From a virus, in the IMG/VR virus record IMGVR_UViG_3300022856_000003: DNA of 64,000 bases. One strand, written 5' to 3'. The position numbers and the translations under genes were made by a program. Position 1 is the stretch's first letter, and the number at the start of each line of letters is the position of its first letter. The notes below the pieces were generated by a model, which saw only the letters and a list, made by a program, of their open reading frames with translations, was not told the origin of the DNA and ran no database searches. Shown in pieces: positions 1-64,000 of the stretch.

Positions 1-724
1 ACATGGTCCAATGGCACGTCGATGCTGATGAGTACTTCGCCGAGGTCTTCAAGAACGCCCAGCGCCAGTTCGCCGCCTGATGGCAAACAAGATCTCATCG
101 ACCTACGCCGAAGCAATGGCACTTTGGTCGCGCATATGGTCGGATTTTCCACTAGGTGTCGGTGGCCGTGCGATTCTCCTGCTACTCGCTATTTGTTATG
201 CGGTATTGCTTTTGCGGTCTCTCCTATGAGTACTCGCGCCGCCCACGATCCTCGCGGTGAACCTGGGATCGCCTTCACAGGTGAAAACCGAGCCGTCGTT
301 TGGTTCGACGATGATGGGCACACCGCTTGGATCAAGGACAGTCACACCGGGTCCATCAGGTCTCAGTGGCGCAAGAAGGGCGATTGGGCCGCATGTATTG
401 AGCTTCCTGCGCCGACCGAAGACGAGTTCAGTCACGAGTGGGATACTGCAACGCCTCGCGACCCGACAGTCACGGCCCACTGCCCGTCGCGGTGCCGTGG
501 TTGTTGGGTGTGCCGATGAGTCAAAAAGCCACGGTATGGCTCATCATGACCGGCTGCGTCCACGAGGGTTGGTCGACGCACAACGTGAAGTTCGACAAGG
601 ATGCTGCTCGAAGCAGCTACGAGAATCTGGCAGGCAAGGAACCGACGACTGACCGCCGACTCGAAGGTTGGCAAGTACGCCATGGGATGAAGAGCCGTCT
701 CGTTCATGAAGAGCAGGAGGATCG

Positions 725-1300
725 ATGAGATTTCTACGACTAGGTCTACTGATTGAGCGCATCGGCAAGCTGATGCAGAACCTCTCTGCGGACGAGAAGC
801 TCGCCAACGCTCTGACCGCACAATCCGCCGACCACTGCACCGTGGGTGGTGAAGTCACGACTCGAGGTTTCATCGTTGAGATGGGGATGCGCGGATGGAC
901 TCCCGAGTACGTCGGCGAGATGGTCCACTTCCGTCGCAACGGTTGGACCCCTGATGGTCACCCACTCGATAAGGTTCCGTACCTCGACGACAAGGGTCGG
1001 CCCGTGGTCCCACATGAGTGCTGCGGCTGCATCTGCCAGGTGTGTGTCGAGGGTCACAACTCGTATGAAGACCTCGGGCACGACGCCCGATGTCTCGAGC
1101 ACGCCGACCAGCGACGCCAGACGATCACGGCCGAAGTGTCACCGCCATACTGGATTGAAGCTCCGTGTTGCGGATGCATCTGTCAGGTCTGCCAGGCTGT
1201 CCATAGCGGAAACACGAGGATCCACTCGCCCAGGTGTGTGGACCACCGAGCGAAATCGATTTCGCATGTCGACACACCCGCAACCTCCCTGGAGAAGTAG
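725..1300 (+). CDS. hypothetical protein with two tandem CCGCICQVC-H-H-RC-H putative metal-binding repeats
   Basis: Internal repeat HECCGCICQVC..H..RCLEH / APCCGCICQVC..H..RCVDH; ATGA overlap with upstream gene. Confidence 0.7.
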   Translation: MRFLRLGLLIERIGKLMQNLSADEKLANALTAQSADHCTVGGEVTTRGFIVEMGMRGWTPEYVGEMVHFRRNGWTPDGHPLDKVPYLDDKGRPVVPHECCGCICQVCVEGHNSYEDLGHDARCLEHADQRRQTITAEVSPPYWIEAPCCGCICQVCQAVHSGNTRIHSPRCVDHRAKSISHVDTPATSLEK

Positions 1301-1825
1301 ATGTCCCCTCTCGACCCGCCCAGCCTGTCTTCCGCCGAAGTCCGACTCATCAGCCGAGTCCGTCGGCTCAAGAGGCTGATGGAACTCGATGCACCCACCG
1401 TCATCCAGACCTCGGAGTCTGGGCTCGTCAGCATCGCGGTGGCCAACTGTGTCGAGGCCCCATCGCCGGGTGCGTTTCGGCTGTCGACCTACGACGAGTC
1501 TCGAGACAACCTGGGCCTCGCCCCTGCCGGTCCCGCGGTGAAGCGCGGTGAGACGACCATCACGATGGACGACCGGATGTTCGACTCGATGGTCGCCTGG
1601 AACTACCCGCTCGCCAAGTACGAGATCGTTCCCGACAACCTGATGAACAACGGGGACACCTGGACGATGGATGTGGTGGCCAACACGGGTGACGACATCG
1701 TCGAGTTCGACCGGTGGCAAGAAGGCGAGAAGGTGATGGGGATCGGCATCTACCAGATCTGCGCCGACCTCATCCGCATGGGCAAGATGCCTGCGGGCAA
1801 AGTCATCATCAACGCGAGCTGGTAG
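1301..1825 (+). CDS. hypothetical protein
   Basis: TAG-ATG junction with GGAG SD, typical codon usage. Confidence 0.7.
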   Translation: MSPLDPPSLSSAEVRLISRVRRLKRLMELDAPTVIQTSESGLVSIAVANCVEAPSPGAFRLSTYDESRDNLGLAPAGPAVKRGETTITMDDRMFDSMVAWNYPLAKYEIVPDNLMNNGDTWTMDVVANTGDDIVEFDRWQEGEKVMGIGIYQICADLIRMGKMPAGKVIINASW

Positions 1826-1829
1826 TCCG

Positions 1830-2294
1830 ATGTACGGATGTGTTGACCTCTGTTTTGGTGTGAAGCTCTACGGCATGGACACGATGCGAGAGTCCTTCGA
1901 CGTATCGAAGTGGAAAGACGCGATGATCGACATCGCGAAGTACGAGTTCGACGGAGTCGACACTCTCGAGACCGCTGAGTTCGGAAACCCTGACGAGTGG
2001 GACGACGACGGCATCAAGATGTTCGTCGAAAACTGGCTCGGTGAGTCTAACTACGTCGAGAGTCCCTACACGGGCTCCGGTACGCCGCCGATGTACATCG
2101 GCATCCAGATCGGTAGCTGGCCCTACTTCCATTCAGGAGGAGAAGACGGGTTCATCGCCGCTGCGCGGAATGACCGACCCCTGACCGACGAGGAGTCAGG
2201 TAGGTGGATGTCCAAAGTGCCCGCAGAGGTACGCGACATCCTCACCAGGCACGGACACATCCCAGGGTTCGTCTGGGGAGCCAGTACAAGCTGA
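1830..2294 (+). CDS. hypothetical protein
   Basis: Fits the tiled + strand gene array. Confidence 0.65.
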   Translation: MYGCVDLCFGVKLYGMDTMRESFDVSKWKDAMIDIAKYEFDGVDTLETAEFGNPDEWDDDGIKMFVENWLGESNYVESPYTGSGTPPMYIGIQIGSWPYFHSGGEDGFIAAARNDRPLTDEESGRWMSKVPAEVRDILTRHGHIPGFVWGASTS

Positions 2295-2632
2295 TGCTCG
2301 AACGACTCAAAGCCTACGCCGCCGACACGAAGCCGCTCCTGGAGCAGGTCATCGCCTTCCGCCAACAGACCCTTGGAGGGTGGAACGTCACCAACGGCTC
2401 TGTGCGAGTCTTCTTCAAGAAGGGTGACGTGAGTGTTATCTACAGCGAGCATGGGGTCGGATGGAGGCTCGAGTCTGTGCGGATGGTCGACGACGGACAT
2501 GTTCTATGGCGGATGAATGGAGACACGTTGAAGGTGACTTCGACGAGAAGTTCCAGGGTCGTTCCGCTCGGGGATGGGTTCGTTCGGTCCTGGCGTGACT
2601 GTGACGAAGTGTTCTACGAGTGACCCGATTGC

Positions 2633-2698
2633 TTGACATGCCTGCGATGTTCAACTAGAATGTGGTTGGAACGAAATCGATTGCGCCGAAGGTCGGCG
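2633..2698 (+). promoter_or_regulatory. sigma70-like promoter plus AAGGT-loop leader hairpin
   Basis: TTGACA-17-TAGAAT; CGCCG-AAGGT-CGGCG at 2684-2698; palindrome copy at 2672. Confidence 0.75.
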
Positions 2699-3181
2699 AG
2701 GAAGAATCCAGAATGATCAATCTCCACAACCTGTTCATCGCCCGTGACGGAATCGTAGCCGCTCTGGCCGAAGGTCTGTCTCCCGTGCAGGCTCTCAAGA
2801 AGGTCCGCGCGACGAAGGCTGGAAAGACCATCAGCGTGACGACCCTGATCCGCATGGCTCGGCGGCTCCAGGCATGAACCCTTCCCCCTCAATCGCTGAG
2901 TCTGCCGTCTCAATGGCGTGCCTGTTCAAGGCCGTTGGCGACCGAGAGCTTTCAATCACGAAGGCATCGGTCGCCACTGGTGGAACCAGCGCGATGGGAA
3001 AACCCTGGGCGAAACGCCATGTTGATCGGCTCGTCCGAGCAGGCATTCTGACCGTCCGTCAGAAGGGGAAGTGTCGCTGGGTTCGCCCCGCGAACCACGC
3101 CGAGTTCATGGAGTGGGCGAAGACGCAGGAGACGTATGAGTACACCGAGTCCATCGGCCAAAGCTGGGCGGAACACATCTC

Positions 3182-3775
3182 ATGAGCCGCCTCAAGACCA
3201 TCGTGGAGATCGAGAAGATCCTCCGCGACCATGTGACCAACGGGGAAGTGGACGCCGATGGCGATCCGAGGAACTATGGTCATCCGCTCCATGACAGTAA
3301 GGCCCGCTATGCGTGGCTCGTCGCTGCGGACGCCTTGAAGCCTCATCCGATCCCCGCTGCCATGCCGACCCGCGAGCGCATCAAGGAGCTGGAGGTCGTG
3401 TGGTGGCCTCTAACGATGGGGAAGACGAACAGGTCCGAGGATTGGACCGAGACCCTCCTAGCCGTTCTGACGGCAGAGGAGGCGGTCTGGGGCCTGCGTT
3501 TCGAGTCCTACCTCGATGTCTCAGGCTGGGACCGCTCCGATAGCGGTGACGTTGAGTACTCGCTCAACGCTGGGAATAGCGACAAGCACGATGAGGATCC
3601 TGTCGTCAGCCTCGTCATCAAGCGCGACATCTCATCCTGGGAGTGGTTCGTTCATTCCGACTCCTCATGGGGCGAGAAAATCGCTCAAGGCACCGGAAAC
3701 CTAGCCATCGAAGCCATCGTCGCGGGTCTCTGGGCCTTCCGAACCGCATGTGACGCACGAGGAGTGGAGCTGTGA
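3182..3775 (+). CDS. hypothetical protein
   Basis: Coupled ORF. Confidence 0.65.
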   Translation: MSRLKTIVEIEKILRDHVTNGEVDADGDPRNYGHPLHDSKARYAWLVAADALKPHPIPAAMPTRERIKELEVVWWPLTMGKTNRSEDWTETLLAVLTAEEAVWGLRFESYLDVSGWDRSDSGDVEYSLNAGNSDKHDEDPVVSLVIKRDISSWEWFVHSDSSWGEKIAQGTGNLAIEAIVAGLWAFRTACDARGVEL

Positions 3776-4416
3776 CACCGGACGAATACTACGCCCACGT
3801 CAGCCCGCCGCGTAAAGCCTTATCGAAGCTACTTAGTGGCCTCGCGCAGATCGTACTCGATGCGGGCTCTGGCAATTCCGTAGGCTGGCGAGGCGCAGTC
3901 CGCGCCATCAACTCGCTGCCGATGCTGGCGGAAGAGATCGAGATTGCCGAGAATCCGCCGTACAGCTACGAGACGAAGACGCCATGGGAGATGGGTCAGC
4001 TCGGTTGGCAGGTAGAGAACACCGTCAACTTGCTCGGGTGGGGTAAGTCCACTGGATGCTCGATTCGCATCCGCCGTTGGGACTGGCATGGCGACCATGG
4101 TGATGCCCACTTCCTGGTGAACTACACGACAGAAGACGGGTACCAGGACGCCTACGACCGATGCTGCCGTAAGGCGCTCCAGGCGTGGAAGGAGTATCGA
4201 AAGCCGGGATGCCCGCCCAATGGCATCGGCAAGGCATTGAAGCGAGACAAGCTCAAAGAGGGCATGCGCGACCGCCTCTTCGGCGACGACGACACGAAGG
4301 TCAACACCACCGTTGAGGTGCTGCTCGCGGAACTCGACAATGCGCTTGGCTTGCCGATGTTCGCCAACGAAGAAGACCCAGTCGAGAACGCTCTCGACAC
4401 GGTCCAGGAGGATTAG
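3772..4416 (+). CDS. hypothetical protein with acidic C-terminal tag
   Basis: Ends DPVENALDTVQED. Confidence 0.7.
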   Translation: MTPDEYYAHVSPPRKALSKLLSGLAQIVLDAGSGNSVGWRGAVRAINSLPMLAEEIEIAENPPYSYETKTPWEMGQLGWQVENTVNLLGWGKSTGCSIRIRRWDWHGDHGDAHFLVNYTTEDGYQDAYDRCCRKALQAWKEYRKPGCPPNGIGKALKRDKLKEGMRDRLFGDDDTKVNTTVEVLLAELDNALGLPMFANEEDPVENALDTVQED

Positions 4417-4620
4417 ATGTCGATGAAGCTAAATCAGGAGCAGACGAACTTTCTCCTCAGCCTCCTGCATGACGAGTGGCAGAACGCGGACGAAGAAGAT
4501 CTTGCCGACCTCGAGCTGATCGAGGCGACCGTGCGGGCTTCCATCGCAGAGGCTCATGGTCTCCCGTCCGACTCCGGTTCGCTTTGCATCCTCAACATCA
4601 CGCCGTCGAAGGAGACCTAG

Positions 4621-4941
4621 ATGGAACCGACCGCATCAGAAGTACTCGCTGACGTGATAGCGAAGGCTGTAGTCAAGAAGATGAGAGGGACCTCCTCGGT
4701 CCTCTCCTCCATCCTTGCCTTCCTGCTGGTCGGATTGCCTATCGCATCCATCATCTACGCCGCCGAGAAGTCGCAGAACAAGCCGTCCGACGAAGGTCCT
4801 TGGTCGCTCGTACAACCCGCTCAGCACATGAGCGACAATCAACAGATCCCCGCCATCTACACGGCAGAGATCGACGGTCGACGCTGTCTCGTACTCATGG
4901 GAGTACTGGCCGATAGCCTCGACTGCGAGGAGAGAGACTGA
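4621..4941 (+). CDS. hypothetical membrane protein
   Basis: Hydrophobic stretch VLSSILAFLLVGLPIASIIY. Confidence 0.6.
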   Translation: MEPTASEVLADVIAKAVVKKMRGTSSVLSSILAFLLVGLPIASIIYAAEKSQNKPSDEGPWSLVQPAQHMSDNQQIPAIYTAEIDGRRCLVLMGVLADSLDCEERD

Positions 4942-5567
4942 TGGGTAATATCGGCGGCCTGATGAGGCGAGGTGCCTTGTCCATCGACACTGTTCGACCA
5001 GTGGCTCGACAAGTCTGTCTGGACCTGTTCCCGACACTCATCAAGGTGGTCGATGCCGAACACGGTGTTCTCTTCGAGTGGGTCCACGAAGATGACCGCG
5101 CCGCCGCCTACCAGGGCGAAGCCTTCTGCTGGTACCAGTACAACCGCTCGAAGGTCGGTGGAAAGCCCATCCGATGGGGTGAGTTCGGCTGGTGGCTACG
5201 AGGCCGGATCGAGGCCCACACTGCCGACCGACTCAGCGGAGTCGTAAAGCACTGGGACGAAGGTGTCGGTGAAACCTGGCTACCAGACCTCGAGAAGCAC
5301 AAGACCCCCTGGGAATACCAGCGTGGGTACCTGAGCAACTCGACCTCGGTGTGGGCTGACTGCGCGTTAGTTCTCGCTGCCTTCTCGGGATACAAGAAGT
5401 TGCCTGCGGGACTCGATCAGAAGTACATCGACGACTACCCCGAATGGGTCCAGATCGCCTCATGCCCCGCCCCAAAACAGCCGCCGATGTGGTGGAAGTT
5501 GCTCACGGGCAAGTTGAAGCCGAAGACCGAAGTCGACGAAGTACTCGACATCATTGGAGAAGACTGA
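4941..5567 (+). CDS. hypothetical protein with acidic C-terminal tag
   Basis: Ends KTEVDEVLDIIGED. Confidence 0.7.
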   Translation: MGNIGGLMRRGALSIDTVRPVARQVCLDLFPTLIKVVDAEHGVLFEWVHEDDRAAAYQGEAFCWYQYNRSKVGGKPIRWGEFGWWLRGRIEAHTADRLSGVVKHWDEGVGETWLPDLEKHKTPWEYQRGYLSNSTSVWADCALVLAAFSGYKKLPAGLDQKYIDDYPEWVQIASCPAPKQPPMWWKLLTGKLKPKTEVDEVLDIIGED

Positions 5568-5791
5568 TGGCCACCGCCGAAGACCTGACCGAGACCGAAC
5601 CGACCAGCCAGTGCGCCATTTGCAAGTCCACCGACGTTGAAGTGCGCCGATCCGACTGGTTCAAGGTCAACGGGAAGAAGGAATGCACCTACGGTGACCC
5701 TGACTCCTCGGACATCGAGTACCACTGCCAGGACTGCGATCACAACGAGATCGAGCCCTACGTCGCCAAGAAGGAGGCCACCGATGGCTGA
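5567..5791 (+). CDS. small Zn-ribbon protein
   Basis: CAIC...CQDC; TGATG coupling. Confidence 0.6.
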   Translation: MATAEDLTETEPTSQCAICKSTDVEVRRSDWFKVNGKKECTYGDPDSSDIEYHCQDCDHNEIEPYVAKKEATDG

Positions 5792-6151
5792 CCAGCCAGA
5801 GTGGATTGAGGTCAAGCTCATCCTCCGCTATCGACCCAGCGTTCTGACTCCTGGAGGAGAAAGTCGCAACGAGCCCTCCGACGAAGACGAGCTGATCGAG
5901 GAGATCGATCGGGCGATGAACTCCTCCCACTTCGGTGGTCAGATTGAGGTTCGCCGCGACCCTCGTCACGACTGGACTCCCGGAATGCACGCACAACGCG
6001 CCCACTGGGACGCGATGACCTCGGGTGAGATTCCTCGACCCAAGTGCGTCCAGTGTGGCGAGACCGTTGAGGTTGAGCGCATCGTCTACGCGAGCCCGAC
6101 TTGCTACGCATGCCTGCCACCACCACGGCTGACCAAAGAGAAGGAAGACAA

Positions 6152-6508
6152 ATGAAGGACTTCGTCGGAAGAGAGATTCAGCCACAGGACTTCCTCGTCA
6201 AAGGAGGCAAGGGAAACGGCGCAGGCGAGTACGGAATGATCCTTCACCGGGCACTCACCCTCGCGGACGGTAGTGTTCGCACCGCCAGGCTCAGCATCAA
6301 GTACGACCACTCCACGGGGGTCTCGGTATCCACGGTCAGAATCAAGCAGACGACCATCTCAAATCTGAACACCGTCATGGTGGTGACCCCTCCCAAGCAC
6401 GTAGTGGAGCTGTTCGAGCGAGCTGAGGCTAAGACCCTCACCGACGCCGACAAGGACACCATCGGCAACTGGCTTCACGGGTCGTCGCACCAGAAGCCCT
6501 GGGGCTGA
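6152..6508 (+). CDS. hypothetical phage protein
   Basis: MKDFVGREIQPQDF start after AAGGA SD. Confidence 0.6.
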   Translation: MKDFVGREIQPQDFLVKGGKGNGAGEYGMILHRALTLADGSVRTARLSIKYDHSTGVSVSTVRIKQTTISNLNTVMVVTPPKHVVELFERAEAKTLTDADKDTIGNWLHGSSHQKPWG

Positions 6509-6510
6509 CA

Positions 6511-6813
6511 ATGACCGTCGAACTGAGCAAAGAAGACTTCAACATGCTCATCGTCGGCGCAGTCCGCTACGCCATCGGACGACAGACCTACGTCGTCCAG
6601 GAGACAGTGGATCTGGTGCTACGACACAGAGATTCCATCACCAGGGGCCGCTGCCAGATCATCGTGAGGTCCATCCGCGAGGAGGAGAAACGGAGCCGTC
6701 TAGGAGGAAGACCCGACACGTACCGGTGGACCCGTCTCGCCGAGGCACTCGAGCAGCCACCAAGACCGTCGGACCCTGTCGAAGCCGCGCTGGATGACAT
6801 CGCGTTCTCTTGA
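6511..6813 (+). CDS. hypothetical phage protein with acidic C-terminal tag
   Basis: AVRYAIGRQTY motif; ends PPRPSDPVEAALDDIAFS. Confidence 0.7.
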   Translation: MTVELSKEDFNMLIVGAVRYAIGRQTYVVQETVDLVLRHRDSITRGRCQIIVRSIREEEKRSRLGGRPDTYRWTRLAEALEQPPRPSDPVEAALDDIAFS

Positions 6814-6838
6814 CAACGGTAACCACTTCGACTAGAGT
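6810..6838 (+). promoter_or_regulatory. sigma70-like promoter
   Basis: TTGACA-17-TAGAGT; the -35 overlaps the TGA stop of the upstream gene. Confidence 0.65.
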
Positions 6839-6990
6839 AGAAATATGCCGCGTGAAAGCTCCAACGTCCGAATCGCCAACGCAATCAAGCTCCTGGACGA
6901 CTTCGCCACCGAGGCGTCTTCCACTGATCAGGAGCCCGAGCAAGATGAGTGGTGGGATCTCCTGTACGCCGTCCTCAAGGCGCTGAGAGG

Positions 6991-7428
6991 ATGAGCTACC
7001 ACGTCGAGGAACTCGAGAAGTTCAGCAAGGCCCGAAAGACCGATCAGGACGCTCGATTCCAGATGGGCCGTAAGTACCAGCTCCTCACGCCGCGAGTGCA
7101 GGAGGTCGTGGCGATCTGCCGTGGCATGACAGATCGTCCTCCGAGGGACACTCGGTTCAAGCTCTGGCGCGTCAAGAAGATGGGCTCCGTCATCGAGGTG
7201 CTTCACGAGAGATACTACGGAGAGGGGGTCTACGGTGTGTGCTCGCGTATCCAGTTCCCCGCCTCCTGGCTCGACATGCCAAGGGATGAGATCAAGGCTG
7301 AGATGACTCTCACGCAGCAGAAGATCACCGACTTCGATGACGGTCAGGAAGGCTACCCAGCCGTCCCAGGGCCTCCGCAACCAGATACCGACCCGGTCGA
7401 GGACTTCCTCGACGACCTGATGGAATAG
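6991..7428 (+). CDS. hypothetical protein with acidic C-terminal tag
   Basis: Ends PGPPQPDTDPVEDFLDDLME. Confidence 0.7.
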   Translation: MSYHVEELEKFSKARKTDQDARFQMGRKYQLLTPRVQEVVAICRGMTDRPPRDTRFKLWRVKKMGSVIEVLHERYYGEGVYGVCSRIQFPASWLDMPRDEIKAEMTLTQQKITDFDDGQEGYPAVPGPPQPDTDPVEDFLDDLME

Positions 7429-7731
7429 ACATGGTTGGACCAAAAGAGCGGTACTCGAAGCCCATCACGATCTGGTGAGCCGTGGTCGTAGGGTATGGCC
7501 CGAAAGGGACGTGCCCGACCGGCAGGTTGCCGGTATTCAGTGTCGAGACCGAAGAGGAAGCTGAGGCGTTGATCCAGCTCGCCTGTTCGACGAACTACGA
7601 AGGCGAGTACATCGCGAAGGAACTGGCGGAAGAGCAGACCATGGAGAACCTCCAGGCATTCAGCGACCGACTTGCCGACATCCACGAGAGGTTCTTCGCT
7701 CCACGGTGCCCCGCGAAATCGATTTCACCGG

Positions 7732-8118
7732 ATGAGTAGGACCTGCCAGAGGTGTGGCGACACAGATCCGCCGTCCATCAACACGGTCTGTCAGAACTGC
7801 GGGGCTCTCATCCGTGGAAACAGAGTCCGCAATTTTCGATACGTCGTGAGCCAGCAAGGGAGCCACTGGGTCGCCCGCGTGTTCTCCGGGTACAGAGGGG
7901 AAACCTTCGCCGCCCTGGGTGCGCTTACGATGGACAAGACTGACGTGGAGGATCTTCACGAGATAGCCAACTACACGCCGTTCATTGAGGTCCAGTTCGC
8001 CATAGCTGCGGAGAGGCAACTTGTTAAGATCAGGTACGACAGGGCTGGCCCAAAGAAGTCCCCTGACTCTTCGATAGAGGCCGAACCTAGTCTCCTCGAC
8101 ATCATCCAGGACACGTAG
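7732..8118 (+). CDS. Zn-ribbon protein with acidic C-terminal tag
   Basis: CQRC..CQNC; ends EPSLLDIIQDT. Confidence 0.65.
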   Translation: MSRTCQRCGDTDPPSINTVCQNCGALIRGNRVRNFRYVVSQQGSHWVARVFSGYRGETFAALGALTMDKTDVEDLHEIANYTPFIEVQFAIAAERQLVKIRYDRAGPKKSPDSSIEAEPSLLDIIQDT

Positions 8119-8166
8119 GCGGCCCGTTGTGCTACTATGCGCTTGTTCAACCGATGTTGAGGTGAA

Positions 8167-8673
8167 ATGAGCACAGACCCACGACCATCCTGGCTACTCG
8201 ACGCAAAGCTCAAGGTAGAGCTGGTGCCGCAGACATCCTGGGGCAACAACCTCCGATCCCTCCTGCGTCGAAAGGACTGGGATAACCTGCGCCGAGAGGC
8301 GTACATGAAGGCTGGTCACGTCTGCGAGATCTGCGGAGGCAAGGGTCGAAAGCACCCCGTCGAATGCCACGAGATCTGGGAGTACGACGACGATGCGAAG
8401 ATCCAGAAGCTCACTGGGCTCATCGCTCTCTGTCCCGCGTGTCACCGCTGCAAGCACCCCGGTATGGCCGCAAGGATCGGCCTGATCGCCAACGTGTTCG
8501 CTCAGCTCGAGAAAGTGAATGGATGGACCTGGGACCAGGCCCGCGTGAGTCTCGAGCTTGCCTTTGAACTTCACCGACTCCGCTCGACCGTCCCCTGGAC
8601 CGTCGACACGGACTGGCTCGGACTCGACGAGCAAGGTGTGACCTTGCTTCGCATGGGGACTTCCGGTGAGTGA
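8167..8673 (+). CDS. HNH endonuclease family protein
   Basis: CEICG...ECHEIWEY...LIALCPACHRCKH (beta-beta-alpha-Me / Zn pattern). Confidence 0.8.
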   Translation: MSTDPRPSWLLDAKLKVELVPQTSWGNNLRSLLRRKDWDNLRREAYMKAGHVCEICGGKGRKHPVECHEIWEYDDDAKIQKLTGLIALCPACHRCKHPGMAARIGLIANVFAQLEKVNGWTWDQARVSLELAFELHRLRSTVPWTVDTDWLGLDEQGVTLLRMGTSGE

Positions 8674-9742
8674 TCGTTCCCAAGGCGAGTTCTGGGTCCA
8701 CCGGAAGTACGCCGAACTCGTCAGCTACATGGTCGACTGCGGCGGATGCGAAGCCGAGAGCGAGGAGGAATGGCGTCTCCTGGTGTTCGAGCCCGCCTAC
8801 GGCCAGTTACACGGGGATGCCAACGACGTAGAAGATACCACCGTTGTCCACATCACCCAGGGAGAGATGGCCGGAGGTGGCTACTCGGTCTCCGAGAGCA
8901 TGGCTGGTCTAGGCATCCCGTTCCAGCACTACGGGAGCCGCCACTACATGTGGGCTGAGTACCGTAGTTGCTCTCTCGGCAAGCCAGGAGACTGGGGAAA
9001 CTACGACTACGAGGGCGGGTACTGCCTGGAGTTCGGCAACGACTCAAAGCCTATCCCTAAGCATGTGGAGGTCATTGGGGCCTTTCATCACAGATGGCTC
9101 AAGATCGGACGCATCAACCTGGGGGCTTACCCCTATGTCCCGAAAGACGGCAGCGTGGGTGCGTGGTGGTTGAAGTACGTGGTTGAGAGGAAGGTCGAGG
9201 AGGCTGAGGCGGCTGAGAACAGTGTCGTCAAGGACATGTCGACTCAGATGGCTCAAGAGATCGACGCCGACATCATCAAGACGTTGAACGCTGGTTTCCA
9301 GAAAACAACGTCCGCGCTCGATGACGCGCAAGAGAAGCTCAAGCAGTTGAAGCTCAAGAAGGACCTCCTTGCATGGTCGGCGAAGAAGAAGGCCGCGAAG
9401 AAGAAGGCTAAGCTCGAGAAGCTCAAGGCGAAGAAGAAGCTCGTTGAGAAGGTCGTTGAGACGGCCATGGTCCAGAGCATGAAGAAGGACTTCAATATCG
9501 ACTACTTCTGCGCTTCCTGTGAGGATCTCGGTTGCTTCCAGTGCGCGGAGAGTGAGCCTGAATCTTCCTGTACCGAATGCGACGGATCGGGTTGCTACGA
9601 ATGTGAGGATGTCGTCGGGAAGTTCTTGCCGGATGCTGAGAACGGCACGGTCTGTAAGAAGCATGGCCTCTACGCCTGCTTTTCATGTGTTCCTGGCGCA
9701 GTCGAGCCTGATGTTCTGGACATCATCTACAACACGGACTGA
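8666..9742 (+). CDS. multidomain hypothetical protein (Lys-rich coiled coil, three CxxC..CxxC units, acidic tag)
   Basis: AKKKAAKKKAK; CASC..CFQC, CTEC..CYEC, CKKH..CFSC; ends EPDVLDIIYNTD. Confidence 0.7.
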   Translation: MSDRSQGEFWVHRKYAELVSYMVDCGGCEAESEEEWRLLVFEPAYGQLHGDANDVEDTTVVHITQGEMAGGGYSVSESMAGLGIPFQHYGSRHYMWAEYRSCSLGKPGDWGNYDYEGGYCLEFGNDSKPIPKHVEVIGAFHHRWLKIGRINLGAYPYVPKDGSVGAWWLKYVVERKVEEAEAAENSVVKDMSTQMAQEIDADIIKTLNAGFQKTTSALDDAQEKLKQLKLKKDLLAWSAKKKAAKKKAKLEKLKAKKKLVEKVVETAMVQSMKKDFNIDYFCASCEDLGCFQCAESEPESSCTECDGSGCYECEDVVGKFLPDAENGTVCKKHGLYACFSCVPGAVEPDVLDIIYNTD

Positions 9743-9768
9743 AATCGATTTCGCAGGACGCCGTCGCG

Positions 9769-9832
9769 TTGCTACGCGCGACCCGTTGTGATACTCTATC
9801 GATGTTCAAACGAATGCCCGTCAAGGTGACGG
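9769..9832 (+). promoter_or_regulatory. extended -10 promoter plus AAGGT-loop hairpin
   Basis: TTGCTA-17-TACTCT with TGn; TGTTCA at 9803; CCGTC-AAGGT-GACGG at 9818-9832. Confidence 0.7.
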
Positions 9833-9844
9833 TGGAGGTGAACA

Positions 9845-10063
9845 GTGGCTTCTCGACGATCTCAATGGAACAACGGAGCTAAGCGGTGCGTACAACGTCA
9901 CCGTGGAGTTCAGACCCAATCAAACCTTGACGGTAAGAAGGCTCAAGAACGCCTTCAAGAGCGTCAAGTCCGTGCCGCTGCTCGTCGTGAAATCCGACGT
10001 GAGCGATGGTTTCAAGATCTCCTTGAGAGCTTCGAGCGTGAGAGCTTTGGACGACGCTGGTGA
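9845..10063 (+). CDS. small Arg-rich protein
   Basis: GGAGGTG SD; RAAARREIRRE. Confidence 0.6.
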   Translation: MASRRSQWNNGAKRCVQRHRGVQTQSNLDGKKAQERLQERQVRAAARREIRRERWFQDLLESFERESFGRRW

Positions 10064-10491
10064 GTCAGGCCGACATTCTCAAGAAGCCCTGCCCAGGGTG
10101 CCCTTTCTCTCGAAAGACGGATCCGAAGTACCTCAAGTCTCGAGGCGAAGACGTGCGCCGATTCATCGGACAGTCCGTCGGCCCATTCTTGCTCCCGTGT
10201 CACACGTTCGCGGACAAGGAAGACTGGCCTCTCGACGTGGAGCGGCCACAGTGCGTGGGTGCTGCAATGCACCGAGACCTCATCGGCGTTGCGGACAGTC
10301 TCCCAGAACAGCTCACCAGAGCCACAGGTGACGCTGAGGAGGTCTTTGAGTCCTCTGCCGCGTACATGGCCTATCACGATGGCTGCACCGTCGAGGAGGC
10401 CGTAGAGAAGCTCGACAACTATCCTGTGAATCGTCTCTTCTACGACGAGATCGCTCGTTGTCATCGATCAGGACGAAAGGTGAAGGCATGA
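10060..10491 (+). CDS. Cys-rich phage protein (DUF6283-like)
   Basis: KPCPGCPF...PCH...QCVGA pattern. Confidence 0.55.
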   Translation: MSQADILKKPCPGCPFSRKTDPKYLKSRGEDVRRFIGQSVGPFLLPCHTFADKEDWPLDVERPQCVGAAMHRDLIGVADSLPEQLTRATGDAEEVFESSAAYMAYHDGCTVEEAVEKLDNYPVNRLFYDEIARCHRSGRKVKA

Positions 10492-11435
10492 GCGTCAAGC
10501 TGTACGGAGGTCGCATCCGCAGGATGGGCATCACGAACATCCATGCGTGGCAGTTGAATCTACAGAAGGCTGCTGACCAGATGACTCAGGCCGCGCGGTT
10601 GTTCGCGTATGACTTCGTCTTCAATCAGGCAGTACGTCGTGCAGACCTTCTCGCCTGCGGTATGCCGTTTCACGGCGAGTTCCCCTGTGCCCCTGACCAG
10701 GCTGCATTCCAAGACCCTGCGAATGCATTGAGTCCGTTCAGCGCGGCCTGCGAACTCTACCAAAAGCGGGTCGAGAATCTAAAGAAGGGCACACGCGATC
10801 CCCTGACGGATCGCTCGATGGAGCTGTGTTGGCACATGCAGATCGACGGGAGCATCCTGGTCATCCTCTACGGCGAGCGAGATCAGAAAGCGATGGCCAC
10901 GAAGCTCCTCGGTCTCGATGACTACCACTACCAGAACCAGTCTGATCCCTCGGAGGACTGCTCCAAGCAGGAGTGGGCCGAGCGCGGGACAGCATGGTCG
11001 ACCCTGTTGGACGGATGGAATGCGGCTCCCGCCGCGAGGATGTCCACCTTCCAACTGGCTCCCCCACCCGAGTTCCTCATCTGGTGGAAGGGTCACCACC
11101 CTGAGAACCTGACGTGCGACACGCTTCCCGAGCGACTCCACCAGCTCGCCACCGAGCGTATCCACCTCGAGCACCCACTCCCGAAGAAGGATGGAGAGAC
11201 CATCGGCGATTTCGTCGGGAACATGGGTGCCCACATCACCGACATCAAGAGCAGGACGAAGCCGGGAGGTGATCTCCAGAACCGATGGCTCGAGATCCTC
11301 GTTGACTGCAACGAACGCATCCCGGCGGAACCCAGTCTGGAGTGGGTCAAGACGCGACGTGCCGCACCCACGGTCGGACCTACGGCGCTCGATGCTGCTC
11401 TCGACGAGATTGAGAAGTCGAAGGACTCCTCATGA
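10488..11435 (+). CDS. hypothetical protein with acidic C-terminal tag
   Basis: DYHYQNQSDPSE motif; ends PTALDAALDEIEKSKDSS. Confidence 0.7.
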   Translation: MSVKLYGGRIRRMGITNIHAWQLNLQKAADQMTQAARLFAYDFVFNQAVRRADLLACGMPFHGEFPCAPDQAAFQDPANALSPFSAACELYQKRVENLKKGTRDPLTDRSMELCWHMQIDGSILVILYGERDQKAMATKLLGLDDYHYQNQSDPSEDCSKQEWAERGTAWSTLLDGWNAAPAARMSTFQLAPPPEFLIWWKGHHPENLTCDTLPERLHQLATERIHLEHPLPKKDGETIGDFVGNMGAHITDIKSRTKPGGDLQNRWLEILVDCNERIPAEPSLEWVKTRRAAPTVGPTALDAALDEIEKSKDSS

Positions 11436-11586
11436 TCGACCGGCTCCATCGCCTCCTGGGGCTCGCCGTGGTTACGCCCTATGTGGTCGCCTGCGTTCTG
11501 TTCGCAGGGGTCGGTGTATGGTTGCTGTCACGACCTGACTCGCACGCAATCACCGTGGCCTGGTTCAAGTGGTGGGGGTTCTGGAC

Positions 11587-11907
11587 ATGAACAAAATCGA
11601 GCATCTCTTGTCTTGTCTCGCGGAGGAATCCGCAGAGGTCGTCCAGGCGGCGATGAAGATCCATCGCTTCGGACAGCACGATGGATACCCAGGTACCGAC
11701 CGCACCAATATCGGTGATCTGGCACATGAACTCGACGACCTCGCCGGGGTAGTGTCCATGCTCCGCGCCGAAGGAATTCTGCCGCCCGAGGACCACAACC
11801 GGGTGCAGGCAAAGGTGCTCAAGGTCGAGAGGTTCATGGAACACGCACGGAAGACTGGGGCTTTGGAATGCCACACAACGGACGTAACAGAACCGGAGAC
11901 TGACTGA
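11587..11907 (+). CDS. MazG-like NTP pyrophosphohydrolase
   Basis: LAEESAEVVQAAMKIHRFG...ELDDL (EExxE...ExxD). Confidence 0.7.
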   Translation: MNKIEHLLSCLAEESAEVVQAAMKIHRFGQHDGYPGTDRTNIGDLAHELDDLAGVVSMLRAEGILPPEDHNRVQAKVLKVERFMEHARKTGALECHTTDVTEPETD

Positions 11908-12031
11908 TGGTGGAGCCCTACCTTACCGGTGACCCAGAGCCGATAGAGCGCGACTACAGGCTGATCGATACCGCACTACGTCTGTACGTGTGGGTGATCT
12001 GGCTGACAATTCTGTGGCTCGTGTTTTCGTG

Positions 12032-12601
12032 ATGAGGATCGGAATCATCGGGGCAAAAGGTCACGGCAAGGACTCAATCGCTGACATCCTGATCGACGAG
12101 AACGGCTTCCGAAAGGTCGCGTTCGCTGATCCCATGAAGGAGATGCTTCACGTTGGCCTTGGCATCTCTCGCAAGATTCTCTACGGGCCTGCCGACGTGA
12201 AGGAACGGGTTCTCCCGGAGTTCGGTGTGTCGCCGCGACACATGTTGGTGACCCTGGGGACCGAGTGGGGCCGAAGGCTCATTCATGAAGACCTATGGAC
12301 CAACATCGCGATGCTCAGGACCCTCCCGCTCTATGAGCTTGAGCATGGTGTTCAGTCTTGGGTAGCTTCCGACGTGCGCTTTATCAACGAGGCAAAGGCT
12401 CTCGTAGAGGCTGGATTCGTCATGTTCAAGGTGGAGCGACCTGGATACGTCACGAAGACGGGCGAGCACGCAGGGCATCAGTCGGAGACGGAGCTGAACG
12501 ACATCGAGTACGACGTGTTGATCAGGAACGATTCCACACTGGAAGATCTGCACGAGAAGGCTAGGCGAATACTCAAGGCCATGCGACACGCCAACCCTTG
12601 A
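12032..12601 (+). CDS. deoxynucleoside monophosphate kinase (T4 gp1-like)
   Basis: IGIIGAKGHGKDS P-loop, AFADPMK, LGTEWGR, SDVRFINE, HQSE. Confidence 0.9.
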   Translation: MRIGIIGAKGHGKDSIADILIDENGFRKVAFADPMKEMLHVGLGISRKILYGPADVKERVLPEFGVSPRHMLVTLGTEWGRRLIHEDLWTNIAMLRTLPLYELEHGVQSWVASDVRFINEAKALVEAGFVMFKVERPGYVTKTGEHAGHQSETELNDIEYDVLIRNDSTLEDLHEKARRILKAMRHANP

Positions 12602-12661
12602 CTCGCTTTGATTGTTCAGCTACAGTAATTGCGTGACCTCGATCTCCCGCAAGGTGCGGGA
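12598..12661 (+). promoter_or_regulatory. sigma70-like promoter plus AAGGT-loop hairpin
   Basis: TTGACT-17-TACAGT; TCCCGC-AAGGT-GCGGGA at 12645-12661. Confidence 0.75.
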
Positions 12662-13076
12662 CTGGAGATATCGAATGCGCGACTTCTACGCTCGAATCAT
12701 CAAGAATGCCGCCCGAACCAGCGAGACTCTCAAGTCGGCCCGAGCCTGCCCACAGGTCGAAGAGGCCGTGTGCTTCCTGAGCGAGTCCGAAGCTGCCGCG
12801 ATGTTCGAGGAAGCTCGATGAGCGAGCGCAAAGAAGTTCGCATCCTCGGATCTAACAAGGTCACCCGTTTCAACATGCTGTTCGACGACGGGACAGACCG
12901 CCTCGAGTTTGGTACCCGCGCTGGCGGATACATCATCCGAGAGGACTCGATCGAGCGTGGTGAGACCATCGTTGATGGTTGGCTGACACTCGCGCAGATG
13001 GACCTCATCCGCGACAACTTCAAGGCCCTGGCAATGGGCACGATGACTGAGGCAGAAGCACTCGGCACGGTCGACG

Positions 13077-13640
13077 ATGCTTCCTGAACCACTCAGAACG
13101 CTCCAGGATCAGAAGAGGTTCCACGAGGAGATCAAGCGCGCATATCGATGGCTCGATATTGATGTGGACCCGAAGGCGGCATGCCTCTACTGGGCGATGG
13201 CCACGCTGATCGCGGCTGAACGAAATCGATTGCGCGAAGACTTCGGCTGGGACTTCCAGCTCCAAGGCGGCACAGCTTCATTCGTTCGCCTTGCTGACGA
13301 AGACGACGACGGGCATGAGGACACGCACAACGCCTTCTCCTACGTCTTCGAGGATAGCCAGGTCACTCGAACCGCTATCCGAGAAGGTCGGCTCCCAGAG
13401 ATGCACGTCTGGGTCGCCTGTGCGGTCAACGGCGTCATCGTCGATGTGACCACTGGCTTTCAGCCCGCCCAGTGCCTTGCTCGCGGGAAGATGCCATGGA
13501 CGGCTCCAAAGCCTCCACCGTTCGTCATGTTCGGTGTGGACGATCCGCCGTCCGGTCTCTTCTACGCACCCAGTAGACCCGGAACAATCCTGGCGCATGC
13601 CTTCGCAGAAGACGCGATGCGCGAGAGGAAGAATCGATGA
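13077..13640 (+). CDS. hypothetical protein (possible Cys-His-Asp transglutaminase-like triad)
   Basis: ACLYW...MHVWV...IVDVT. Confidence 0.45.
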   Translation: MLPEPLRTLQDQKRFHEEIKRAYRWLDIDVDPKAACLYWAMATLIAAERNRLREDFGWDFQLQGGTASFVRLADEDDDGHEDTHNAFSYVFEDSQVTRTAIREGRLPEMHVWVACAVNGVIVDVTTGFQPAQCLARGKMPWTAPKPPPFVMFGVDDPPSGLFYAPSRPGTILAHAFAEDAMRERKNR

Positions 13641-14347
13641 GTCAAGTACCCATGTACGCCCACTGCCGAATCCCGAAGGACCTGACCCGTAAGCACTTCG
13701 ATCTGATGATCGAAGCCTGCGGGAAGATCGATCCGCAGTTGTTCCCTGCGTTGCTTGAGATCGACCCGAACGGTGGCGACTGGCGAGGAGAACTCGGCGA
13801 GGACCATGCAGACGCCACTCTGCGTCGTCGCGACTCGGCTGGTGTCCTGTCGGCTGGAGACTCCGAGAAGATCAACAAGGAGATCGAGGGTCTCGAGCTT
13901 CTCGCGAAGCATCACTTCATCGAGAACACCCTCCGAGGAGCTGTGGACATCTTCATCGCTCCACGCCTCGACAAGAACCTGGAGCCGCCCGAGTTCACGG
14001 GAATCATGGACCCGCTCGACGACGACAAGTGGCTAATCCTCGTGACCGGTGGCATGTCGAGTGGAGGTCTTCCGAACGAGGACTATGCCTTGCTCTGCAT
14101 GCTGGCTTTCAGCCACGTCACCCGCGTGGATCTCAAGGAGCTGCTGGCCGACGAGATCGTCACGGAGTTCGAGATCGGAAGCCCAGGTTGGGATATGGAC
14201 GGCCTGCTCAACGATGAGGTGGCTCACATCTCGGGCTACGAGGGCGATGGAGTGAACGACGAAGGGACGCGAGGCCAGGTGTTCTACCTACTCAACAATG
14301 GAGTCGATCGCGAGAAGATCGAGAAGCTCCTGAGCGGTACAGGCTGA
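13637..14347 (+). CDS. hypothetical phage protein
   Basis: LVTGGMSSGGLP motif; coupled ORF. Confidence 0.65.
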   Translation: MSQVPMYAHCRIPKDLTRKHFDLMIEACGKIDPQLFPALLEIDPNGGDWRGELGEDHADATLRRRDSAGVLSAGDSEKINKEIEGLELLAKHHFIENTLRGAVDIFIAPRLDKNLEPPEFTGIMDPLDDDKWLILVTGGMSSGGLPNEDYALLCMLAFSHVTRVDLKELLADEIVTEFEIGSPGWDMDGLLNDEVAHISGYEGDGVNDEGTRGQVFYLLNNGVDREKIEKLLSGTG

Positions 14348-14940
14348 TGGAGCTGGATTCCTTCGCCCCAGGCACCAGCTACGCATACGCCCTGGTGCGT
14401 GCGGCTTACCGAGGTAGCTATCCCGGGTCGAGGCTTTCTTGGAGGAAGCTGAATCCAGCTCTCATGTCCGCACTCAACTTCGCCATCGAACACCAGTTCA
14501 AGTTCAAGCTGGGCGAGATCGAGAGCATCTTCAAGAATTTCAACGGCGCATTCTGGTTCGGTGACCGCGAGTACATCTACACCCGGTCTTGTCGTGTCGG
14601 AAATGTGAGTGCAGCCAACTCATACGAGAACTGGGTAGGTAGGAAGCCCTTCCGATGGGACGGTGCCTCGGAACAAAGGCCATACGACCTGGGAGTGAAC
14701 CGGCTATGCGTCGGTGCCTACTTCTACGTGGAAAACGAGGAATGGTGCGTGACCTCGTTCACCGATGATGGTCACAGTGTCAACGTCGTGCAGTACAAGG
14801 AGTGCCGGGCTGGCGAGCCTCGTATCAAGAAGGTGAGCCGTCGCTGGTCCATCCCACTGTCTTTACTCCGTGTGAAGCGGAAGGAAGCCAAGCGTGACGA
14901 TGAGATCAAGAAGGCCCAAGATGCGATGGAGGTTTCATGA
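14347..14940 (+). CDS. hypothetical phage protein
   Basis: Coupled ORF. Confidence 0.65.
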   Translation: MELDSFAPGTSYAYALVRAAYRGSYPGSRLSWRKLNPALMSALNFAIEHQFKFKLGEIESIFKNFNGAFWFGDREYIYTRSCRVGNVSAANSYENWVGRKPFRWDGASEQRPYDLGVNRLCVGAYFYVENEEWCVTSFTDDGHSVNVVQYKECRAGEPRIKKVSRRWSIPLSLLRVKRKEAKRDDEIKKAQDAMEVS

Positions 14941-15302
14941 GTACACTCGAAGGCATGTTGAAGGCCGCGAGGAAGAAGTACCTCGCCAACATCAGTGCTC
15001 GATTCGACCTTGAGTTCGAGCGTCTCGAGTGCGTGACGCACGCTTTCAGGCAGCACAGTCAGAACTACATCGACTTTCAGACCGGCCCCCAGCTCGACAT
15101 CACCGTGACCATCAGTCGGCCCGAGAGGTTCAGGCCAGGCTCGATCCGAATAGGGCTCACAGCCACGGGAGCTGTGGAAACGTGGTGGAACAGCCGCGAC
15201 GACTTGCCGCTAGTCCATGGGCGCTTGACGATGGAAGCACTTGACCCGATCGAGGTAGTCGAAGCGGTCCTGACTAAGGTCAGAATCGACCTGCACCATT
15301 GA
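14937..15302 (+). CDS. hypothetical protein
   Basis: Coupled ORF. Confidence 0.6.
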   Translation: MSTLEGMLKAARKKYLANISARFDLEFERLECVTHAFRQHSQNYIDFQTGPQLDITVTISRPERFRPGSIRIGLTATGAVETWWNSRDDLPLVHGRLTMEALDPIEVVEAVLTKVRIDLHH

Positions 15303-15424
15303 GTGTTCCGAGGCGCATATCCGCGCTCTGTGCCGGTCCGTGATAGCCCTAGACCACAGCGACGCACACTCGCGCCCCTGAGAACTACAAAGTCTCTACG
15401 GGGCTCTACGAGCCTCTACGGAGG
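15291..15424 (+). repeat. non-coding GCACCATTGAG element, copy A
   Basis: CACCATTGAG(15294)-N21-GCTCTGTGC(15325); ends with three CTCTACG at 10-bp period. Confidence 0.75.
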
Positions 15425-15446
15425 TCAGTGTTTTCGACCCGTTTCG

Positions 15447-15515
15447 TTGCGCTTGTCGATGTTCAGTGCTATAGTCATCACATGTCCCACCCCTTATCTC
15501 CAGGAAGGTCCTGGA
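15447..15515 (+). promoter_or_regulatory. extended -10 promoter plus AAGGT-loop hairpin
   Basis: TTGCGC-17-TATAGT (TGn); TCCAGG-AAGGT-CCTGGA at 15499-15515. Confidence 0.75.
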
Positions 15516-15528
15516 TCGAGGTGCAGAG

Positions 15529-16164
15529 ATGACGCCAGAAATTATTCCAGGTTGCTTCGTTCAGTCGACCCAGACTTCAAAGTCAAAGGGTCATCTGCCG
15601 ATGGGCGTGGTAGGGAAGGTCATCAAGATGGCCAACTCGAGCTACGCCGAGAAGTGGTGGGTCCAGGACATGGACGGCACGAGCTACTGGCCGATGACGA
15701 AGTATCTGGCAGTTCTGGACGATCCTGGAGTGTGCTTCTCAACGCCCTGGGAAATCAGCCAGGGCGAGAGCGAGACGGGGCCTGGGAAGCGGCTCATCTT
15801 CACGATGAAGATCTGCTCCGTAAGTCGGTCCGGTGCGGCGGCGAAGGTTCGTATTTCCGGTATGAACGCATTCAAAGAGATCTGGCTTCCGGTAAGTCAG
15901 GTGCCTGCCCTTCAAATCACGGTTCGTGGTGCCACGGTCAATGCGTGGGTTCCAAACTGGCTCGTCGCGAAGAAGGGCATAGAGAAGTACGCCCAGCTCG
16001 CCCCGCCCACGGCACAGTCTGACGAAATCGATTTCATCGAGATGTCGAAAGCCCGTCCTGTGAAACCGACACTCAGGGAGTTCCTCGAGCCCTATCTTCA
16101 TCCTGCACAGATGGTGATCACGACAGTGGACGTTGAGTCCTGCCTGGACTTCATGTGCGAGTAG
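15529..16164 (+). CDS. hypothetical protein with C-terminal LDF-type tag
   Basis: Ends TVDVESCLDFMCE. Confidence 0.7.
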   Translation: MTPEIIPGCFVQSTQTSKSKGHLPMGVVGKVIKMANSSYAEKWWVQDMDGTSYWPMTKYLAVLDDPGVCFSTPWEISQGESETGPGKRLIFTMKICSVSRSGAAAKVRISGMNAFKEIWLPVSQVPALQITVRGATVNAWVPNWLVAKKGIEKYAQLAPPTAQSDEIDFIEMSKARPVKPTLREFLEPYLHPAQMVITTVDVESCLDFMCE

Positions 16165-16592
16165 ATCACCCAGACAGACGAGACGCTCGGATCAGGAGAC
16201 TCCAACTCCGCAATCCGATGATGAAGAAAAAGGACATGTTCTTTGAACGATCGCTCGGTCATTCCACTGAGATCATGAGGAATCTCCCAAGCGATCTGCC
16301 TCGCTGGATGGATGTCCGAATGGCTCTCGCATGGATGATTCTCTATGGCTACGACAAGCAGAACGATGACTCGAGGGAGCTGGAGGACCTGTTAGCTCAG
16401 AAGCTCCAAGAGCTATTGACAAAGCTCGAATGGCCGAATGCTGTTAGGGCTCGACTCATAGATCACTTCTTCCAGTTCGATACCAGGCGGCAACGTCGTA
16501 TGGGAGGTCGTGCCATTCCCATACGGCGGAAGAAGCGCGAGCCAACAGTCGAAGATGTCATCGGAGAGGCTTTGGACTTCCTGTGTCGGTAG
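16155..16592 (+). CDS. hypothetical protein with C-terminal LDF-type tag
   Basis: Ends EPTVEDVIGEALDFLCR. Confidence 0.65.
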   Translation: MRVDHPDRRDARIRRLQLRNPMMKKKDMFFERSLGHSTEIMRNLPSDLPRWMDVRMALAWMILYGYDKQNDDSRELEDLLAQKLQELLTKLEWPNAVRARLIDHFFQFDTRRQRRMGGRAIPIRRKKREPTVEDVIGEALDFLCR

Positions 16593-17068
16593 TGCCAGAA
16601 GCGGTAGTAGTGCCGGAAGACCATTTCGACACTGTGGATTCACGCAGAGCCCGCGTGGAACGCATGAGGACCATCAAAAGGCTCAAAGAACGCGGTCACA
16701 TAGTCATCCATCGTCAAGAGTTCCTCGGTCTTTCCGCGCGCTGCGCTGCTGGGATCTTGGCGTTCATCCCATCGAACCAAGAGGGTCTCACATCAGTCCG
16801 GTCCCTACTCACTGAGGTCATCCTCTATATCTACCTCTACCATCCCCAGGGGAACGAGATGGAGCTGCTATACGAGCAACTCCTTCGCGAAGCCTTCGAG
16901 AAGTACGAGTGGAAGATGGACAACATCATCGAGACTAGGAGACGACTCCGACAGTTCAAAAGGACTATGCCCCCGAGGGGCCAACCTATGAAGATGAGCA
17001 CGCCCGACGAGTTCGTCACTGTCGACGAGTTCATCACGGAAGTATTAGATGCGGTCCTGTTGGACTGA
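16583..17068 (+). CDS. hypothetical protein with acidic C-terminal tag, probable paralogue of the upstream gene
   Basis: Ends VTVDEFITEVLDAVLLD; shares RxRxxRxR start and EL..LL..L.E core with 16155..16592. Confidence 0.65.
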   Translation: MSVVPEAVVVPEDHFDTVDSRRARVERMRTIKRLKERGHIVIHRQEFLGLSARCAAGILAFIPSNQEGLTSVRSLLTEVILYIYLYHPQGNEMELLYEQLLREAFEKYEWKMDNIIETRRRLRQFKRTMPPRGQPMKMSTPDEFVTVDEFITEVLDAVLLD

Positions 17069-17087
17069 TCTTTCGTCACCCTCTCGC

Positions 17088-17165
17088 TTGACAACGGCAA
17101 CCGAACCGATATAATGGGTGTGCGGGACATCCACCGCATCCACCGATTCTCTGCAAGGTGCAGAG
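17088..17165 (+). promoter_or_regulatory. consensus sigma70 promoter plus AAGGT-loop hairpin
   Basis: TTGACA-16-TATAAT; CTCTGC-AAGGT-GCAGAG at 17149-17165. Confidence 0.85.
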
Positions 17166-17178
17166 CAGGAGACCCGAA

Positions 17179-17529
17179 ATGCCTACTACGCCCATCAAGA
17201 AGCTCTCGATTGTCGCCAAGGTCCGTTCCACACGGAAGGCCAAGCGCATGGACACTCGATTCACCGGCAAGATGGGCGTCAAGGGGATCAGTGGTGTCCA
17301 CTACTACGAAATCACCGTCGTCGGCGGCCAAAGCGTTCCTGAGCGGATGGCATGCTCCTGCCCCGCACATCGCTTCGGCCGCGCGAAGATCGTTCAGCAG
17401 ACGGGCATGTGCAAGCACATGCACAAGGTCATCCAGGAGCTTGCTGCCAACCCCGATGTCAGCCGAACCGAGAACGGCGATGTCATCGTCTACTCCCCCC
17501 AGACCATCCGCGCGCTGGCTACCCGATGA
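17179..17529 (+). CDS. SWIM zinc finger protein
   Basis: ACSCPAH...MCKH (CxC...CxH). Confidence 0.75.
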   Translation: MPTTPIKKLSIVAKVRSTRKAKRMDTRFTGKMGVKGISGVHYYEITVVGGQSVPERMACSCPAHRFGRAKIVQQTGMCKHMHKVIQELAANPDVSRTENGDVIVYSPQTIRALATR

Positions 17530-18105
17530 ACCATCGTCGCCAGAACAAGCAGGACTACCCGTACAACGACACGGCCCGCAAGGGCGTCGAGAAGGACGCC
17601 GCCAACAAGGAGCGTCGTCGTGAAGACCGCAGAGAGGAGCAGATCTGATGGGCACACCCTGTCGATGCGGAATGGGGACCACGGGTGGCTGTTGCTGTTC
17701 GGAACCCGGAACAGGACCGAGTCTTCAAATCGACCTCGACACTCTTCGGTACGCGACCCTGACGGGAGCGAAGCAGAACTCGCTCGCTCGCATCCTGGCC
17801 TGGACTCTCGACGGACTCAAAATGTCGCCCGGTGAGGTTCGACAGGCCATCAAGATGGCTGGAACGCTCGTGGGTCATCAGGAAGTCCTCAACTACGAGC
17901 ATCCGCTACTCCACGACCCGGTGGTCTCCTGCGCGAGCAAGGAGCAACTCGAGATGCACCTAGTGAACCGCTTCGACGGTACTCCGAACGCAGAGGGCGT
18001 CATCGCCCACAAGAGTGGCGTCATCGAAGGCGTGAGGATGCAAGTAGGAGCCAGGTCGGAAGAGTCGACCGGTCACGCAGTGAAGCGCGCGATGAGTGGT
18101 CGAAA

Positions 18106-18771
18106 GTGACCGAAGAACTCCTGAAAGAGTGGACGTTTCGCCTGAGCGAGCAACAGATCGCGGACAAGGTGGCCAACGCATTCATCAACGACGGCAAGTT
18201 CCGTGGGGCGGTCATCAGCCGTATCCTCCGCGACCACAAGGACGAACTCGTTGGAGCTGTCAAGAAGGAGTACGAGGTCAACGGAAACCTCTGGAACAAG
18301 CAGATCCTCGACCATGGCGCTTCCCGCGCGAAGGCTGAAAAACTTCGCATTCATGCGCGTCTGAGCAACGCGGCTGACGCATTGATTTCGGATGCGGTAA
18401 AGAAGAGCCTCCCCATCTGGTTCTCGAACGACAAGATCGAGAACATGGTCGTGAAGATCCTTCGTGGAGGGGTCCACAAAGCCTTCGCTCGCCGCGCTCG
18501 GGATTGGGTGGACAAGTGGAAGCCTGCTCTCGTAAAGGGACTCGACGACGACGAGGCCAGGTGGGAAGAACTCCGGCCCAGGATTCAACAAGTCATCGGC
18601 TCCCATGGGAACGCGATCTCAGTCGAGGAAGCCATTCTCATAGCTCTCGATCACGACTTCCCTGGCAAGTCTGCTTTGGCTATCGGCGAGAGCATCATTC
18701 GAGACCCACTCAAGAAGCTGGCGGATCTGGTGGCTGAGCCCTCTTTCCTCCCGCAGGACATGGCAGATTGA
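18106..18771 (+). CDS. hypothetical protein
   Basis: Coupled ORF. Confidence 0.6.
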   Translation: MTEELLKEWTFRLSEQQIADKVANAFINDGKFRGAVISRILRDHKDELVGAVKKEYEVNGNLWNKQILDHGASRAKAEKLRIHARLSNAADALISDAVKKSLPIWFSNDKIENMVVKILRGGVHKAFARRARDWVDKWKPALVKGLDDDEARWEELRPRIQQVIGSHGNAISVEEAILIALDHDFPGKSALAIGESIIRDPLKKLADLVAEPSFLPQDMAD

Positions 18772-19015
18772 TAGTTCCCCACGCCTCTCTGAATCGAATG
18801 AGTCTGGATGGGATCCAGTCCGTCACTCGTCTGTATGAAGCCATCCAGCGGCACATTCTCACCGCAAAACCCGTGAGGAGCTTCTCTGGAATAGCGTTCA
18901 CGGTGGAGGACTCAGACGCCGTCTTGGCGTACTTCGCTTTCCTCGGCTGGCATGTGGTCTTCCTCAAGTTGAACCACGATTCCACCGTTCACCTGGGCGT
19001 CAAACTGGAGCAGAT

Positions 19016-19696
19016 GTGAAGCTGACTACCGACAAGATCAAGGAGGCGCTCGCCGCGCTCACTTCTGAGGACTTGGTCCACCTGGATCCGTTCGACGAAG
19101 CCTCGAACTACAACGGCACGCCCGCTTCCGATTGGAAGCGAGTCAAGAAGGTGAAGGACGGCGCAGGACGTACCGTCCGCAGCTTCGTGATCGCGGGTGA
19201 GGACTACCCGGCGATCGTGGTGACAGACACGCGGGATGAGAAGATTCTGGGTATCTGGACCGACTCGACAGGTCAGTTCATCGAAGACCCCGAGGATGTC
19301 GTAGCACTCAGGGATGAGGATCAGCCGTGGCGTCCTCCGACGAAGCCGAGCGACTACGTCTTCATCTTCGCTCCGACGGATACGGCCATTGGTCCTATGG
19401 TCTACGTCACGCCGAAGGGACTGTTCGACAGGGAGAAGATTGTCGTCGACCAGTCGTGGGCCAACGGGTTCTTGGAAGTGTGTGACGACGGGATGAACAG
19501 CCGCCCAATCCAAGGGCTCTACGAGGAGACGGAGTCGACCTACTCCTGGGACATGAACGGCGAGATCGACGAAAGCTGGCTGGGCTTCAAGCCCACGGTC
19601 ACCCTCCGCACCGAGCGCGACGTGCGACTCCACCTCTCGGCCATGGGTCTCGAGGAGCGGCAGCGGCCCAAGGTCTGGGGGCAGCACGATGAGTAG
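19016..19696 (+). CDS. hypothetical protein
   Basis: Coupled ORF, typical codon usage. Confidence 0.65.
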   Translation: MKLTTDKIKEALAALTSEDLVHLDPFDEASNYNGTPASDWKRVKKVKDGAGRTVRSFVIAGEDYPAIVVTDTRDEKILGIWTDSTGQFIEDPEDVVALRDEDQPWRPPTKPSDYVFIFAPTDTAIGPMVYVTPKGLFDREKIVVDQSWANGFLEVCDDGMNSRPIQGLYEETESTYSWDMNGEIDESWLGFKPTVTLRTERDVRLHLSAMGLEERQRPKVWGQHDE

Positions 19697-20019
19697 CAAT
19701 CGAGTCGACCTCGTCGTCTACTTCAAGGTCGTGGGCGAGGTTGATCTGATGGAGCTGATGGAGAAAGCCTACGAGGCCGACGACACATGGCCTTACTCAC
19801 AAGAGGGTGAGGCCACAGAACCAGGGTGGTTTTCCATCACGCTGTCTTCTCTGACTCACGACGGATTCGACTCCGAAGTGATCTCTGCTGATCCCCAGAC
19901 CGAGTGGGAACTGGCCTCGTTCGAGTTCGCTGAGCACGGTGTGACTATCGAGCCGATCAAGAAGGTGGCGATGGTCCAGTGGTACGACGCCGCTGACCGA
20001 CCCTTCCCGGAAGGTCTCT

Positions 20020-20580
20020 ATGAAGCCTGACCTGACCATCTGCCACTACTGCCAGCGACCAGTCATCGTGGTGGTTCATGGCTCGACTGACTACCCGTAC
20101 CCGTACCGTCGAGACTATGGCCCGAGGCTCTCATGCCCGCCCTGTGCGGCCCACGTCGGCTGTCACTTCAAGGACCCGACGAGGCCACTGGGCACAGTCG
20201 CGAATGCTGCCGACCGTGAGCTACGGAAGCGCGCTCACGAAGTTCTGGACCCTCTGTGGAATGGTCAGAGGAAGAAGAAGCTGACGCGAAAGAAGGTCTA
20301 CGCCGAACTCGACAGGTCTCTCGGTCGCGAGATCCACATCTCCTGGAATCACGGGAACGACCTCGAGCAGATCATTGCCGCCGCTCACCTCATGGCTGAT
20401 GGAGCTGCGGTCATCGCGCCCGACGGTGTCGAATACTTCTGCCCAGCCTGCAAGACCTTGCGTCTGCATCTGGTAGGCCCACCGACCGAATGTCGGCAAT
20501 GTGGGGCGACAGAGGGGCTCGTCACAGGGAAGCCTGGTACTCTGGACATCGAAGCACTCCGAGGTGGGGACAGTCCATGA
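20020..20580 (+). CDS. DUF3268-like zinc finger protein with extra C-terminal Zn ribbon
   Basis: CHYC...CPPCAAHVGCH...PLGTVANAADRELRKRAHEVLDPLW; CPAC..CRQC. Confidence 0.75.
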   Translation: MKPDLTICHYCQRPVIVVVHGSTDYPYPYRRDYGPRLSCPPCAAHVGCHFKDPTRPLGTVANAADRELRKRAHEVLDPLWNGQRKKKLTRKKVYAELDRSLGREIHISWNHGNDLEQIIAAAHLMADGAAVIAPDGVEYFCPACKTLRLHLVGPPTECRQCGATEGLVTGKPGTLDIEALRGGDSP

Positions 20581-21434
20581 AGTTGCCTGAGCAAGTCATT
20601 ACGGTGATGAGAGAAGACCTCGTCAAGATCATCGATCCGCTGGACCCGTGCTGCGGTCTTCGCGCCGTGGTCGTCGAATTGTTCGCGGATGAGATGAAGG
20701 TCATCCTGATGGATGGCACAGGCGACGACGACGACGACGACCTCGTCCCCTACGAGCGCAAGCAGCTCCAGCGCCTCTTCGTCATCAAGCTCGAGTTCCC
20801 GAAGCTCATGGTCGACCGCAACGGCAAGAAGGCCATGATCGTCACCGACGAGTCTGGCGCTCTGAGGATCTCCACCAGAGACTTCGGGATGGAAGCTCTC
20901 GAGGGGATGATCCCGCTGTTCCGCGACACCGCTCCGAAGGACCCTCTCGGATGGCCGAAGCCCTACCACTTGCTGGCGTGGGCTCAGGCTGACGGGAACC
21001 TCGGGTTCGAGCCCAAACCCCTAGAAGATCAAGGCTGGTGAATGTCGTCCATCCACTACCACGAGACGAAGAACCAGACGGAGCTGATGCGGCAAGTGCT
21101 CGCTCTCGTCAAGAACGACGTGGTCGTGATGATGGCCGACGACAGGGGTCAGTGGAACGGAGAGAACAAGGACGAGCACATCAGCATAAAGGTGCGCCGC
21201 TACAAGACCGGCGAGTACAAGATCGGTCTCTACACCGCTGAGGGTCACACCTGGGTGAAGTGCTATGGCTGCACCGAAATGGGCAAGATCTGGCAGGAGA
21301 TCGACACGGAGTGCCATCGGCAGAGGGAGGAGCTGCTCTCCCCTCGACTCATCAAGCTGATGAAGCGGGCTCTCATTTCGGGCTCTGCTCGCGTGGAATG
21401 ACTAACCGCGCTACGGCGCACAACGGGAGAAACA

Positions 21435-22004
21435 ATGAAGAAGAACCGACTGATGATGAGCCTGGCCCTCCTGGCCCTCCTGGCAATCCCGACGCTGGCC
21501 CACGCGGGCGGCCCAGATGACCTGACCGAGTTCACGGATCCAGCGGGTGACACTCAGTTGATGATGGGGATCCCCAATGGCGAGTCCCCTGGGGATGTCA
21601 TCGAGGGGCCGGGCGTCACCGAGATCCCCGAGAACCCGGCCTGCGCCGTGGACAACGGCTGGGGCAGTGGTCCCGGCATGACCCCGCCGTCGATTGGTAC
21701 AGGCTGGATCGATGACCACTGCGACTGCCACCCGAAGTCGCATAGCGGCACGGCCACGTGGACCGAGTCCTGTACCACGTCAGGTGGATACGCGGGCACC
21801 CGTACCAACACCCGCGACTGGTTCCAAACGCGCTACAAGCGCGGGTGGGGATGCTCCAGCGCGGGCAAGTGCAACCCGGAGGCGGACCCGGCTACCTACG
21901 GCGTGACCGTCTATGGCGACTGCGGGGCAGAGTCGGCGGGGGAGGCAATCGCGCAGTGGGTCATCGACGTAAGTCAGATGATTGCGGACACCGTCGGCAA
22001 CTGA
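21435..22004 (+). CDS. secreted Cys/Gly-rich protein
   Basis: Sec signal MKKNRLMMSLALLALLAIPTLAHA; 7 Cys; followed by a terminator-like hairpin. Confidence 0.7.
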   Translation: MKKNRLMMSLALLALLAIPTLAHAGGPDDLTEFTDPAGDTQLMMGIPNGESPGDVIEGPGVTEIPENPACAVDNGWGSGPGMTPPSIGTGWIDDHCDCHPKSHSGTATWTESCTTSGGYAGTRTNTRDWFQTRYKRGWGCSSAGKCNPEADPATYGVTVYGDCGAESAGEAIAQWVIDVSQMIADTVGN

Positions 22005-22021
22005 CGGGCAAAACAGGATGA

Positions 22022-22050
22022 AGCGCCTGCCCTTCGGGGTGGGCGCTCTT
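22022..22050 (+). terminator. intrinsic terminator-like hairpin
   Basis: AGCGCCTGCCC-TTCG-GGGTGGGCGCT then CTT; cUUCGg loop. Confidence 0.7.
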
Positions 22051-22071
22051 GCTTGGGAGACCTTCTCTCGA

Positions 22072-22120
22072 TTGACTTAACACCGAACCGATGCTATACT
22101 TCTGGCAGGGCGAGGTGCCC
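22072..22120 (+). promoter_or_regulatory. sigma70-like promoter plus GAGGT-loop hairpin
   Basis: TTGACT-17-TATACT; GGGC-GAGGT-GCCC at 22108-22120. Confidence 0.8.
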
Positions 22121-22439
22121 ACCGGGAGGTCCCGAAGATGACTCAGTTGACCGAAATCTACATTCGACGAGCCCAGTACGCGCACATGAGCCGCCTCATG
22201 GGTTGCTTGTCGTCTCTCAACGGAGTGACGTTCCCGGTGAGCATCACCCAGGCGGAAACCCTCTATGAGTGCAACGACGCCGAAGTAGAGATCAAGACTC
22301 CAGCGTGCTTCGTCCTGCTCTCGACAAGACAGGACTACGATCTGGACCACGTCGAGACGATGGACACGACCCGTCTCGTCCGTCTCGTGAATATGCCCAA
22401 TACACCCGGCTGGTGGCGCGTTCAGTGGCCTCCTGTCAA

Positions 22440-22958
22440 GTGATCGGAGACGACTCAATCCTCGACCTGATACTCGAGGAGATGGCCGCTCAGGACGCAG
22501 CCGAGGACAAGGTCTTCGTGGACGCGACCAGGCTCTCACTCATCCATGTGCTCATGGCTCATCGCCTAAAGAAGGCGGATCGTGCTTCCAACTACAGGTG
22601 GAAGAAAGCCCAGAAGATCAAGAATGCTCGGAGGAAAGCTCGGCACGATCTACTTCAGTTTCACAGGGCAAATCTCCTTCGTGCGATGCAGAGTCCAGCT
22701 CAACGACTCGTCGATGTGTTGGCTGCTCGGCGTGACCAGATTCAGCGCGAAATCGATTTCGCCAAAAAGCTCAAGACCCCAAAAATCCTCCAGGTTCTCC
22801 TGATGGACCACAATGGGGTCATGGTCCCTATCCCTGGGTTCCTAGTGGATGCATCCGTCGACTACGGGCTCGACTCGCATTCTTTGAAGCTCCGCATTCG
22901 AGGAGTATCGACAGGTGCGAACTGGGAAAAGTGCCTGGACATGTTGGCTGGCAAATGA
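22440..22958 (+). CDS. hypothetical protein with tag-like peptides at both termini
   Basis: Starts MIGDDSILDLILEEM; ends NWEKCLDMLAGK. Confidence 0.6.
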   Translation: MIGDDSILDLILEEMAAQDAAEDKVFVDATRLSLIHVLMAHRLKKADRASNYRWKKAQKIKNARRKARHDLLQFHRANLLRAMQSPAQRLVDVLAARRDQIQREIDFAKKLKTPKILQVLLMDHNGVMVPIPGFLVDASVDYGLDSHSLKLRIRGVSTGANWEKCLDMLAGK

Positions 22959-23575
22959 GCACAGACTTCGACGACATCCTTGATCTGGCACCAGCCCTCT
23001 ACGCACGCATAGCGGAGCTGGAGGTAGAGAAGCTTGCGGAGATCAGAGCCAGGGTGTCCGCAGAGACGGAGATCAAGGCCGCTGACGAGGCCAACGCAAA
23101 GCTGACTCGGAAGGTCCTTGATCAAGCGGAAGCGTTTAGGCGCGAGGCATTCAGGTTGAATGCGGACAAGAAGTCCATCAAGGCTCGCCTGATGGTGCTG
23201 GAAGGGAAGAGGGAGTTGAAGAACTCCGTAAGAGATGAGTTCCTTGTCCACATGGATTGGGTCGATGAAGCTGCGTTCGTCTCCGTCCGAGCGTTTCAAC
23301 AGAACTTGATCTCCACGCAGTTGGTTCCAGAGTCGATCCCGTCAGAAGCTATCCGGCTTCAAGTCCGCGCGACTCTCGACTCCTGGTTCAAGACAAAGGC
23401 ACCCAGGCCGGGCGAGCCACCACTTTTGATCTCCTACGCACAGATCGCCGAGCGTGCAATAGAAGACCGCAACACGACCACTGGGTACGAACATGTCGGC
23501 TACGACGATCCCGACGATCCCAATGACATCTGGTCGGATTACGACGAGTTCGGTAGACGGACAATCCCTTTTTAG
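22955..23575 (+). CDS. coiled-coil hypothetical protein with N-terminal tag-like peptide
   Basis: Starts MSTDFDDILDLA. Confidence 0.65.
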   Translation: MSTDFDDILDLAPALYARIAELEVEKLAEIRARVSAETEIKAADEANAKLTRKVLDQAEAFRREAFRLNADKKSIKARLMVLEGKRELKNSVRDEFLVHMDWVDEAAFVSVRAFQQNLISTQLVPESIPSEAIRLQVRATLDSWFKTKAPRPGEPPLLISYAQIAERAIEDRNTTTGYEHVGYDDPDDPNDIWSDYDEFGRRTIPF

Positions 23576-24015
23576 GACAGACCATGAGAAGAGCTAAGCA
23601 ACCAACAGAAGCGACCGAGACCGACTACGACGGCGACTATGAGACCTCGTACAAGGCTCACTTCGACGCGAAGCGCGCTGCGTACAGGTCGGTAGGATTC
23701 GGGGAGCTTTTCCCGATGACCAACGACCAGATGAGGCGAGTCGTCGAGAAGAGCGAGATGGGCTTCATGGTCCCGAAGGGCTACGGCACGCCGACGTTTC
23801 GTCTGTGTCAGCTCTGCGTCCAGGAACGTGGTCTGATCAGAGTCGAGGAGGGAACGGTCGTTTGGAAGTCCCAGCATCACGCAAAGTGGGAGTTGGATGG
23901 GATGGGAGACTTCATGGAAGTCACCGCTCGCAACGAACATGGAGACATGGGGATCTGGCATCTAGATCTCCCTACTCACCTCGATAACGACTGGGAGTAA
24001 TCGACGCCCCTACGC

Positions 24016-24082
24016 TTGCGACCGTGCGACCGTTGATGTACAATGTGGTTGTTCAGCGAACCGATAACCATCGAGGTGATGG
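24016..24082 (+). promoter_or_regulatory. sigma70-like promoter plus GAGGT-loop hairpin
   Basis: TTGCGA-17-TACAAT; TGTTCA at 24050; CCATC-GAGGT-GATGG at 24068-24082. Confidence 0.7.
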
Positions 24083-24083
24083 C

Positions 24084-24563
24084 ATGACTAACGGACTCTC
24101 CCGACAGATTGCGCGACAAACAGCGCGAACCCTCGCCGCCCAGCGCGCAGCGACCATCTTCGCAGCGCAGCAGATGGCCGACATCGCTGACCTCGTCGAA
24201 ATCGCCCGCTCCGAAGGACCCGAGTCCGCAATGCAGTTCGTCGACTCCGACGCTGACGCTGTGACATTCGGTGCGCTCGTTCAGCTCGCACTCGAAATCG
24301 GCACCCCGCTCATCGCGCTCGTCAATCCCGAGAAGGCCATCCGCGCCCGAATCCCCTGCATCACTCTCCGAGAGGATGGAACCCAGGGAGTCCGAATGGT
24401 CTTCAGCAACCGAGGTCGATACGGCGTCGTCTGCTTCAAAAACGGTGGCCACGTTGCCCACGTTGCCGAAATGACGACCGCCAACGCAGTGGACTGCCAC
24501 AACGGAGCGAAGGAGATTCGCTACTACCGCAATCGCTTCGACGTAGTCGCGGTGACCGCGTGA
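24084..24563 (+). CDS. hypothetical protein
   Basis: ATG directly after the leader hairpin. Confidence 0.65.
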   Translation: MTNGLSRQIARQTARTLAAQRAATIFAAQQMADIADLVEIARSEGPESAMQFVDSDADAVTFGALVQLALEIGTPLIALVNPEKAIRARIPCITLREDGTQGVRMVFSNRGRYGVVCFKNGGHVAHVAEMTTANAVDCHNGAKEIRYYRNRFDVVAVTA

Positions 24564-24810
24564 GGCATCTCGCCGAGTACCTTCTCTGCCTCGCGGTGGG
24601 AGCTGGGATCATCATCCTGGCACTGGCCGCGATGCTCGAGCCCGATCCCATCTCGGAGCGCATTTCCCGTGACGCTAGTCAGGCAGCAGCAGTGCTGGAC
24701 GATGCCGAGGCACTCAACGACTTCCGCCTCTGCATGGCGCACCAGCTACGCCAGTACGAGCCCACCGATGCCGAGTACGCAGCCGCTCAGACGTTCTGCG
24801 AGGTGACACA

Positions 24811-25866
24811 GTGAACATCCCCTCTGACCGCATCGAGTTCATCAAGCCGATGAAAGCGAAGCAGACCAATCGGTCGAAGAAGCAGCCTGACGGTACGACC
24901 TACCTCAAGGGCGCTGAGGAGATGATCGCCTGGGTTGGAACCATCGACCCGACGGAGTACTGGGCCGAGATCAAGGAGAACGGCCAGAGGGTCCAGGTCC
25001 AGGACTACGGTTTCTGGACGACTAGGCCGACATGGGTTCCGAAGGATGACTACCCGCATATCTGCTCCTACATCCCCCCAGGCTGTGTCTTCGACGGTGA
25101 GCTGATGCCGAACGACGGAGAGGGTCACGAGGTAGTCAGTCACTACCGGTCAAGCCATCCTCAGAAGCTCAAGCTCGTCGTGTTCGATATCCTCTATGTC
25201 GGCGGCGTTTGCGTCATGGACGACCCGCTCGAGGTCCGTAGGAAGAAGCTCCAGGCGATGCTCGATGCGGCCCCTACGCCGAACATCGAACTGGCGCACG
25301 TCTTCGAGGATGACTTCGCTCAGGCAATGAGAGATGCGCTGGCTCAGGGTCGCGAAGGCTTGATCATCAAGAACCGCTTCTCCAACTACAAGCCTGGCTC
25401 CCGCAGCAAGTGGCTCAAGTGCAAGGCCACAGAGACGGTCGACGTTGTCATCACCGACTGCGACTCGAAGCCCACCGAGTGGAGGGTCCGCCCAGGCCAC
25501 AAAGACACGCATGGTGTGGTCCTGCCCGAGGGACGCCACTCCGATCCCTGGATTGCAGGCTACGTGGGCCTCTCTTACGGCTTCTACGACGACAAGGGCC
25601 AACTGCGCCGCGTAGGGTCGCTCGGCGTCACAGGGACTCTCGAGGACATGCGGAAGCACGTCGGACGAGTCGCCGAGGTGGACTCCTTCGGACCCCAGTT
25701 CCCGACCGGTGCCATCCAGCATCCGAGCTTCAAGCACTGGCGGGACGACAAGCACCCGATCTCCTGTGTCTTCGCCTTTGACGAGGCTGACGGAGTGAAC
25801 CTCAAGGCTCTACGCGACCTCCCCGAGTCCTTCGACCCGGTGGACATGATTCTGGGGATGGACTGA
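24811..25866 (+). CDS. ATP-dependent DNA ligase
   Basis: Motif I EIKENGQR, III FDGEL, IIIa VFDILY, IV EGLIIK, V WLKCK, OB fold ending in R-D-D-K; tail FDPVDMILGMD. Confidence 0.88.
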   Translation: MNIPSDRIEFIKPMKAKQTNRSKKQPDGTTYLKGAEEMIAWVGTIDPTEYWAEIKENGQRVQVQDYGFWTTRPTWVPKDDYPHICSYIPPGCVFDGELMPNDGEGHEVVSHYRSSHPQKLKLVVFDILYVGGVCVMDDPLEVRRKKLQAMLDAAPTPNIELAHVFEDDFAQAMRDALAQGREGLIIKNRFSNYKPGSRSKWLKCKATETVDVVITDCDSKPTEWRVRPGHKDTHGVVLPEGRHSDPWIAGYVGLSYGFYDDKGQLRRVGSLGVTGTLEDMRKHVGRVAEVDSFGPQFPTGAIQHPSFKHWRDDKHPISCVFAFDEADGVNLKALRDLPESFDPVDMILGMD

Positions 25867-26351
25867 TGGGCAACACATACGGAGTACAGAAGGCGGGGCT
25901 CCAAGGGATCCACGTCTACGACGCGCTCAGGACGGCAGTCAACGAGAAGTGGCCGGGCGTATTCAGCATCGTCTACGACGGTCAAGCTGACACAGTAGCC
26001 CTCATCCTCGGCATGGACCTCAAGATGGTCTGGCACCCCTGGGGTGACGGTATCTGGGGTGGAAACTCCATCCGAGGATTCTTCGACTTCGGTGACTGGA
26101 TGCTCCGGTTCATCGTCCACCGCGTGGCCGAGATCCTCGACGCCGACAAGTACGGCGAGGGATTCGAGGAGGTCGTGACCAACTCCGCGAGGTACCAGAC
26201 CTTTGGCGAGTGGTTCCATCGGCTGGACTGTGCCGGTGTTGAACGCGACGTATTCCTCAAGAGTTTGAAGGACCGCATGGACTCAGGCCGCATGGACGAC
26301 ATGCCAGAGGCTCTGCTCGCAGACCTCAACACCGCATTCAAGGAGAAGTGA
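25866..26351 (+). CDS. hypothetical protein
   Basis: Coupled ORF. Confidence 0.6.
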   Translation: MGNTYGVQKAGLQGIHVYDALRTAVNEKWPGVFSIVYDGQADTVALILGMDLKMVWHPWGDGIWGGNSIRGFFDFGDWMLRFIVHRVAEILDADKYGEGFEEVVTNSARYQTFGEWFHRLDCAGVERDVFLKSLKDRMDSGRMDDMPEALLADLNTAFKEK

Positions 26352-27419
26352 TGCACTGGAACACCGCCGAAATCAAGAAGCTCATCGCCCAGCCGGGTGC
26401 CACCGTGACCCGAGCCCGTCAGGGAGGGGACTACGACACGACCAATCTGGTGGTGGTTCATCCTGACTGGCGGTACTTCGTCGTCGGCTTCCGTCCCGAG
26501 GAAAGCATCACCGCTGCCGAGCTGGATGACTGCGCCGACGTGGACGCCATCTCGGTAGGTGACGGTCAGGACAGTCGCGGCGGCTGCAACTCGTCCGACG
26601 AAGGAGCCATCCTGGCCCATGCTCGCATCGTCGCGGCCCTCCGTGGCGCTGGCTGGGAAACCATCGGCCACTACGACGAGATCTTCTAAGATGGCAGTCC
26701 GCACCCTTGAATATCGGTCACCCCAGGTGGAACGGGTGACCTTCCGAACAGTGCTTCCGCTCCGACACATGGACCGATCCTGTCGAGTCATTGCGGAGAA
26801 CCACGGGCACGCCTGGAAGATCGTCGAGATCAAGCCGCAGGGTGCCGACCCCATCGAGATGCATGAATCGTGGTGGGGTCAGCTCGGAGACGACATCGCC
26901 ACCGCACTCGAACAGGCAGAAGAACGTGGGATGAAGTGATCGACTTCCCTAAGACGAACCGGACATGTCTCCAGTGTGGTGGCATCTCCCACACTCAGTG
27001 GACTCCGGTCATCTGTCTTCGCTGCATGTCTCGGCTGGGCTGGGAGCCGCGCGAAGAACCAGGCTTCCTCCTATTGCCTTCTGGCGACTCGATCCGAAGC
27101 ACGCAGATTCAATGGGCGGTGATTGTCGTTGTGATCCTGATCATCCTTGCCTTGGTGTTCGGATGAAGGTCCTAGTCACCCTGTCGGATGGTTTCCGATT
27201 CACATCAGTTCTCTACGAAGAAGACGACGTTCACGGTCTCGGAGACGACGTGACGAAGTTCAATCTCAGCGACGCGGCGAGCAGCCTCAAGGATGACCTC
27301 ACCGAACTCCTCGAGTTTGAGAGTGACGCGCTGTTGGGTCGAGACTTCATCGGTATTGAGATCATGCTCATCGAGCCCGTGCTGGACGATGCCCACACTG
27401 ACCTGATCATGGTGGAAGT

Positions 27420-27785
27420 GTGATCTCGCTTCGAGCAGGCCAGAGAGACTGGTTCATGTACGTCGTGGTCACGGCGACAGGCACCCTCTACTGCGGTGTC
27501 TCTACGGACGTTCATGCCCGAGTTGCCACGCACAACAGAGGCAAGGGTGCGAAGTACCTCCAGGGCGTCCGACTCCCCTGCAAGCTCCTCGTCGCGTGGT
27601 GCTTCGCCGGGCCAGACGCTCATGGAAACGCCTTGCGCTGTGAATACTGGTTCAAGCATCAGACGAGATCGCAGAAGAGGAGATTCATCCTGATGGAAGT
27701 GAACCTCCCGGAAGAGTTCAAGATCGCGTTCGGAGGTCAGGAGATCCCGAGAGAAGAGATCCGAGCCCTGTTGCCTGCCTTTTGA
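27420..27785 (+). CDS. GIY-YIG nuclease (YazA/UPF0213-like)
   Basis: FMYVV..TLYCGVSTDVHARVATHNRGKGAKY...ALRCEYWFK. Confidence 0.85.
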   Translation: MISLRAGQRDWFMYVVVTATGTLYCGVSTDVHARVATHNRGKGAKYLQGVRLPCKLLVAWCFAGPDAHGNALRCEYWFKHQTRSQKRRFILMEVNLPEEFKIAFGGQEIPREEIRALLPAF

Positions 27786-27847
27786 CTGAGCCGAGGAGGT
27801 CCTCCCCCACACGTTGAATCGGAGGTCACTTACCTGTCGGGCTCTCA

Positions 27848-27883
27848 AGCACCCTCATCCCTTTTCGGGGGTGGGGGTGTGCT
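27848..27883 (+). terminator. GC-rich hairpin, probable terminator or module boundary
   Basis: AGCACCCTCATCCC-TTTTCG-GGGGTGGGGGTGTGCT. Confidence 0.55.
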
Positions 27884-27928
27884 CGTTGGCGTGCTACCTT
27901 CCTGGTTCAACGGCCCGTCGGAGCACAG

Positions 27929-28321
27929 ATGCGTCTCAAGACCAGAATCAGCCTGAGCCTCTCTTCGACCAGTGCCGAGGAGATGGATGTCGCAAACCAG
28001 GCTCCGTCGAGCTACGAGGTCACCGACGAACTCGGTGAGGGCTCTGCTCGCACCTACAAGGTGCTCACGGGAGTTGCTTCCCAGGCTGTGGATCTGGCCG
28101 GTCTGACTGCGGTCAACTACATCTACGTCCGAACGAACAAGGCGATCACGTTCCACATCACGGACGCTGGTGGCACCTACGACATCCCGGTGGCAATCCC
28201 AGACGGGTTCGACTACGGGTATCTCTCGCTCAACACGACTGCCGTCACCGCACTGGCAGTGTCGAATGCAAGTGGGTCGACCGCTCGTCTGATGGTGGTT
28301 CTCGCTGGAGACCCGGAGTAG
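27929..28321 (+). CDS. possible virion structural protein
   Basis: Ala/Thr/Val-rich, beta-like; first gene of the putative late cluster. Confidence 0.4.
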   Translation: MRLKTRISLSLSSTSAEEMDVANQAPSSYEVTDELGEGSARTYKVLTGVASQAVDLAGLTAVNYIYVRTNKAITFHITDAGGTYDIPVAIPDGFDYGYLSLNTTAVTALAVSNASGSTARLMVVLAGDPE

Positions 28322-28550
28322 TCGTGACCTCAGAGTTTGAGGACATTCTCGCTGGCGCAGTCGGTGGTACACGAAATCGATTTCGCGATGTGAAGTCCCC
28401 ACTCCCTGGTGGCGAAGTCCAGGAAATCGGGATGCTTTTCATCAACCGCGCGCTCGACGCAAGGCTCTCGCGGATAGCCAATGATCGTGGTACAAATGTG
28501 TCCCAGGTCCTCACAGCAGCCCTCGACTTGCTCGAGTTGGAGCCGAAGTA

Positions 28551-29009
28551 ATGAGTCACATCGCAGCAGATCTACGCTCTCTTACCGAGGTCGAGTTCAC
28601 CACCACGGCTCCCATCGTTGAAGACGACGCCCCAGTCGATGAGCCTGGTGAGGCAAGTGAACTGAACGAGGACGCTCCCGAGGTCATTGGACCGCCCCCG
28701 CGCCCCGCCGCTGAGGACGGAGGCCAGCTCCTGGAGTGCTACGACACCGTCATGGCGTCTTCCGGCCACTACCACGACCGCACGCTCGAAGAGAAGCTCC
28801 GAGAAGCCTGTGGGACGCTCAGGTACGCCATCAGCGAAGAGGCCGAGAAGGGCCTGGGCGACGATGGCCGAACCCGCCGCAAGATCAACGAGGACGAGGA
28901 CTACCCCTGGGCTGCGGTCGAGAAGATGCTCACCAAGCGCATCCATCCGAACCTGTTCAAGTCCCTCGTCGCGGAGGCCCGAGGCGTTCTCGAGGCTTAC
29001 TACGAGTAG
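28551..29009 (+). CDS. putative internal head protein
   Basis: Acidic; leader ..DLRSLTE and repeated L/I-x-E sites (ELNE, TLEE, KINE). Confidence 0.45.
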   Translation: MSHIAADLRSLTEVEFTTTAPIVEDDAPVDEPGEASELNEDAPEVIGPPPRPAAEDGGQLLECYDTVMASSGHYHDRTLEEKLREACGTLRYAISEEAEKGLGDDGRTRRKINEDEDYPWAAVEKMLTKRIHPNLFKSLVAEARGVLEAYYE

Positions 29010-29012
29010 GCC

Positions 29013-29231
29013 ATGAAGTCCTTCATCACAGAACTGTCTGAGCCCACCGTCTCGGACCTCGACGAGGGCGGCTTCGGCTCCTCGCTCAAGGACGCGAAGA
29101 AGGCGGTCGACTCTTTGAAGTCGTCGTCGCACAACATCGTCAAGATGGGCACGGTGGGATTGCCGAAGACGAAGTTCGCTCTGAACGACGGGACCACTGC
29201 TTACGTCTTCGAGCTGGTCAGTATCCAGTAG
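29013..29231 (+). CDS. putative internal head protein
   Basis: Leader MKSFITELSE. Confidence 0.55.
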   Translation: MKSFITELSEPTVSDLDEGGFGSSLKDAKKAVDSLKSSSHNIVKMGTVGLPKTKFALNDGTTAYVFELVSIQ

Positions 29232-29239
29232 GAGTAGAT

Positions 29240-29554
29240 GTGAAGAATCTGATCAAAGAACTGTCCGAAGATCCCGAAGAGACCGACGATCTCGAGGAGG
29301 CATCCGGCTCCTACGAGGGTGAGGGGATCCAGTTTACCGACAAGGAGGCTCGTGCCTTCCGTCTCGGAGTGGACCTCGGAAGGTTGTCTGGCCAGAAGAA
29401 GCTCAGACGTGTTGATTTCGAGATCAACAGCGACAACTTCGCGTTCGTGAGTTTCAAGGCGAAGAAGAAGGTCGGTGCTCACATCCTGATGTACCTCCGT
29501 GGATGGTGGAAGGTCACCTACCACTTCGACACCGAGAGTTTCGAGTCGAAGTGA
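29240..29554 (+). CDS. putative internal head protein
   Basis: Leader MKNLIKELSE. Confidence 0.55.
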   Translation: MKNLIKELSEDPEETDDLEEASGSYEGEGIQFTDKEARAFRLGVDLGRLSGQKKLRRVDFEINSDNFAFVSFKAKKKVGAHILMYLRGWWKVTYHFDTESFESK

Positions 29555-29865
29555 AGCGCCTCATCGCCCATCTCGCAGAGTCCGCATCGGAACCTGGGAT
29601 CGTCTGGTTCGCAGCGAACGAGTGGCCGAAGACATCTTCGCTCGCCACTGGCTCAAAGGCCGCTGAGAGGTACCCGTTGGTTCCCTTCGCGACCGTCTTC
29701 AAGAGTGGTGATCATCCGGGTGCGAACTTCAAGAGGAAGGACCTCCCAGGGAAGTTCGTCGTGAAGAAGGGTCGAGACCACTTCCTGATCGACTCGGGCG
29801 ACAAGGACTACGGCAAGCGAGTCGCGAAGTTGCCGAAGTTCAAACCTGTGGCGCGCTTCCAGTGA
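29551..29865 (+). CDS. putative internal head protein
   Basis: GTG start, leader MKRLIAHLAE. Confidence 0.55.
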   Translation: MKRLIAHLAESASEPGIVWFAANEWPKTSSLATGSKAAERYPLVPFATVFKSGDHPGANFKRKDLPGKFVVKKGRDHFLIDSGDKDYGKRVAKLPKFKPVARFQ

Positions 29866-30293
29866 AATCGCTCATCGACGACCTCCGCGAGATGACCCTC
29901 GCCGGGAACGTCGCCACCGTGGCAGTCCCATTGGGAGCCGTCCTCCGACGCCCATGGCCTGACATGTGGAAGAAGCGAAAGAAGCGCAAGAAGACTGAGT
30001 CCCTCGACGAGTCAGCGTCCGTCTGGAAGCAGATGGTCGACATCGATTCCAAGCTCGACAGCGAAGCGCAGAACTGGAATCACAACCTCGCCGCTGTCTT
30101 CAAGCTCTATGAGAAGTTCGCATCGAGGCCAGCGAAGCTCGCAATAATTCTGGCCAAGTTCGACGCCCCGCACTGGCTGTCGACTGCGAAGGCGAAGCAC
30201 GGCTTGGAACAGGTTCGCCTGCACGACAAGGCGCTGGCCAAAAGCATCATCCGTGAGATCCGTCGCTGGGATGGCATGAAGGACGCGACATGA
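29862..30293 (+). CDS. putative internal head protein
   Basis: Leader MKSLIDDLRE. Confidence 0.55.
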   Translation: MKSLIDDLREMTLAGNVATVAVPLGAVLRRPWPDMWKKRKKRKKTESLDESASVWKQMVDIDSKLDSEAQNWNHNLAAVFKLYEKFASRPAKLAIILAKFDAPHWLSTAKAKHGLEQVRLHDKALAKSIIREIRRWDGMKDAT

Positions 30294-30496
30294 AGGCACT
30301 GATCAAAGATCTGGACGAGGTTGCTGTCCCACCGAAAGCCCGGAGGGTGGAGGTTACGATGGCAATCGAGGGGAAGACTCTGATCATCGAGACCCCTGCT
30401 GGAACGATGGAGGTCCTCAACTTCAAGAAGTCGGCGATCGGTGAGGAACCAGCGCGGTTCAATGGTCACGTACCGAAGACCTGGATGAAGTCGTGA
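30290..30496 (+). CDS. putative internal head protein
   Basis: Leader MKALIKDLDE. Confidence 0.55.
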   Translation: MKALIKDLDEVAVPPKARRVEVTMAIEGKTLIIETPAGTMEVLNFKKSAIGEEPARFNGHVPKTWMKS

Positions 30497-30735
30497 AGGC
30501 ACTGATCAAGGCACTCAAGGGTCGTGACGCAGAATCCATCCGAGTGGTGGTACGCGCTGAACTCGAGGTTTCAGGGTTCGTTACCGTCGAGGACGGGAAG
30601 ATCAAGGCGTTCGTCGGTCCTGACAAGAAAGAGATCGAGTCACAGATGCGTGATGGTCTCGTGAAGGTCCAGTCCCTCATCGGAGCATCTAGGCGCGATG
30701 TTCTCGCTGGGGCAAAGAAATCGGGACTGGTATAG
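30493..30735 (+). CDS. putative internal head protein
   Basis: Leader MKALIKALKG (lacks E10). Confidence 0.45.
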   Translation: MKALIKALKGRDAESIRVVVRAELEVSGFVTVEDGKIKAFVGPDKKEIESQMRDGLVKVQSLIGASRRDVLAGAKKSGLV

Positions 30736-30774
30736 TCCGGATGTAGCCCGCGACGGTGCGGGCCAGGAGGTTCC

Positions 30775-30969
30775 ATGAAGTACCGCTGTTGCAACTGTTC
30801 CCACATCGACACCAATGGCTCGAAGTGCTCGAAGTGCGGGTCCAACTCGCTCGAGACCCTCTCGCCCGCCAACCAGCCCACTGCTGAGAGCGCACCCCAG
30901 GGTGGTCCACAGCTTCTCTGCGAAGTGCCCGACGATCGAAAGCCCGTAGGCAACCAGATCAACGGGTGA
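30775..30969 (+). CDS. small Zn-ribbon protein
   Basis: CCNC...CSKCGS; AGGAGG SD. Confidence 0.65.
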   Translation: MKYRCCNCSHIDTNGSKCSKCGSNSLETLSPANQPTAESAPQGGPQLLCEVPDDRKPVGNQING

Positions 30970-30990
30970 AATCGATTTCGCGGAGAAGAC

Positions 30991-31275
30991 ATGAAGGCAT
31001 TGATCCAGTCGATCGACGAAAGCAAGTCGGTACCGCTCAAGGTCCTACGCGCACTCTCGTCGGGTGTGTTCGGTAACGCGAAGTCGTCGATCCTGTATTG
31101 GGCCGATGGTGGCGTCTACAAGATCACGTCTAGTGGCGAGGTCTCGTTCGATAAGAAGAAGATCGGGAAAGTGGACAGCCGTGACGATCTCCTGCTCGCT
31201 CTGTCTTCCGGTCGAGGAGGCTCGTACAAGGTCGGGTCGAAGACCGTGAAGTTCGGAGCTTCGTCGAAGAAATGA
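30991..31275 (+). CDS. putative internal head protein
   Basis: Leader MKALIQSIDE. Confidence 0.55.
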   Translation: MKALIQSIDESKSVPLKVLRALSSGVFGNAKSSILYWADGGVYKITSSGEVSFDKKKIGKVDSRDDLLLALSSGRGGSYKVGSKTVKFGASSKK

Positions 31276-31586
31276 GCCATCCCGACTTCGAAAAGACCCC
31301 ATTTGCCAGCAAGAAGTTCTCAGCGTTCTTCCTTGCGGAGATCTCCTGGAAGGTCCTTCTGGGTATCGCCATCGCTGGGTCTATCAAAATCCTGCTCGAC
31401 GGAGGGACCATCCCGATCTGGTTGCTCTGGGTGGAGCTGGCCATGGTCTTCGTCTCAGGGTTCGTCGAGGTCACCTTCATTGGCAAGCAGGCTGATCTGG
31501 ACAAGTTCGTCCGACTCGCCGCTCTAGGCTTCAAGGGTCCTACCGGCAAGACACCGACCCCACCGGAGACTCCTGACGATGTCTGA
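31272..31586 (+). CDS. small membrane protein (holin candidate)
   Basis: SKKF followed by two hydrophobic segments and a charged tail. Confidence 0.4.
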   Translation: MSHPDFEKTPFASKKFSAFFLAEISWKVLLGIAIAGSIKILLDGGTIPIWLLWVELAMVFVSGFVEVTFIGKQADLDKFVRLAALGFKGPTGKTPTPPETPDDV

Positions 31587-31827
31587 TGAACCAGCCGTGA
31601 AGATCTCAAGCAAGTACATGAGCGCAGGCATCGCAGCCATCGGCCTCATTGCGCTCGCCGCCGCTGGTTTGGTCACCATCACGACGCCAGGCGAACAGGA
31701 GTGCAAGGACAAGGTGTCTGACCTTCGCGTCGACATGGCGACGGCCACGGCTGAAGTCAAGTATCTGACCGAGGTGAAGGACACATGCAAGGCGGCTCTC
31801 GAGTCCATCACAAGAGGTTCCAAATGA
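31579..31827 (+). CDS. single-TM coiled-coil protein
   Basis: IAAIGLIALAAAGLV then C..C coiled coil. Confidence 0.5.
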   Translation: MSDEPAVKISSKYMSAGIAAIGLIALAAAGLVTITTPGEQECKDKVSDLRVDMATATAEVKYLTEVKDTCKAALESITRGSK

Positions 31828-32108
31828 AGAAGATCACTATCACCATCATCGCCTTGTGGATCGGCCTGTTCGTCGGAGTGTCGATCAACGGCGCAGACGC
31901 GCACGACCCCGCTGCGTGCCCGCCTGTGGTTCCGTGCGAGTGTCCCGAGCCTGTGCCGTGCCTTCTGGTCGGAATGGCCGACGATGATGACAGTGCGGAA
32001 GAGCTTCTGATGTTCGACATTGGCCCACCCTTGGTGGAGAAGACGGACGAGGTGAAGAAGGCTCTCGACGCCATCAAGGACTATGAGCGACAGCGCAAGA
32101 TGAGGTGA
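31824..32108 (+). CDS. exported Pro/Cys-rich small protein
   Basis: MKKITITIIALWIGLFVGV signal; CPPVVPCECPEPVPC. Confidence 0.5.
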   Translation: MKKITITIIALWIGLFVGVSINGADAHDPAACPPVVPCECPEPVPCLLVGMADDDDSAEELLMFDIGPPLVEKTDEVKKALDAIKDYERQRKMR

Positions 32109-32116
32109 CTCATAAC

Positions 32117-32181
32117 TTGCACTCTCAAGTCGTATCGCTTATGATGTTCATGAACCGAAACGATTACCTCGAAGGTCGAGG
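32117..32181 (+). promoter_or_regulatory. sigma70-like promoter plus AAGGT-loop hairpin
   Basis: TTGCAC-17-TATGAT; CCTCG-AAGGT-CGAGG at 32167-32181. Confidence 0.75.
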
Positions 32182-32192
32182 GAGAGAGCATC

Positions 32193-32531
32193 ATGACTCA
32201 CAGCTACCGACAGTACGACAGGACCTTTCAGTGCTCTGACCGCATGTGCGGAGCAGACGATTGCTCTGTCTGCCGCCCAGGCTGCAACGGCGAACAGGAG
32301 ACTGTACGCGACCTCTCCGATGCTGGTTTCGACTTCCACCCCGAAGACCAGTGGTGGAGCAAGGTAGTTGAGTTCCGCGTATGCACCGCTCGCCGCGATC
32401 ACACGAAGCGCGACATCAAGAAGGGTGACCGCTACTCGCGATGGACCACTCGATTCGTCGAGGATGAGACGGGCCATTCCAGTCACTCCAACGTCTACCG
32501 AATCCTCGCCCGCGCCCAGGTGGCAGCGTGA
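32193..32531 (+). CDS. hypothetical phage protein
   Basis: CSDRMCGADDCSVC; TARRDH..IKKGDRY. Confidence 0.65.
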   Translation: MTHSYRQYDRTFQCSDRMCGADDCSVCRPGCNGEQETVRDLSDAGFDFHPEDQWWSKVVEFRVCTARRDHTKRDIKKGDRYSRWTTRFVEDETGHSSHSNVYRILARAQVAA

Positions 32532-33052
32532 CCCATAAAGCCGTGCCTCAACGGGTCATGGGCGACCAGGGTCCGTTCAACGTCCAGGTGCTTGAGAACA
32601 CGACCAGTAGGTACGCCTTCTGGATGTGTTGGGTAGAACGCAAAGGGAGCGTTTGGTTCGCCTGCTGGCGCTTCGGGAAGATTGGCACCAGCGGAAGGTC
32701 AGGCGGGTCCAAACACCATGGGTCCTATGCTGCCCTGGCCGCTGCGGAGGCGAAGTACCAGAAGAAGAGGCTCAAGGGTGACTACGTCGCTGTGTGGAAC
32801 GGTGGTCCTCCTGTTCACCCCTCTCAGCCGTCGAAGCCGAAGAAGAGCAAGGTCGCGATGCCCCTACTGATGGGGAAGCAGGAAGCGGTCCCCCTAATCC
32901 ATGGCTACACGTCGAGTCAGTGGAAGAACGTCGAGTCGACCGGGAACTCGAAGATCATGGAGGGGAAGTTCACTGGCGCTGCATTCCCCGCCCCGCCCGT
33001 CCCGGATGTGACTCCAGATGACCTACTAGACCTCATACAGTTCATGGACTGA
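32528..33052 (+). CDS. WGR-domain protein with acidic C-terminal tag
   Basis: FW...WRFGKIGTSG...A..KYQKKRLKGDY; ends PAPPVPDVTPDDLLDLIQFMD. Confidence 0.7.
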   Translation: MTHKAVPQRVMGDQGPFNVQVLENTTSRYAFWMCWVERKGSVWFACWRFGKIGTSGRSGGSKHHGSYAALAAAEAKYQKKRLKGDYVAVWNGGPPVHPSQPSKPKKSKVAMPLLMGKQEAVPLIHGYTSSQWKNVESTGNSKIMEGKFTGAAFPAPPVPDVTPDDLLDLIQFMD

Positions 33053-33810
33053 TGTCGAACAAGCAGAACAACAGTCCACAGTACGTGGATGCGAACGACT
33101 ACAGCTACTCCTCCTCCTACGGGGATGGTCACGCCCGTATGAAGGAACAGGAAGTCCTCACGTCAGAGCAGGTCTTTATGTCCGCGTCAGCCGGATGGCC
33201 GAAGTCGTCGAAGTCGTCCACAGCGATGGATCTTGTCGAGTTCCAGGCGAAGCTGGAGTCTGTACGTCTGGCTCTGATGGAGTCGGATGAAGCGGCTTCG
33301 TCTGACAATCCGGATCCTCTCCTGATGACGCTTCGCGCTGCGCTTATGGCTCAGGCTGAGTTGATGACCCACATTGGTAACCAAGCCAGGGGTCTACAGA
33401 ACCGTATCTCGACCATGGTGAAGGCCAAGAAGGCAAAAGACACCCTTGAGTCTGACATCGCGAACAAGATCCTCATGGCTGACATCGCGAAGCTCAAAAG
33501 GGAGAACGGTCATCTTTCGGTTCAGATCAAGGGCGATTCGTTAGCGAAGGAGCGTGTCGCTAAAGAACAGAAAGCTCTGAGGCTCAACCTCTCTGTGCAG
33601 GTCAATGCTTTGAAAACCTGCGATTTGACGATCCAAAGGCTCGAGCTAGAGAACGACCTCTACGTCACCACGCTTGAGCGCATCGAGAAGTACGATCCTG
33701 ATTGGAGACGGAAGATCTTCCCAGATGAGAACTTGGCGACCAGCTCTGGGCATAGCTCCAGCGACGACGGGATCGACCTCATCCTCGAGATTGTGGGGTT
33801 GGACGGATGA
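33052..33810 (+). CDS. coiled-coil protein with acidic C-terminal tag
   Basis: Heptad-rich; ends DDGIDLILEIVGLDG. Confidence 0.7.
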   Translation: MSNKQNNSPQYVDANDYSYSSSYGDGHARMKEQEVLTSEQVFMSASAGWPKSSKSSTAMDLVEFQAKLESVRLALMESDEAASSDNPDPLLMTLRAALMAQAELMTHIGNQARGLQNRISTMVKAKKAKDTLESDIANKILMADIAKLKRENGHLSVQIKGDSLAKERVAKEQKALRLNLSVQVNALKTCDLTIQRLELENDLYVTTLERIEKYDPDWRRKIFPDENLATSSGHSSSDDGIDLILEIVGLDG

Positions 33811-34503
33811 GCCCCGAAGACGAGCTGAGAACCAAGTACGAGGGTGCCTTCCTTGAGTTCAATGACGGAGAAGTCAGGGTCTTCTGTAGATCACCCATCG
33901 ACATGGCCAGGACGCTTCTACAGCTTGCCGCTGATGAACCCGACGAGTCTGTGGTCGTCTACGGTGCCCATACCGCTGACATCGAGGCTGAGGACCCAGA
34001 AAAGGATGCTCTCCTGATGAAGGTCCTTGAAGACCCAACTGTCCAACTCGCCATGGCCATGCTGGGCGGGGAAGTCATCGACGTTTGGCAGTCCGATCCG
34101 TCGTGAAGTACTACGGCCAAGTGGTAAGCGAAGCACTTCTGGCCGACCCTCCACGGATACGTGGATACCTCGACGGTGACATGCTCCGACGGCTCATCAG
34201 GTACGAGGGTCGACGTGGCTCCAGGAAGTTCCTGTTCGACATCATCGGATGGGTGGATTTCAGAGATCTCATCAAGAGGAAGGACCTCGTCGCCCTTGCT
34301 CCAGCACTGGTGGAGCCGCCTCTCACGGTCAATGCCATCAAGGGACGACGGAACGTGCCATGCCCACACTGTGGGCTCGAACAGCTCGGAGTTCAGTTCT
34401 GGACACACTACAACCTCTTTCACGCGAGGCGTGTAAACTGGTTGAACCGAGAAGACTGGTCCAAGATGGGGCTAGGCGAATACCAGACCCCACCGGAGCA
34501 ACG

Positions 34504-34932
34504 ATGATCGACCACACCCTTGTCTTCGGCATAGTCGCCGTCATTGGCCTTCTCATTGTAGGAGGCGTGCTCTACGCCATCCCAGTCACTCGCCCTTATG
34601 CAAGGAAGTTCTGGTGGATTCTGGCCATCGCGATCCTGTTCGCCATCGGGCTCATCGTCCTGCGAAAGCGACCAGGCAACTGGACGACGCTCCAGAAGTA
34701 CAAGGACGACGCCGAAGGCGACCACATCCTCCGCGACTCGATGGGTGGATTCGATGAGTTGATCGACCATGCAAAAGAGAAGTCGGTCCTCGCTGATGCA
34801 GAACTCGCCGCGACCCGCATGAAGGCAGAGAAGGACCGCACGGTCTACGTCGCGAAGCTGGATGTCGTGAAGGAGATCGACGACTCCATCGTTCGGCGCA
34901 AGGCACTCATCCGGTTGGTGGAGGGCGCATGA
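34504..34932 (+). CDS. membrane protein, two TM plus coiled coil
   Basis: Two hydrophobic segments then a helical charged region. Confidence 0.6.
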   Translation: MIDHTLVFGIVAVIGLLIVGGVLYAIPVTRPYARKFWWILAIAILFAIGLIVLRKRPGNWTTLQKYKDDAEGDHILRDSMGGFDELIDHAKEKSVLADAELAATRMKAEKDRTVYVAKLDVVKEIDDSIVRRKALIRLVEGA

Positions 34933-35477
34933 CGACTCGGCGACACGCTTTGAAGCTGAGTGCCGCTTTCGCGGCAGCAGCCATGCTCGGACCGAAATCG
35001 ATTTCGTCTCAGGTGGTGACACCGGACGTTCACGACGAAAAGTGGATCCGCGACACGCTCACGGACATAGCCCGTTCGTTTAACGGCAGATCAGGTGAAC
35101 GAGCAGCAGGAATCCTAATAGGAGCCATGATGCGTCTTCGCCGCTTGTGGCCGTGGCACGACTGGACTTGTATCTACGATGAGGCTCGTGACGTGGCTCT
35201 CGTGGACACTCCAGACGGTGTGATCGAGGTCAAGACCTTCATCCAGACATTCGACCGGCACTTCTGCTTTCACGGTCTGGATGCTGCTGCTGAGTTGTGT
35301 TCCTGCATAGCGATGAAGTCCTGGTACCAGTGGCGCATGGAGCTTCTCGGCGAGACCCTCGAGCAATGTGCTGATGAGTGGGCAAAGCAGGAGCTTCGCG
35401 TCCATCCACACTGGGGTCAGGGTGAGCGCAACTGGGCCGCTATCCAGAGAGAACTCGACTTCAAGGGCTGGTCATGA
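34929..35477 (+). CDS. hypothetical protein with twin-arginine-like N-terminus
   Basis: MTTRRHALKLSAAFAAAAMLG. Confidence 0.55.
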   Translation: MTTRRHALKLSAAFAAAAMLGPKSISSQVVTPDVHDEKWIRDTLTDIARSFNGRSGERAAGILIGAMMRLRRLWPWHDWTCIYDEARDVALVDTPDGVIEVKTFIQTFDRHFCFHGLDAAAELCSCIAMKSWYQWRMELLGETLEQCADEWAKQELRVHPHWGQGERNWAAIQRELDFKGWS

Positions 35478-35908
35478 ACAAGCTCCTGTTCCTTCTGCTT
35501 CTCCTCCCCGGTACAGCATTCGCCCAGACAACCTTTGCTCCGGTCCCGGCTGACGTGGAGGTAGATGGAGTCTTCCTGTCGGGCATCCTGGTAGACGAAG
35601 GGACGTTCGCCGAGCTGGGTCGACTCCGCGTTGAGTCGAGGACGTTCAAGTTCGAGATCGAAGGGCTCGAGGCGAGGCAAGCAGCCCTGGCTGGCATCTG
35701 GGAGATGACCGAGACCGCTCTCCGTGCCCGTCACGAAGAAGACATGACCGCGATGCAGACCCACTACTCAGCCAGGCTCGAAGACGCCTACAAGCGGAAC
35801 TTCCGCGAGAAACATGGTGTCGAGATCGGCCTGGGTCTTGGTGTCGTAGGGACCATCCTCGGTGTTCTTGTGACCGGGTACGCCCTGGGTCAGATCGACT
35901 CGCTGTGA
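35474..35908 (+). CDS. exported coiled-coil protein with C-terminal TM
   Basis: Signal MNKLLFLLLLLPGTAFA; C-terminal IGLGLGVVGTILGVLVTGYAL. Confidence 0.6.
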   Translation: MNKLLFLLLLLPGTAFAQTTFAPVPADVEVDGVFLSGILVDEGTFAELGRLRVESRTFKFEIEGLEARQAALAGIWEMTETALRARHEEDMTAMQTHYSARLEDAYKRNFREKHGVEIGLGLGVVGTILGVLVTGYALGQIDSL

Positions 35909-35974
35909 AGCCGCTCTACCCCTCGGGCGAGATCACAACCTGCCCTGGTGAAAGCCGGGGTGACTGGAGTGATC

Positions 35975-36142
35975 ATGAACCACAAGAGAAAAAGACCAAA
36001 GAACCGACGTGGCGGATGCCTTCTGTGTAAGCCGCACAAAGCCAATGGTTGCAAGCACGGGAACCCGACTAGACAAGAAGCAAAAGCTCGCGCTAGCGAG
36101 GCTCAGCAGATTCGCGAAATCGATTTCGCATCCCTTGATTGA
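35975..36142 (+). CDS. small basic CxxC peptide
   Basis: MNHKRKRPKNRRGGCLLCKPHK; GGAG SD. Confidence 0.65.
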   Translation: MNHKRKRPKNRRGGCLLCKPHKANGCKHGNPTRQEAKARASEAQQIREIDFASLD

Positions 36143-36203
36143 GATAGCGACCGCTGATACACTCTCGATGTTCAAACACTCCCCAAACCGCGCAAGGTGC
36201 GCG
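36135..36203 (+). promoter_or_regulatory. sigma70-like promoter plus AAGGT-loop hairpin
   Basis: TTGATT-17-TACACT; TGTTCA at 36169; CGCGC-AAGGT-GCGCG at 36189-36203. Confidence 0.75.
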
Positions 36204-36213
36204 AGGAGAATCG

Positions 36214-36747
36214 ATGAAGACCCTTACGGATACCGAACGTCTCGCCCTTCACACCCTCGGCAAGGGAAACAAGGGACTCAAAGAGAGTCGCGACGGTGTC
36301 GTCCCAGGCCAGTACACGGTGGACTTCACGGTTCACGTCACTGGTGATTTGACCATTGCGCCGGATACGACGGTTGCCCCGACTGTGACCCTACCGGCGA
36401 AGGAGATGGTCGCCAGGCTCCTCAAGATGATGGGTCACACTCGTTCCAGCGGGATCAAGCTGTTGGGTGCCATGGCAGAAGAGATCGACGGTCTGACCGC
36501 TGGTGCGAAAAAGACGCTGATGGCAGAGTCGGGCTTCAACGAGGCGACCAACATCATCAAGGCCCAGACCGTCGCGGTCATGGGGAAGACTCCTCGTCGT
36601 GGTTCCGTCAAGGGAGCCTTGAGCTACGAAGTCACTGATGCAGCGCCGACGGTCATCGTCGAGCAGCTCGAGGCAGAAGTTCGCAATATCCCCGCTCAAG
36701 ACGATGTCTCGGGTGCGGTGGATGACATCCTCAACATGGACGATTAG
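36214..36747 (+). CDS. hypothetical phage protein with acidic C-terminal tag
   Basis: Ends DDVSGAVDDILNMDD. Confidence 0.7.
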   Translation: MKTLTDTERLALHTLGKGNKGLKESRDGVVPGQYTVDFTVHVTGDLTIAPDTTVAPTVTLPAKEMVARLLKMMGHTRSSGIKLLGAMAEEIDGLTAGAKKTLMAESGFNEATNIIKAQTVAVMGKTPRRGSVKGALSYEVTDAAPTVIVEQLEAEVRNIPAQDDVSGAVDDILNMDD

Positions 36748-36768
36748 TCCAGCCCTCACCGGAGTCTC

Positions 36769-37077
36769 ATGACCATTTCGTTTCGACCCTTCTCTCACAA
36801 CGTCCTAGTCCTTCGCTCGCAGGCCGAAGACAAGACCCATAGCGGTCTGTTCATCCCGGAGGACGCAGCCGAGGCACAGCGCCCGTTCCAGGGAGAGGTC
36901 ATCGCCGTCGGTGCCGACCTCGATGGCAAGGTCAATGTCGGAGAGATCGTCGCCTACGGGAAGTACTCCGGTACGCCTCTGCTCCTGGGAGATGCGGCCA
37001 AGCCTGTCGAGCACGTCGTTCTCACCTGGACGGATCTCTTGGGAGCCGTGGAAGGGATTGAACCCGATGCCTCGTAG
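36769..37077 (+). CDS. groES: co-chaperonin GroES
   Basis: FRPFSHNVLV...EDKTHSGLFIP...GEVIAVG...VNVGEIVAYGKYSGT...DLLG. Confidence 0.9.
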   Translation: MTISFRPFSHNVLVLRSQAEDKTHSGLFIPEDAAEAQRPFQGEVIAVGADLDGKVNVGEIVAYGKYSGTPLLLGDAAKPVEHVVLTWTDLLGAVEGIEPDAS

Positions 37078-37287
37078 CATCCCGATCAGTCGACCTCTCA
37101 TCGCGGCCATCGTCGCCGCCGTGATCATCGGAATCACGGGAGGTGGCATTGCTGGCTGGGTCGTAGGACAGAGCAGACCACTGATGCTGAGCTGGACGAT
37201 CTTCATCTACCTCGCCACGGGCTGGATGATGAAGGATTTGTGGGACTCGTGGAAGACGATGAAGGCTCTCAAAGCGGCTGAAAACGA

Positions 37288-37420
37288 CAGCACCATTGAG
37301 TCGATCTAGTACGTCAACGACGCTCTGTGCGACCCTCTCCTGGCTCAGGACCTAGTACCCTTCGACCTACGCCTTGAAGACCTAAAAGCTCTCCTGTGGC
37401 CTGTCACACTGCTCCACTGG
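37288..37420 (+). repeat. non-coding GCACCATTGAG element, copy B
   Basis: CACCATTGAG(37291)-N21-GCTCTGTGCG...ACCCTTCGACCTACGC; colinear with copy C. Confidence 0.8.
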
Positions 37421-37443
37421 TGTGTAGCGTGACAGGCCAAACC

Positions 37444-37575
37444 TTGCACCATTGAGTGTTTCAGACGGTGTATCCACAGGCTTCGCGGTCCCCTCAAGGC
37501 TCAGTCCAGCGGACCCTTGCGACCACGCTCTAGGCATAGTCCAAAGTCTTAAACGGGCGCACACGGCCTGCTATC
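37444..37575 (+). repeat. non-coding GCACCATTGAG element, copy D (tandem, 156 bp after B)
   Basis: CACCATTGAGTGTT(37447)...GGCTCAG...ACCCTT...ACGCTCTAG at the same offsets as B and C. Confidence 0.75.
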
Positions 37576-37601
37576 AAACGGTCGAATCGACACCCGACCT
37601 C

Positions 37602-37684
37602 TTGACAACTGCGAACCATCATTATATGATGAGTTCCAGGACGAAAAACCCCACCGTGCTCAACGGTACTCTCGGAGGTCGAGA
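37602..37684 (+). promoter_or_regulatory. sigma70-like promoter plus GAGGT-loop hairpin
   Basis: TTGACA-17-TATGAT; TCTCG-GAGGT-CGAGA at 37670-37684. Confidence 0.85.
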
Positions 37685-37686
37685 AT

Positions 37687-38097
37687 ATGAGCCGCATCCA
37701 AATGACCCGCGCAGCAGTAGAAACCCTCATTCGCGAGAGCGACAACGCAGCGATGCGTGCGGTCTGCGCGATCTACCGTCAGCAGACGCTCGACGAGAAG
37801 ATGGCCAAAGACACGAAGCACGACAACGATCGTGGCTTCTCCCAGGCTCATGCGAAGATCGGAACCGAACTCGCAACCTGGATGACCGAGGGGAACAAGG
37901 ACGGCGTGATGCGTCGTCGCACGGCAGGGAAGTTTCCCAGCCAGTGGACCCACGCTGGGACCAACCCTCGTACCGGAAAGAACATCTGGAAGAAGAACAC
38001 CAGCGCCTACGCTGGTCGCCCTCGGCTCGTCGTTTGCCGAGAGTTGGCTCTTCACTACGCCGGACAGATCACCCAAATCGCCAACGGCACCCTGTAA
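37687..38097 (+). CDS. hypothetical phage protein
   Basis: AIYRQQTLDEK...TKHDNDRGF...YAGQI. Confidence 0.7.
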   Translation: MSRIQMTRAAVETLIRESDNAAMRAVCAIYRQQTLDEKMAKDTKHDNDRGFSQAHAKIGTELATWMTEGNKDGVMRRRTAGKFPSQWTHAGTNPRTGKNIWKKNTSAYAGRPRLVVCRELALHYAGQITQIANGTL

Positions 38098-38612
38098 GGT
38101 GTTGAGGAGGCAGAGCGCATGACAGACAGCCACGACAAAGTCGACCTCGACATCGAAGACATGCTCCAACCGGAGATTGCGATCTCCATCGAGGAGAAGA
38201 TCGCGCAATGTCGAGGGATCCCTGCGGTTCGCAAGATCGTCCAGGCCCACATCAAGAAGACGGTCATCGGACCACTCCAGGCAGCGATGAAGATGAATGG
38301 CATCATCGTCGAGCAACCTGAGCAGCGTCGTCTCTTCGCCGAGACAGTGTTCGCGTCCGTCTCGTTCACGCTCACTACGGGAGCTGAGGCGACGATCAGG
38401 TTGCTGGCGATGCTCAGCACTCGAGGAGGCCACCCGGCCACTGCCGAGGGATGCGAGCACCAGTACTGCCCGCATCATCGCGGTCTACATCCGGTACTTC
38501 ACATGAAGGCCATCCAGGACAAGAAGCCCATTGGCGTAATGTCCGACATTCTGGCCGAGAACGGCATGGACCCCAGCATGATGCTCGCCTTCAATGGCCC
38601 CAAGGCGGAAGC

Positions 38613-38930
38613 ATGAGCAGCGTCTCAGCAGCGTCCCTTCTCGACGACGAACCCTCGGTGCAGGTGAAGCGGGTCGTCAAGATCGCTCCTTGCGGTGGCT
38701 GTGGGAACTTCCTCCTCCGCGACAAGATGTGGGCGATGAACACGAAGATCTACAGCCCGGATGACAAGGCGGAAACCGTCATCCGCGTTCGGGTCTGCGA
38801 GACTTGCGCCACTGGCGAGATTGATGATCTCCGAGAGATCGAGTGGGACAACGCATCCATGCGAGTCCTCAAGGACGACGAGTCCCTCGAAGAGATCAAC
38901 AAGGCTCTGGACAACGTGATCGAGGGATGA
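38613..38930 (+). CDS. Zn-ribbon protein with acidic tag
   Basis: CGGC..CETC; ends EEINKALDNVIEG. Confidence 0.6.
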   Translation: MSSVSAASLLDDEPSVQVKRVVKIAPCGGCGNFLLRDKMWAMNTKIYSPDDKAETVIRVRVCETCATGEIDDLREIEWDNASMRVLKDDESLEEINKALDNVIEG

Positions 38931-39259
38931 AATCGATTTCGCAGGAGGTCTGCGTGGACAAGGACGAGAGCTACTTGAAAGACTTCAATCCGCTCACTGC
39001 GGAAGGCCCACCATGCCCACGATGTGGAGCTGAGTGCGAGTTGAAGCCAAGGGCTCGTGGGATTCGAGCGTCGTTTGTCTGGAAGTGCCCAAAGAAACCC
39101 ACCGAACATGGTGTGATGCGGCTCTCTCAAGGCAAGGACATCCTTGAACGCCTCAGACATCAGCATGCCGACAGAGTCGCGGCTGAGAACGAAGTGATGA
39201 TTCAGGAGTTCGACCAGGACGACATGGGCGCTATCGGCGAGATTCTCGCTGAACTCTGA
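38927..39259 (+). CDS. Zn-ribbon protein with acidic tag
   Basis: CPRC..WKC..H; ends DDMGAIGEILAEL. Confidence 0.6.
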   Translation: MKSISQEVCVDKDESYLKDFNPLTAEGPPCPRCGAECELKPRARGIRASFVWKCPKKPTEHGVMRLSQGKDILERLRHQHADRVAAENEVMIQEFDQDDMGAIGEILAEL

Positions 39260-39278
39260 ATATTCGATCCCCGTTTAC

Positions 39279-39364
39279 TTGACCTGACGAACGCCAACCG
39301 ATACAATCCTAGTGCGTCGCGACATTGAGTCCGACGCCGCCCAAGGTGGGCATTCAAGGTGAAT
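39279..39364 (+). promoter_or_regulatory. sigma70-like promoter plus two tandem AAGGT-loop hairpins
   Basis: TTGACC-17-TACAAT; GCCC-AAGGT-GGGC at 39339-39351 and ATTC-AAGGT-GAAT at 39352-39364. Confidence 0.8.
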
Positions 39365-39366
39365 AC

Positions 39367-41052
39367 ATGACGACCAAGTCTCCTACTCCTACCTCTCCTG
39401 CCATCGACGACATTCGGGTTGGAATCGCAGCGCGATTCCCCTGCATGTGGCTCGAGACGCACGAGGAACGTCGCGCTCTCGCCGAACTCGGTGACATGTG
39501 CGAAACCATGAACCTCAAGCTCTTCGTTTGGTCGATCAGTAGCGGCATCCGTCGTCGTCTGACCGGTGCCGAACGAGCGACGAACAAGAACTCCTCCCAG
39601 TACGAGTCGATCGCTCCAGAGGCAGGACCGGATGAGCTGATCGAGGCCGTTCTGGCACAGCCGAAGGGTTCCGACGGTTCCGACGTTCGCGCTCTCTACG
39701 TCCTTGCGGAGATCGACGAGCTGATCAACGAGGATGTTGTCCTTCGTCGTAAGTTCCGCGAGTTCATCGAAGACGCGCGAGCCCGCCAGGGTCGTCACGT
39801 CCTGGTGATGACTCCGCGAACCAACAACATCCCGACGAGTCTCGACCGCACGGTCACTCAGGTGACTTTGCCGGTTCCTACCCGTGACCAGCACGCTCAG
39901 CGAATCGACCGGTTCGTGACCCAGTTCAAGGGCCGAAAGAAGGGCGACAAGCTCGTCAACCTGTCCGCGAAGCAGCGCGAGCGCCTGATCAACGCGGCCA
40001 CGGGCCTCACCCGTGACGGTCTCGACCGAGCCGTCTCCGTCGCTCTGACCGAGTTCAAGTGCCTCGACGAGCGCGCCATCGAAACGGTCGCCAAGGAGAA
40101 GCGTCAGCTCGTGGACGGCACCGGGTTCCTCCAGTACACGGAACCCGCCGAGACGCTCGACGATGTCGGTGGTCAGGATCTCTTCAAGGCATGGCTCCAG
40201 CAGCGCATGAAGGCTTTCGGACCCGAGGCCCGCGCCTACGGACTTCCCGAGCCGAAGGGTGTGCTCGTCACGGGTCCTCCCGGCGTCGGCAAGAGCCTGG
40301 GAGCGAAGGCGGCAAGTGCGACCTGGGGTCGACCTCTTCTTCGTCTCGACATCGGCGCGCTGATGGGCGGCATCGTCGGGGAATCCGAAGGGAACACCCG
40401 GCAGGCCATCGAACTCATCGAAGCGATGGCACCCTGCGTCCTCTGGATTGACGAGATCGAGAAGGGCCTCTCGGGGATGGCATCCTCCGGCTCCACCGAT
40501 GGCGGAACCACGGCGCGCGTCTTCCAGACCCTCCTGACGTGGCTCAACGAGAAGACCTCCTCGGTGTTCGTCTTCGCCACGGCGAACGACCCGACGAGCC
40601 TCCCGCCCGAGCTTCTTCGAAAGGGCCGTCTCGACGAGATCTTCGCGGTGACGCTTCCCAGTCACGTTGAGCGTGTCGAAGTCCTCGAGATTCACATCAA
40701 CCGGCGCAAGCGCAACCCGAAGGACTTCGACCTTGAGTTGCTCGCGGCCAACACAAAGGGCTTCTCCGGTGCCGAACTGGAACAGGGCGTCATCGACGCA
40801 ATGTTCGCGGCCTTCGCTGATGACGGTGCGGTCCTCTCGACCAAGTACGTCCTCGACGCAGTCCAGGCGACGAAGCCGATGTCCGAGACGATGGCCGAGC
40901 GCATCGAAGCGATGGCACTCTGGGCCGAGACCCGCGCTCGCCCTTGCTCCAGCCTGACGGGACAAGAGCCGGTCATCCAGTCCGCGCCGACGACTCCCGC
41001 CGAGCAGAAGCAGGCCGCGTCTGACGACATCCTGGACATCCTGACCGACTGA
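39367..41052 (+). CDS. Ycf46-like AAA+ ATPase (degenerate N-terminal AAA plus active AAA)
   Basis: WLETHEERR N-domain; GPPGVGKS Walker A; LWIDEIEKG Walker B; ATAN..LPPELLRKGRLDEIF; GFSGAELE; tail SDDILDILTD. Confidence 0.9.
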   Translation: MTTKSPTPTSPAIDDIRVGIAARFPCMWLETHEERRALAELGDMCETMNLKLFVWSISSGIRRRLTGAERATNKNSSQYESIAPEAGPDELIEAVLAQPKGSDGSDVRALYVLAEIDELINEDVVLRRKFREFIEDARARQGRHVLVMTPRTNNIPTSLDRTVTQVTLPVPTRDQHAQRIDRFVTQFKGRKKGDKLVNLSAKQRERLINAATGLTRDGLDRAVSVALTEFKCLDERAIETVAKEKRQLVDGTGFLQYTEPAETLDDVGGQDLFKAWLQQRMKAFGPEARAYGLPEPKGVLVTGPPGVGKSLGAKAASATWGRPLLRLDIGALMGGIVGESEGNTRQAIELIEAMAPCVLWIDEIEKGLSGMASSGSTDGGTTARVFQTLLTWLNEKTSSVFVFATANDPTSLPPELLRKGRLDEIFAVTLPSHVERVEVLEIHINRRKRNPKDFDLELLAANTKGFSGAELEQGVIDAMFAAFADDGAVLSTKYVLDAVQATKPMSETMAERIEAMALWAETRARPCSSLTGQEPVIQSAPTTPAEQKQAASDDILDILTD

Positions 41053-41062
41053 GCAAAGACAC

Positions 41063-41108
41063 ATCGCAGCGGTCGAGGGTTGAACATCTTCGACCGCTGC
41101 GATAGGAT
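41063..41108 (+). promoter_or_regulatory. 14-bp perfect inverted repeat containing a promoter-like sequence
   Basis: ATCGCAGCGGTCGA (41063-41076) / TCGACCGCTGCGAT (41090-41103); TTGAAC-17-TAGGAT. Confidence 0.6.
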
Positions 41109-41138
41109 GTCACTAGGAAACGAACTAACCCGCAAACG

Positions 41139-41741
41139 ATGGAGGTCAAGGTGACCCAGGGTGACGACAAGATTGCAATCTTCGGGAAGATCGTCGAATC
41201 TTCTGTTGACGGCCCCGGAACCCGCGCGGTGATTCACTTCGCAGGCTGTTCCATCGGGTGCCCCGGATGTTTCAACCCTCTGACCCATGATGCGACCGCG
41301 CCAGGCGTCTGGTACGGCTCCGCGAAATCGATTGCGCGGAGGATGCTCGCGGTATCCGATTCCGTGACCATCTCCGGTGGCGAGCCCACCGACCAGCTCG
41401 AGTCCCTGTTCGACCTCTGCGTGGAGCTGAGGGCAGAAGGCTGCAACGACATCGTCCTGTTCACGGGCAAGAAGGTGTCTGTCCATGAGAGGAAGCCTCT
41501 CTGGAACAAGCTCATCAGAGATTGTCTTGTGGATGTCGTAGTCGACGGACCCTTCAAGCAAGGGAACCTCGCCATCATCGGGCTCCGTGGCTCCGACAAT
41601 CAGGAAGTCATCCCGATCACCGAGCGGTGGACCGTGGCCGACTTCAACGAGCGGGAAGTCGAAATCACGCTCGACTTCTCCAGCGGTGGCCTGCTAATCA
41701 CGGGCTTCCCTGACCAGGAACTTCTCGACCTGCTGGCGTGA
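41139..41741 (+). CDS. NrdG-like radical SAM (4Fe-4S single cluster) protein
   Basis: VDGPGTRAVIHFAGCSIGCPGCFNP (CxxxCxxC), VTISGGEP, DVVVDGPF, RGSDNQ. Confidence 0.88.
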   Translation: MEVKVTQGDDKIAIFGKIVESSVDGPGTRAVIHFAGCSIGCPGCFNPLTHDATAPGVWYGSAKSIARRMLAVSDSVTISGGEPTDQLESLFDLCVELRAEGCNDIVLFTGKKVSVHERKPLWNKLIRDCLVDVVVDGPFKQGNLAIIGLRGSDNQEVIPITERWTVADFNEREVEITLDFSSGGLLITGFPDQELLDLLA

Positions 41742-41765
41742 CATTCCGTCACTCAGTGTTATACT
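41738..41765 (+). promoter_or_regulatory. extended -10 promoter
   Basis: GTGACA-16-TATACT with TGn. Confidence 0.55.
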
Positions 41766-41814
41766 GACGAAGGAAACCGCTCCAACGGTTACCACCGAAA
41801 CCACCGAGGCAAAA

Positions 41815-42012
41815 ATGCGACAAGAAGTAGAAATCATCATCGACCCGCTCTCTGGCGAGATGTCCTCGAAAGTCGTCACAGGACCGGGCGGCGCACTCTG
41901 CGAAACGATGCTCGAGCAGCTCTTCGACCAGAAGCCCTCGGGCACGAAGAAGTTGCCTGAGTACTACCAGAAGCGCGTCACCGTCGGCAAGACCAAGCAG
42001 AAGCGCGGATAG
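41815..42012 (+). CDS. DUF2997-like protein
   Basis: EIIIDPLSGEMSSKVVTGPGGALCE...KLPEYYQ; next to DUF1257 and the AAA gene. Confidence 0.7.
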   Translation: MRQEVEIIIDPLSGEMSSKVVTGPGGALCETMLEQLFDQKPSGTKKLPEYYQKRVTVGKTKQKRG

Positions 42013-42078
42013 CGACCCTTCAAACCCTCCTCGGAGCGGGCAAGGTGCCTGCGAAGATCGAACCCCCGGAGCCCGACA

Positions 42079-42555
42079 ATGAGTGCCTACGCCGAATACA
42101 ACAGTGTCCAATTCAAAGACCTCCCTTGCCTGATTGAGGCGCTCCAGAAGTGCCGCAACCGGAAGGGGATCCCCTGGACCCTGTACAATCTCGTCATCAG
42201 CGAGAACAACGACATCGATCTCTACGGCTACGAGGGGAAGAACCGATCGACCGCCAGCGGCCAGAACCGTTCGCCCAAGTGCTCGATCGCCATCGCGGGA
42301 GCGGGACGCCCCGGGTGTTTGAACGCAGTCGGCTCGTCCTCCAACGACCTCGGCTTCACCCGAGACGCCGACGGGAACCTCGCCCCGGTCATCAGCAGCT
42401 ACGACTCGACGGCCTACGACGAGTGCTGGATGAACGAGTTGAAGGCGACCTACCTCGAAGTCCTCGTCAACAAGAACGCGAAGAAGAACGGCTACAAGGT
42501 CAAGAAGACCGAAGTCGACGGCAAGGTCAAGCTGACCATGACCCGCTGGCGCTAG
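42079..42555 (+). CDS. DUF1257 (Ycf35-like) protein
   Basis: MSAY...QFKDLPCLIEAL...LYGYEG...NDLGFTRDADG...ISSYD...AKKNGYKV; leader hairpin GCGGGC-AAGGT-GCCTGC at 42036-42052. Confidence 0.75.
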   Translation: MSAYAEYNSVQFKDLPCLIEALQKCRNRKGIPWTLYNLVISENNDIDLYGYEGKNRSTASGQNRSPKCSIAIAGAGRPGCLNAVGSSSNDLGFTRDADGNLAPVISSYDSTAYDECWMNELKATYLEVLVNKNAKKNGYKVKKTEVDGKVKLTMTRWR

Positions 42556-42611
42556 CTGCAACGATTTCTAGCAGGGCGCGACCCGCCCCCCCTACGTCCT
42601 GCCAGACGGTG

Positions 42612-42643
42612 AAGCCCTGCCCTAATTTTGGGGTAGGGTTTTT
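42612..42643 (+). terminator. intrinsic terminator
   Basis: AAGCCCTGCCC...GGGTAGGGTTTTT. Confidence 0.75.
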
Positions 42644-43189
42644 CCCGTTGGGAGACAAGATGACACCGCTCGAAGAAGAGGCTCTCCGCGAGCAAGTCAA
42701 GGTTCCCGACCGATTCGCCATCAAGGACGCGGACGGCTTCTGGACGTTCCTTTCGGAGCTGGATGATGCGCGGTTCATTGTCGAGTACAGCCCAGTCTTT
42801 CGAGTGCAGGGAGACATACGACTGGTCATAGGACCCTGGGGCATTCGGGACCGTCTTCCACTGGAATCACCAGTCGACGATCTCAGCAGGGTCTTGCTGG
42901 CTGTCACATCGGCTCCTCTTGAGCCCTCACAAGCCCGCTACGTGGCTGCGCTAATTTCCTCACACTCTGTGACCCTTCTGACAGTCGAAGGCGCTCTCGA
43001 GCCATCTGAGTGGCCTCTTGAGAACGTCCTCTACGAGATCTGTCACCTGGGTCAACGCTCTGGCCTCATGGGCTCTGTTGAGAGGTACAGCGAGGACAGT
43101 GTCTTCCGCCTCGACACAGGCGACGAGACGCCACTGGAAGATCTGGCTCACATGCTCTGGCCAGCGGGTGGTCAGTTCGACCCCATCGC

Positions 43190-43262
43190 TTGACAACTGC
43201 CGACCGCACCGATATAGTAACTGTGAGGGCGAGATGCCCTCAGATGTCGTCCAAGGTGGACG
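43190..43262 (+). promoter_or_regulatory. sigma70-like promoter plus leader hairpins
   Basis: TTGACA-17-TATAGT; TGAGGGC-GAGAT-GCCCTCA and CGTCC-AAGGT-GGACG (43248-43262). Confidence 0.85.
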
Positions 43263-43272
43263 AGGAGACTAG

Positions 43273-44877
43273 ATGGCACTCATCCGACTAGGCATTCACA
43301 AAGACTACGTCCCTAGCTGGGGAATCTGGGAAGGGGTCCGTGACCTCGTTCAGAACGCACTCGACGAAGACGACAAGGGCAACGCTCTGTCCGTCCATGA
43401 GTATCCGAAGACCAACCGGATCAGCCTCATCAACGATGGTTCAATCCTTCCGCTAGAAGCCCTGCTCATCGGCTTCTCAACGAAGGCCAACGACACTCAG
43501 TCTCGTGGTCAGTACGGAGAGGGCCTCAAGCTCGCAATGCTGGCTCTCATCCGCGAAGGAGTGGGAGTCGTCATTCGTTCTGGCGGAACGACTTTTAAGC
43601 CGATCATCGCCATGGATCCGCAGCTCAACTGCGAGACCCTCTGCATCAAGACATCGAAGACCAAGGACCTTGGTATCACCGATGTGATGCTCGAGAACAT
43701 GAGCACCGCTGGCTGGGCCGAGTGCAAGAAGCGATTCACGCGCTGGGCAGGATTCACCGACACGGTGGAAACCGCTGGAGGAACCCTCATCCGCGACGAC
43801 GCGGCCAAGGGGATGGTCTTCGTCAAAGGCATCTACGTCTGTACCCTGGAAGGGTTGAAGTTCGGCTACGACCTCAAGCATTGCGACTTGGACCGTGACC
43901 GCTCCATCCCGATGCAGTGGGAGCTGGAGTTCCAGACCAGCAAGATTGTCGAAGCCGCGATGCTGGCTGACAAGGTCACTCCTGATGAAGCCATCGAGTT
44001 GTTCACGGGAGGAAATGTCGAGTCCCGCAAGTTCGGCTCCTCGTTCTCTATCGCTCCTGGCTCCTCTGCTCTGGAGAAGGCCATCCTCGAAAAGCACCCT
44101 GATGTGGATGCCTTCGAGTTTGAGGGAGACGATCTCAAAGCTCCCGAAGATCTCAAGGTCGTCAGGCTCCCTGCCGCCATGCGAGGCCCGCTGGCTGATC
44201 GTCTGACTTCTGTCAAGTCGGTCATGAGCGCACGTAGCGGAATGCCGACCGCGATATTCACCAGGAAGCAGTTGTCAGAAACCGAGACGAGGAACCTCCT
44301 CCTCCTCGAGATGTTCACGCTGTCAAAGGACGACAAGATCCTCCCGGTAGAGATGAAGGACCCTGTTTCTACCCTCCCAGGTGATGACGAGATCGCCCAG
44401 GTGGTTGTTTGTCGTCGACTCCTCCGTACCGATGACGGTCTGGTCAGGGTGATGCAGGGCCTCATGGAATACGGAGTCGCCTCCGAGGACGAAGTATTCG
44501 CCACATTGCTCAAGGTTCGCAGTGGACATGATGCAATTGATGCAGAGGCGGCTGAACTCCGAGCCAGCATCGAGCGTGAGAAGATCGCGTGGGACGATAA
44601 GCGTCGGCAAAATGTTCGCGAGGCAGTAGCCCACATCCAGCGTCGCGAAGAGACAGCCCGACAGGAAATCGCTGACAAGGAATCTGACTACCTGCTCGAA
44701 GCGGATCGGTTCTTGACGAAGGCGAAGAAGCGCGGCGAGGAAATTCTCGCGGATTCCATCGTCCAGGCCGCTGACTTTGAAGTCGAAGCAATGGACAAGC
44801 TCAAGGCGAAGCTCCTTGAGAGTGTCGTAACCGAGAGCGATGTCGACGACATCCTTGCCAACCTGGGGAATATGTGA
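43273..44877 (+). CDS. GHKL (HATPase_c-like) ATPase with C-terminal coiled coil and acidic tag
   Basis: VRDLVQNALD (N box), INDG, GFSTK, GQYGEGLKLA; ends VVTESDVDDILANLGNM. Confidence 0.8.
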   Translation: MALIRLGIHKDYVPSWGIWEGVRDLVQNALDEDDKGNALSVHEYPKTNRISLINDGSILPLEALLIGFSTKANDTQSRGQYGEGLKLAMLALIREGVGVVIRSGGTTFKPIIAMDPQLNCETLCIKTSKTKDLGITDVMLENMSTAGWAECKKRFTRWAGFTDTVETAGGTLIRDDAAKGMVFVKGIYVCTLEGLKFGYDLKHCDLDRDRSIPMQWELEFQTSKIVEAAMLADKVTPDEAIELFTGGNVESRKFGSSFSIAPGSSALEKAILEKHPDVDAFEFEGDDLKAPEDLKVVRLPAAMRGPLADRLTSVKSVMSARSGMPTAIFTRKQLSETETRNLLLLEMFTLSKDDKILPVEMKDPVSTLPGDDEIAQVVVCRRLLRTDDGLVRVMQGLMEYGVASEDEVFATLLKVRSGHDAIDAEAAELRASIEREKIAWDDKRRQNVREAVAHIQRREETARQEIADKESDYLLEADRFLTKAKKRGEEILADSIVQAADFEVEAMDKLKAKLLESVVTESDVDDILANLGNM

Positions 44878-45344
44878 TGGCGGAAGTCACCCGCTACTAC
44901 GACGTGATGGATCTGCCCGACGAGATCTACAACGCTCTCAACGTCATGGGCCACTATCTCAGTGGGGAAGGCGTGTCGAGCGGTCTCATCAAGGTTGTGG
45001 ATAGCGATGTTCCGGCCTTCGTCGAGAACGGCATCTGGTTCATCGACATGCGGTGGGCCATCCAGGCGTCCAAAGGAGCGACAGCCATGGTCCTGACCAT
45101 CTGTCTCGGAGCGATGTCCAGGGATCAGTTCGAGGTTGAGGCACACAAGGTCTTCGACCGCACGCTCAAAGCGCAGCTCTCTCTAGCCAATGATCTCGTG
45201 AAGTTGCAGGAAGTCACGGACAACCGGGTCAAGCGCATCAAAGACCAGGCCATGCGCGACCTCAAGAGCTACCTGCTCGACAATGTCGTAGTGACACAGG
45301 ACGACGTGGACACGGCCCTAGACGACATCTTGAGGACGTTCTAA
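44874..45344 (+). CDS. hypothetical protein with acidic tag
   Basis: Ends VVTQDDVDTALDDILRTF. Confidence 0.7.
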   Translation: MMAEVTRYYDVMDLPDEIYNALNVMGHYLSGEGVSSGLIKVVDSDVPAFVENGIWFIDMRWAIQASKGATAMVLTICLGAMSRDQFEVEAHKVFDRTLKAQLSLANDLVKLQEVTDNRVKRIKDQAMRDLKSYLLDNVVVTQDDVDTALDDILRTF

Positions 45345-46294
45345 TGACCGACCTCGACGAAGCAATCGAAGTGGTGGCGAACCTAGCCAATCGGACCCAC
45401 ACACCGACCATCGCTGACGGCATACGCATCGGTGCTCATGCTGTCCGAAGGGCGCTGGAGGAGGTGTTCGAGAAGAAAGTGGTGCTAAATATCGGAGGTG
45501 ATAGCCCTGCTGATGAGATGTTCGGGACGAGACGCGAAGGGCTCGAGAACCTTGCAGCCACCCTTGCCGACAAGGACCGTGATTCTCCCATCCCACACAG
45601 CGAAATCGATTTCGCCAGTCTCAAGTTCGAGGACAAAACTCACCTCGACGATGACGAGAGTAGGACGCTCACTCAGATGGCCTTCTTCATCTGGGGAGAC
45701 CATTGGCACGGCTCGAATACCTCATGGCTCCAGATCGCTGATCTGCCGCGCAAGGGGTTCGCCATCTACGCCACCGAGGCTGGTCGACCTCTGGTCGTCA
45801 TCGACCCGCGATGGCTGACTCCTGGTTCGTTCACTGGCGATGGTCCTGGCGCACGGCAGTTCACTGCCATCCTCCTGGCTCTACCCAGTGCGAACGCCAA
45901 GCACATCCTCAATCTGTCTCTCGAGCGTTTGTTCGGCTTTGCATCCTCGGTGAACCGCAAGGAGAGTGAGTACAAGGGCGAACTCGACAAGGAGTACGCC
46001 AGGAAGGAACTCGATCTCGCCTCCGGGTTCGCTGACAAGGTAGAGCAGGCCCATGCCACAGCACTCGAACGCACATTGAAGGCTGAGAGGAACTCGATCA
46101 ACCGTTGCTTGGTCGCTGAATCGGAATGCAACGAGAAGGTCCTTCTGGCCGAAGCGGAGGTCCGAGATATGAAGATCTGGTGCGAGACGGTTCGTGAGCG
46201 TGCCTCGGCAGATGCGCGGCAAATCCTCGAAGATCAAGTCGTCCTCGAACGCGACATCGACTCTGTACTCGAGTCCATCATGGAGACCCTGTGA
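45344..46294 (+). CDS. coiled-coil hypothetical protein with acidic tag
   Basis: Ends VVLERDIDSVLESIMETL. Confidence 0.7.
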   Translation: MTDLDEAIEVVANLANRTHTPTIADGIRIGAHAVRRALEEVFEKKVVLNIGGDSPADEMFGTRREGLENLAATLADKDRDSPIPHSEIDFASLKFEDKTHLDDDESRTLTQMAFFIWGDHWHGSNTSWLQIADLPRKGFAIYATEAGRPLVVIDPRWLTPGSFTGDGPGARQFTAILLALPSANAKHILNLSLERLFGFASSVNRKESEYKGELDKEYARKELDLASGFADKVEQAHATALERTLKAERNSINRCLVAESECNEKVLLAEAEVRDMKIWCETVRERASADARQILEDQVVLERDIDSVLESIMETL

Positions 46295-46917
46295 TCCAAA
46301 TCGATCAGATACTCCCGCCCGTAGCCAGAACCATCGAGTGGGCTTTCAAGATCAGGACGGACAAAGAGGTCCAGATCGCGGGTGTCACTCGGTTGGCGAT
46401 GAGGGATCTGGTTCGAGCTGTCGCCCCTGGACTCGGGAAGCTCCTGCTCTCGCACATGAATGGCGAATGGCTCCACCTCAACCCGCCACCATGGACCCCG
46501 TTCGAGGAGGTGGTTATGCCGCCTCTCGACCCGGCCGTCCTGGCGAAGTACCCGGAGTACGCCGACCTCCGAAGAGAGGAAACCGTTTACCTCAACTCCA
46601 GGTATCAGGTGAACGCCCGCGAGGTGGGCGGCGGGATGACTCACCTGTCCATCAAGAGGGTCGGCAAGGAACCACACATCGACTGGCGAGACATGCAGCG
46701 CATCAAGACGGAATTGACCTCTGCAACCCGAGAAGGGATGGAGCTGTATCCCGCCGAGAGTCGCGTCGTGGACACCGCGAACCAGTACCACATCTGGGTT
46801 CTACCCGAGGGAGCCCCATTGGGCTTCGGTCTGGGTCAGGAGAGGATCATCATGAACAATGCCGACCTCGAAGCGACACCAGCAGGAGGGGGCATTCAGC
46901 GCCCCTTTGAAACCTGA
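46291..46917 (+). CDS. conserved-type phage protein of unknown function
   Basis: HLSIKR...DWRDMQRIKTEL...ELYPAESRVVDTANQYHIW motif. Confidence 0.7.
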   Translation: MIQIDQILPPVARTIEWAFKIRTDKEVQIAGVTRLAMRDLVRAVAPGLGKLLLSHMNGEWLHLNPPPWTPFEEVVMPPLDPAVLAKYPEYADLRREETVYLNSRYQVNAREVGGGMTHLSIKRVGKEPHIDWRDMQRIKTELTSATREGMELYPAESRVVDTANQYHIWVLPEGAPLGFGLGQERIIMNNADLEATPAGGGIQRPFET

Positions 46918-47693
46918 GATGGAAAGAAGCCTCACAGTGAATCTGTCCTTCTCCCCACAGGAAATCCTGGATGCACTCCGACAGGCATACCCGGATGAGA
47001 ACATTCCCGATCACGCCTCCATCAAGGTTGGTCGAGGTAGTCGCCCGTCCGATAAGAAGAAGACGATTGTCGGCGAGACTGAATCAAAGCGAGCCATCTA
47101 TGCGTCATTGGACTGCAAGGTCCATTGGGACAAGCGATGAGGAAGCTAGGCCGCTGGTATCACAGCAACGGTGGAGTTGACCCCGATCAGTGCGGCGTGA
47201 CAGTCAGTTGGCGTCGTCAACCAGGCCATTCAGGTCTCGGGTTTGGGAACCGAAAAGGCTGGCCTCAGCGATCAGGCCGCAACGCCTTCGCCCCCGTGCT
47301 GGCCACTCCGCTCCACGGCTCCATTGGAATCATGAGCCCAGACTGGGTGGACGCTGACGGTGGACATCCGATGAGTCCCCCGAGCGACTACTACGACTTC
47401 GGACATCCCGAGTTGAAGTGGCAGTCCGAGATGCGCTCCGCTCCCGATGGCGCGGTCGAAGCATTCTGCAACGAAGCTGACCGTCTGGCTGTTGAAGCTG
47501 GATGGACACTCACCGAGGAGGAGTAGAGATGAGCACGAGAACGACCATCACCGCAGAGGTCCAAGCGGTCCTCGAAGCTGGAACCATCACTGACGGCGTT
47601 CGCCAAAGGTTGACCAACGGGACTGGTCTCGCGAAATCGATTGCGCTAGAGTGAGGCCACAGGGACGGTCCCTGTCCATAAGCAAGAGGCGAT

Positions 47694-48788
47694 ATGAAGC
47701 TCTACGTCCCCCCAGAGAACAAGGCCGGTTCCGGTCGACTCCGTGACCCCATCCCCACCATGCGAGCCACCAGCCCCGCGCTGGAAGCTCACTTCGGGAA
47801 GTTCTACGCTGCACTCGACAAGGGCTTCGTCCGACTCGAGGACTACATGGGTACCGAGGAGCTGATCGTCCGCGCCGCCCGCGTCTCCTACGCGATGGAC
47901 ACGAAGAAGCACGTCTACGACTACAAGGGGTTCAATGGGACCGCTGCCGAGTGCAACGACCACTACGACGAGAAGGGTGGTGAGTCGTTCGACCCGGATA
48001 ACGAGATCGGGTACCTCAAGTGTTCGGTCTGCGGAACTGACATCGGCGCGAGCAACGGCCACTGTCTCAAGGCCGACGCTGGGCTCATCCGCTACCTCTT
48101 GAGTCATCGGCACACCAGTCCGCTCGAGATGTGCGAGATCGTGACGCACTGGAAGCTCCCGATCCACGTCGCTCGACAGGTGGTTCGCCACCGCACCGCC
48201 AGTCTCAACGAGATGTCTGGCCGGTACACCCAGCTCCCGTCCGAGTTCTACATCCCTGGCATCTCCCGCATCGCGGTCCAGTCCACGGACAACAAGCAGG
48301 GCTCTGGCGACAGCGTCGCTGTGATGGAAGCGAAGCGCATCCAGGACGAGATCACGACCGACGGTGAGGCCATGTTCGACCGGTACGAGTCCTGGCTCTC
48401 CGCTGACGACCTCGCGAAGGAGCTGGCTCGAACCAACCTCCCGGTCGGCACGTACACCGAGTGGTACTGGAAGATGGACCTGCACAACCTCCTCCACTTC
48501 CTCGGGCTCCGACTCGACCCTCACGCTCAGTGGGAGGTTCGTCAGTACGCCGACATCCTCTGGGAGATGGTCCAGGACTGGGTTCCGACAGTCGCCAATG
48601 CGTTCATCGACTACAGGCTCGAAGCGGCCCAGTTCTCCCGAGTAGAGTTGAAGCTGGTCAGGTCGCTGACACGTCAGGTCAGTGCGCTATCAACCACGCT
48701 TGCCTACCTCCGAGAGCAACCGGACTGGAGCGAATTGACGGGCCGCGAGAAGAAGTCTTTCATCGCCAAGGTCGGTCTGGATGGCTGA
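47694..48788 (+). CDS. thyX: FAD-dependent thymidylate synthase with Cys/His-rich insertion
   Basis: AARVSY, RHTSPLE, RQVVRHRTASLNEMSGRY (ThyX motif), ELARTNLP, LRLDPHAQWEVR. Confidence 0.95.
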   Translation: MKLYVPPENKAGSGRLRDPIPTMRATSPALEAHFGKFYAALDKGFVRLEDYMGTEELIVRAARVSYAMDTKKHVYDYKGFNGTAAECNDHYDEKGGESFDPDNEIGYLKCSVCGTDIGASNGHCLKADAGLIRYLLSHRHTSPLEMCEIVTHWKLPIHVARQVVRHRTASLNEMSGRYTQLPSEFYIPGISRIAVQSTDNKQGSGDSVAVMEAKRIQDEITTDGEAMFDRYESWLSADDLAKELARTNLPVGTYTEWYWKMDLHNLLHFLGLRLDPHAQWEVRQYADILWEMVQDWVPTVANAFIDYRLEAAQFSRVELKLVRSLTRQVSALSTTLAYLREQPDWSELTGREKKSFIAKVGLDG

Positions 48789-58152: not shown

Positions 58153-58938
58153 ATGGAGTTCATCGACAAGCGAGGGCAACTCCCTCAGCACGCCACCCTT
58201 CGATATGGCGTTCGCAAGATCGAGGATCTCCTCGGTACCTGCGACCATCACACCGCTGGCAACCCGCACATGGGTGACGACGGAAAGTGGGACTCGCACG
58301 TCGAGGTTGCCAGGTACCACTCGGGACCGAACTCGCACCTCAAGGAGGGTGGTGCACCAGGCATCGCCTACACCTACGTCATCGAGCCCGACGGCACGAT
58401 CATCGAGTGCTGGGACCTGACCGTGAAGACGTGGTCCCAGGGATTCCGCGACCGGAAGGGGGATGAGAACGCGCAGTTCGTGTCCATCAACCACGTCGGG
58501 AACTTCGAGTCCAAGAGCAACCGCTCGGGGAAGCGCCCGACGCAGCAACAGATTCTCGCCAGCATCGCGCTGCACCTTCATCTGACCGGGAACACCCAGG
58601 ACCCTCGCATCCCAGAACGCCTGTTCGGAGCCGTCCCCTACGGTCCCGGCGATCGATTCGGTCACCTCGACTTCGGCAAGCCAGCGTGCCCCGGTGACGA
58701 TGTGGCCATTCTGGGTGAACTGGCCCAGCATCATGCTTCTCCGAATCTCGTGGGAGACAAGGCGTGGCAGGAAGCTCTTCTGTCCGCTGGGTACGCCATG
58801 GTGAAGTACGGTGCTGACGGCGATTGGGGTATGGAGAGTCGAGAGGCGCTAGTCCGGTTCCAGCGCGATCATGGGCTCGAGGCCACTGGTCAGCGAGACA
58901 AGGCCACCGAGAAAGCCCTGGTCGACGCGACCGTTTGA
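58153..58938 (+). CDS. N-acetylmuramoyl-L-alanine amidase with C-terminal peptidoglycan-binding domain (endolysin)
   Basis: HHTAG, GIAYTYVIEPDG, VGNF, GHLDFGKPACPG; WQEAL..AGY..GADGDWG..FQRDHGLEATG. Confidence 0.88.
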   Translation: MEFIDKRGQLPQHATLRYGVRKIEDLLGTCDHHTAGNPHMGDDGKWDSHVEVARYHSGPNSHLKEGGAPGIAYTYVIEPDGTIIECWDLTVKTWSQGFRDRKGDENAQFVSINHVGNFESKSNRSGKRPTQQQILASIALHLHLTGNTQDPRIPERLFGAVPYGPGDRFGHLDFGKPACPGDDVAILGELAQHHASPNLVGDKAWQEALLSAGYAMVKYGADGDWGMESREALVRFQRDHGLEATGQRDKATEKALVDATV

Positions 58939-58992
58939 CTTCCGACTGAACATCGGATACCATGTCTACACGGAACGCGCCGAGGTGACGCG
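58935..58992 (+). promoter_or_regulatory. sigma70-like promoter plus imperfect GAGGT-loop hairpin
   Basis: TTGACT-17-TACCAT; CGCGCC-GAGGT-GACGCG. Confidence 0.65.
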
Positions 58993-59004
58993 GAGGAGTG
59001 AAGC

Positions 59005-59148
59005 ATGAGTGTTTTCAGTGTTCGACGAGCCCTGAGCGGATACATCAAGCACGCCAAGGCGTATGGACACCCGAAGAAGGGTGTCGGCAAGCGCAATGCC
59101 AGCAAGGCCCGTCGCCGTGTCGGCAAGGCCCTGGCCGCAGAAGGCTGA
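59005..59148 (+). CDS. small basic protein (47 aa, not in the supplied ORF track)
   Basis: GGAGGAG SD; MSVFSVRRALSGYIKHAKAYGHPKKGVGKRNASKARRRVGKALAAEG. Confidence 0.6.
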   Translation: MSVFSVRRALSGYIKHAKAYGHPKKGVGKRNASKARRRVGKALAAEG

Positions 59149-59386
59149 AATCGATTTCGCGATGGAGGTTTGATGTTTCTTTACAAGGTGACAGGTGAGG
59201 ACCTGACCGAGTACGGAGGAGTTGCTGTCGTCATTGCCGAAACTGAGGCTGATGCGTCCGTTTTGGTGACCAAGGAGTGCTCCGAGTTTTGCGAGGATCC
59301 TCGTCCACCAAAGGTTGAGTACATCGGCACTGCCTCATTCCACCTCGGGAAAGAATCGAAAATCCTTGTGGTCGAGGCCAACAGTT

Positions 59387-59797
59387 GTGTTTGAGATCTT
59401 CCTCATCCACGCGGTGTTTGAGTACCTGCTCCAGCCGGAGCCCATGCTCACGAACAAGCGCGAACCGAAGTTCAAGGGGTTTCTCTACCTCATTGGGCAC
59501 GTCGCGCTACCTACGGCCATCTGCGGCGGGTTAGGGCTCGTCGACTTCCCCCAGATCATCGCTCTCCTGGCCCTCCATCTGCTCGCTGATGGCCCGTTCG
59601 GTCGAGCGTTCGTCCGACTCCTGCCGGGTCAGTCCGTGGGTCGACTGATGTCCAGCAAGGAACACGAGGAATGGCCCATGCAGGTGCAAGCCCTCCAGTT
59701 CGGACTCGTAGCCTCCAGTGAGAAGATGACCTGGGCCACCCTTCATGCACTCGCCATCTACGGAGCCGTGACGCTCCCGGCGCTGATCATCGGGTGA
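59387..59797 (+). CDS. membrane protein (DUF3307-like)
   Basis: IHAVFEYLLQ...K...LIGH...LHLLAD...LHAL. Confidence 0.55.
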   Translation: MFEIFLIHAVFEYLLQPEPMLTNKREPKFKGFLYLIGHVALPTAICGGLGLVDFPQIIALLALHLLADGPFGRAFVRLLPGQSVGRLMSSKEHEEWPMQVQALQFGLVASSEKMTWATLHALAIYGAVTLPALIIG

Positions 59798-61005
59798 GCG
59801 GGTACACCCTCACAGAAGCGGCCTTCATCCTCGCCGAGCTGAACTACGGCTTCATCAAGCTCTACAACGACAAGGTGTCAGCTTCCTGTACCTGCAACCC
59901 GTCAAAGGACGATCGCAGCTTCATCGTCAAGGTCACCGGCAAGTTCCCTGGCTATTGGTGCCACCGCTGCAAGATGAAGGGGACGCTTGCCGACCTTGTT
60001 GGTCAGTCGTGGGCTCGAGGCTACAATCCCACCCAGGCTATGACGGTGGTGTGCGCTCACGAGCAAGCACGACTTCTCGACGAGGACTATTCCCCAGCGA
60101 CGAAGAAGGCGACGGTCTACGACCCTGCCCCCTATTCACCGAAGATTCTCCCGGGCGACAACGAGCCCATGAAGCACCTTCACTCGGTGCAGCTCAACCT
60201 GTCTGGCCGTGTGTCTCAGGTTGCCGCCGCGAAGCCATTGACCGAGAGGGACTACAACAGGTTCAGAGGTGGTCCGAGCAAGCTCCTGTTGCAGCGAGGG
60301 ATCTCGAGGTACACCCAGGCTCGCTACGGCATCCGACTGAACATGTGGAGCCGCCGCATAGTCATGCCCATCCGCGACTGGGAAGGGAAGCTCCAAGGTT
60401 GGAGCCAGAGGCGTACCCATGAGGGGCCTGACTGTTTCAAATGCGAAGCGAGCATCCTCAACAAGAGGGGCGACGACCTAGTTCACAAGTGCCCAGCGTG
60501 CGGGATGTTCTACCCGAAATACATGCACTCGAAGGGCTTCAAGAGGAACCAGAATCTCTACGGCGAATGGCTCTACGAACCAGGCTGTGTGCCCGTAATG
60601 GTCGAGGGTATGACCGACGCTCACAACCTCTTCGAGAAGAACTTGAGGCCACCGTTCGCCCTTCCACTAGGCGTGATGGGCGGGTCAGCCGCAGACACCC
60701 AGGTAGAGCGTCTCCTGCTGCAATTCCCGGATGGTCCGATCTTCACTATCCGTGACCACGACGACCCAGAGGAATATCCCGACCTCCACAGCATCGCTCC
60801 AGGTAAGGCCCCCGGTGATCTGATGGTCGAAGGGCTCGAGGCTCACGTCTTTATGCTGGATCCGTCGAGGCCGGTGTTCCACATCATCCCGCCGATGAAG
60901 TGCGACCCTGGAACGCTGGACTTCGATCAGGTGGATGTTGTTCGTGCCTTCATGGAATCAGCGATAGCGGACCCCGAGAACACGCCGAGAATCCTCACTC
61001 TGTAG
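59794..61005 (+). CDS. DNA primase (Zn-binding domain plus TOPRIM)
   Basis: CTC..YWCHRC..KG; RIVMPIRD, PKYMHS, VMVEGMTDA, DHDD, DPG. Confidence 0.85.
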   Translation: MSGYTLTEAAFILAELNYGFIKLYNDKVSASCTCNPSKDDRSFIVKVTGKFPGYWCHRCKMKGTLADLVGQSWARGYNPTQAMTVVCAHEQARLLDEDYSPATKKATVYDPAPYSPKILPGDNEPMKHLHSVQLNLSGRVSQVAAAKPLTERDYNRFRGGPSKLLLQRGISRYTQARYGIRLNMWSRRIVMPIRDWEGKLQGWSQRRTHEGPDCFKCEASILNKRGDDLVHKCPACGMFYPKYMHSKGFKRNQNLYGEWLYEPGCVPVMVEGMTDAHNLFEKNLRPPFALPLGVMGGSAADTQVERLLLQFPDGPIFTIRDHDDPEEYPDLHSIAPGKAPGDLMVEGLEAHVFMLDPSRPVFHIIPPMKCDPGTLDFDQVDVVRAFMESAIADPENTPRILTL

Positions 61006-61007
61006 GT

Positions 61008-61036
61008 TTGCTTTCTCGTTTGTTCAGTGCTAGCTT
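61008..61036 (+). promoter_or_regulatory. extended -10 promoter
   Basis: TTGCTT-17-TAGCTT (TGn) with TGTTCAG in the spacer. Confidence 0.5.
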
Positions 61037-61126
61037 CTGTCTCAGGTGCAGGGCACGGAACGCGCCATCCGTGACCAATTTCGCACCATTAGGCGCACCC
61101 AATACGAGAAGATCAGAGGTACCGAC

Positions 61127-62050
61127 ATGACCGCAGGATGGGCATCAACTGGCTATGACCAGATTGAGGAAGACAACAAGCAGCACGAGGCCGGTGAATA
61201 CGACGGCAAAATCCGGGAGTTCTGGACGAACCCCGAGCAGACCAAGCGCATCGTCATCGTCGATGACGCGCCCTTCGGTTTCTGGGCTCACAGCCTCTAC
61301 AACCTCGGTGTCAAGGGTGTCAGCCCGATCTGCCTCGACCGCAACCCGGGTCTGAGCGAGCAGTTCGGATCCTGCCCGTTCTGCGCGCAGAACAAGCTGT
61401 TCAAGGAGTCCAAGGGTGCGGCGGGTACGGAGATGTGGCCGAGCTACGTCGCCTACATCACAGTCATCGACTGCGGCGCGGTGAACATCCACCCGACGAC
61501 GAAGGCTCTCTCGCTCCAGGGGTGGGTCAACGACAAGGACCGCGAGTACAACTTCGACCGGAAGATCCTCCCCCTCAAGAAGGGTGGAAAGGACAAGCCT
61601 GGTCTGCTCAAGAAGGTCCAGCGCCTCCGTGACAAGAAGGGTGGTTCGCTCGTCGGCTGCGTCTTCGACCTCTACCGAGGCGGCAAGAAGGAGGAGCGCC
61701 CAGGCACCGAGTGGGAGTTCGTCACCAAGATGGACGTGACCACCCTCGAAGCCCTCAAGGAGGGCCTCAAGGGTCTCGACGGGATCAACCCCGACACGCA
61801 CCCTGCAATGATCGACGATGTCGTCAAGGAGAACGGGGTGGTCGACTACATGGACCACTTCCAGCCGCAGTCGGCATCCGCTCTGTCGCAGTTGTTCCTC
61901 GGTGGCGGTGGTGGGAAGGCCACGGCGAACAAGGCCCCGGCTGGTGGGTACGGCACGCCCGACCCCTCTGCTGACGGCGACACTGCACCGAAGCAGCCCC
62001 CTGCTGAGGTCAACACCGAGAACATCGACGACGAGGACATTCCCTTCTAG
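61127..62050 (+). CDS. single-stranded DNA-binding protein (gp32-like)
   Basis: H..C..CPFC putative Zn site, Gly/Pro linker, acidic tail NIDDEDIPF. Confidence 0.8.
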   Translation: MTAGWASTGYDQIEEDNKQHEAGEYDGKIREFWTNPEQTKRIVIVDDAPFGFWAHSLYNLGVKGVSPICLDRNPGLSEQFGSCPFCAQNKLFKESKGAAGTEMWPSYVAYITVIDCGAVNIHPTTKALSLQGWVNDKDREYNFDRKILPLKKGGKDKPGLLKKVQRLRDKKGGSLVGCVFDLYRGGKKEERPGTEWEFVTKMDVTTLEALKEGLKGLDGINPDTHPAMIDDVVKENGVVDYMDHFQPQSASALSQLFLGGGGGKATANKAPAGGYGTPDPSADGDTAPKQPPAEVNTENIDDEDIPF

Positions 62051-62054
62051 GGAT

Positions 62055-62145
62055 CGGATGGTTGTCGAGGTGAACGGCAGTCCGGGGAAAGCCCGGTGAC
62101 TGATGGGCTGGAAAAGGCGACGCCCCCTCGACAACTTCCCGTCCG
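62055..62145 (+). ncRNA. candidate structured RNA (multi-stem junction)
   Basis: GTTGTCGAGG/CCTCGACAAC 10-bp stem, outer CGGATG/CGTCCG, inner CAGTCCGGG-GAAAG-CCCGGTGACTG. Confidence 0.5.
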
Positions 62146-62169
62146 CGAAATCGATTTCATGAGGATGAG

Positions 62170-63705
62170 ATGCAGGTAGAGATCGACGGACTCGTATGGG
62201 TCCTCAAATCAGATCTAAAGCCCGCGCAGCTACATAACCTGCGCGAGGAGTTGACGGTCCTTCCGAAGTCGACATCGGAGTTCAGTGACGATGGGCCGAT
62301 CAAGCCCATCCGACTCTTCTCTGAGACTCCCGAGAAGTTCGGCATCCCGAGGGCTTGGTACAAAGAGAACGCAAAGGCGAAAGTCGATGTCGTCCTCAAC
62401 GTGTCCGACGGTGCTCCCATGCGCCAGGAGTGCCAGGACGGTGGTTTCACCGGAGCGACATCCGGCACCCCACGCTTCGACGAACAATCCAAGGTGGTTG
62501 AGCTATTCACGTCCCGCTTCAAGTCCTCCAGCTACGGCGGGGAGATTCTTGAGGCGGGCTGTGCTTTTGGGAAGACGGTCACGGCGTGCCGTATCGCGTA
62601 CAACCTGGGGTGCCGTACTGCGATCCTGGTCCACAAGGAGTTCTTCCTCAAGCAGTGGAAGAGCCGGATCGAAGAGTTCTTCCCTGGCGCTCGCGTAGGG
62701 ATCACTCGCCAGAAGAAGTGCCAGTTCAAGGGCTATGACTTTGTCATTTGCCTTGTCCAGTCTCTAGCCGCCAGGGACTACGGTGAGGCGTTTTACTCCG
62801 CGTTCGGACTCGTCATCACAGATGAGGTCCACCGCATCGGAGCAGCGACCTGGGCACCCCTGCTGCCCCAATTCAATGCACGGTTTCGACTGGGACTGTC
62901 TGCAACCCTGCGACGTTCGGATGGCTGCGAGGACGTGTTCTTCCAGCACATCGGACCCATCGGGTACACCGCAAAGACGGAAGGCACCACCTTCATGGTG
63001 TCAAAGCTCAACATTCCATTCGAGTTGAAGGCCATCCGTCGCGGCTCCTACTACGTGGCAATCGGAGACCTCAACCACGCGCAGATGGAGTCGCAGATAG
63101 CGGAGGATCTCGTGACCAACGCGAACCTCGTTGCCTCCATCGTGAAGGCCGTCCGTATCGGTAGGAAGTGCTTCGTCGTCTCGACTCGAACCGAACAGCT
63201 CTACCTGCTCGAGGAGATGCTCAAGGACTGGTTTGCTTCACATCCACAGTGGAGCGATACATCAATCGGGTGGGTCACTGGGTCGAGCTTCGCTCGGGAT
63301 GAGAGTGGAAACCGCTTCAAGCACCTCAAGAAGGTCAATGGTCGAAATAAGAGCGTCTGGAAGATGCGGAAGACGACTCAGGTCGAACTGGATCACGCTG
63401 ACACCTGTCAGGTGATGTTGGCCACGAAACAGATGATTGAAGAGGGGTACGATAACCAGGCGATCGACGCGCTGTACCTCGCAATGCCAATCTCAGATCC
63501 AGAGCAAACAGTGGGCCGAGGACGCCGCCCCTGCACGCCTTCTCCATCGAAATGCGAGAAGCTCTGCTCTTGGCGTGCTGGTGATTGTCAGGGCAAGCCT
63601 ACTCTCGTTGTTAAGGATGTGGTACACATAGGAGTACGACGGCTCGAGAATCGATGGAAGAAGCGCGCCCGCTTCTACAGAGCCGCTGGAGTGAAGGTTC
63701 CATGA
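62170..63705 (+). CDS. superfamily 2 helicase (UvsW/A18-like)
   Basis: AGCAFGKT, ITDEVH, GLSAT, EEGYD, QTVGRGRR. Confidence 0.9.
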   Translation: MQVEIDGLVWVLKSDLKPAQLHNLREELTVLPKSTSEFSDDGPIKPIRLFSETPEKFGIPRAWYKENAKAKVDVVLNVSDGAPMRQECQDGGFTGATSGTPRFDEQSKVVELFTSRFKSSSYGGEILEAGCAFGKTVTACRIAYNLGCRTAILVHKEFFLKQWKSRIEEFFPGARVGITRQKKCQFKGYDFVICLVQSLAARDYGEAFYSAFGLVITDEVHRIGAATWAPLLPQFNARFRLGLSATLRRSDGCEDVFFQHIGPIGYTAKTEGTTFMVSKLNIPFELKAIRRGSYYVAIGDLNHAQMESQIAEDLVTNANLVASIVKAVRIGRKCFVVSTRTEQLYLLEEMLKDWFASHPQWSDTSIGWVTGSSFARDESGNRFKHLKKVNGRNKSVWKMRKTTQVELDHADTCQVMLATKQMIEEGYDNQAIDALYLAMPISDPEQTVGRGRRPCTPSPSKCEKLCSWRAGDCQGKPTLVVKDVVHIGVRRLENRWKKRARFYRAAGVKVP

Positions 63706-64000
63706 GCGAAGTTGCCACTGTTGAAACGCCGAAGACCATGCTCACCGACGATGAGAAGAAGGCGAAGCGTCAGGCGTACAACCGCAGCTACTACGACACG
63801 CACAAGGATGATCTGCGAACGAAGAAGCGTGACCGCTACAACAACGACGAGGAGTACCGCGAGCGCGTGAAGCAGGACTCGAAGGCCCGTCGAAAGTCAG
63901 CGACCGGAACCAACGGCGCAGTGCTGGTTGAGGTCCTCAAGGTCATGGTGGAGGCGTTCCGACCTCGTCGTCTCGCTGAGGGCTGCAATCGCAGCATCAG
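63702..64000 (+). CDS. basic hypothetical protein, truncated by the window end
   Basis: ATGA overlap; YNRSYY..HK..KKRDRY..DEEYRE. Confidence 0.55.
   Translation, partial: MSEVATVETPKTMLTDDEKKAKRQAYNRSYYDTHKDDLRTKKRDRYNNDEEYRERVKQDSKARRKSATGTNGAVLVEVLKVMVEAFRPRRLAEGCNRSI

What the first reader, a model, noticed from the sequence alone, without database searches (positions are those of the whole stretch)
1251..62159. 19 copies of the palindrome YGAAATCGATTKCR spread about every 3 kb, regardless of reading frame
Seen in sequence: 14 perfect GAAATCGATTTC cores and 5 single-mismatch copies (coordinates in features). They occur mid-gene in all three frames (translated as EIDF, KSIS or RNRF), overlap stop codons (9740, 30967, 38928, 59146) and sit in intergenic or leader DNA (2672, 53810, 62146). 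A rough chance expectation for this AT-rich 12-mer in 64 kb at about 60% GC is on the order of 0.001 copies. All mismatches fall at one symmetric position, as expected for a dimeric protein site. Established knowledge: frame-independent dispersed palindromes are typical of chromosome-organising sites (parS, Noc NBS, SlmA SBS, matS), but this sequence matches none of those consensus sequences. Inference: a phage genome-organisation, segregation, packaging or self-marking site. The central ATCGAT could be a methylation target.
Basis: partly seen in the sequence, partly recalled or inferred. Interest (0 to 1): 0.82.

Follow-up and report, generated by a model that had tools for sequence, protein, structure and literature searches.

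The report
Evenly spaced phage palindrome array
A 144-kb uncultured phage carries one 12-16-base palindrome about every 3 kb, kept by selection on the DNA itself at conserved and evenly spaced positions; it is most likely a lattice of docking sites for the phage's own ParB/KorB/Noc-type DNA-binding proteins, though binding and purpose are untested.

Summary
The window holds 19 copies of G[A/C]AATCGATT[T/G]C, 14 of them perfect, against about 0.2 expected by shuffling and 0.002-0.02 by Markov models. Synonymous-codon shuffling gives 0.5 intragenic copies against 10 seen.

New here:
- The core extends to a 16-bp palindrome.
- Sites favour gene boundaries (P about 5e-5).
- Spacing is more even than chance. 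In three relatives it is 2.0-3.3 kb (CV 0.11-0.16).
- Sites sit at orthologous positions in phages whose proteins are only 40-65% identical.
- All copies within one genome share that lineage's variant of the motif.
- Half-sites vary independently and the RNA hairpins are weak, so this is a double-stranded DNA site for a paired protein.

No regulator lies in the window. Elsewhere the genome encodes a ParB/Noc/KorB-family protein and a partner with a ParB-type DNA-binding fold. These are the only non-enzyme genes shared, in the parts I held, with two distant phages that carry related arrays. Many relatives have a site 40-80 nt upstream of parB.

Best reading (about 50%): loading or binding sites for this ParB-like module, coating or organising the whole chromosome. 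The central ATCGAT is not conserved among relatives, which argues against a methylation target.

This scan has already noted similar evenly spaced palindrome arrays in other phages.

The parts
1252..1263 (.). site, perfect core; inside gene 725-1300, 37 nt before its stop
2673..2684 (.). site, GAAATCGATTGC variant; intergenic, about +5 to +16 downstream of a sigma-70-like promoter (TTGACA-17-TAGAAT at 2633-2661)
7715..7726 (.). site, perfect; in the last 25 nt of a weakly supported 56-aa ORF
9741..9752 (.). site, perfect; overlaps the TGA stop of gene 8666-9742; 16 nt upstream of a -35-like TTGCTA followed by 17 nt and TACTCT
13222..13233 (.). site, variant; deep inside gene 13077-13640
16024..16035 (.). 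site, perfect; inside gene 15529-16164 (read as EIDF)
22749..22760 (.). site, perfect; inside gene 22440-22958
28373..28384 (.). site, perfect; inside gene 28324-28551
30968..30979 (.). site, perfect; overlaps the stop of gene 30775-30969; 11 nt (holding GGAG) before the next start
34994..35005 (.). site, perfect; intergenic under my gene model
36116..36127 (.). site, perfect; intergenic, 7 nt upstream of a -35-like TTGATT followed by 17 nt and TACACT
38929..38940 (.). site, perfect; overlaps the stop of gene 38613-38930, 13 nt before the next start; orthologous to L118 position 530
41324..41335 (.). site, variant; inside the radical-SAM activase-like gene 41151-41741; same codon position in L118 (2734) and L115 (489), and the encoded residue follows each lineage's motif (K/Q/H)
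45602..45613 (.). site, perfect; inside gene 45344-46294
47633..47644 (.). site, variant; 49 nt upstream of the ThyX gene start
53247..53258 (.). site, GCAATCGATTTC variant; inside a 72-aa ORF
53811..53822 (.). site, perfect; intergenic; orthologous to L118 8655, L116 8237 and L115 8730 (before the homologue of gene 53932-54432)
59147..59158 (.). site, perfect; overlaps the stop of ORF 59005-59148, 14 nt before the next start; orthologous to L118 13620, L116 12496 and L120 4304
62147..62158 (.). site, perfect; 11 nt before the start of the ResIII-type helicase gene; same placement in L118 (16334), L116 (15518) and L115 (16967)
63654..63998 (+). 5' part of a MerR-like HTH gene cut by the contig end (38% identical to L190 8822-9286). 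It is a rival candidate binder and is not detected in the distant array-bearing phages G001 and G002

Best explanation
The palindromes are double-stranded DNA binding sites for a phage-encoded dimeric protein. The most likely binder is the phage's ParB/KorB/Noc-family module.

The module has two parts, both outside this window:
- A 261-aa protein with a ParB N-terminal domain and a helical DNA-binding region (P0027, at about 13.3-14.1 kb of the 144-kb contig).
- A 311-aa partner whose confident domain has the fold of the ParB/Noc/KorB DNA-binding domain.

Proposed mechanism (inferred, not shown). Dimers load at each 16-bp site. They either stay there or spread or slide a kilobase or so to each side, so sites about every 2.8-3.4 kb keep the whole chromosome within reach. 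The sites are wedged into the short gaps between genes where possible and written into codons where not.

The consequence would be genome-wide organisation: KorB-like damping of transcription, or marking or condensing phage DNA for replication or packaging. A few sites that touch sigma-70-like promoters could act as ordinary operators.

Shown here: the selection on the DNA, the even spacing, the positional conservation, the concerted change of the motif, and the presence of the ParB-type genes. Inferred: the binding, the spreading and the purpose.
For: (1) The excess is extreme and survives Markov and synonymous-codon controls.

(2) It is a paired-protein DNA site, not a hairpin.
- All variation lies at symmetric positions but on one side at a time.
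- All eight sites in the first L115 locus pair a GCACT half with a GCAAT half, in both orientations.
- Predicted RNA hairpins range from 0 to -6.3 kcal/mol, and half are weaker than -2.6.

(3) Spacing is even.
- Relatives L118, L116 and L115 show CV 0.11-0.16, with P 5e-6 to 3e-4 even against random gene junctions.
- The window shows CV 0.50, P about 0.002.
- Distant contigs G001 and G002 show CV 0.44 and 0.37, P 1e-5 and 2e-4.

(4) Positions are orthologous across 40-65% protein identity, including one intragenic site whose codons follow each lineage's motif.

(5) All copies within a genome share a lineage-specific variant, as expected if they track one trans-acting factor.

(6) The genome encodes ParB-type proteins.
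- P0027 matches Noc (E 4e-17), ParB and KorB by profile and by fold.
- The partner's residues 15-147 align to the DNA-binding domains of Spo0J-parS (Z 10.9), ParB, Noc-NBS (Z 9.6; 112 of 116 residues) and KorB-operator (Z 7.7).

(7) Linkage of sites to the ParB-like genes.
- Strict sites are 6.7 times denser in 49 IMG/VR loci with this ParB subfamily than in 67 control phage loci.
- Array-bearing phages fall in one ParB clade.
- Of the 167 proteins I could query (64-kb window, the 20-kb L191 contig, part of L190), only five have homologues in both G001 (26 sites) and G002 (14 sites): DnaB, a helicase, the large terminase and these two ParB-like genes.
- A site lies 40-80 nt upstream of parB in at least 11 loci, including this genome.

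(8) KorB loads at a 16-bp palindrome and reaches promoters 1.5 kb away (PMC11790492). That is about half the spacing seen here.
Against: - No binding data exist.
- The ParB nucleotide-binding signatures are altered: GGEHRW in place of GERRxR, and QKFxTVRLN in place of ENLQR. CTP-driven sliding is therefore uncertain.
- A sister clade of phages has both ParB-like genes but essentially none of these sites: 0, 1, 0 and 2 copies in 109-168 kb. Those phages carry only a few other palindromes. The genes alone therefore do not predict a dense array.
- Array presence also tracks overall phage relatedness, so any lineage-specific factor would fit.
- About 40% of this genome was never seen by me and may encode other regulators.
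- No ParA was found in G001-G003.
- The ParB DNA-binding region of P0027 has diverged from the canonical HTH sequence.
Confidence: 0.5

Rival explanations
1. The sites are operators of a different phage-encoded dimeric regulator, such as the MerR-like HTH gene just after the helicase or an unrecognised protein. It would act as a global repressor, roadblock or activator, comparable to the stoperators of mycobacteriophage L5 or the conserved inverted repeats of phiC31.
For: - Three window sites touch sigma-70-like promoters (2673, 9741, 36116).
- In relatives the right half-site (TTGCNC) can double as a -35 element 17-18 nt from a -10 hexamer.
- A MerR-like gene is conserved after the helicase in L115, L116 and the window.
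- More than 100 window genes have no known family.
Against: - Most sites are not next to promoter-like sequences.
- Even spacing and intragenic conserved sites are not needed for operators.
- The MerR-like gene is not detected in the distant array-bearing contigs G001 and G002. Small proteins diverge fast, so this is weak evidence.
- No HTH or RHH family was found in the window by Pfam or PHROGs.
Confidence: 0.2
2. The sites bind a host protein, such as a nucleoid-associated or LacI-type factor or a topoisomerase, that the phage recruits or titrates.
For: - The core AANCGNTT resembles the generic centre of LacI-family operators (my recollection, not tested).
- No binder lies in the window.
Against: - The motif changes between closely related phages, and all copies change together. 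This fits a fast-evolving phage factor better than a conserved host one.
- The host is unknown, and no relative was found in 185,579 species genomes.
Confidence: 0.07
3. The element acts as RNA or single-stranded DNA: a hairpin at gene junctions that directs processing, translation coupling or priming.
For: - Many copies sit between a stop codon and the next ribosome-binding site, 11-14 nt before the start.
- A KH-domain RNA-binding protein is conserved in the clade.
- Spacing of about 2.8 kb is in the range of lagging-strand fragments.
Against: - Variants are not compensatory: A opposite G in 5 window sites, and C opposite T in all eight sites of the first L115 locus.
- Hairpins are weak or absent in half the sites.
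- No U-tract follows.
- Sequence, not structure, is what is conserved.
- The 11-14 nt distance is simply the tightest packing of stop, site and Shine-Dalgarno.
Confidence: 0.06
4. The sites are promoters, for a phage RNA polymerase or a modified host one.
For: - They are AT-rich islands in 59% GC DNA, placed upstream of several replication genes.
Against: - The element is palindromic, although all 130 genes are on one strand.
- Nothing is conserved beyond 2 nt of flank.
- Several sites are deep inside genes at conserved positions.
- Strong sigma-70-type promoters exist separately.
Confidence: 0.05
5. The sites are short boundary sequences that promote exchange of gene modules by recombination, or targets of a nuclease or methyltransferase (self-marking by modification).
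For: - Some insertions and deletions between relatives lie next to sites.
- L118 has two junctions that share the site plus the following 16 nt (28 nt in all).
- Cluster O phages show deletions between their repeats (PMC4351075).
- The genome has HNH and GIY-YIG nucleases, and L115 a Dam-type methylase.
Against: - Most indel borders lack a site on one side.
- The central ATCGAT is not conserved among relatives.
- A 12-16 bp target is atypical for methyltransferases.
- Even spacing is not explained.
Confidence: 0.06

Closest known systems
KorB and its 16-bp OB operators on plasmid RK2 (PMC11790492)
   Same: - A ParB-family protein without a strictly centromeric role.
- A 16-bp palindrome in many dispersed copies: next to promoters, upstream of them, and far from any promoter.
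- Action at up to 1.5 kb by sliding, about half the spacing here.
- The phage protein's model matches KorB structures.
   Different: - Here there are about 43 sites in 144 kb at even spacing, mostly at gene junctions.
- The sequence is different.
- The CTP-binding signatures are altered.
- The DNA-binding fold also occurs on a separate partner protein.
- No KorA-like or ParA (IncC) partner has been identified.
[quoted passage not shown]
   Same: - Best sequence match of the phage ParB-like protein (E 4e-17).
- A 14-bp palindrome dispersed over a whole replicon.
- The NBS arms (ATTTC...GAAAT) are the same pentamers as here.
   Different: - The arms are in the opposite order here (GAAAT-CG-ATTTC), so the likeness may be chance.
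- I did not test for a membrane-targeting helix.
- This is a phage, not a chromosome.
17-bp dyad repeats of Cluster O mycobacteriophages (Corndog; PMC4351075)
   Same: - More than 30 copies of an invariant inverted repeat throughout a phage genome.
- About one third are intergenic, the rest inside genes, and most are not at promoters.
- The authors predict a dimeric binder.
- Those phages also carry a ParB-like domain gene and glycosyl- and methyltransferases.
   Different: - The sequence is unrelated (7+3+7 design).
- Even spacing and positional conservation were not reported.
- Copies are denser at one genome end.
- Function there is also unknown.
Stoperators of Cluster A mycobacteriophages (L5 gp71; my knowledge, and as discussed in PMC4351075)
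   Same: Dozens of repressor sites spread through the genome, mostly in short intergenic gaps, silencing transcription genome-wide.
   Different: Stoperators are asymmetric, oriented with transcription and bound by a monomeric repressor. The sites here are palindromic, and their asymmetric variants occur in both orientations.
Dispersed SopB/ParB centromere sites of plasmid-prophages such as N15 (my knowledge)
   Same: A phage-encoded ParB-type protein with several palindromic sites scattered over the phage genome.
   Different: - N15 has only four sites, works with a ParA (SopA) partner and serves plasmid partition.
- No ParA was found in related contigs here, and the lifestyle is unknown.

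Membership tests
ParB/KorB/Noc-type binding-site array (parS / OB / NBS class) | 14-16 bp palindromic DNA site present in several dispersed copies on the replicon | tested here: met
   16-bp palindrome; 19 copies in the window and about 43 in the contig
ParB/KorB/Noc-type binding-site array (parS / OB / NBS class) | The same replicon encodes a ParB-family protein with an N-terminal domain plus a DNA-binding domain | tested here: met
   P0027 (261 aa) lies on the 144,042-bp contig. Pfam ParB_N; profile match to Noc E 4e-17; Foldseek hits to KorB, Noc and ParB over about 210 columns. The partner has a ParB-type DNA-binding fold, Z 9.6-10.9.
ParB/KorB/Noc-type binding-site array (parS / OB / NBS class) | CTP-binding and hydrolysis signatures (GERRxR box; ENLQR box) that make the sliding clamp | tested here: inconclusive
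   The alignment shows an invariant GGEHRW, and QKFxTVRLN where ENLQR would be. One arginine and the glutamate/asparagine pair are replaced. Nucleotide binding cannot be judged from sequence.
ParB/KorB/Noc-type binding-site array (parS / OB / NBS class) | The protein binds the site | not testable with these tools
The only indirect support is a site 40-80 nt upstream of parB in at least 11 loci.
Classical ParABS partition system | A ParA (Walker-type ATPase) partner gene | tested here: not met
   No CbiA/ParA-family match over the cut-off in related contigs G001-G003, and none in the window by Pfam. The rest of this genome was not searched.
Cluster A stoperators | Asymmetric site in one orientation relative to transcription | tested here: not met
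   The site is palindromic. The asymmetric L115 variant occurs in both orientations, 8 to 3.
Intrinsic terminator or structured RNA element | Stable stem kept by compensatory changes; U-tract for terminators | tested here: not met
   Hairpin energies run from 0 to -6.3 kcal/mol, changes are one-sided, and there is no T-run. The terminator scans do not list the sites.
Sigma-70-type promoter | -35 and -10 hexamers at 16-18 nt in a fixed register with the repeat | tested here: not met
   Nothing is conserved beyond 2 nt of flank. Only 3 of 19 sites adjoin promoter-like hexamers, and at different offsets.
Restriction-modification or methylation target | A short conserved core (here ATCGAT) that is the constant part of the motif | tested here: not met
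   The centre varies among relatives while the outer arms persist. Another 18 ATCGAT copies occur outside the sites. Methylation itself was not testable.

The most novel reading that the evidence does not exclude
The array is a measured lattice of loading sites for a split ParB system: one protein carries the ParB-type DNA-binding fold, the other the ParB N-terminal clamp domain. Together they coat an entire 144-kb phage chromosome. Selection holds the site spacing (about 2.8 kb ancestrally) at roughly twice the distance one clamp can travel. The coat would serve a job not yet described for ParB proteins in lytic or temperate phages, such as genome-wide transcriptional damping, marking phage DNA for the adjacent terminase, or shielding it from host nucleases.
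Probability: 0.25. Interest if true: 0.8.

Novelty: new variant of a known kind. Interest (0 to 1): 0.62.

Why it matters
Dispersed dyad repeats in phage genomes have been reported (Cluster O mycobacteriophages) but never explained. This case adds four things that make the question testable:
- Selection acts on the spacing itself.
- Sites are held at orthologous positions.
- All copies co-evolve within a genome.
- There is a short list of two ParB-type candidate binders, shared by very distant array-bearing phages.

If the ParB link holds, ParB/KorB-type clamps would have a general role in organising whole phage chromosomes. The spacing would then be a genomic read-out of how far such a clamp acts. 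The motif is also a practical marker for recognising and binning fragments of this uncultured phage group.

Tried and rejected
- Nucleotide search of GenBank phages with the first 20 kb found no match.
- Scanning IMG/VR for the 14-mer gave only scattered single chance hits and no relative.
- A close-relative search with the DnaB protein found nothing in IMG/VR. The profile search found nothing in 185,579 species genomes.
- Distant DnaB relatives in IMG/VR (L121-L123) carry no such array.
- No whole genome is held for the window. The metagenome contig behind L115 could not be searched whole.
- Pfam and PHROGs scans of all 130 window proteins found no HTH, RHH or ParB family.
- A second repeated string after sites 9741 and 36116 (TCGATGTTCAAAC) occurs only twice exactly and is not significant.
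- A scan for imperfect palindromes in the array-less ParB loci gave only noise.
- Whole-contig k-mer analysis of two such phages found different, sparse palindromes.
- A literature search for the motif found nothing, and a search for regularly spaced phage palindromes returned only CRISPR papers. DUF3102 has no informative literature.
- Considered and set aside: primase or Okazaki signals, Chi-like sites, pac sites, topoisomerase IB sites (no CCCTT), LexA boxes (GAAC arms absent).

Full report
**The observation**

The window holds 19 matches to GAAATCGATTTC with at most one mismatch, at exactly the coordinates given. Fourteen are perfect. Dinucleotide-preserving shuffles give 0.19. Markov models of order 1 to 4 predict 0.002-0.016 perfect copies. 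All five variants differ at the symmetric position 2/11. Every AATCGATT octamer in the window belongs to a site. The flanks extend the core to a 16-bp palindrome: C before it in 14/19, GC after it in 15-16/19. Shuffling synonymous codons within genes while keeping the proteins yields 0.54 intragenic copies (maximum 3 in 200 runs) against 10 observed. Neither composition nor codon usage nor the encoded peptides explain the count.

**Setting**

My own gene model places all 130 genes on the + strand, at 91% coding. The genes are mostly small and unknown. They include DnaB, a DnaC-like loader, ligase, ThyX, a radical-SAM activase, an AAA ATPase, a ResIII helicase, dNMP kinase, GroES, and HNH and GIY-YIG nucleases. 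There is no nucleotide match in GenBank phages. The DnaB protein is recorded on a 144,042-bp contig. Offsets given in earlier scan notes place this window at the last 64 kb of that contig and list the same motif across the rest, about 43 copies in all. I confirmed five of those outside coordinates on L191, a near-identical 19.9-kb contig.

**Placement**

- Nine of 19 sites are not fully inside a gene, although only 10% of positions allow that (P 5e-5).
- Twelve of 19 are intergenic or within the last 37 nt of a gene (P 2e-5).
- Four overlap a TGA stop.
- Four lie 11-14 nt before the next start codon, with only the Shine-Dalgarno between. The same tight arrangement recurs in relatives. I read it as the smallest way to fit the site between packed genes, not as a translation signal, because seven sites lie deep inside genes.
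- Three sites touch sigma-70-like promoters at different offsets: 2673 just downstream of one, 9741 and 36116 just upstream. Strong promoters elsewhere have no site.

**Relatives**

Through DnaB homologues I fetched syntenic 21-kb loci from metagenomes: L118 (58% identity), L116 (60%), L115 (52%) and L120 (43%).

- L118 has 8-9 sites of the same motif.
- L116 has 7, mostly with the GC arm or a C in the centre.
- L115 has 8 of a changed form that pairs a GCACT half with a GCAAT half.
- L120 keeps only two.

The sites occupy orthologous places: before the AAA gene, at the same codons of the activase gene, before the homologue of gene 53932, after DnaB, before the homologue of gene 59387, 11-14 nt before the helicase start, and before the RecA-like gene. 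In the activase gene the codons read AKSIA, AQSIA and AHSVA in the three phages. The protein follows each lineage's version of the DNA motif. So the sites are old and held in place, and all copies in a genome change together. That is the signature of co-evolution with one trans-acting factor.

**Spacing**

| Source | Gaps or mean | CV | P |
|---|---|---|---|
| L118 | 2.2-3.1 kb | 0.11 | 5e-6 |
| L115 | 2.0-3.3 kb | 0.14 | 2e-5 |
| L116 | 2.8-4.3 kb | 0.16 | 3e-4 |
| Window | mean 3.4 kb | 0.50 | about 0.002 |
| G001 (whole contig) | mean 3.0 kb | 0.44 | 1e-5 |
| G002 (whole contig) | mean 6.3 kb | 0.37 | 2e-4 |

- The P values for L118, L115 and L116 are against uniform placement. They are similar when sites are drawn only from gene junctions.
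- Many of the window's gaps are near 2.8 or 5.6 kb, where extra gene blocks sit relative to L118.
- Over the whole contig, partly from unchecked notes, the largest gap is 6.7 kb against a median of 13.5 kb expected.

Even spacing is therefore a selected property, clearest in the smaller relatives.

**DNA site or hairpin**

Half-sites vary one side at a time, which would put A opposite G in a stem. All eight sites in the first L115 locus would carry a C-T mismatch. They occur in both orientations (8 to 3 when the three extra L190 sites are counted) although all genes run one way. Predicted RNA hairpins are weak: 0 to -6.3 kcal/mol, and half are weaker than -2.6. No T-run follows. This points to double-stranded DNA read by a dimer.

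**Who binds**

Pfam and PHROGs find no HTH, RHH or ParB protein among the 130 window genes. An earlier first-reader note mentioned a ParB gene far upstream. I reached it independently by walking along L115's contig (L190) and then by homology to this genome (P0027, 261 aa, on the 144,042-bp contig).

- A profile of the family matches Noc (E 4e-17, covering the N-terminal and HTH regions), ParB and KorB.
- An AlphaFold model (pLDDT 80) matches KorB, Noc and ParB over about 210 columns.
- Its nucleotide-binding boxes are altered (GGEHRW; QKFxTVRLN), so clamp behaviour is uncertain.
- The gene just upstream of parB in most relatives is separated from it here by a glycosylation-type operon. It is a 311-aa protein with no Pfam family.
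- That protein's confident domain aligns to the DNA-binding domains of Spo0J-parS (Z 10.9), ParB, Noc-NBS (Z 9.6; 112 of 116 residues) and KorB-operator (Z 7.7).

**Linkage between these genes and the array**

- IMG/VR holds 49 loci with full-length homologues of this ParB. Strict sites are 6.7 times denser there than in 67 control phage loci. The generic form YG[C/A]AA-N4-TT[G/T]CR is 2.5 times denser.
- At least 11 loci, including this genome, have a site 40-80 nt upstream of the parB start. L190 has one 3 nt after its stop.
- On a ParB tree the array-bearing phages form one clade of 14, with two long-branch outliers.
- Whole contigs of the outliers carry 26 copies (G001, 77 kb, with an integrase) and 14 copies (G002, 91 kb) of their own variants, against 1 for the control pattern. 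In G001, 19 of 26 are at gene boundaries, and in G002 7 of 14.
- I queried 167 proteins against those contigs: the window genes, the L191 genes and 13 from L190. Only five have homologues in both: DnaB, the helicase, the large terminase and the two ParB-like genes. The MerR-like gene that follows the helicase in close relatives is not among them.

**Limits of that link**

- A sister clade has both ParB-like genes but none of these sites: 0-2 copies in 109-168 kb, no more than the control. Two such contigs show only six copies each of other repeats, one of them a 20-bp palindrome. ParB-type proteins commonly have lineage-specific sites in very different numbers, so this does not exclude the link. 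It does show that the genes alone do not predict a dense array.
- Array presence also follows general phage relatedness.
- I never saw about 40% of this genome.
- There is no binding evidence of any kind.

**Mechanism**

The best-supported reading is a lattice of binding or loading sites for the phage's ParB-type module.

- KorB of plasmid RK2 loads at a 16-bp palindrome and slides to act up to 1.5 kb away (PMC11790492). Sites every 2.8-3.4 kb would keep every base pair within that range. This would explain why spacing, not only presence, is under selection, and why sites are written into genes where no gap is available.
- No ParA was found in relatives, so classical partition is unlikely.
- The purpose stays open: transcriptional damping, condensation, marking DNA for the adjacent terminase, or protection.

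**Comparison and novelty**

The closest published analogue in a phage is the unexplained 17-bp dyad repeat of Cluster O mycobacteriophages: 34 copies, a predicted dimeric binder, and a ParB-like gene present (PMC4351075). The closest mechanistic models are KorB/OB and Noc/NBS. Earlier follow-ups in this scan reported similar evenly spaced palindrome arrays in other phages and raised the ParB and Cluster O comparisons. This is a further, well-resolved example, not a first. What it adds:
- clear positional conservation;
- concerted motif change within each genome;
- a codon-level demonstration of DNA-level selection;
- a two-gene ParB-type candidate that is shared by very distant array-bearing phages.

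Noticed in passing
window 2633-2661, 6810-6838, 12598-12626, 17088-17115, 22072-22100, 37602-37630, 39279-39307, 43190-43218: Near-consensus sigma-70 promoters (TTGACA, 16-17 nt, TATAAT-like), all on the + strand in short gaps between genes. They suggest host-polymerase transcription of this region in several units.
   Followed up: partly
window 9765-9811 and 36134-36177: Two promoter-like stretches share the tail CT(A)TCGATGTTCAAAC right after the -10 hexamer, each just downstream of a palindrome site. There are only two exact copies, not significant alone.
   Followed up: partly
window 39367-42555: A conserved block (AAA ATPase, radical-SAM/NrdG-like activase, a 65-aa gene whose L115 homologue has a faint DUF2997 hit, DUF1257) is kept in L118, L115 and other relatives. 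Its function in a phage is unclear.
   Followed up: no
window 43273-44877: A 534-aa protein with a weak GHKL (HATPase_c) match has homologues at about 30% identity in many unrelated phages (Vibrio, Pseudomonas, Erwinia), where they are mostly annotated as hypothetical.
   Followed up: no
L191 5222-10459 (same genome, outside the window): parB is the last gene of an operon with WbqC-like, PIG-L deacetylase and other genes, inserted between parB and its usual upstream partner. The operon sits just before the terminase and a T4-type portal. It may modify DNA or the virion.
   Followed up: partly
L118 5872-5899 and 16334-16361: Two gene junctions share the site plus the following 16 nt (Shine-Dalgarno and start codon), 28 nt in all. 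This may reflect copying of a junction cassette or convergence.
   Followed up: no
G002 (L276-L280), whole contig: The G002 variant has an asymmetric centre (TCAC), and 10 of the 12 copies with that centre point the same way on a contig whose genes nearly all run one way. L115/L190 shows 8 of 11. This hints at an orientation preference that a pure palindrome would hide.
   Followed up: partly
G008 (L288-L296) at 10974, 56348, 90847, 101471, 144367, 163425: A sister-clade phage without the array carries six copies of a different palindrome with a CCATATGG core. Five are a perfect 20-mer and one differs by a base. They lie 10-45 kb apart, possibly the site set of its own ParB-type proteins.
   Followed up: partly
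G001 133-633 (- strand): A tyrosine integrase sits at the end of an array-bearing contig that IMG/VR labels a provirus. At least some phages with these arrays are therefore temperate.
   Followed up: partly
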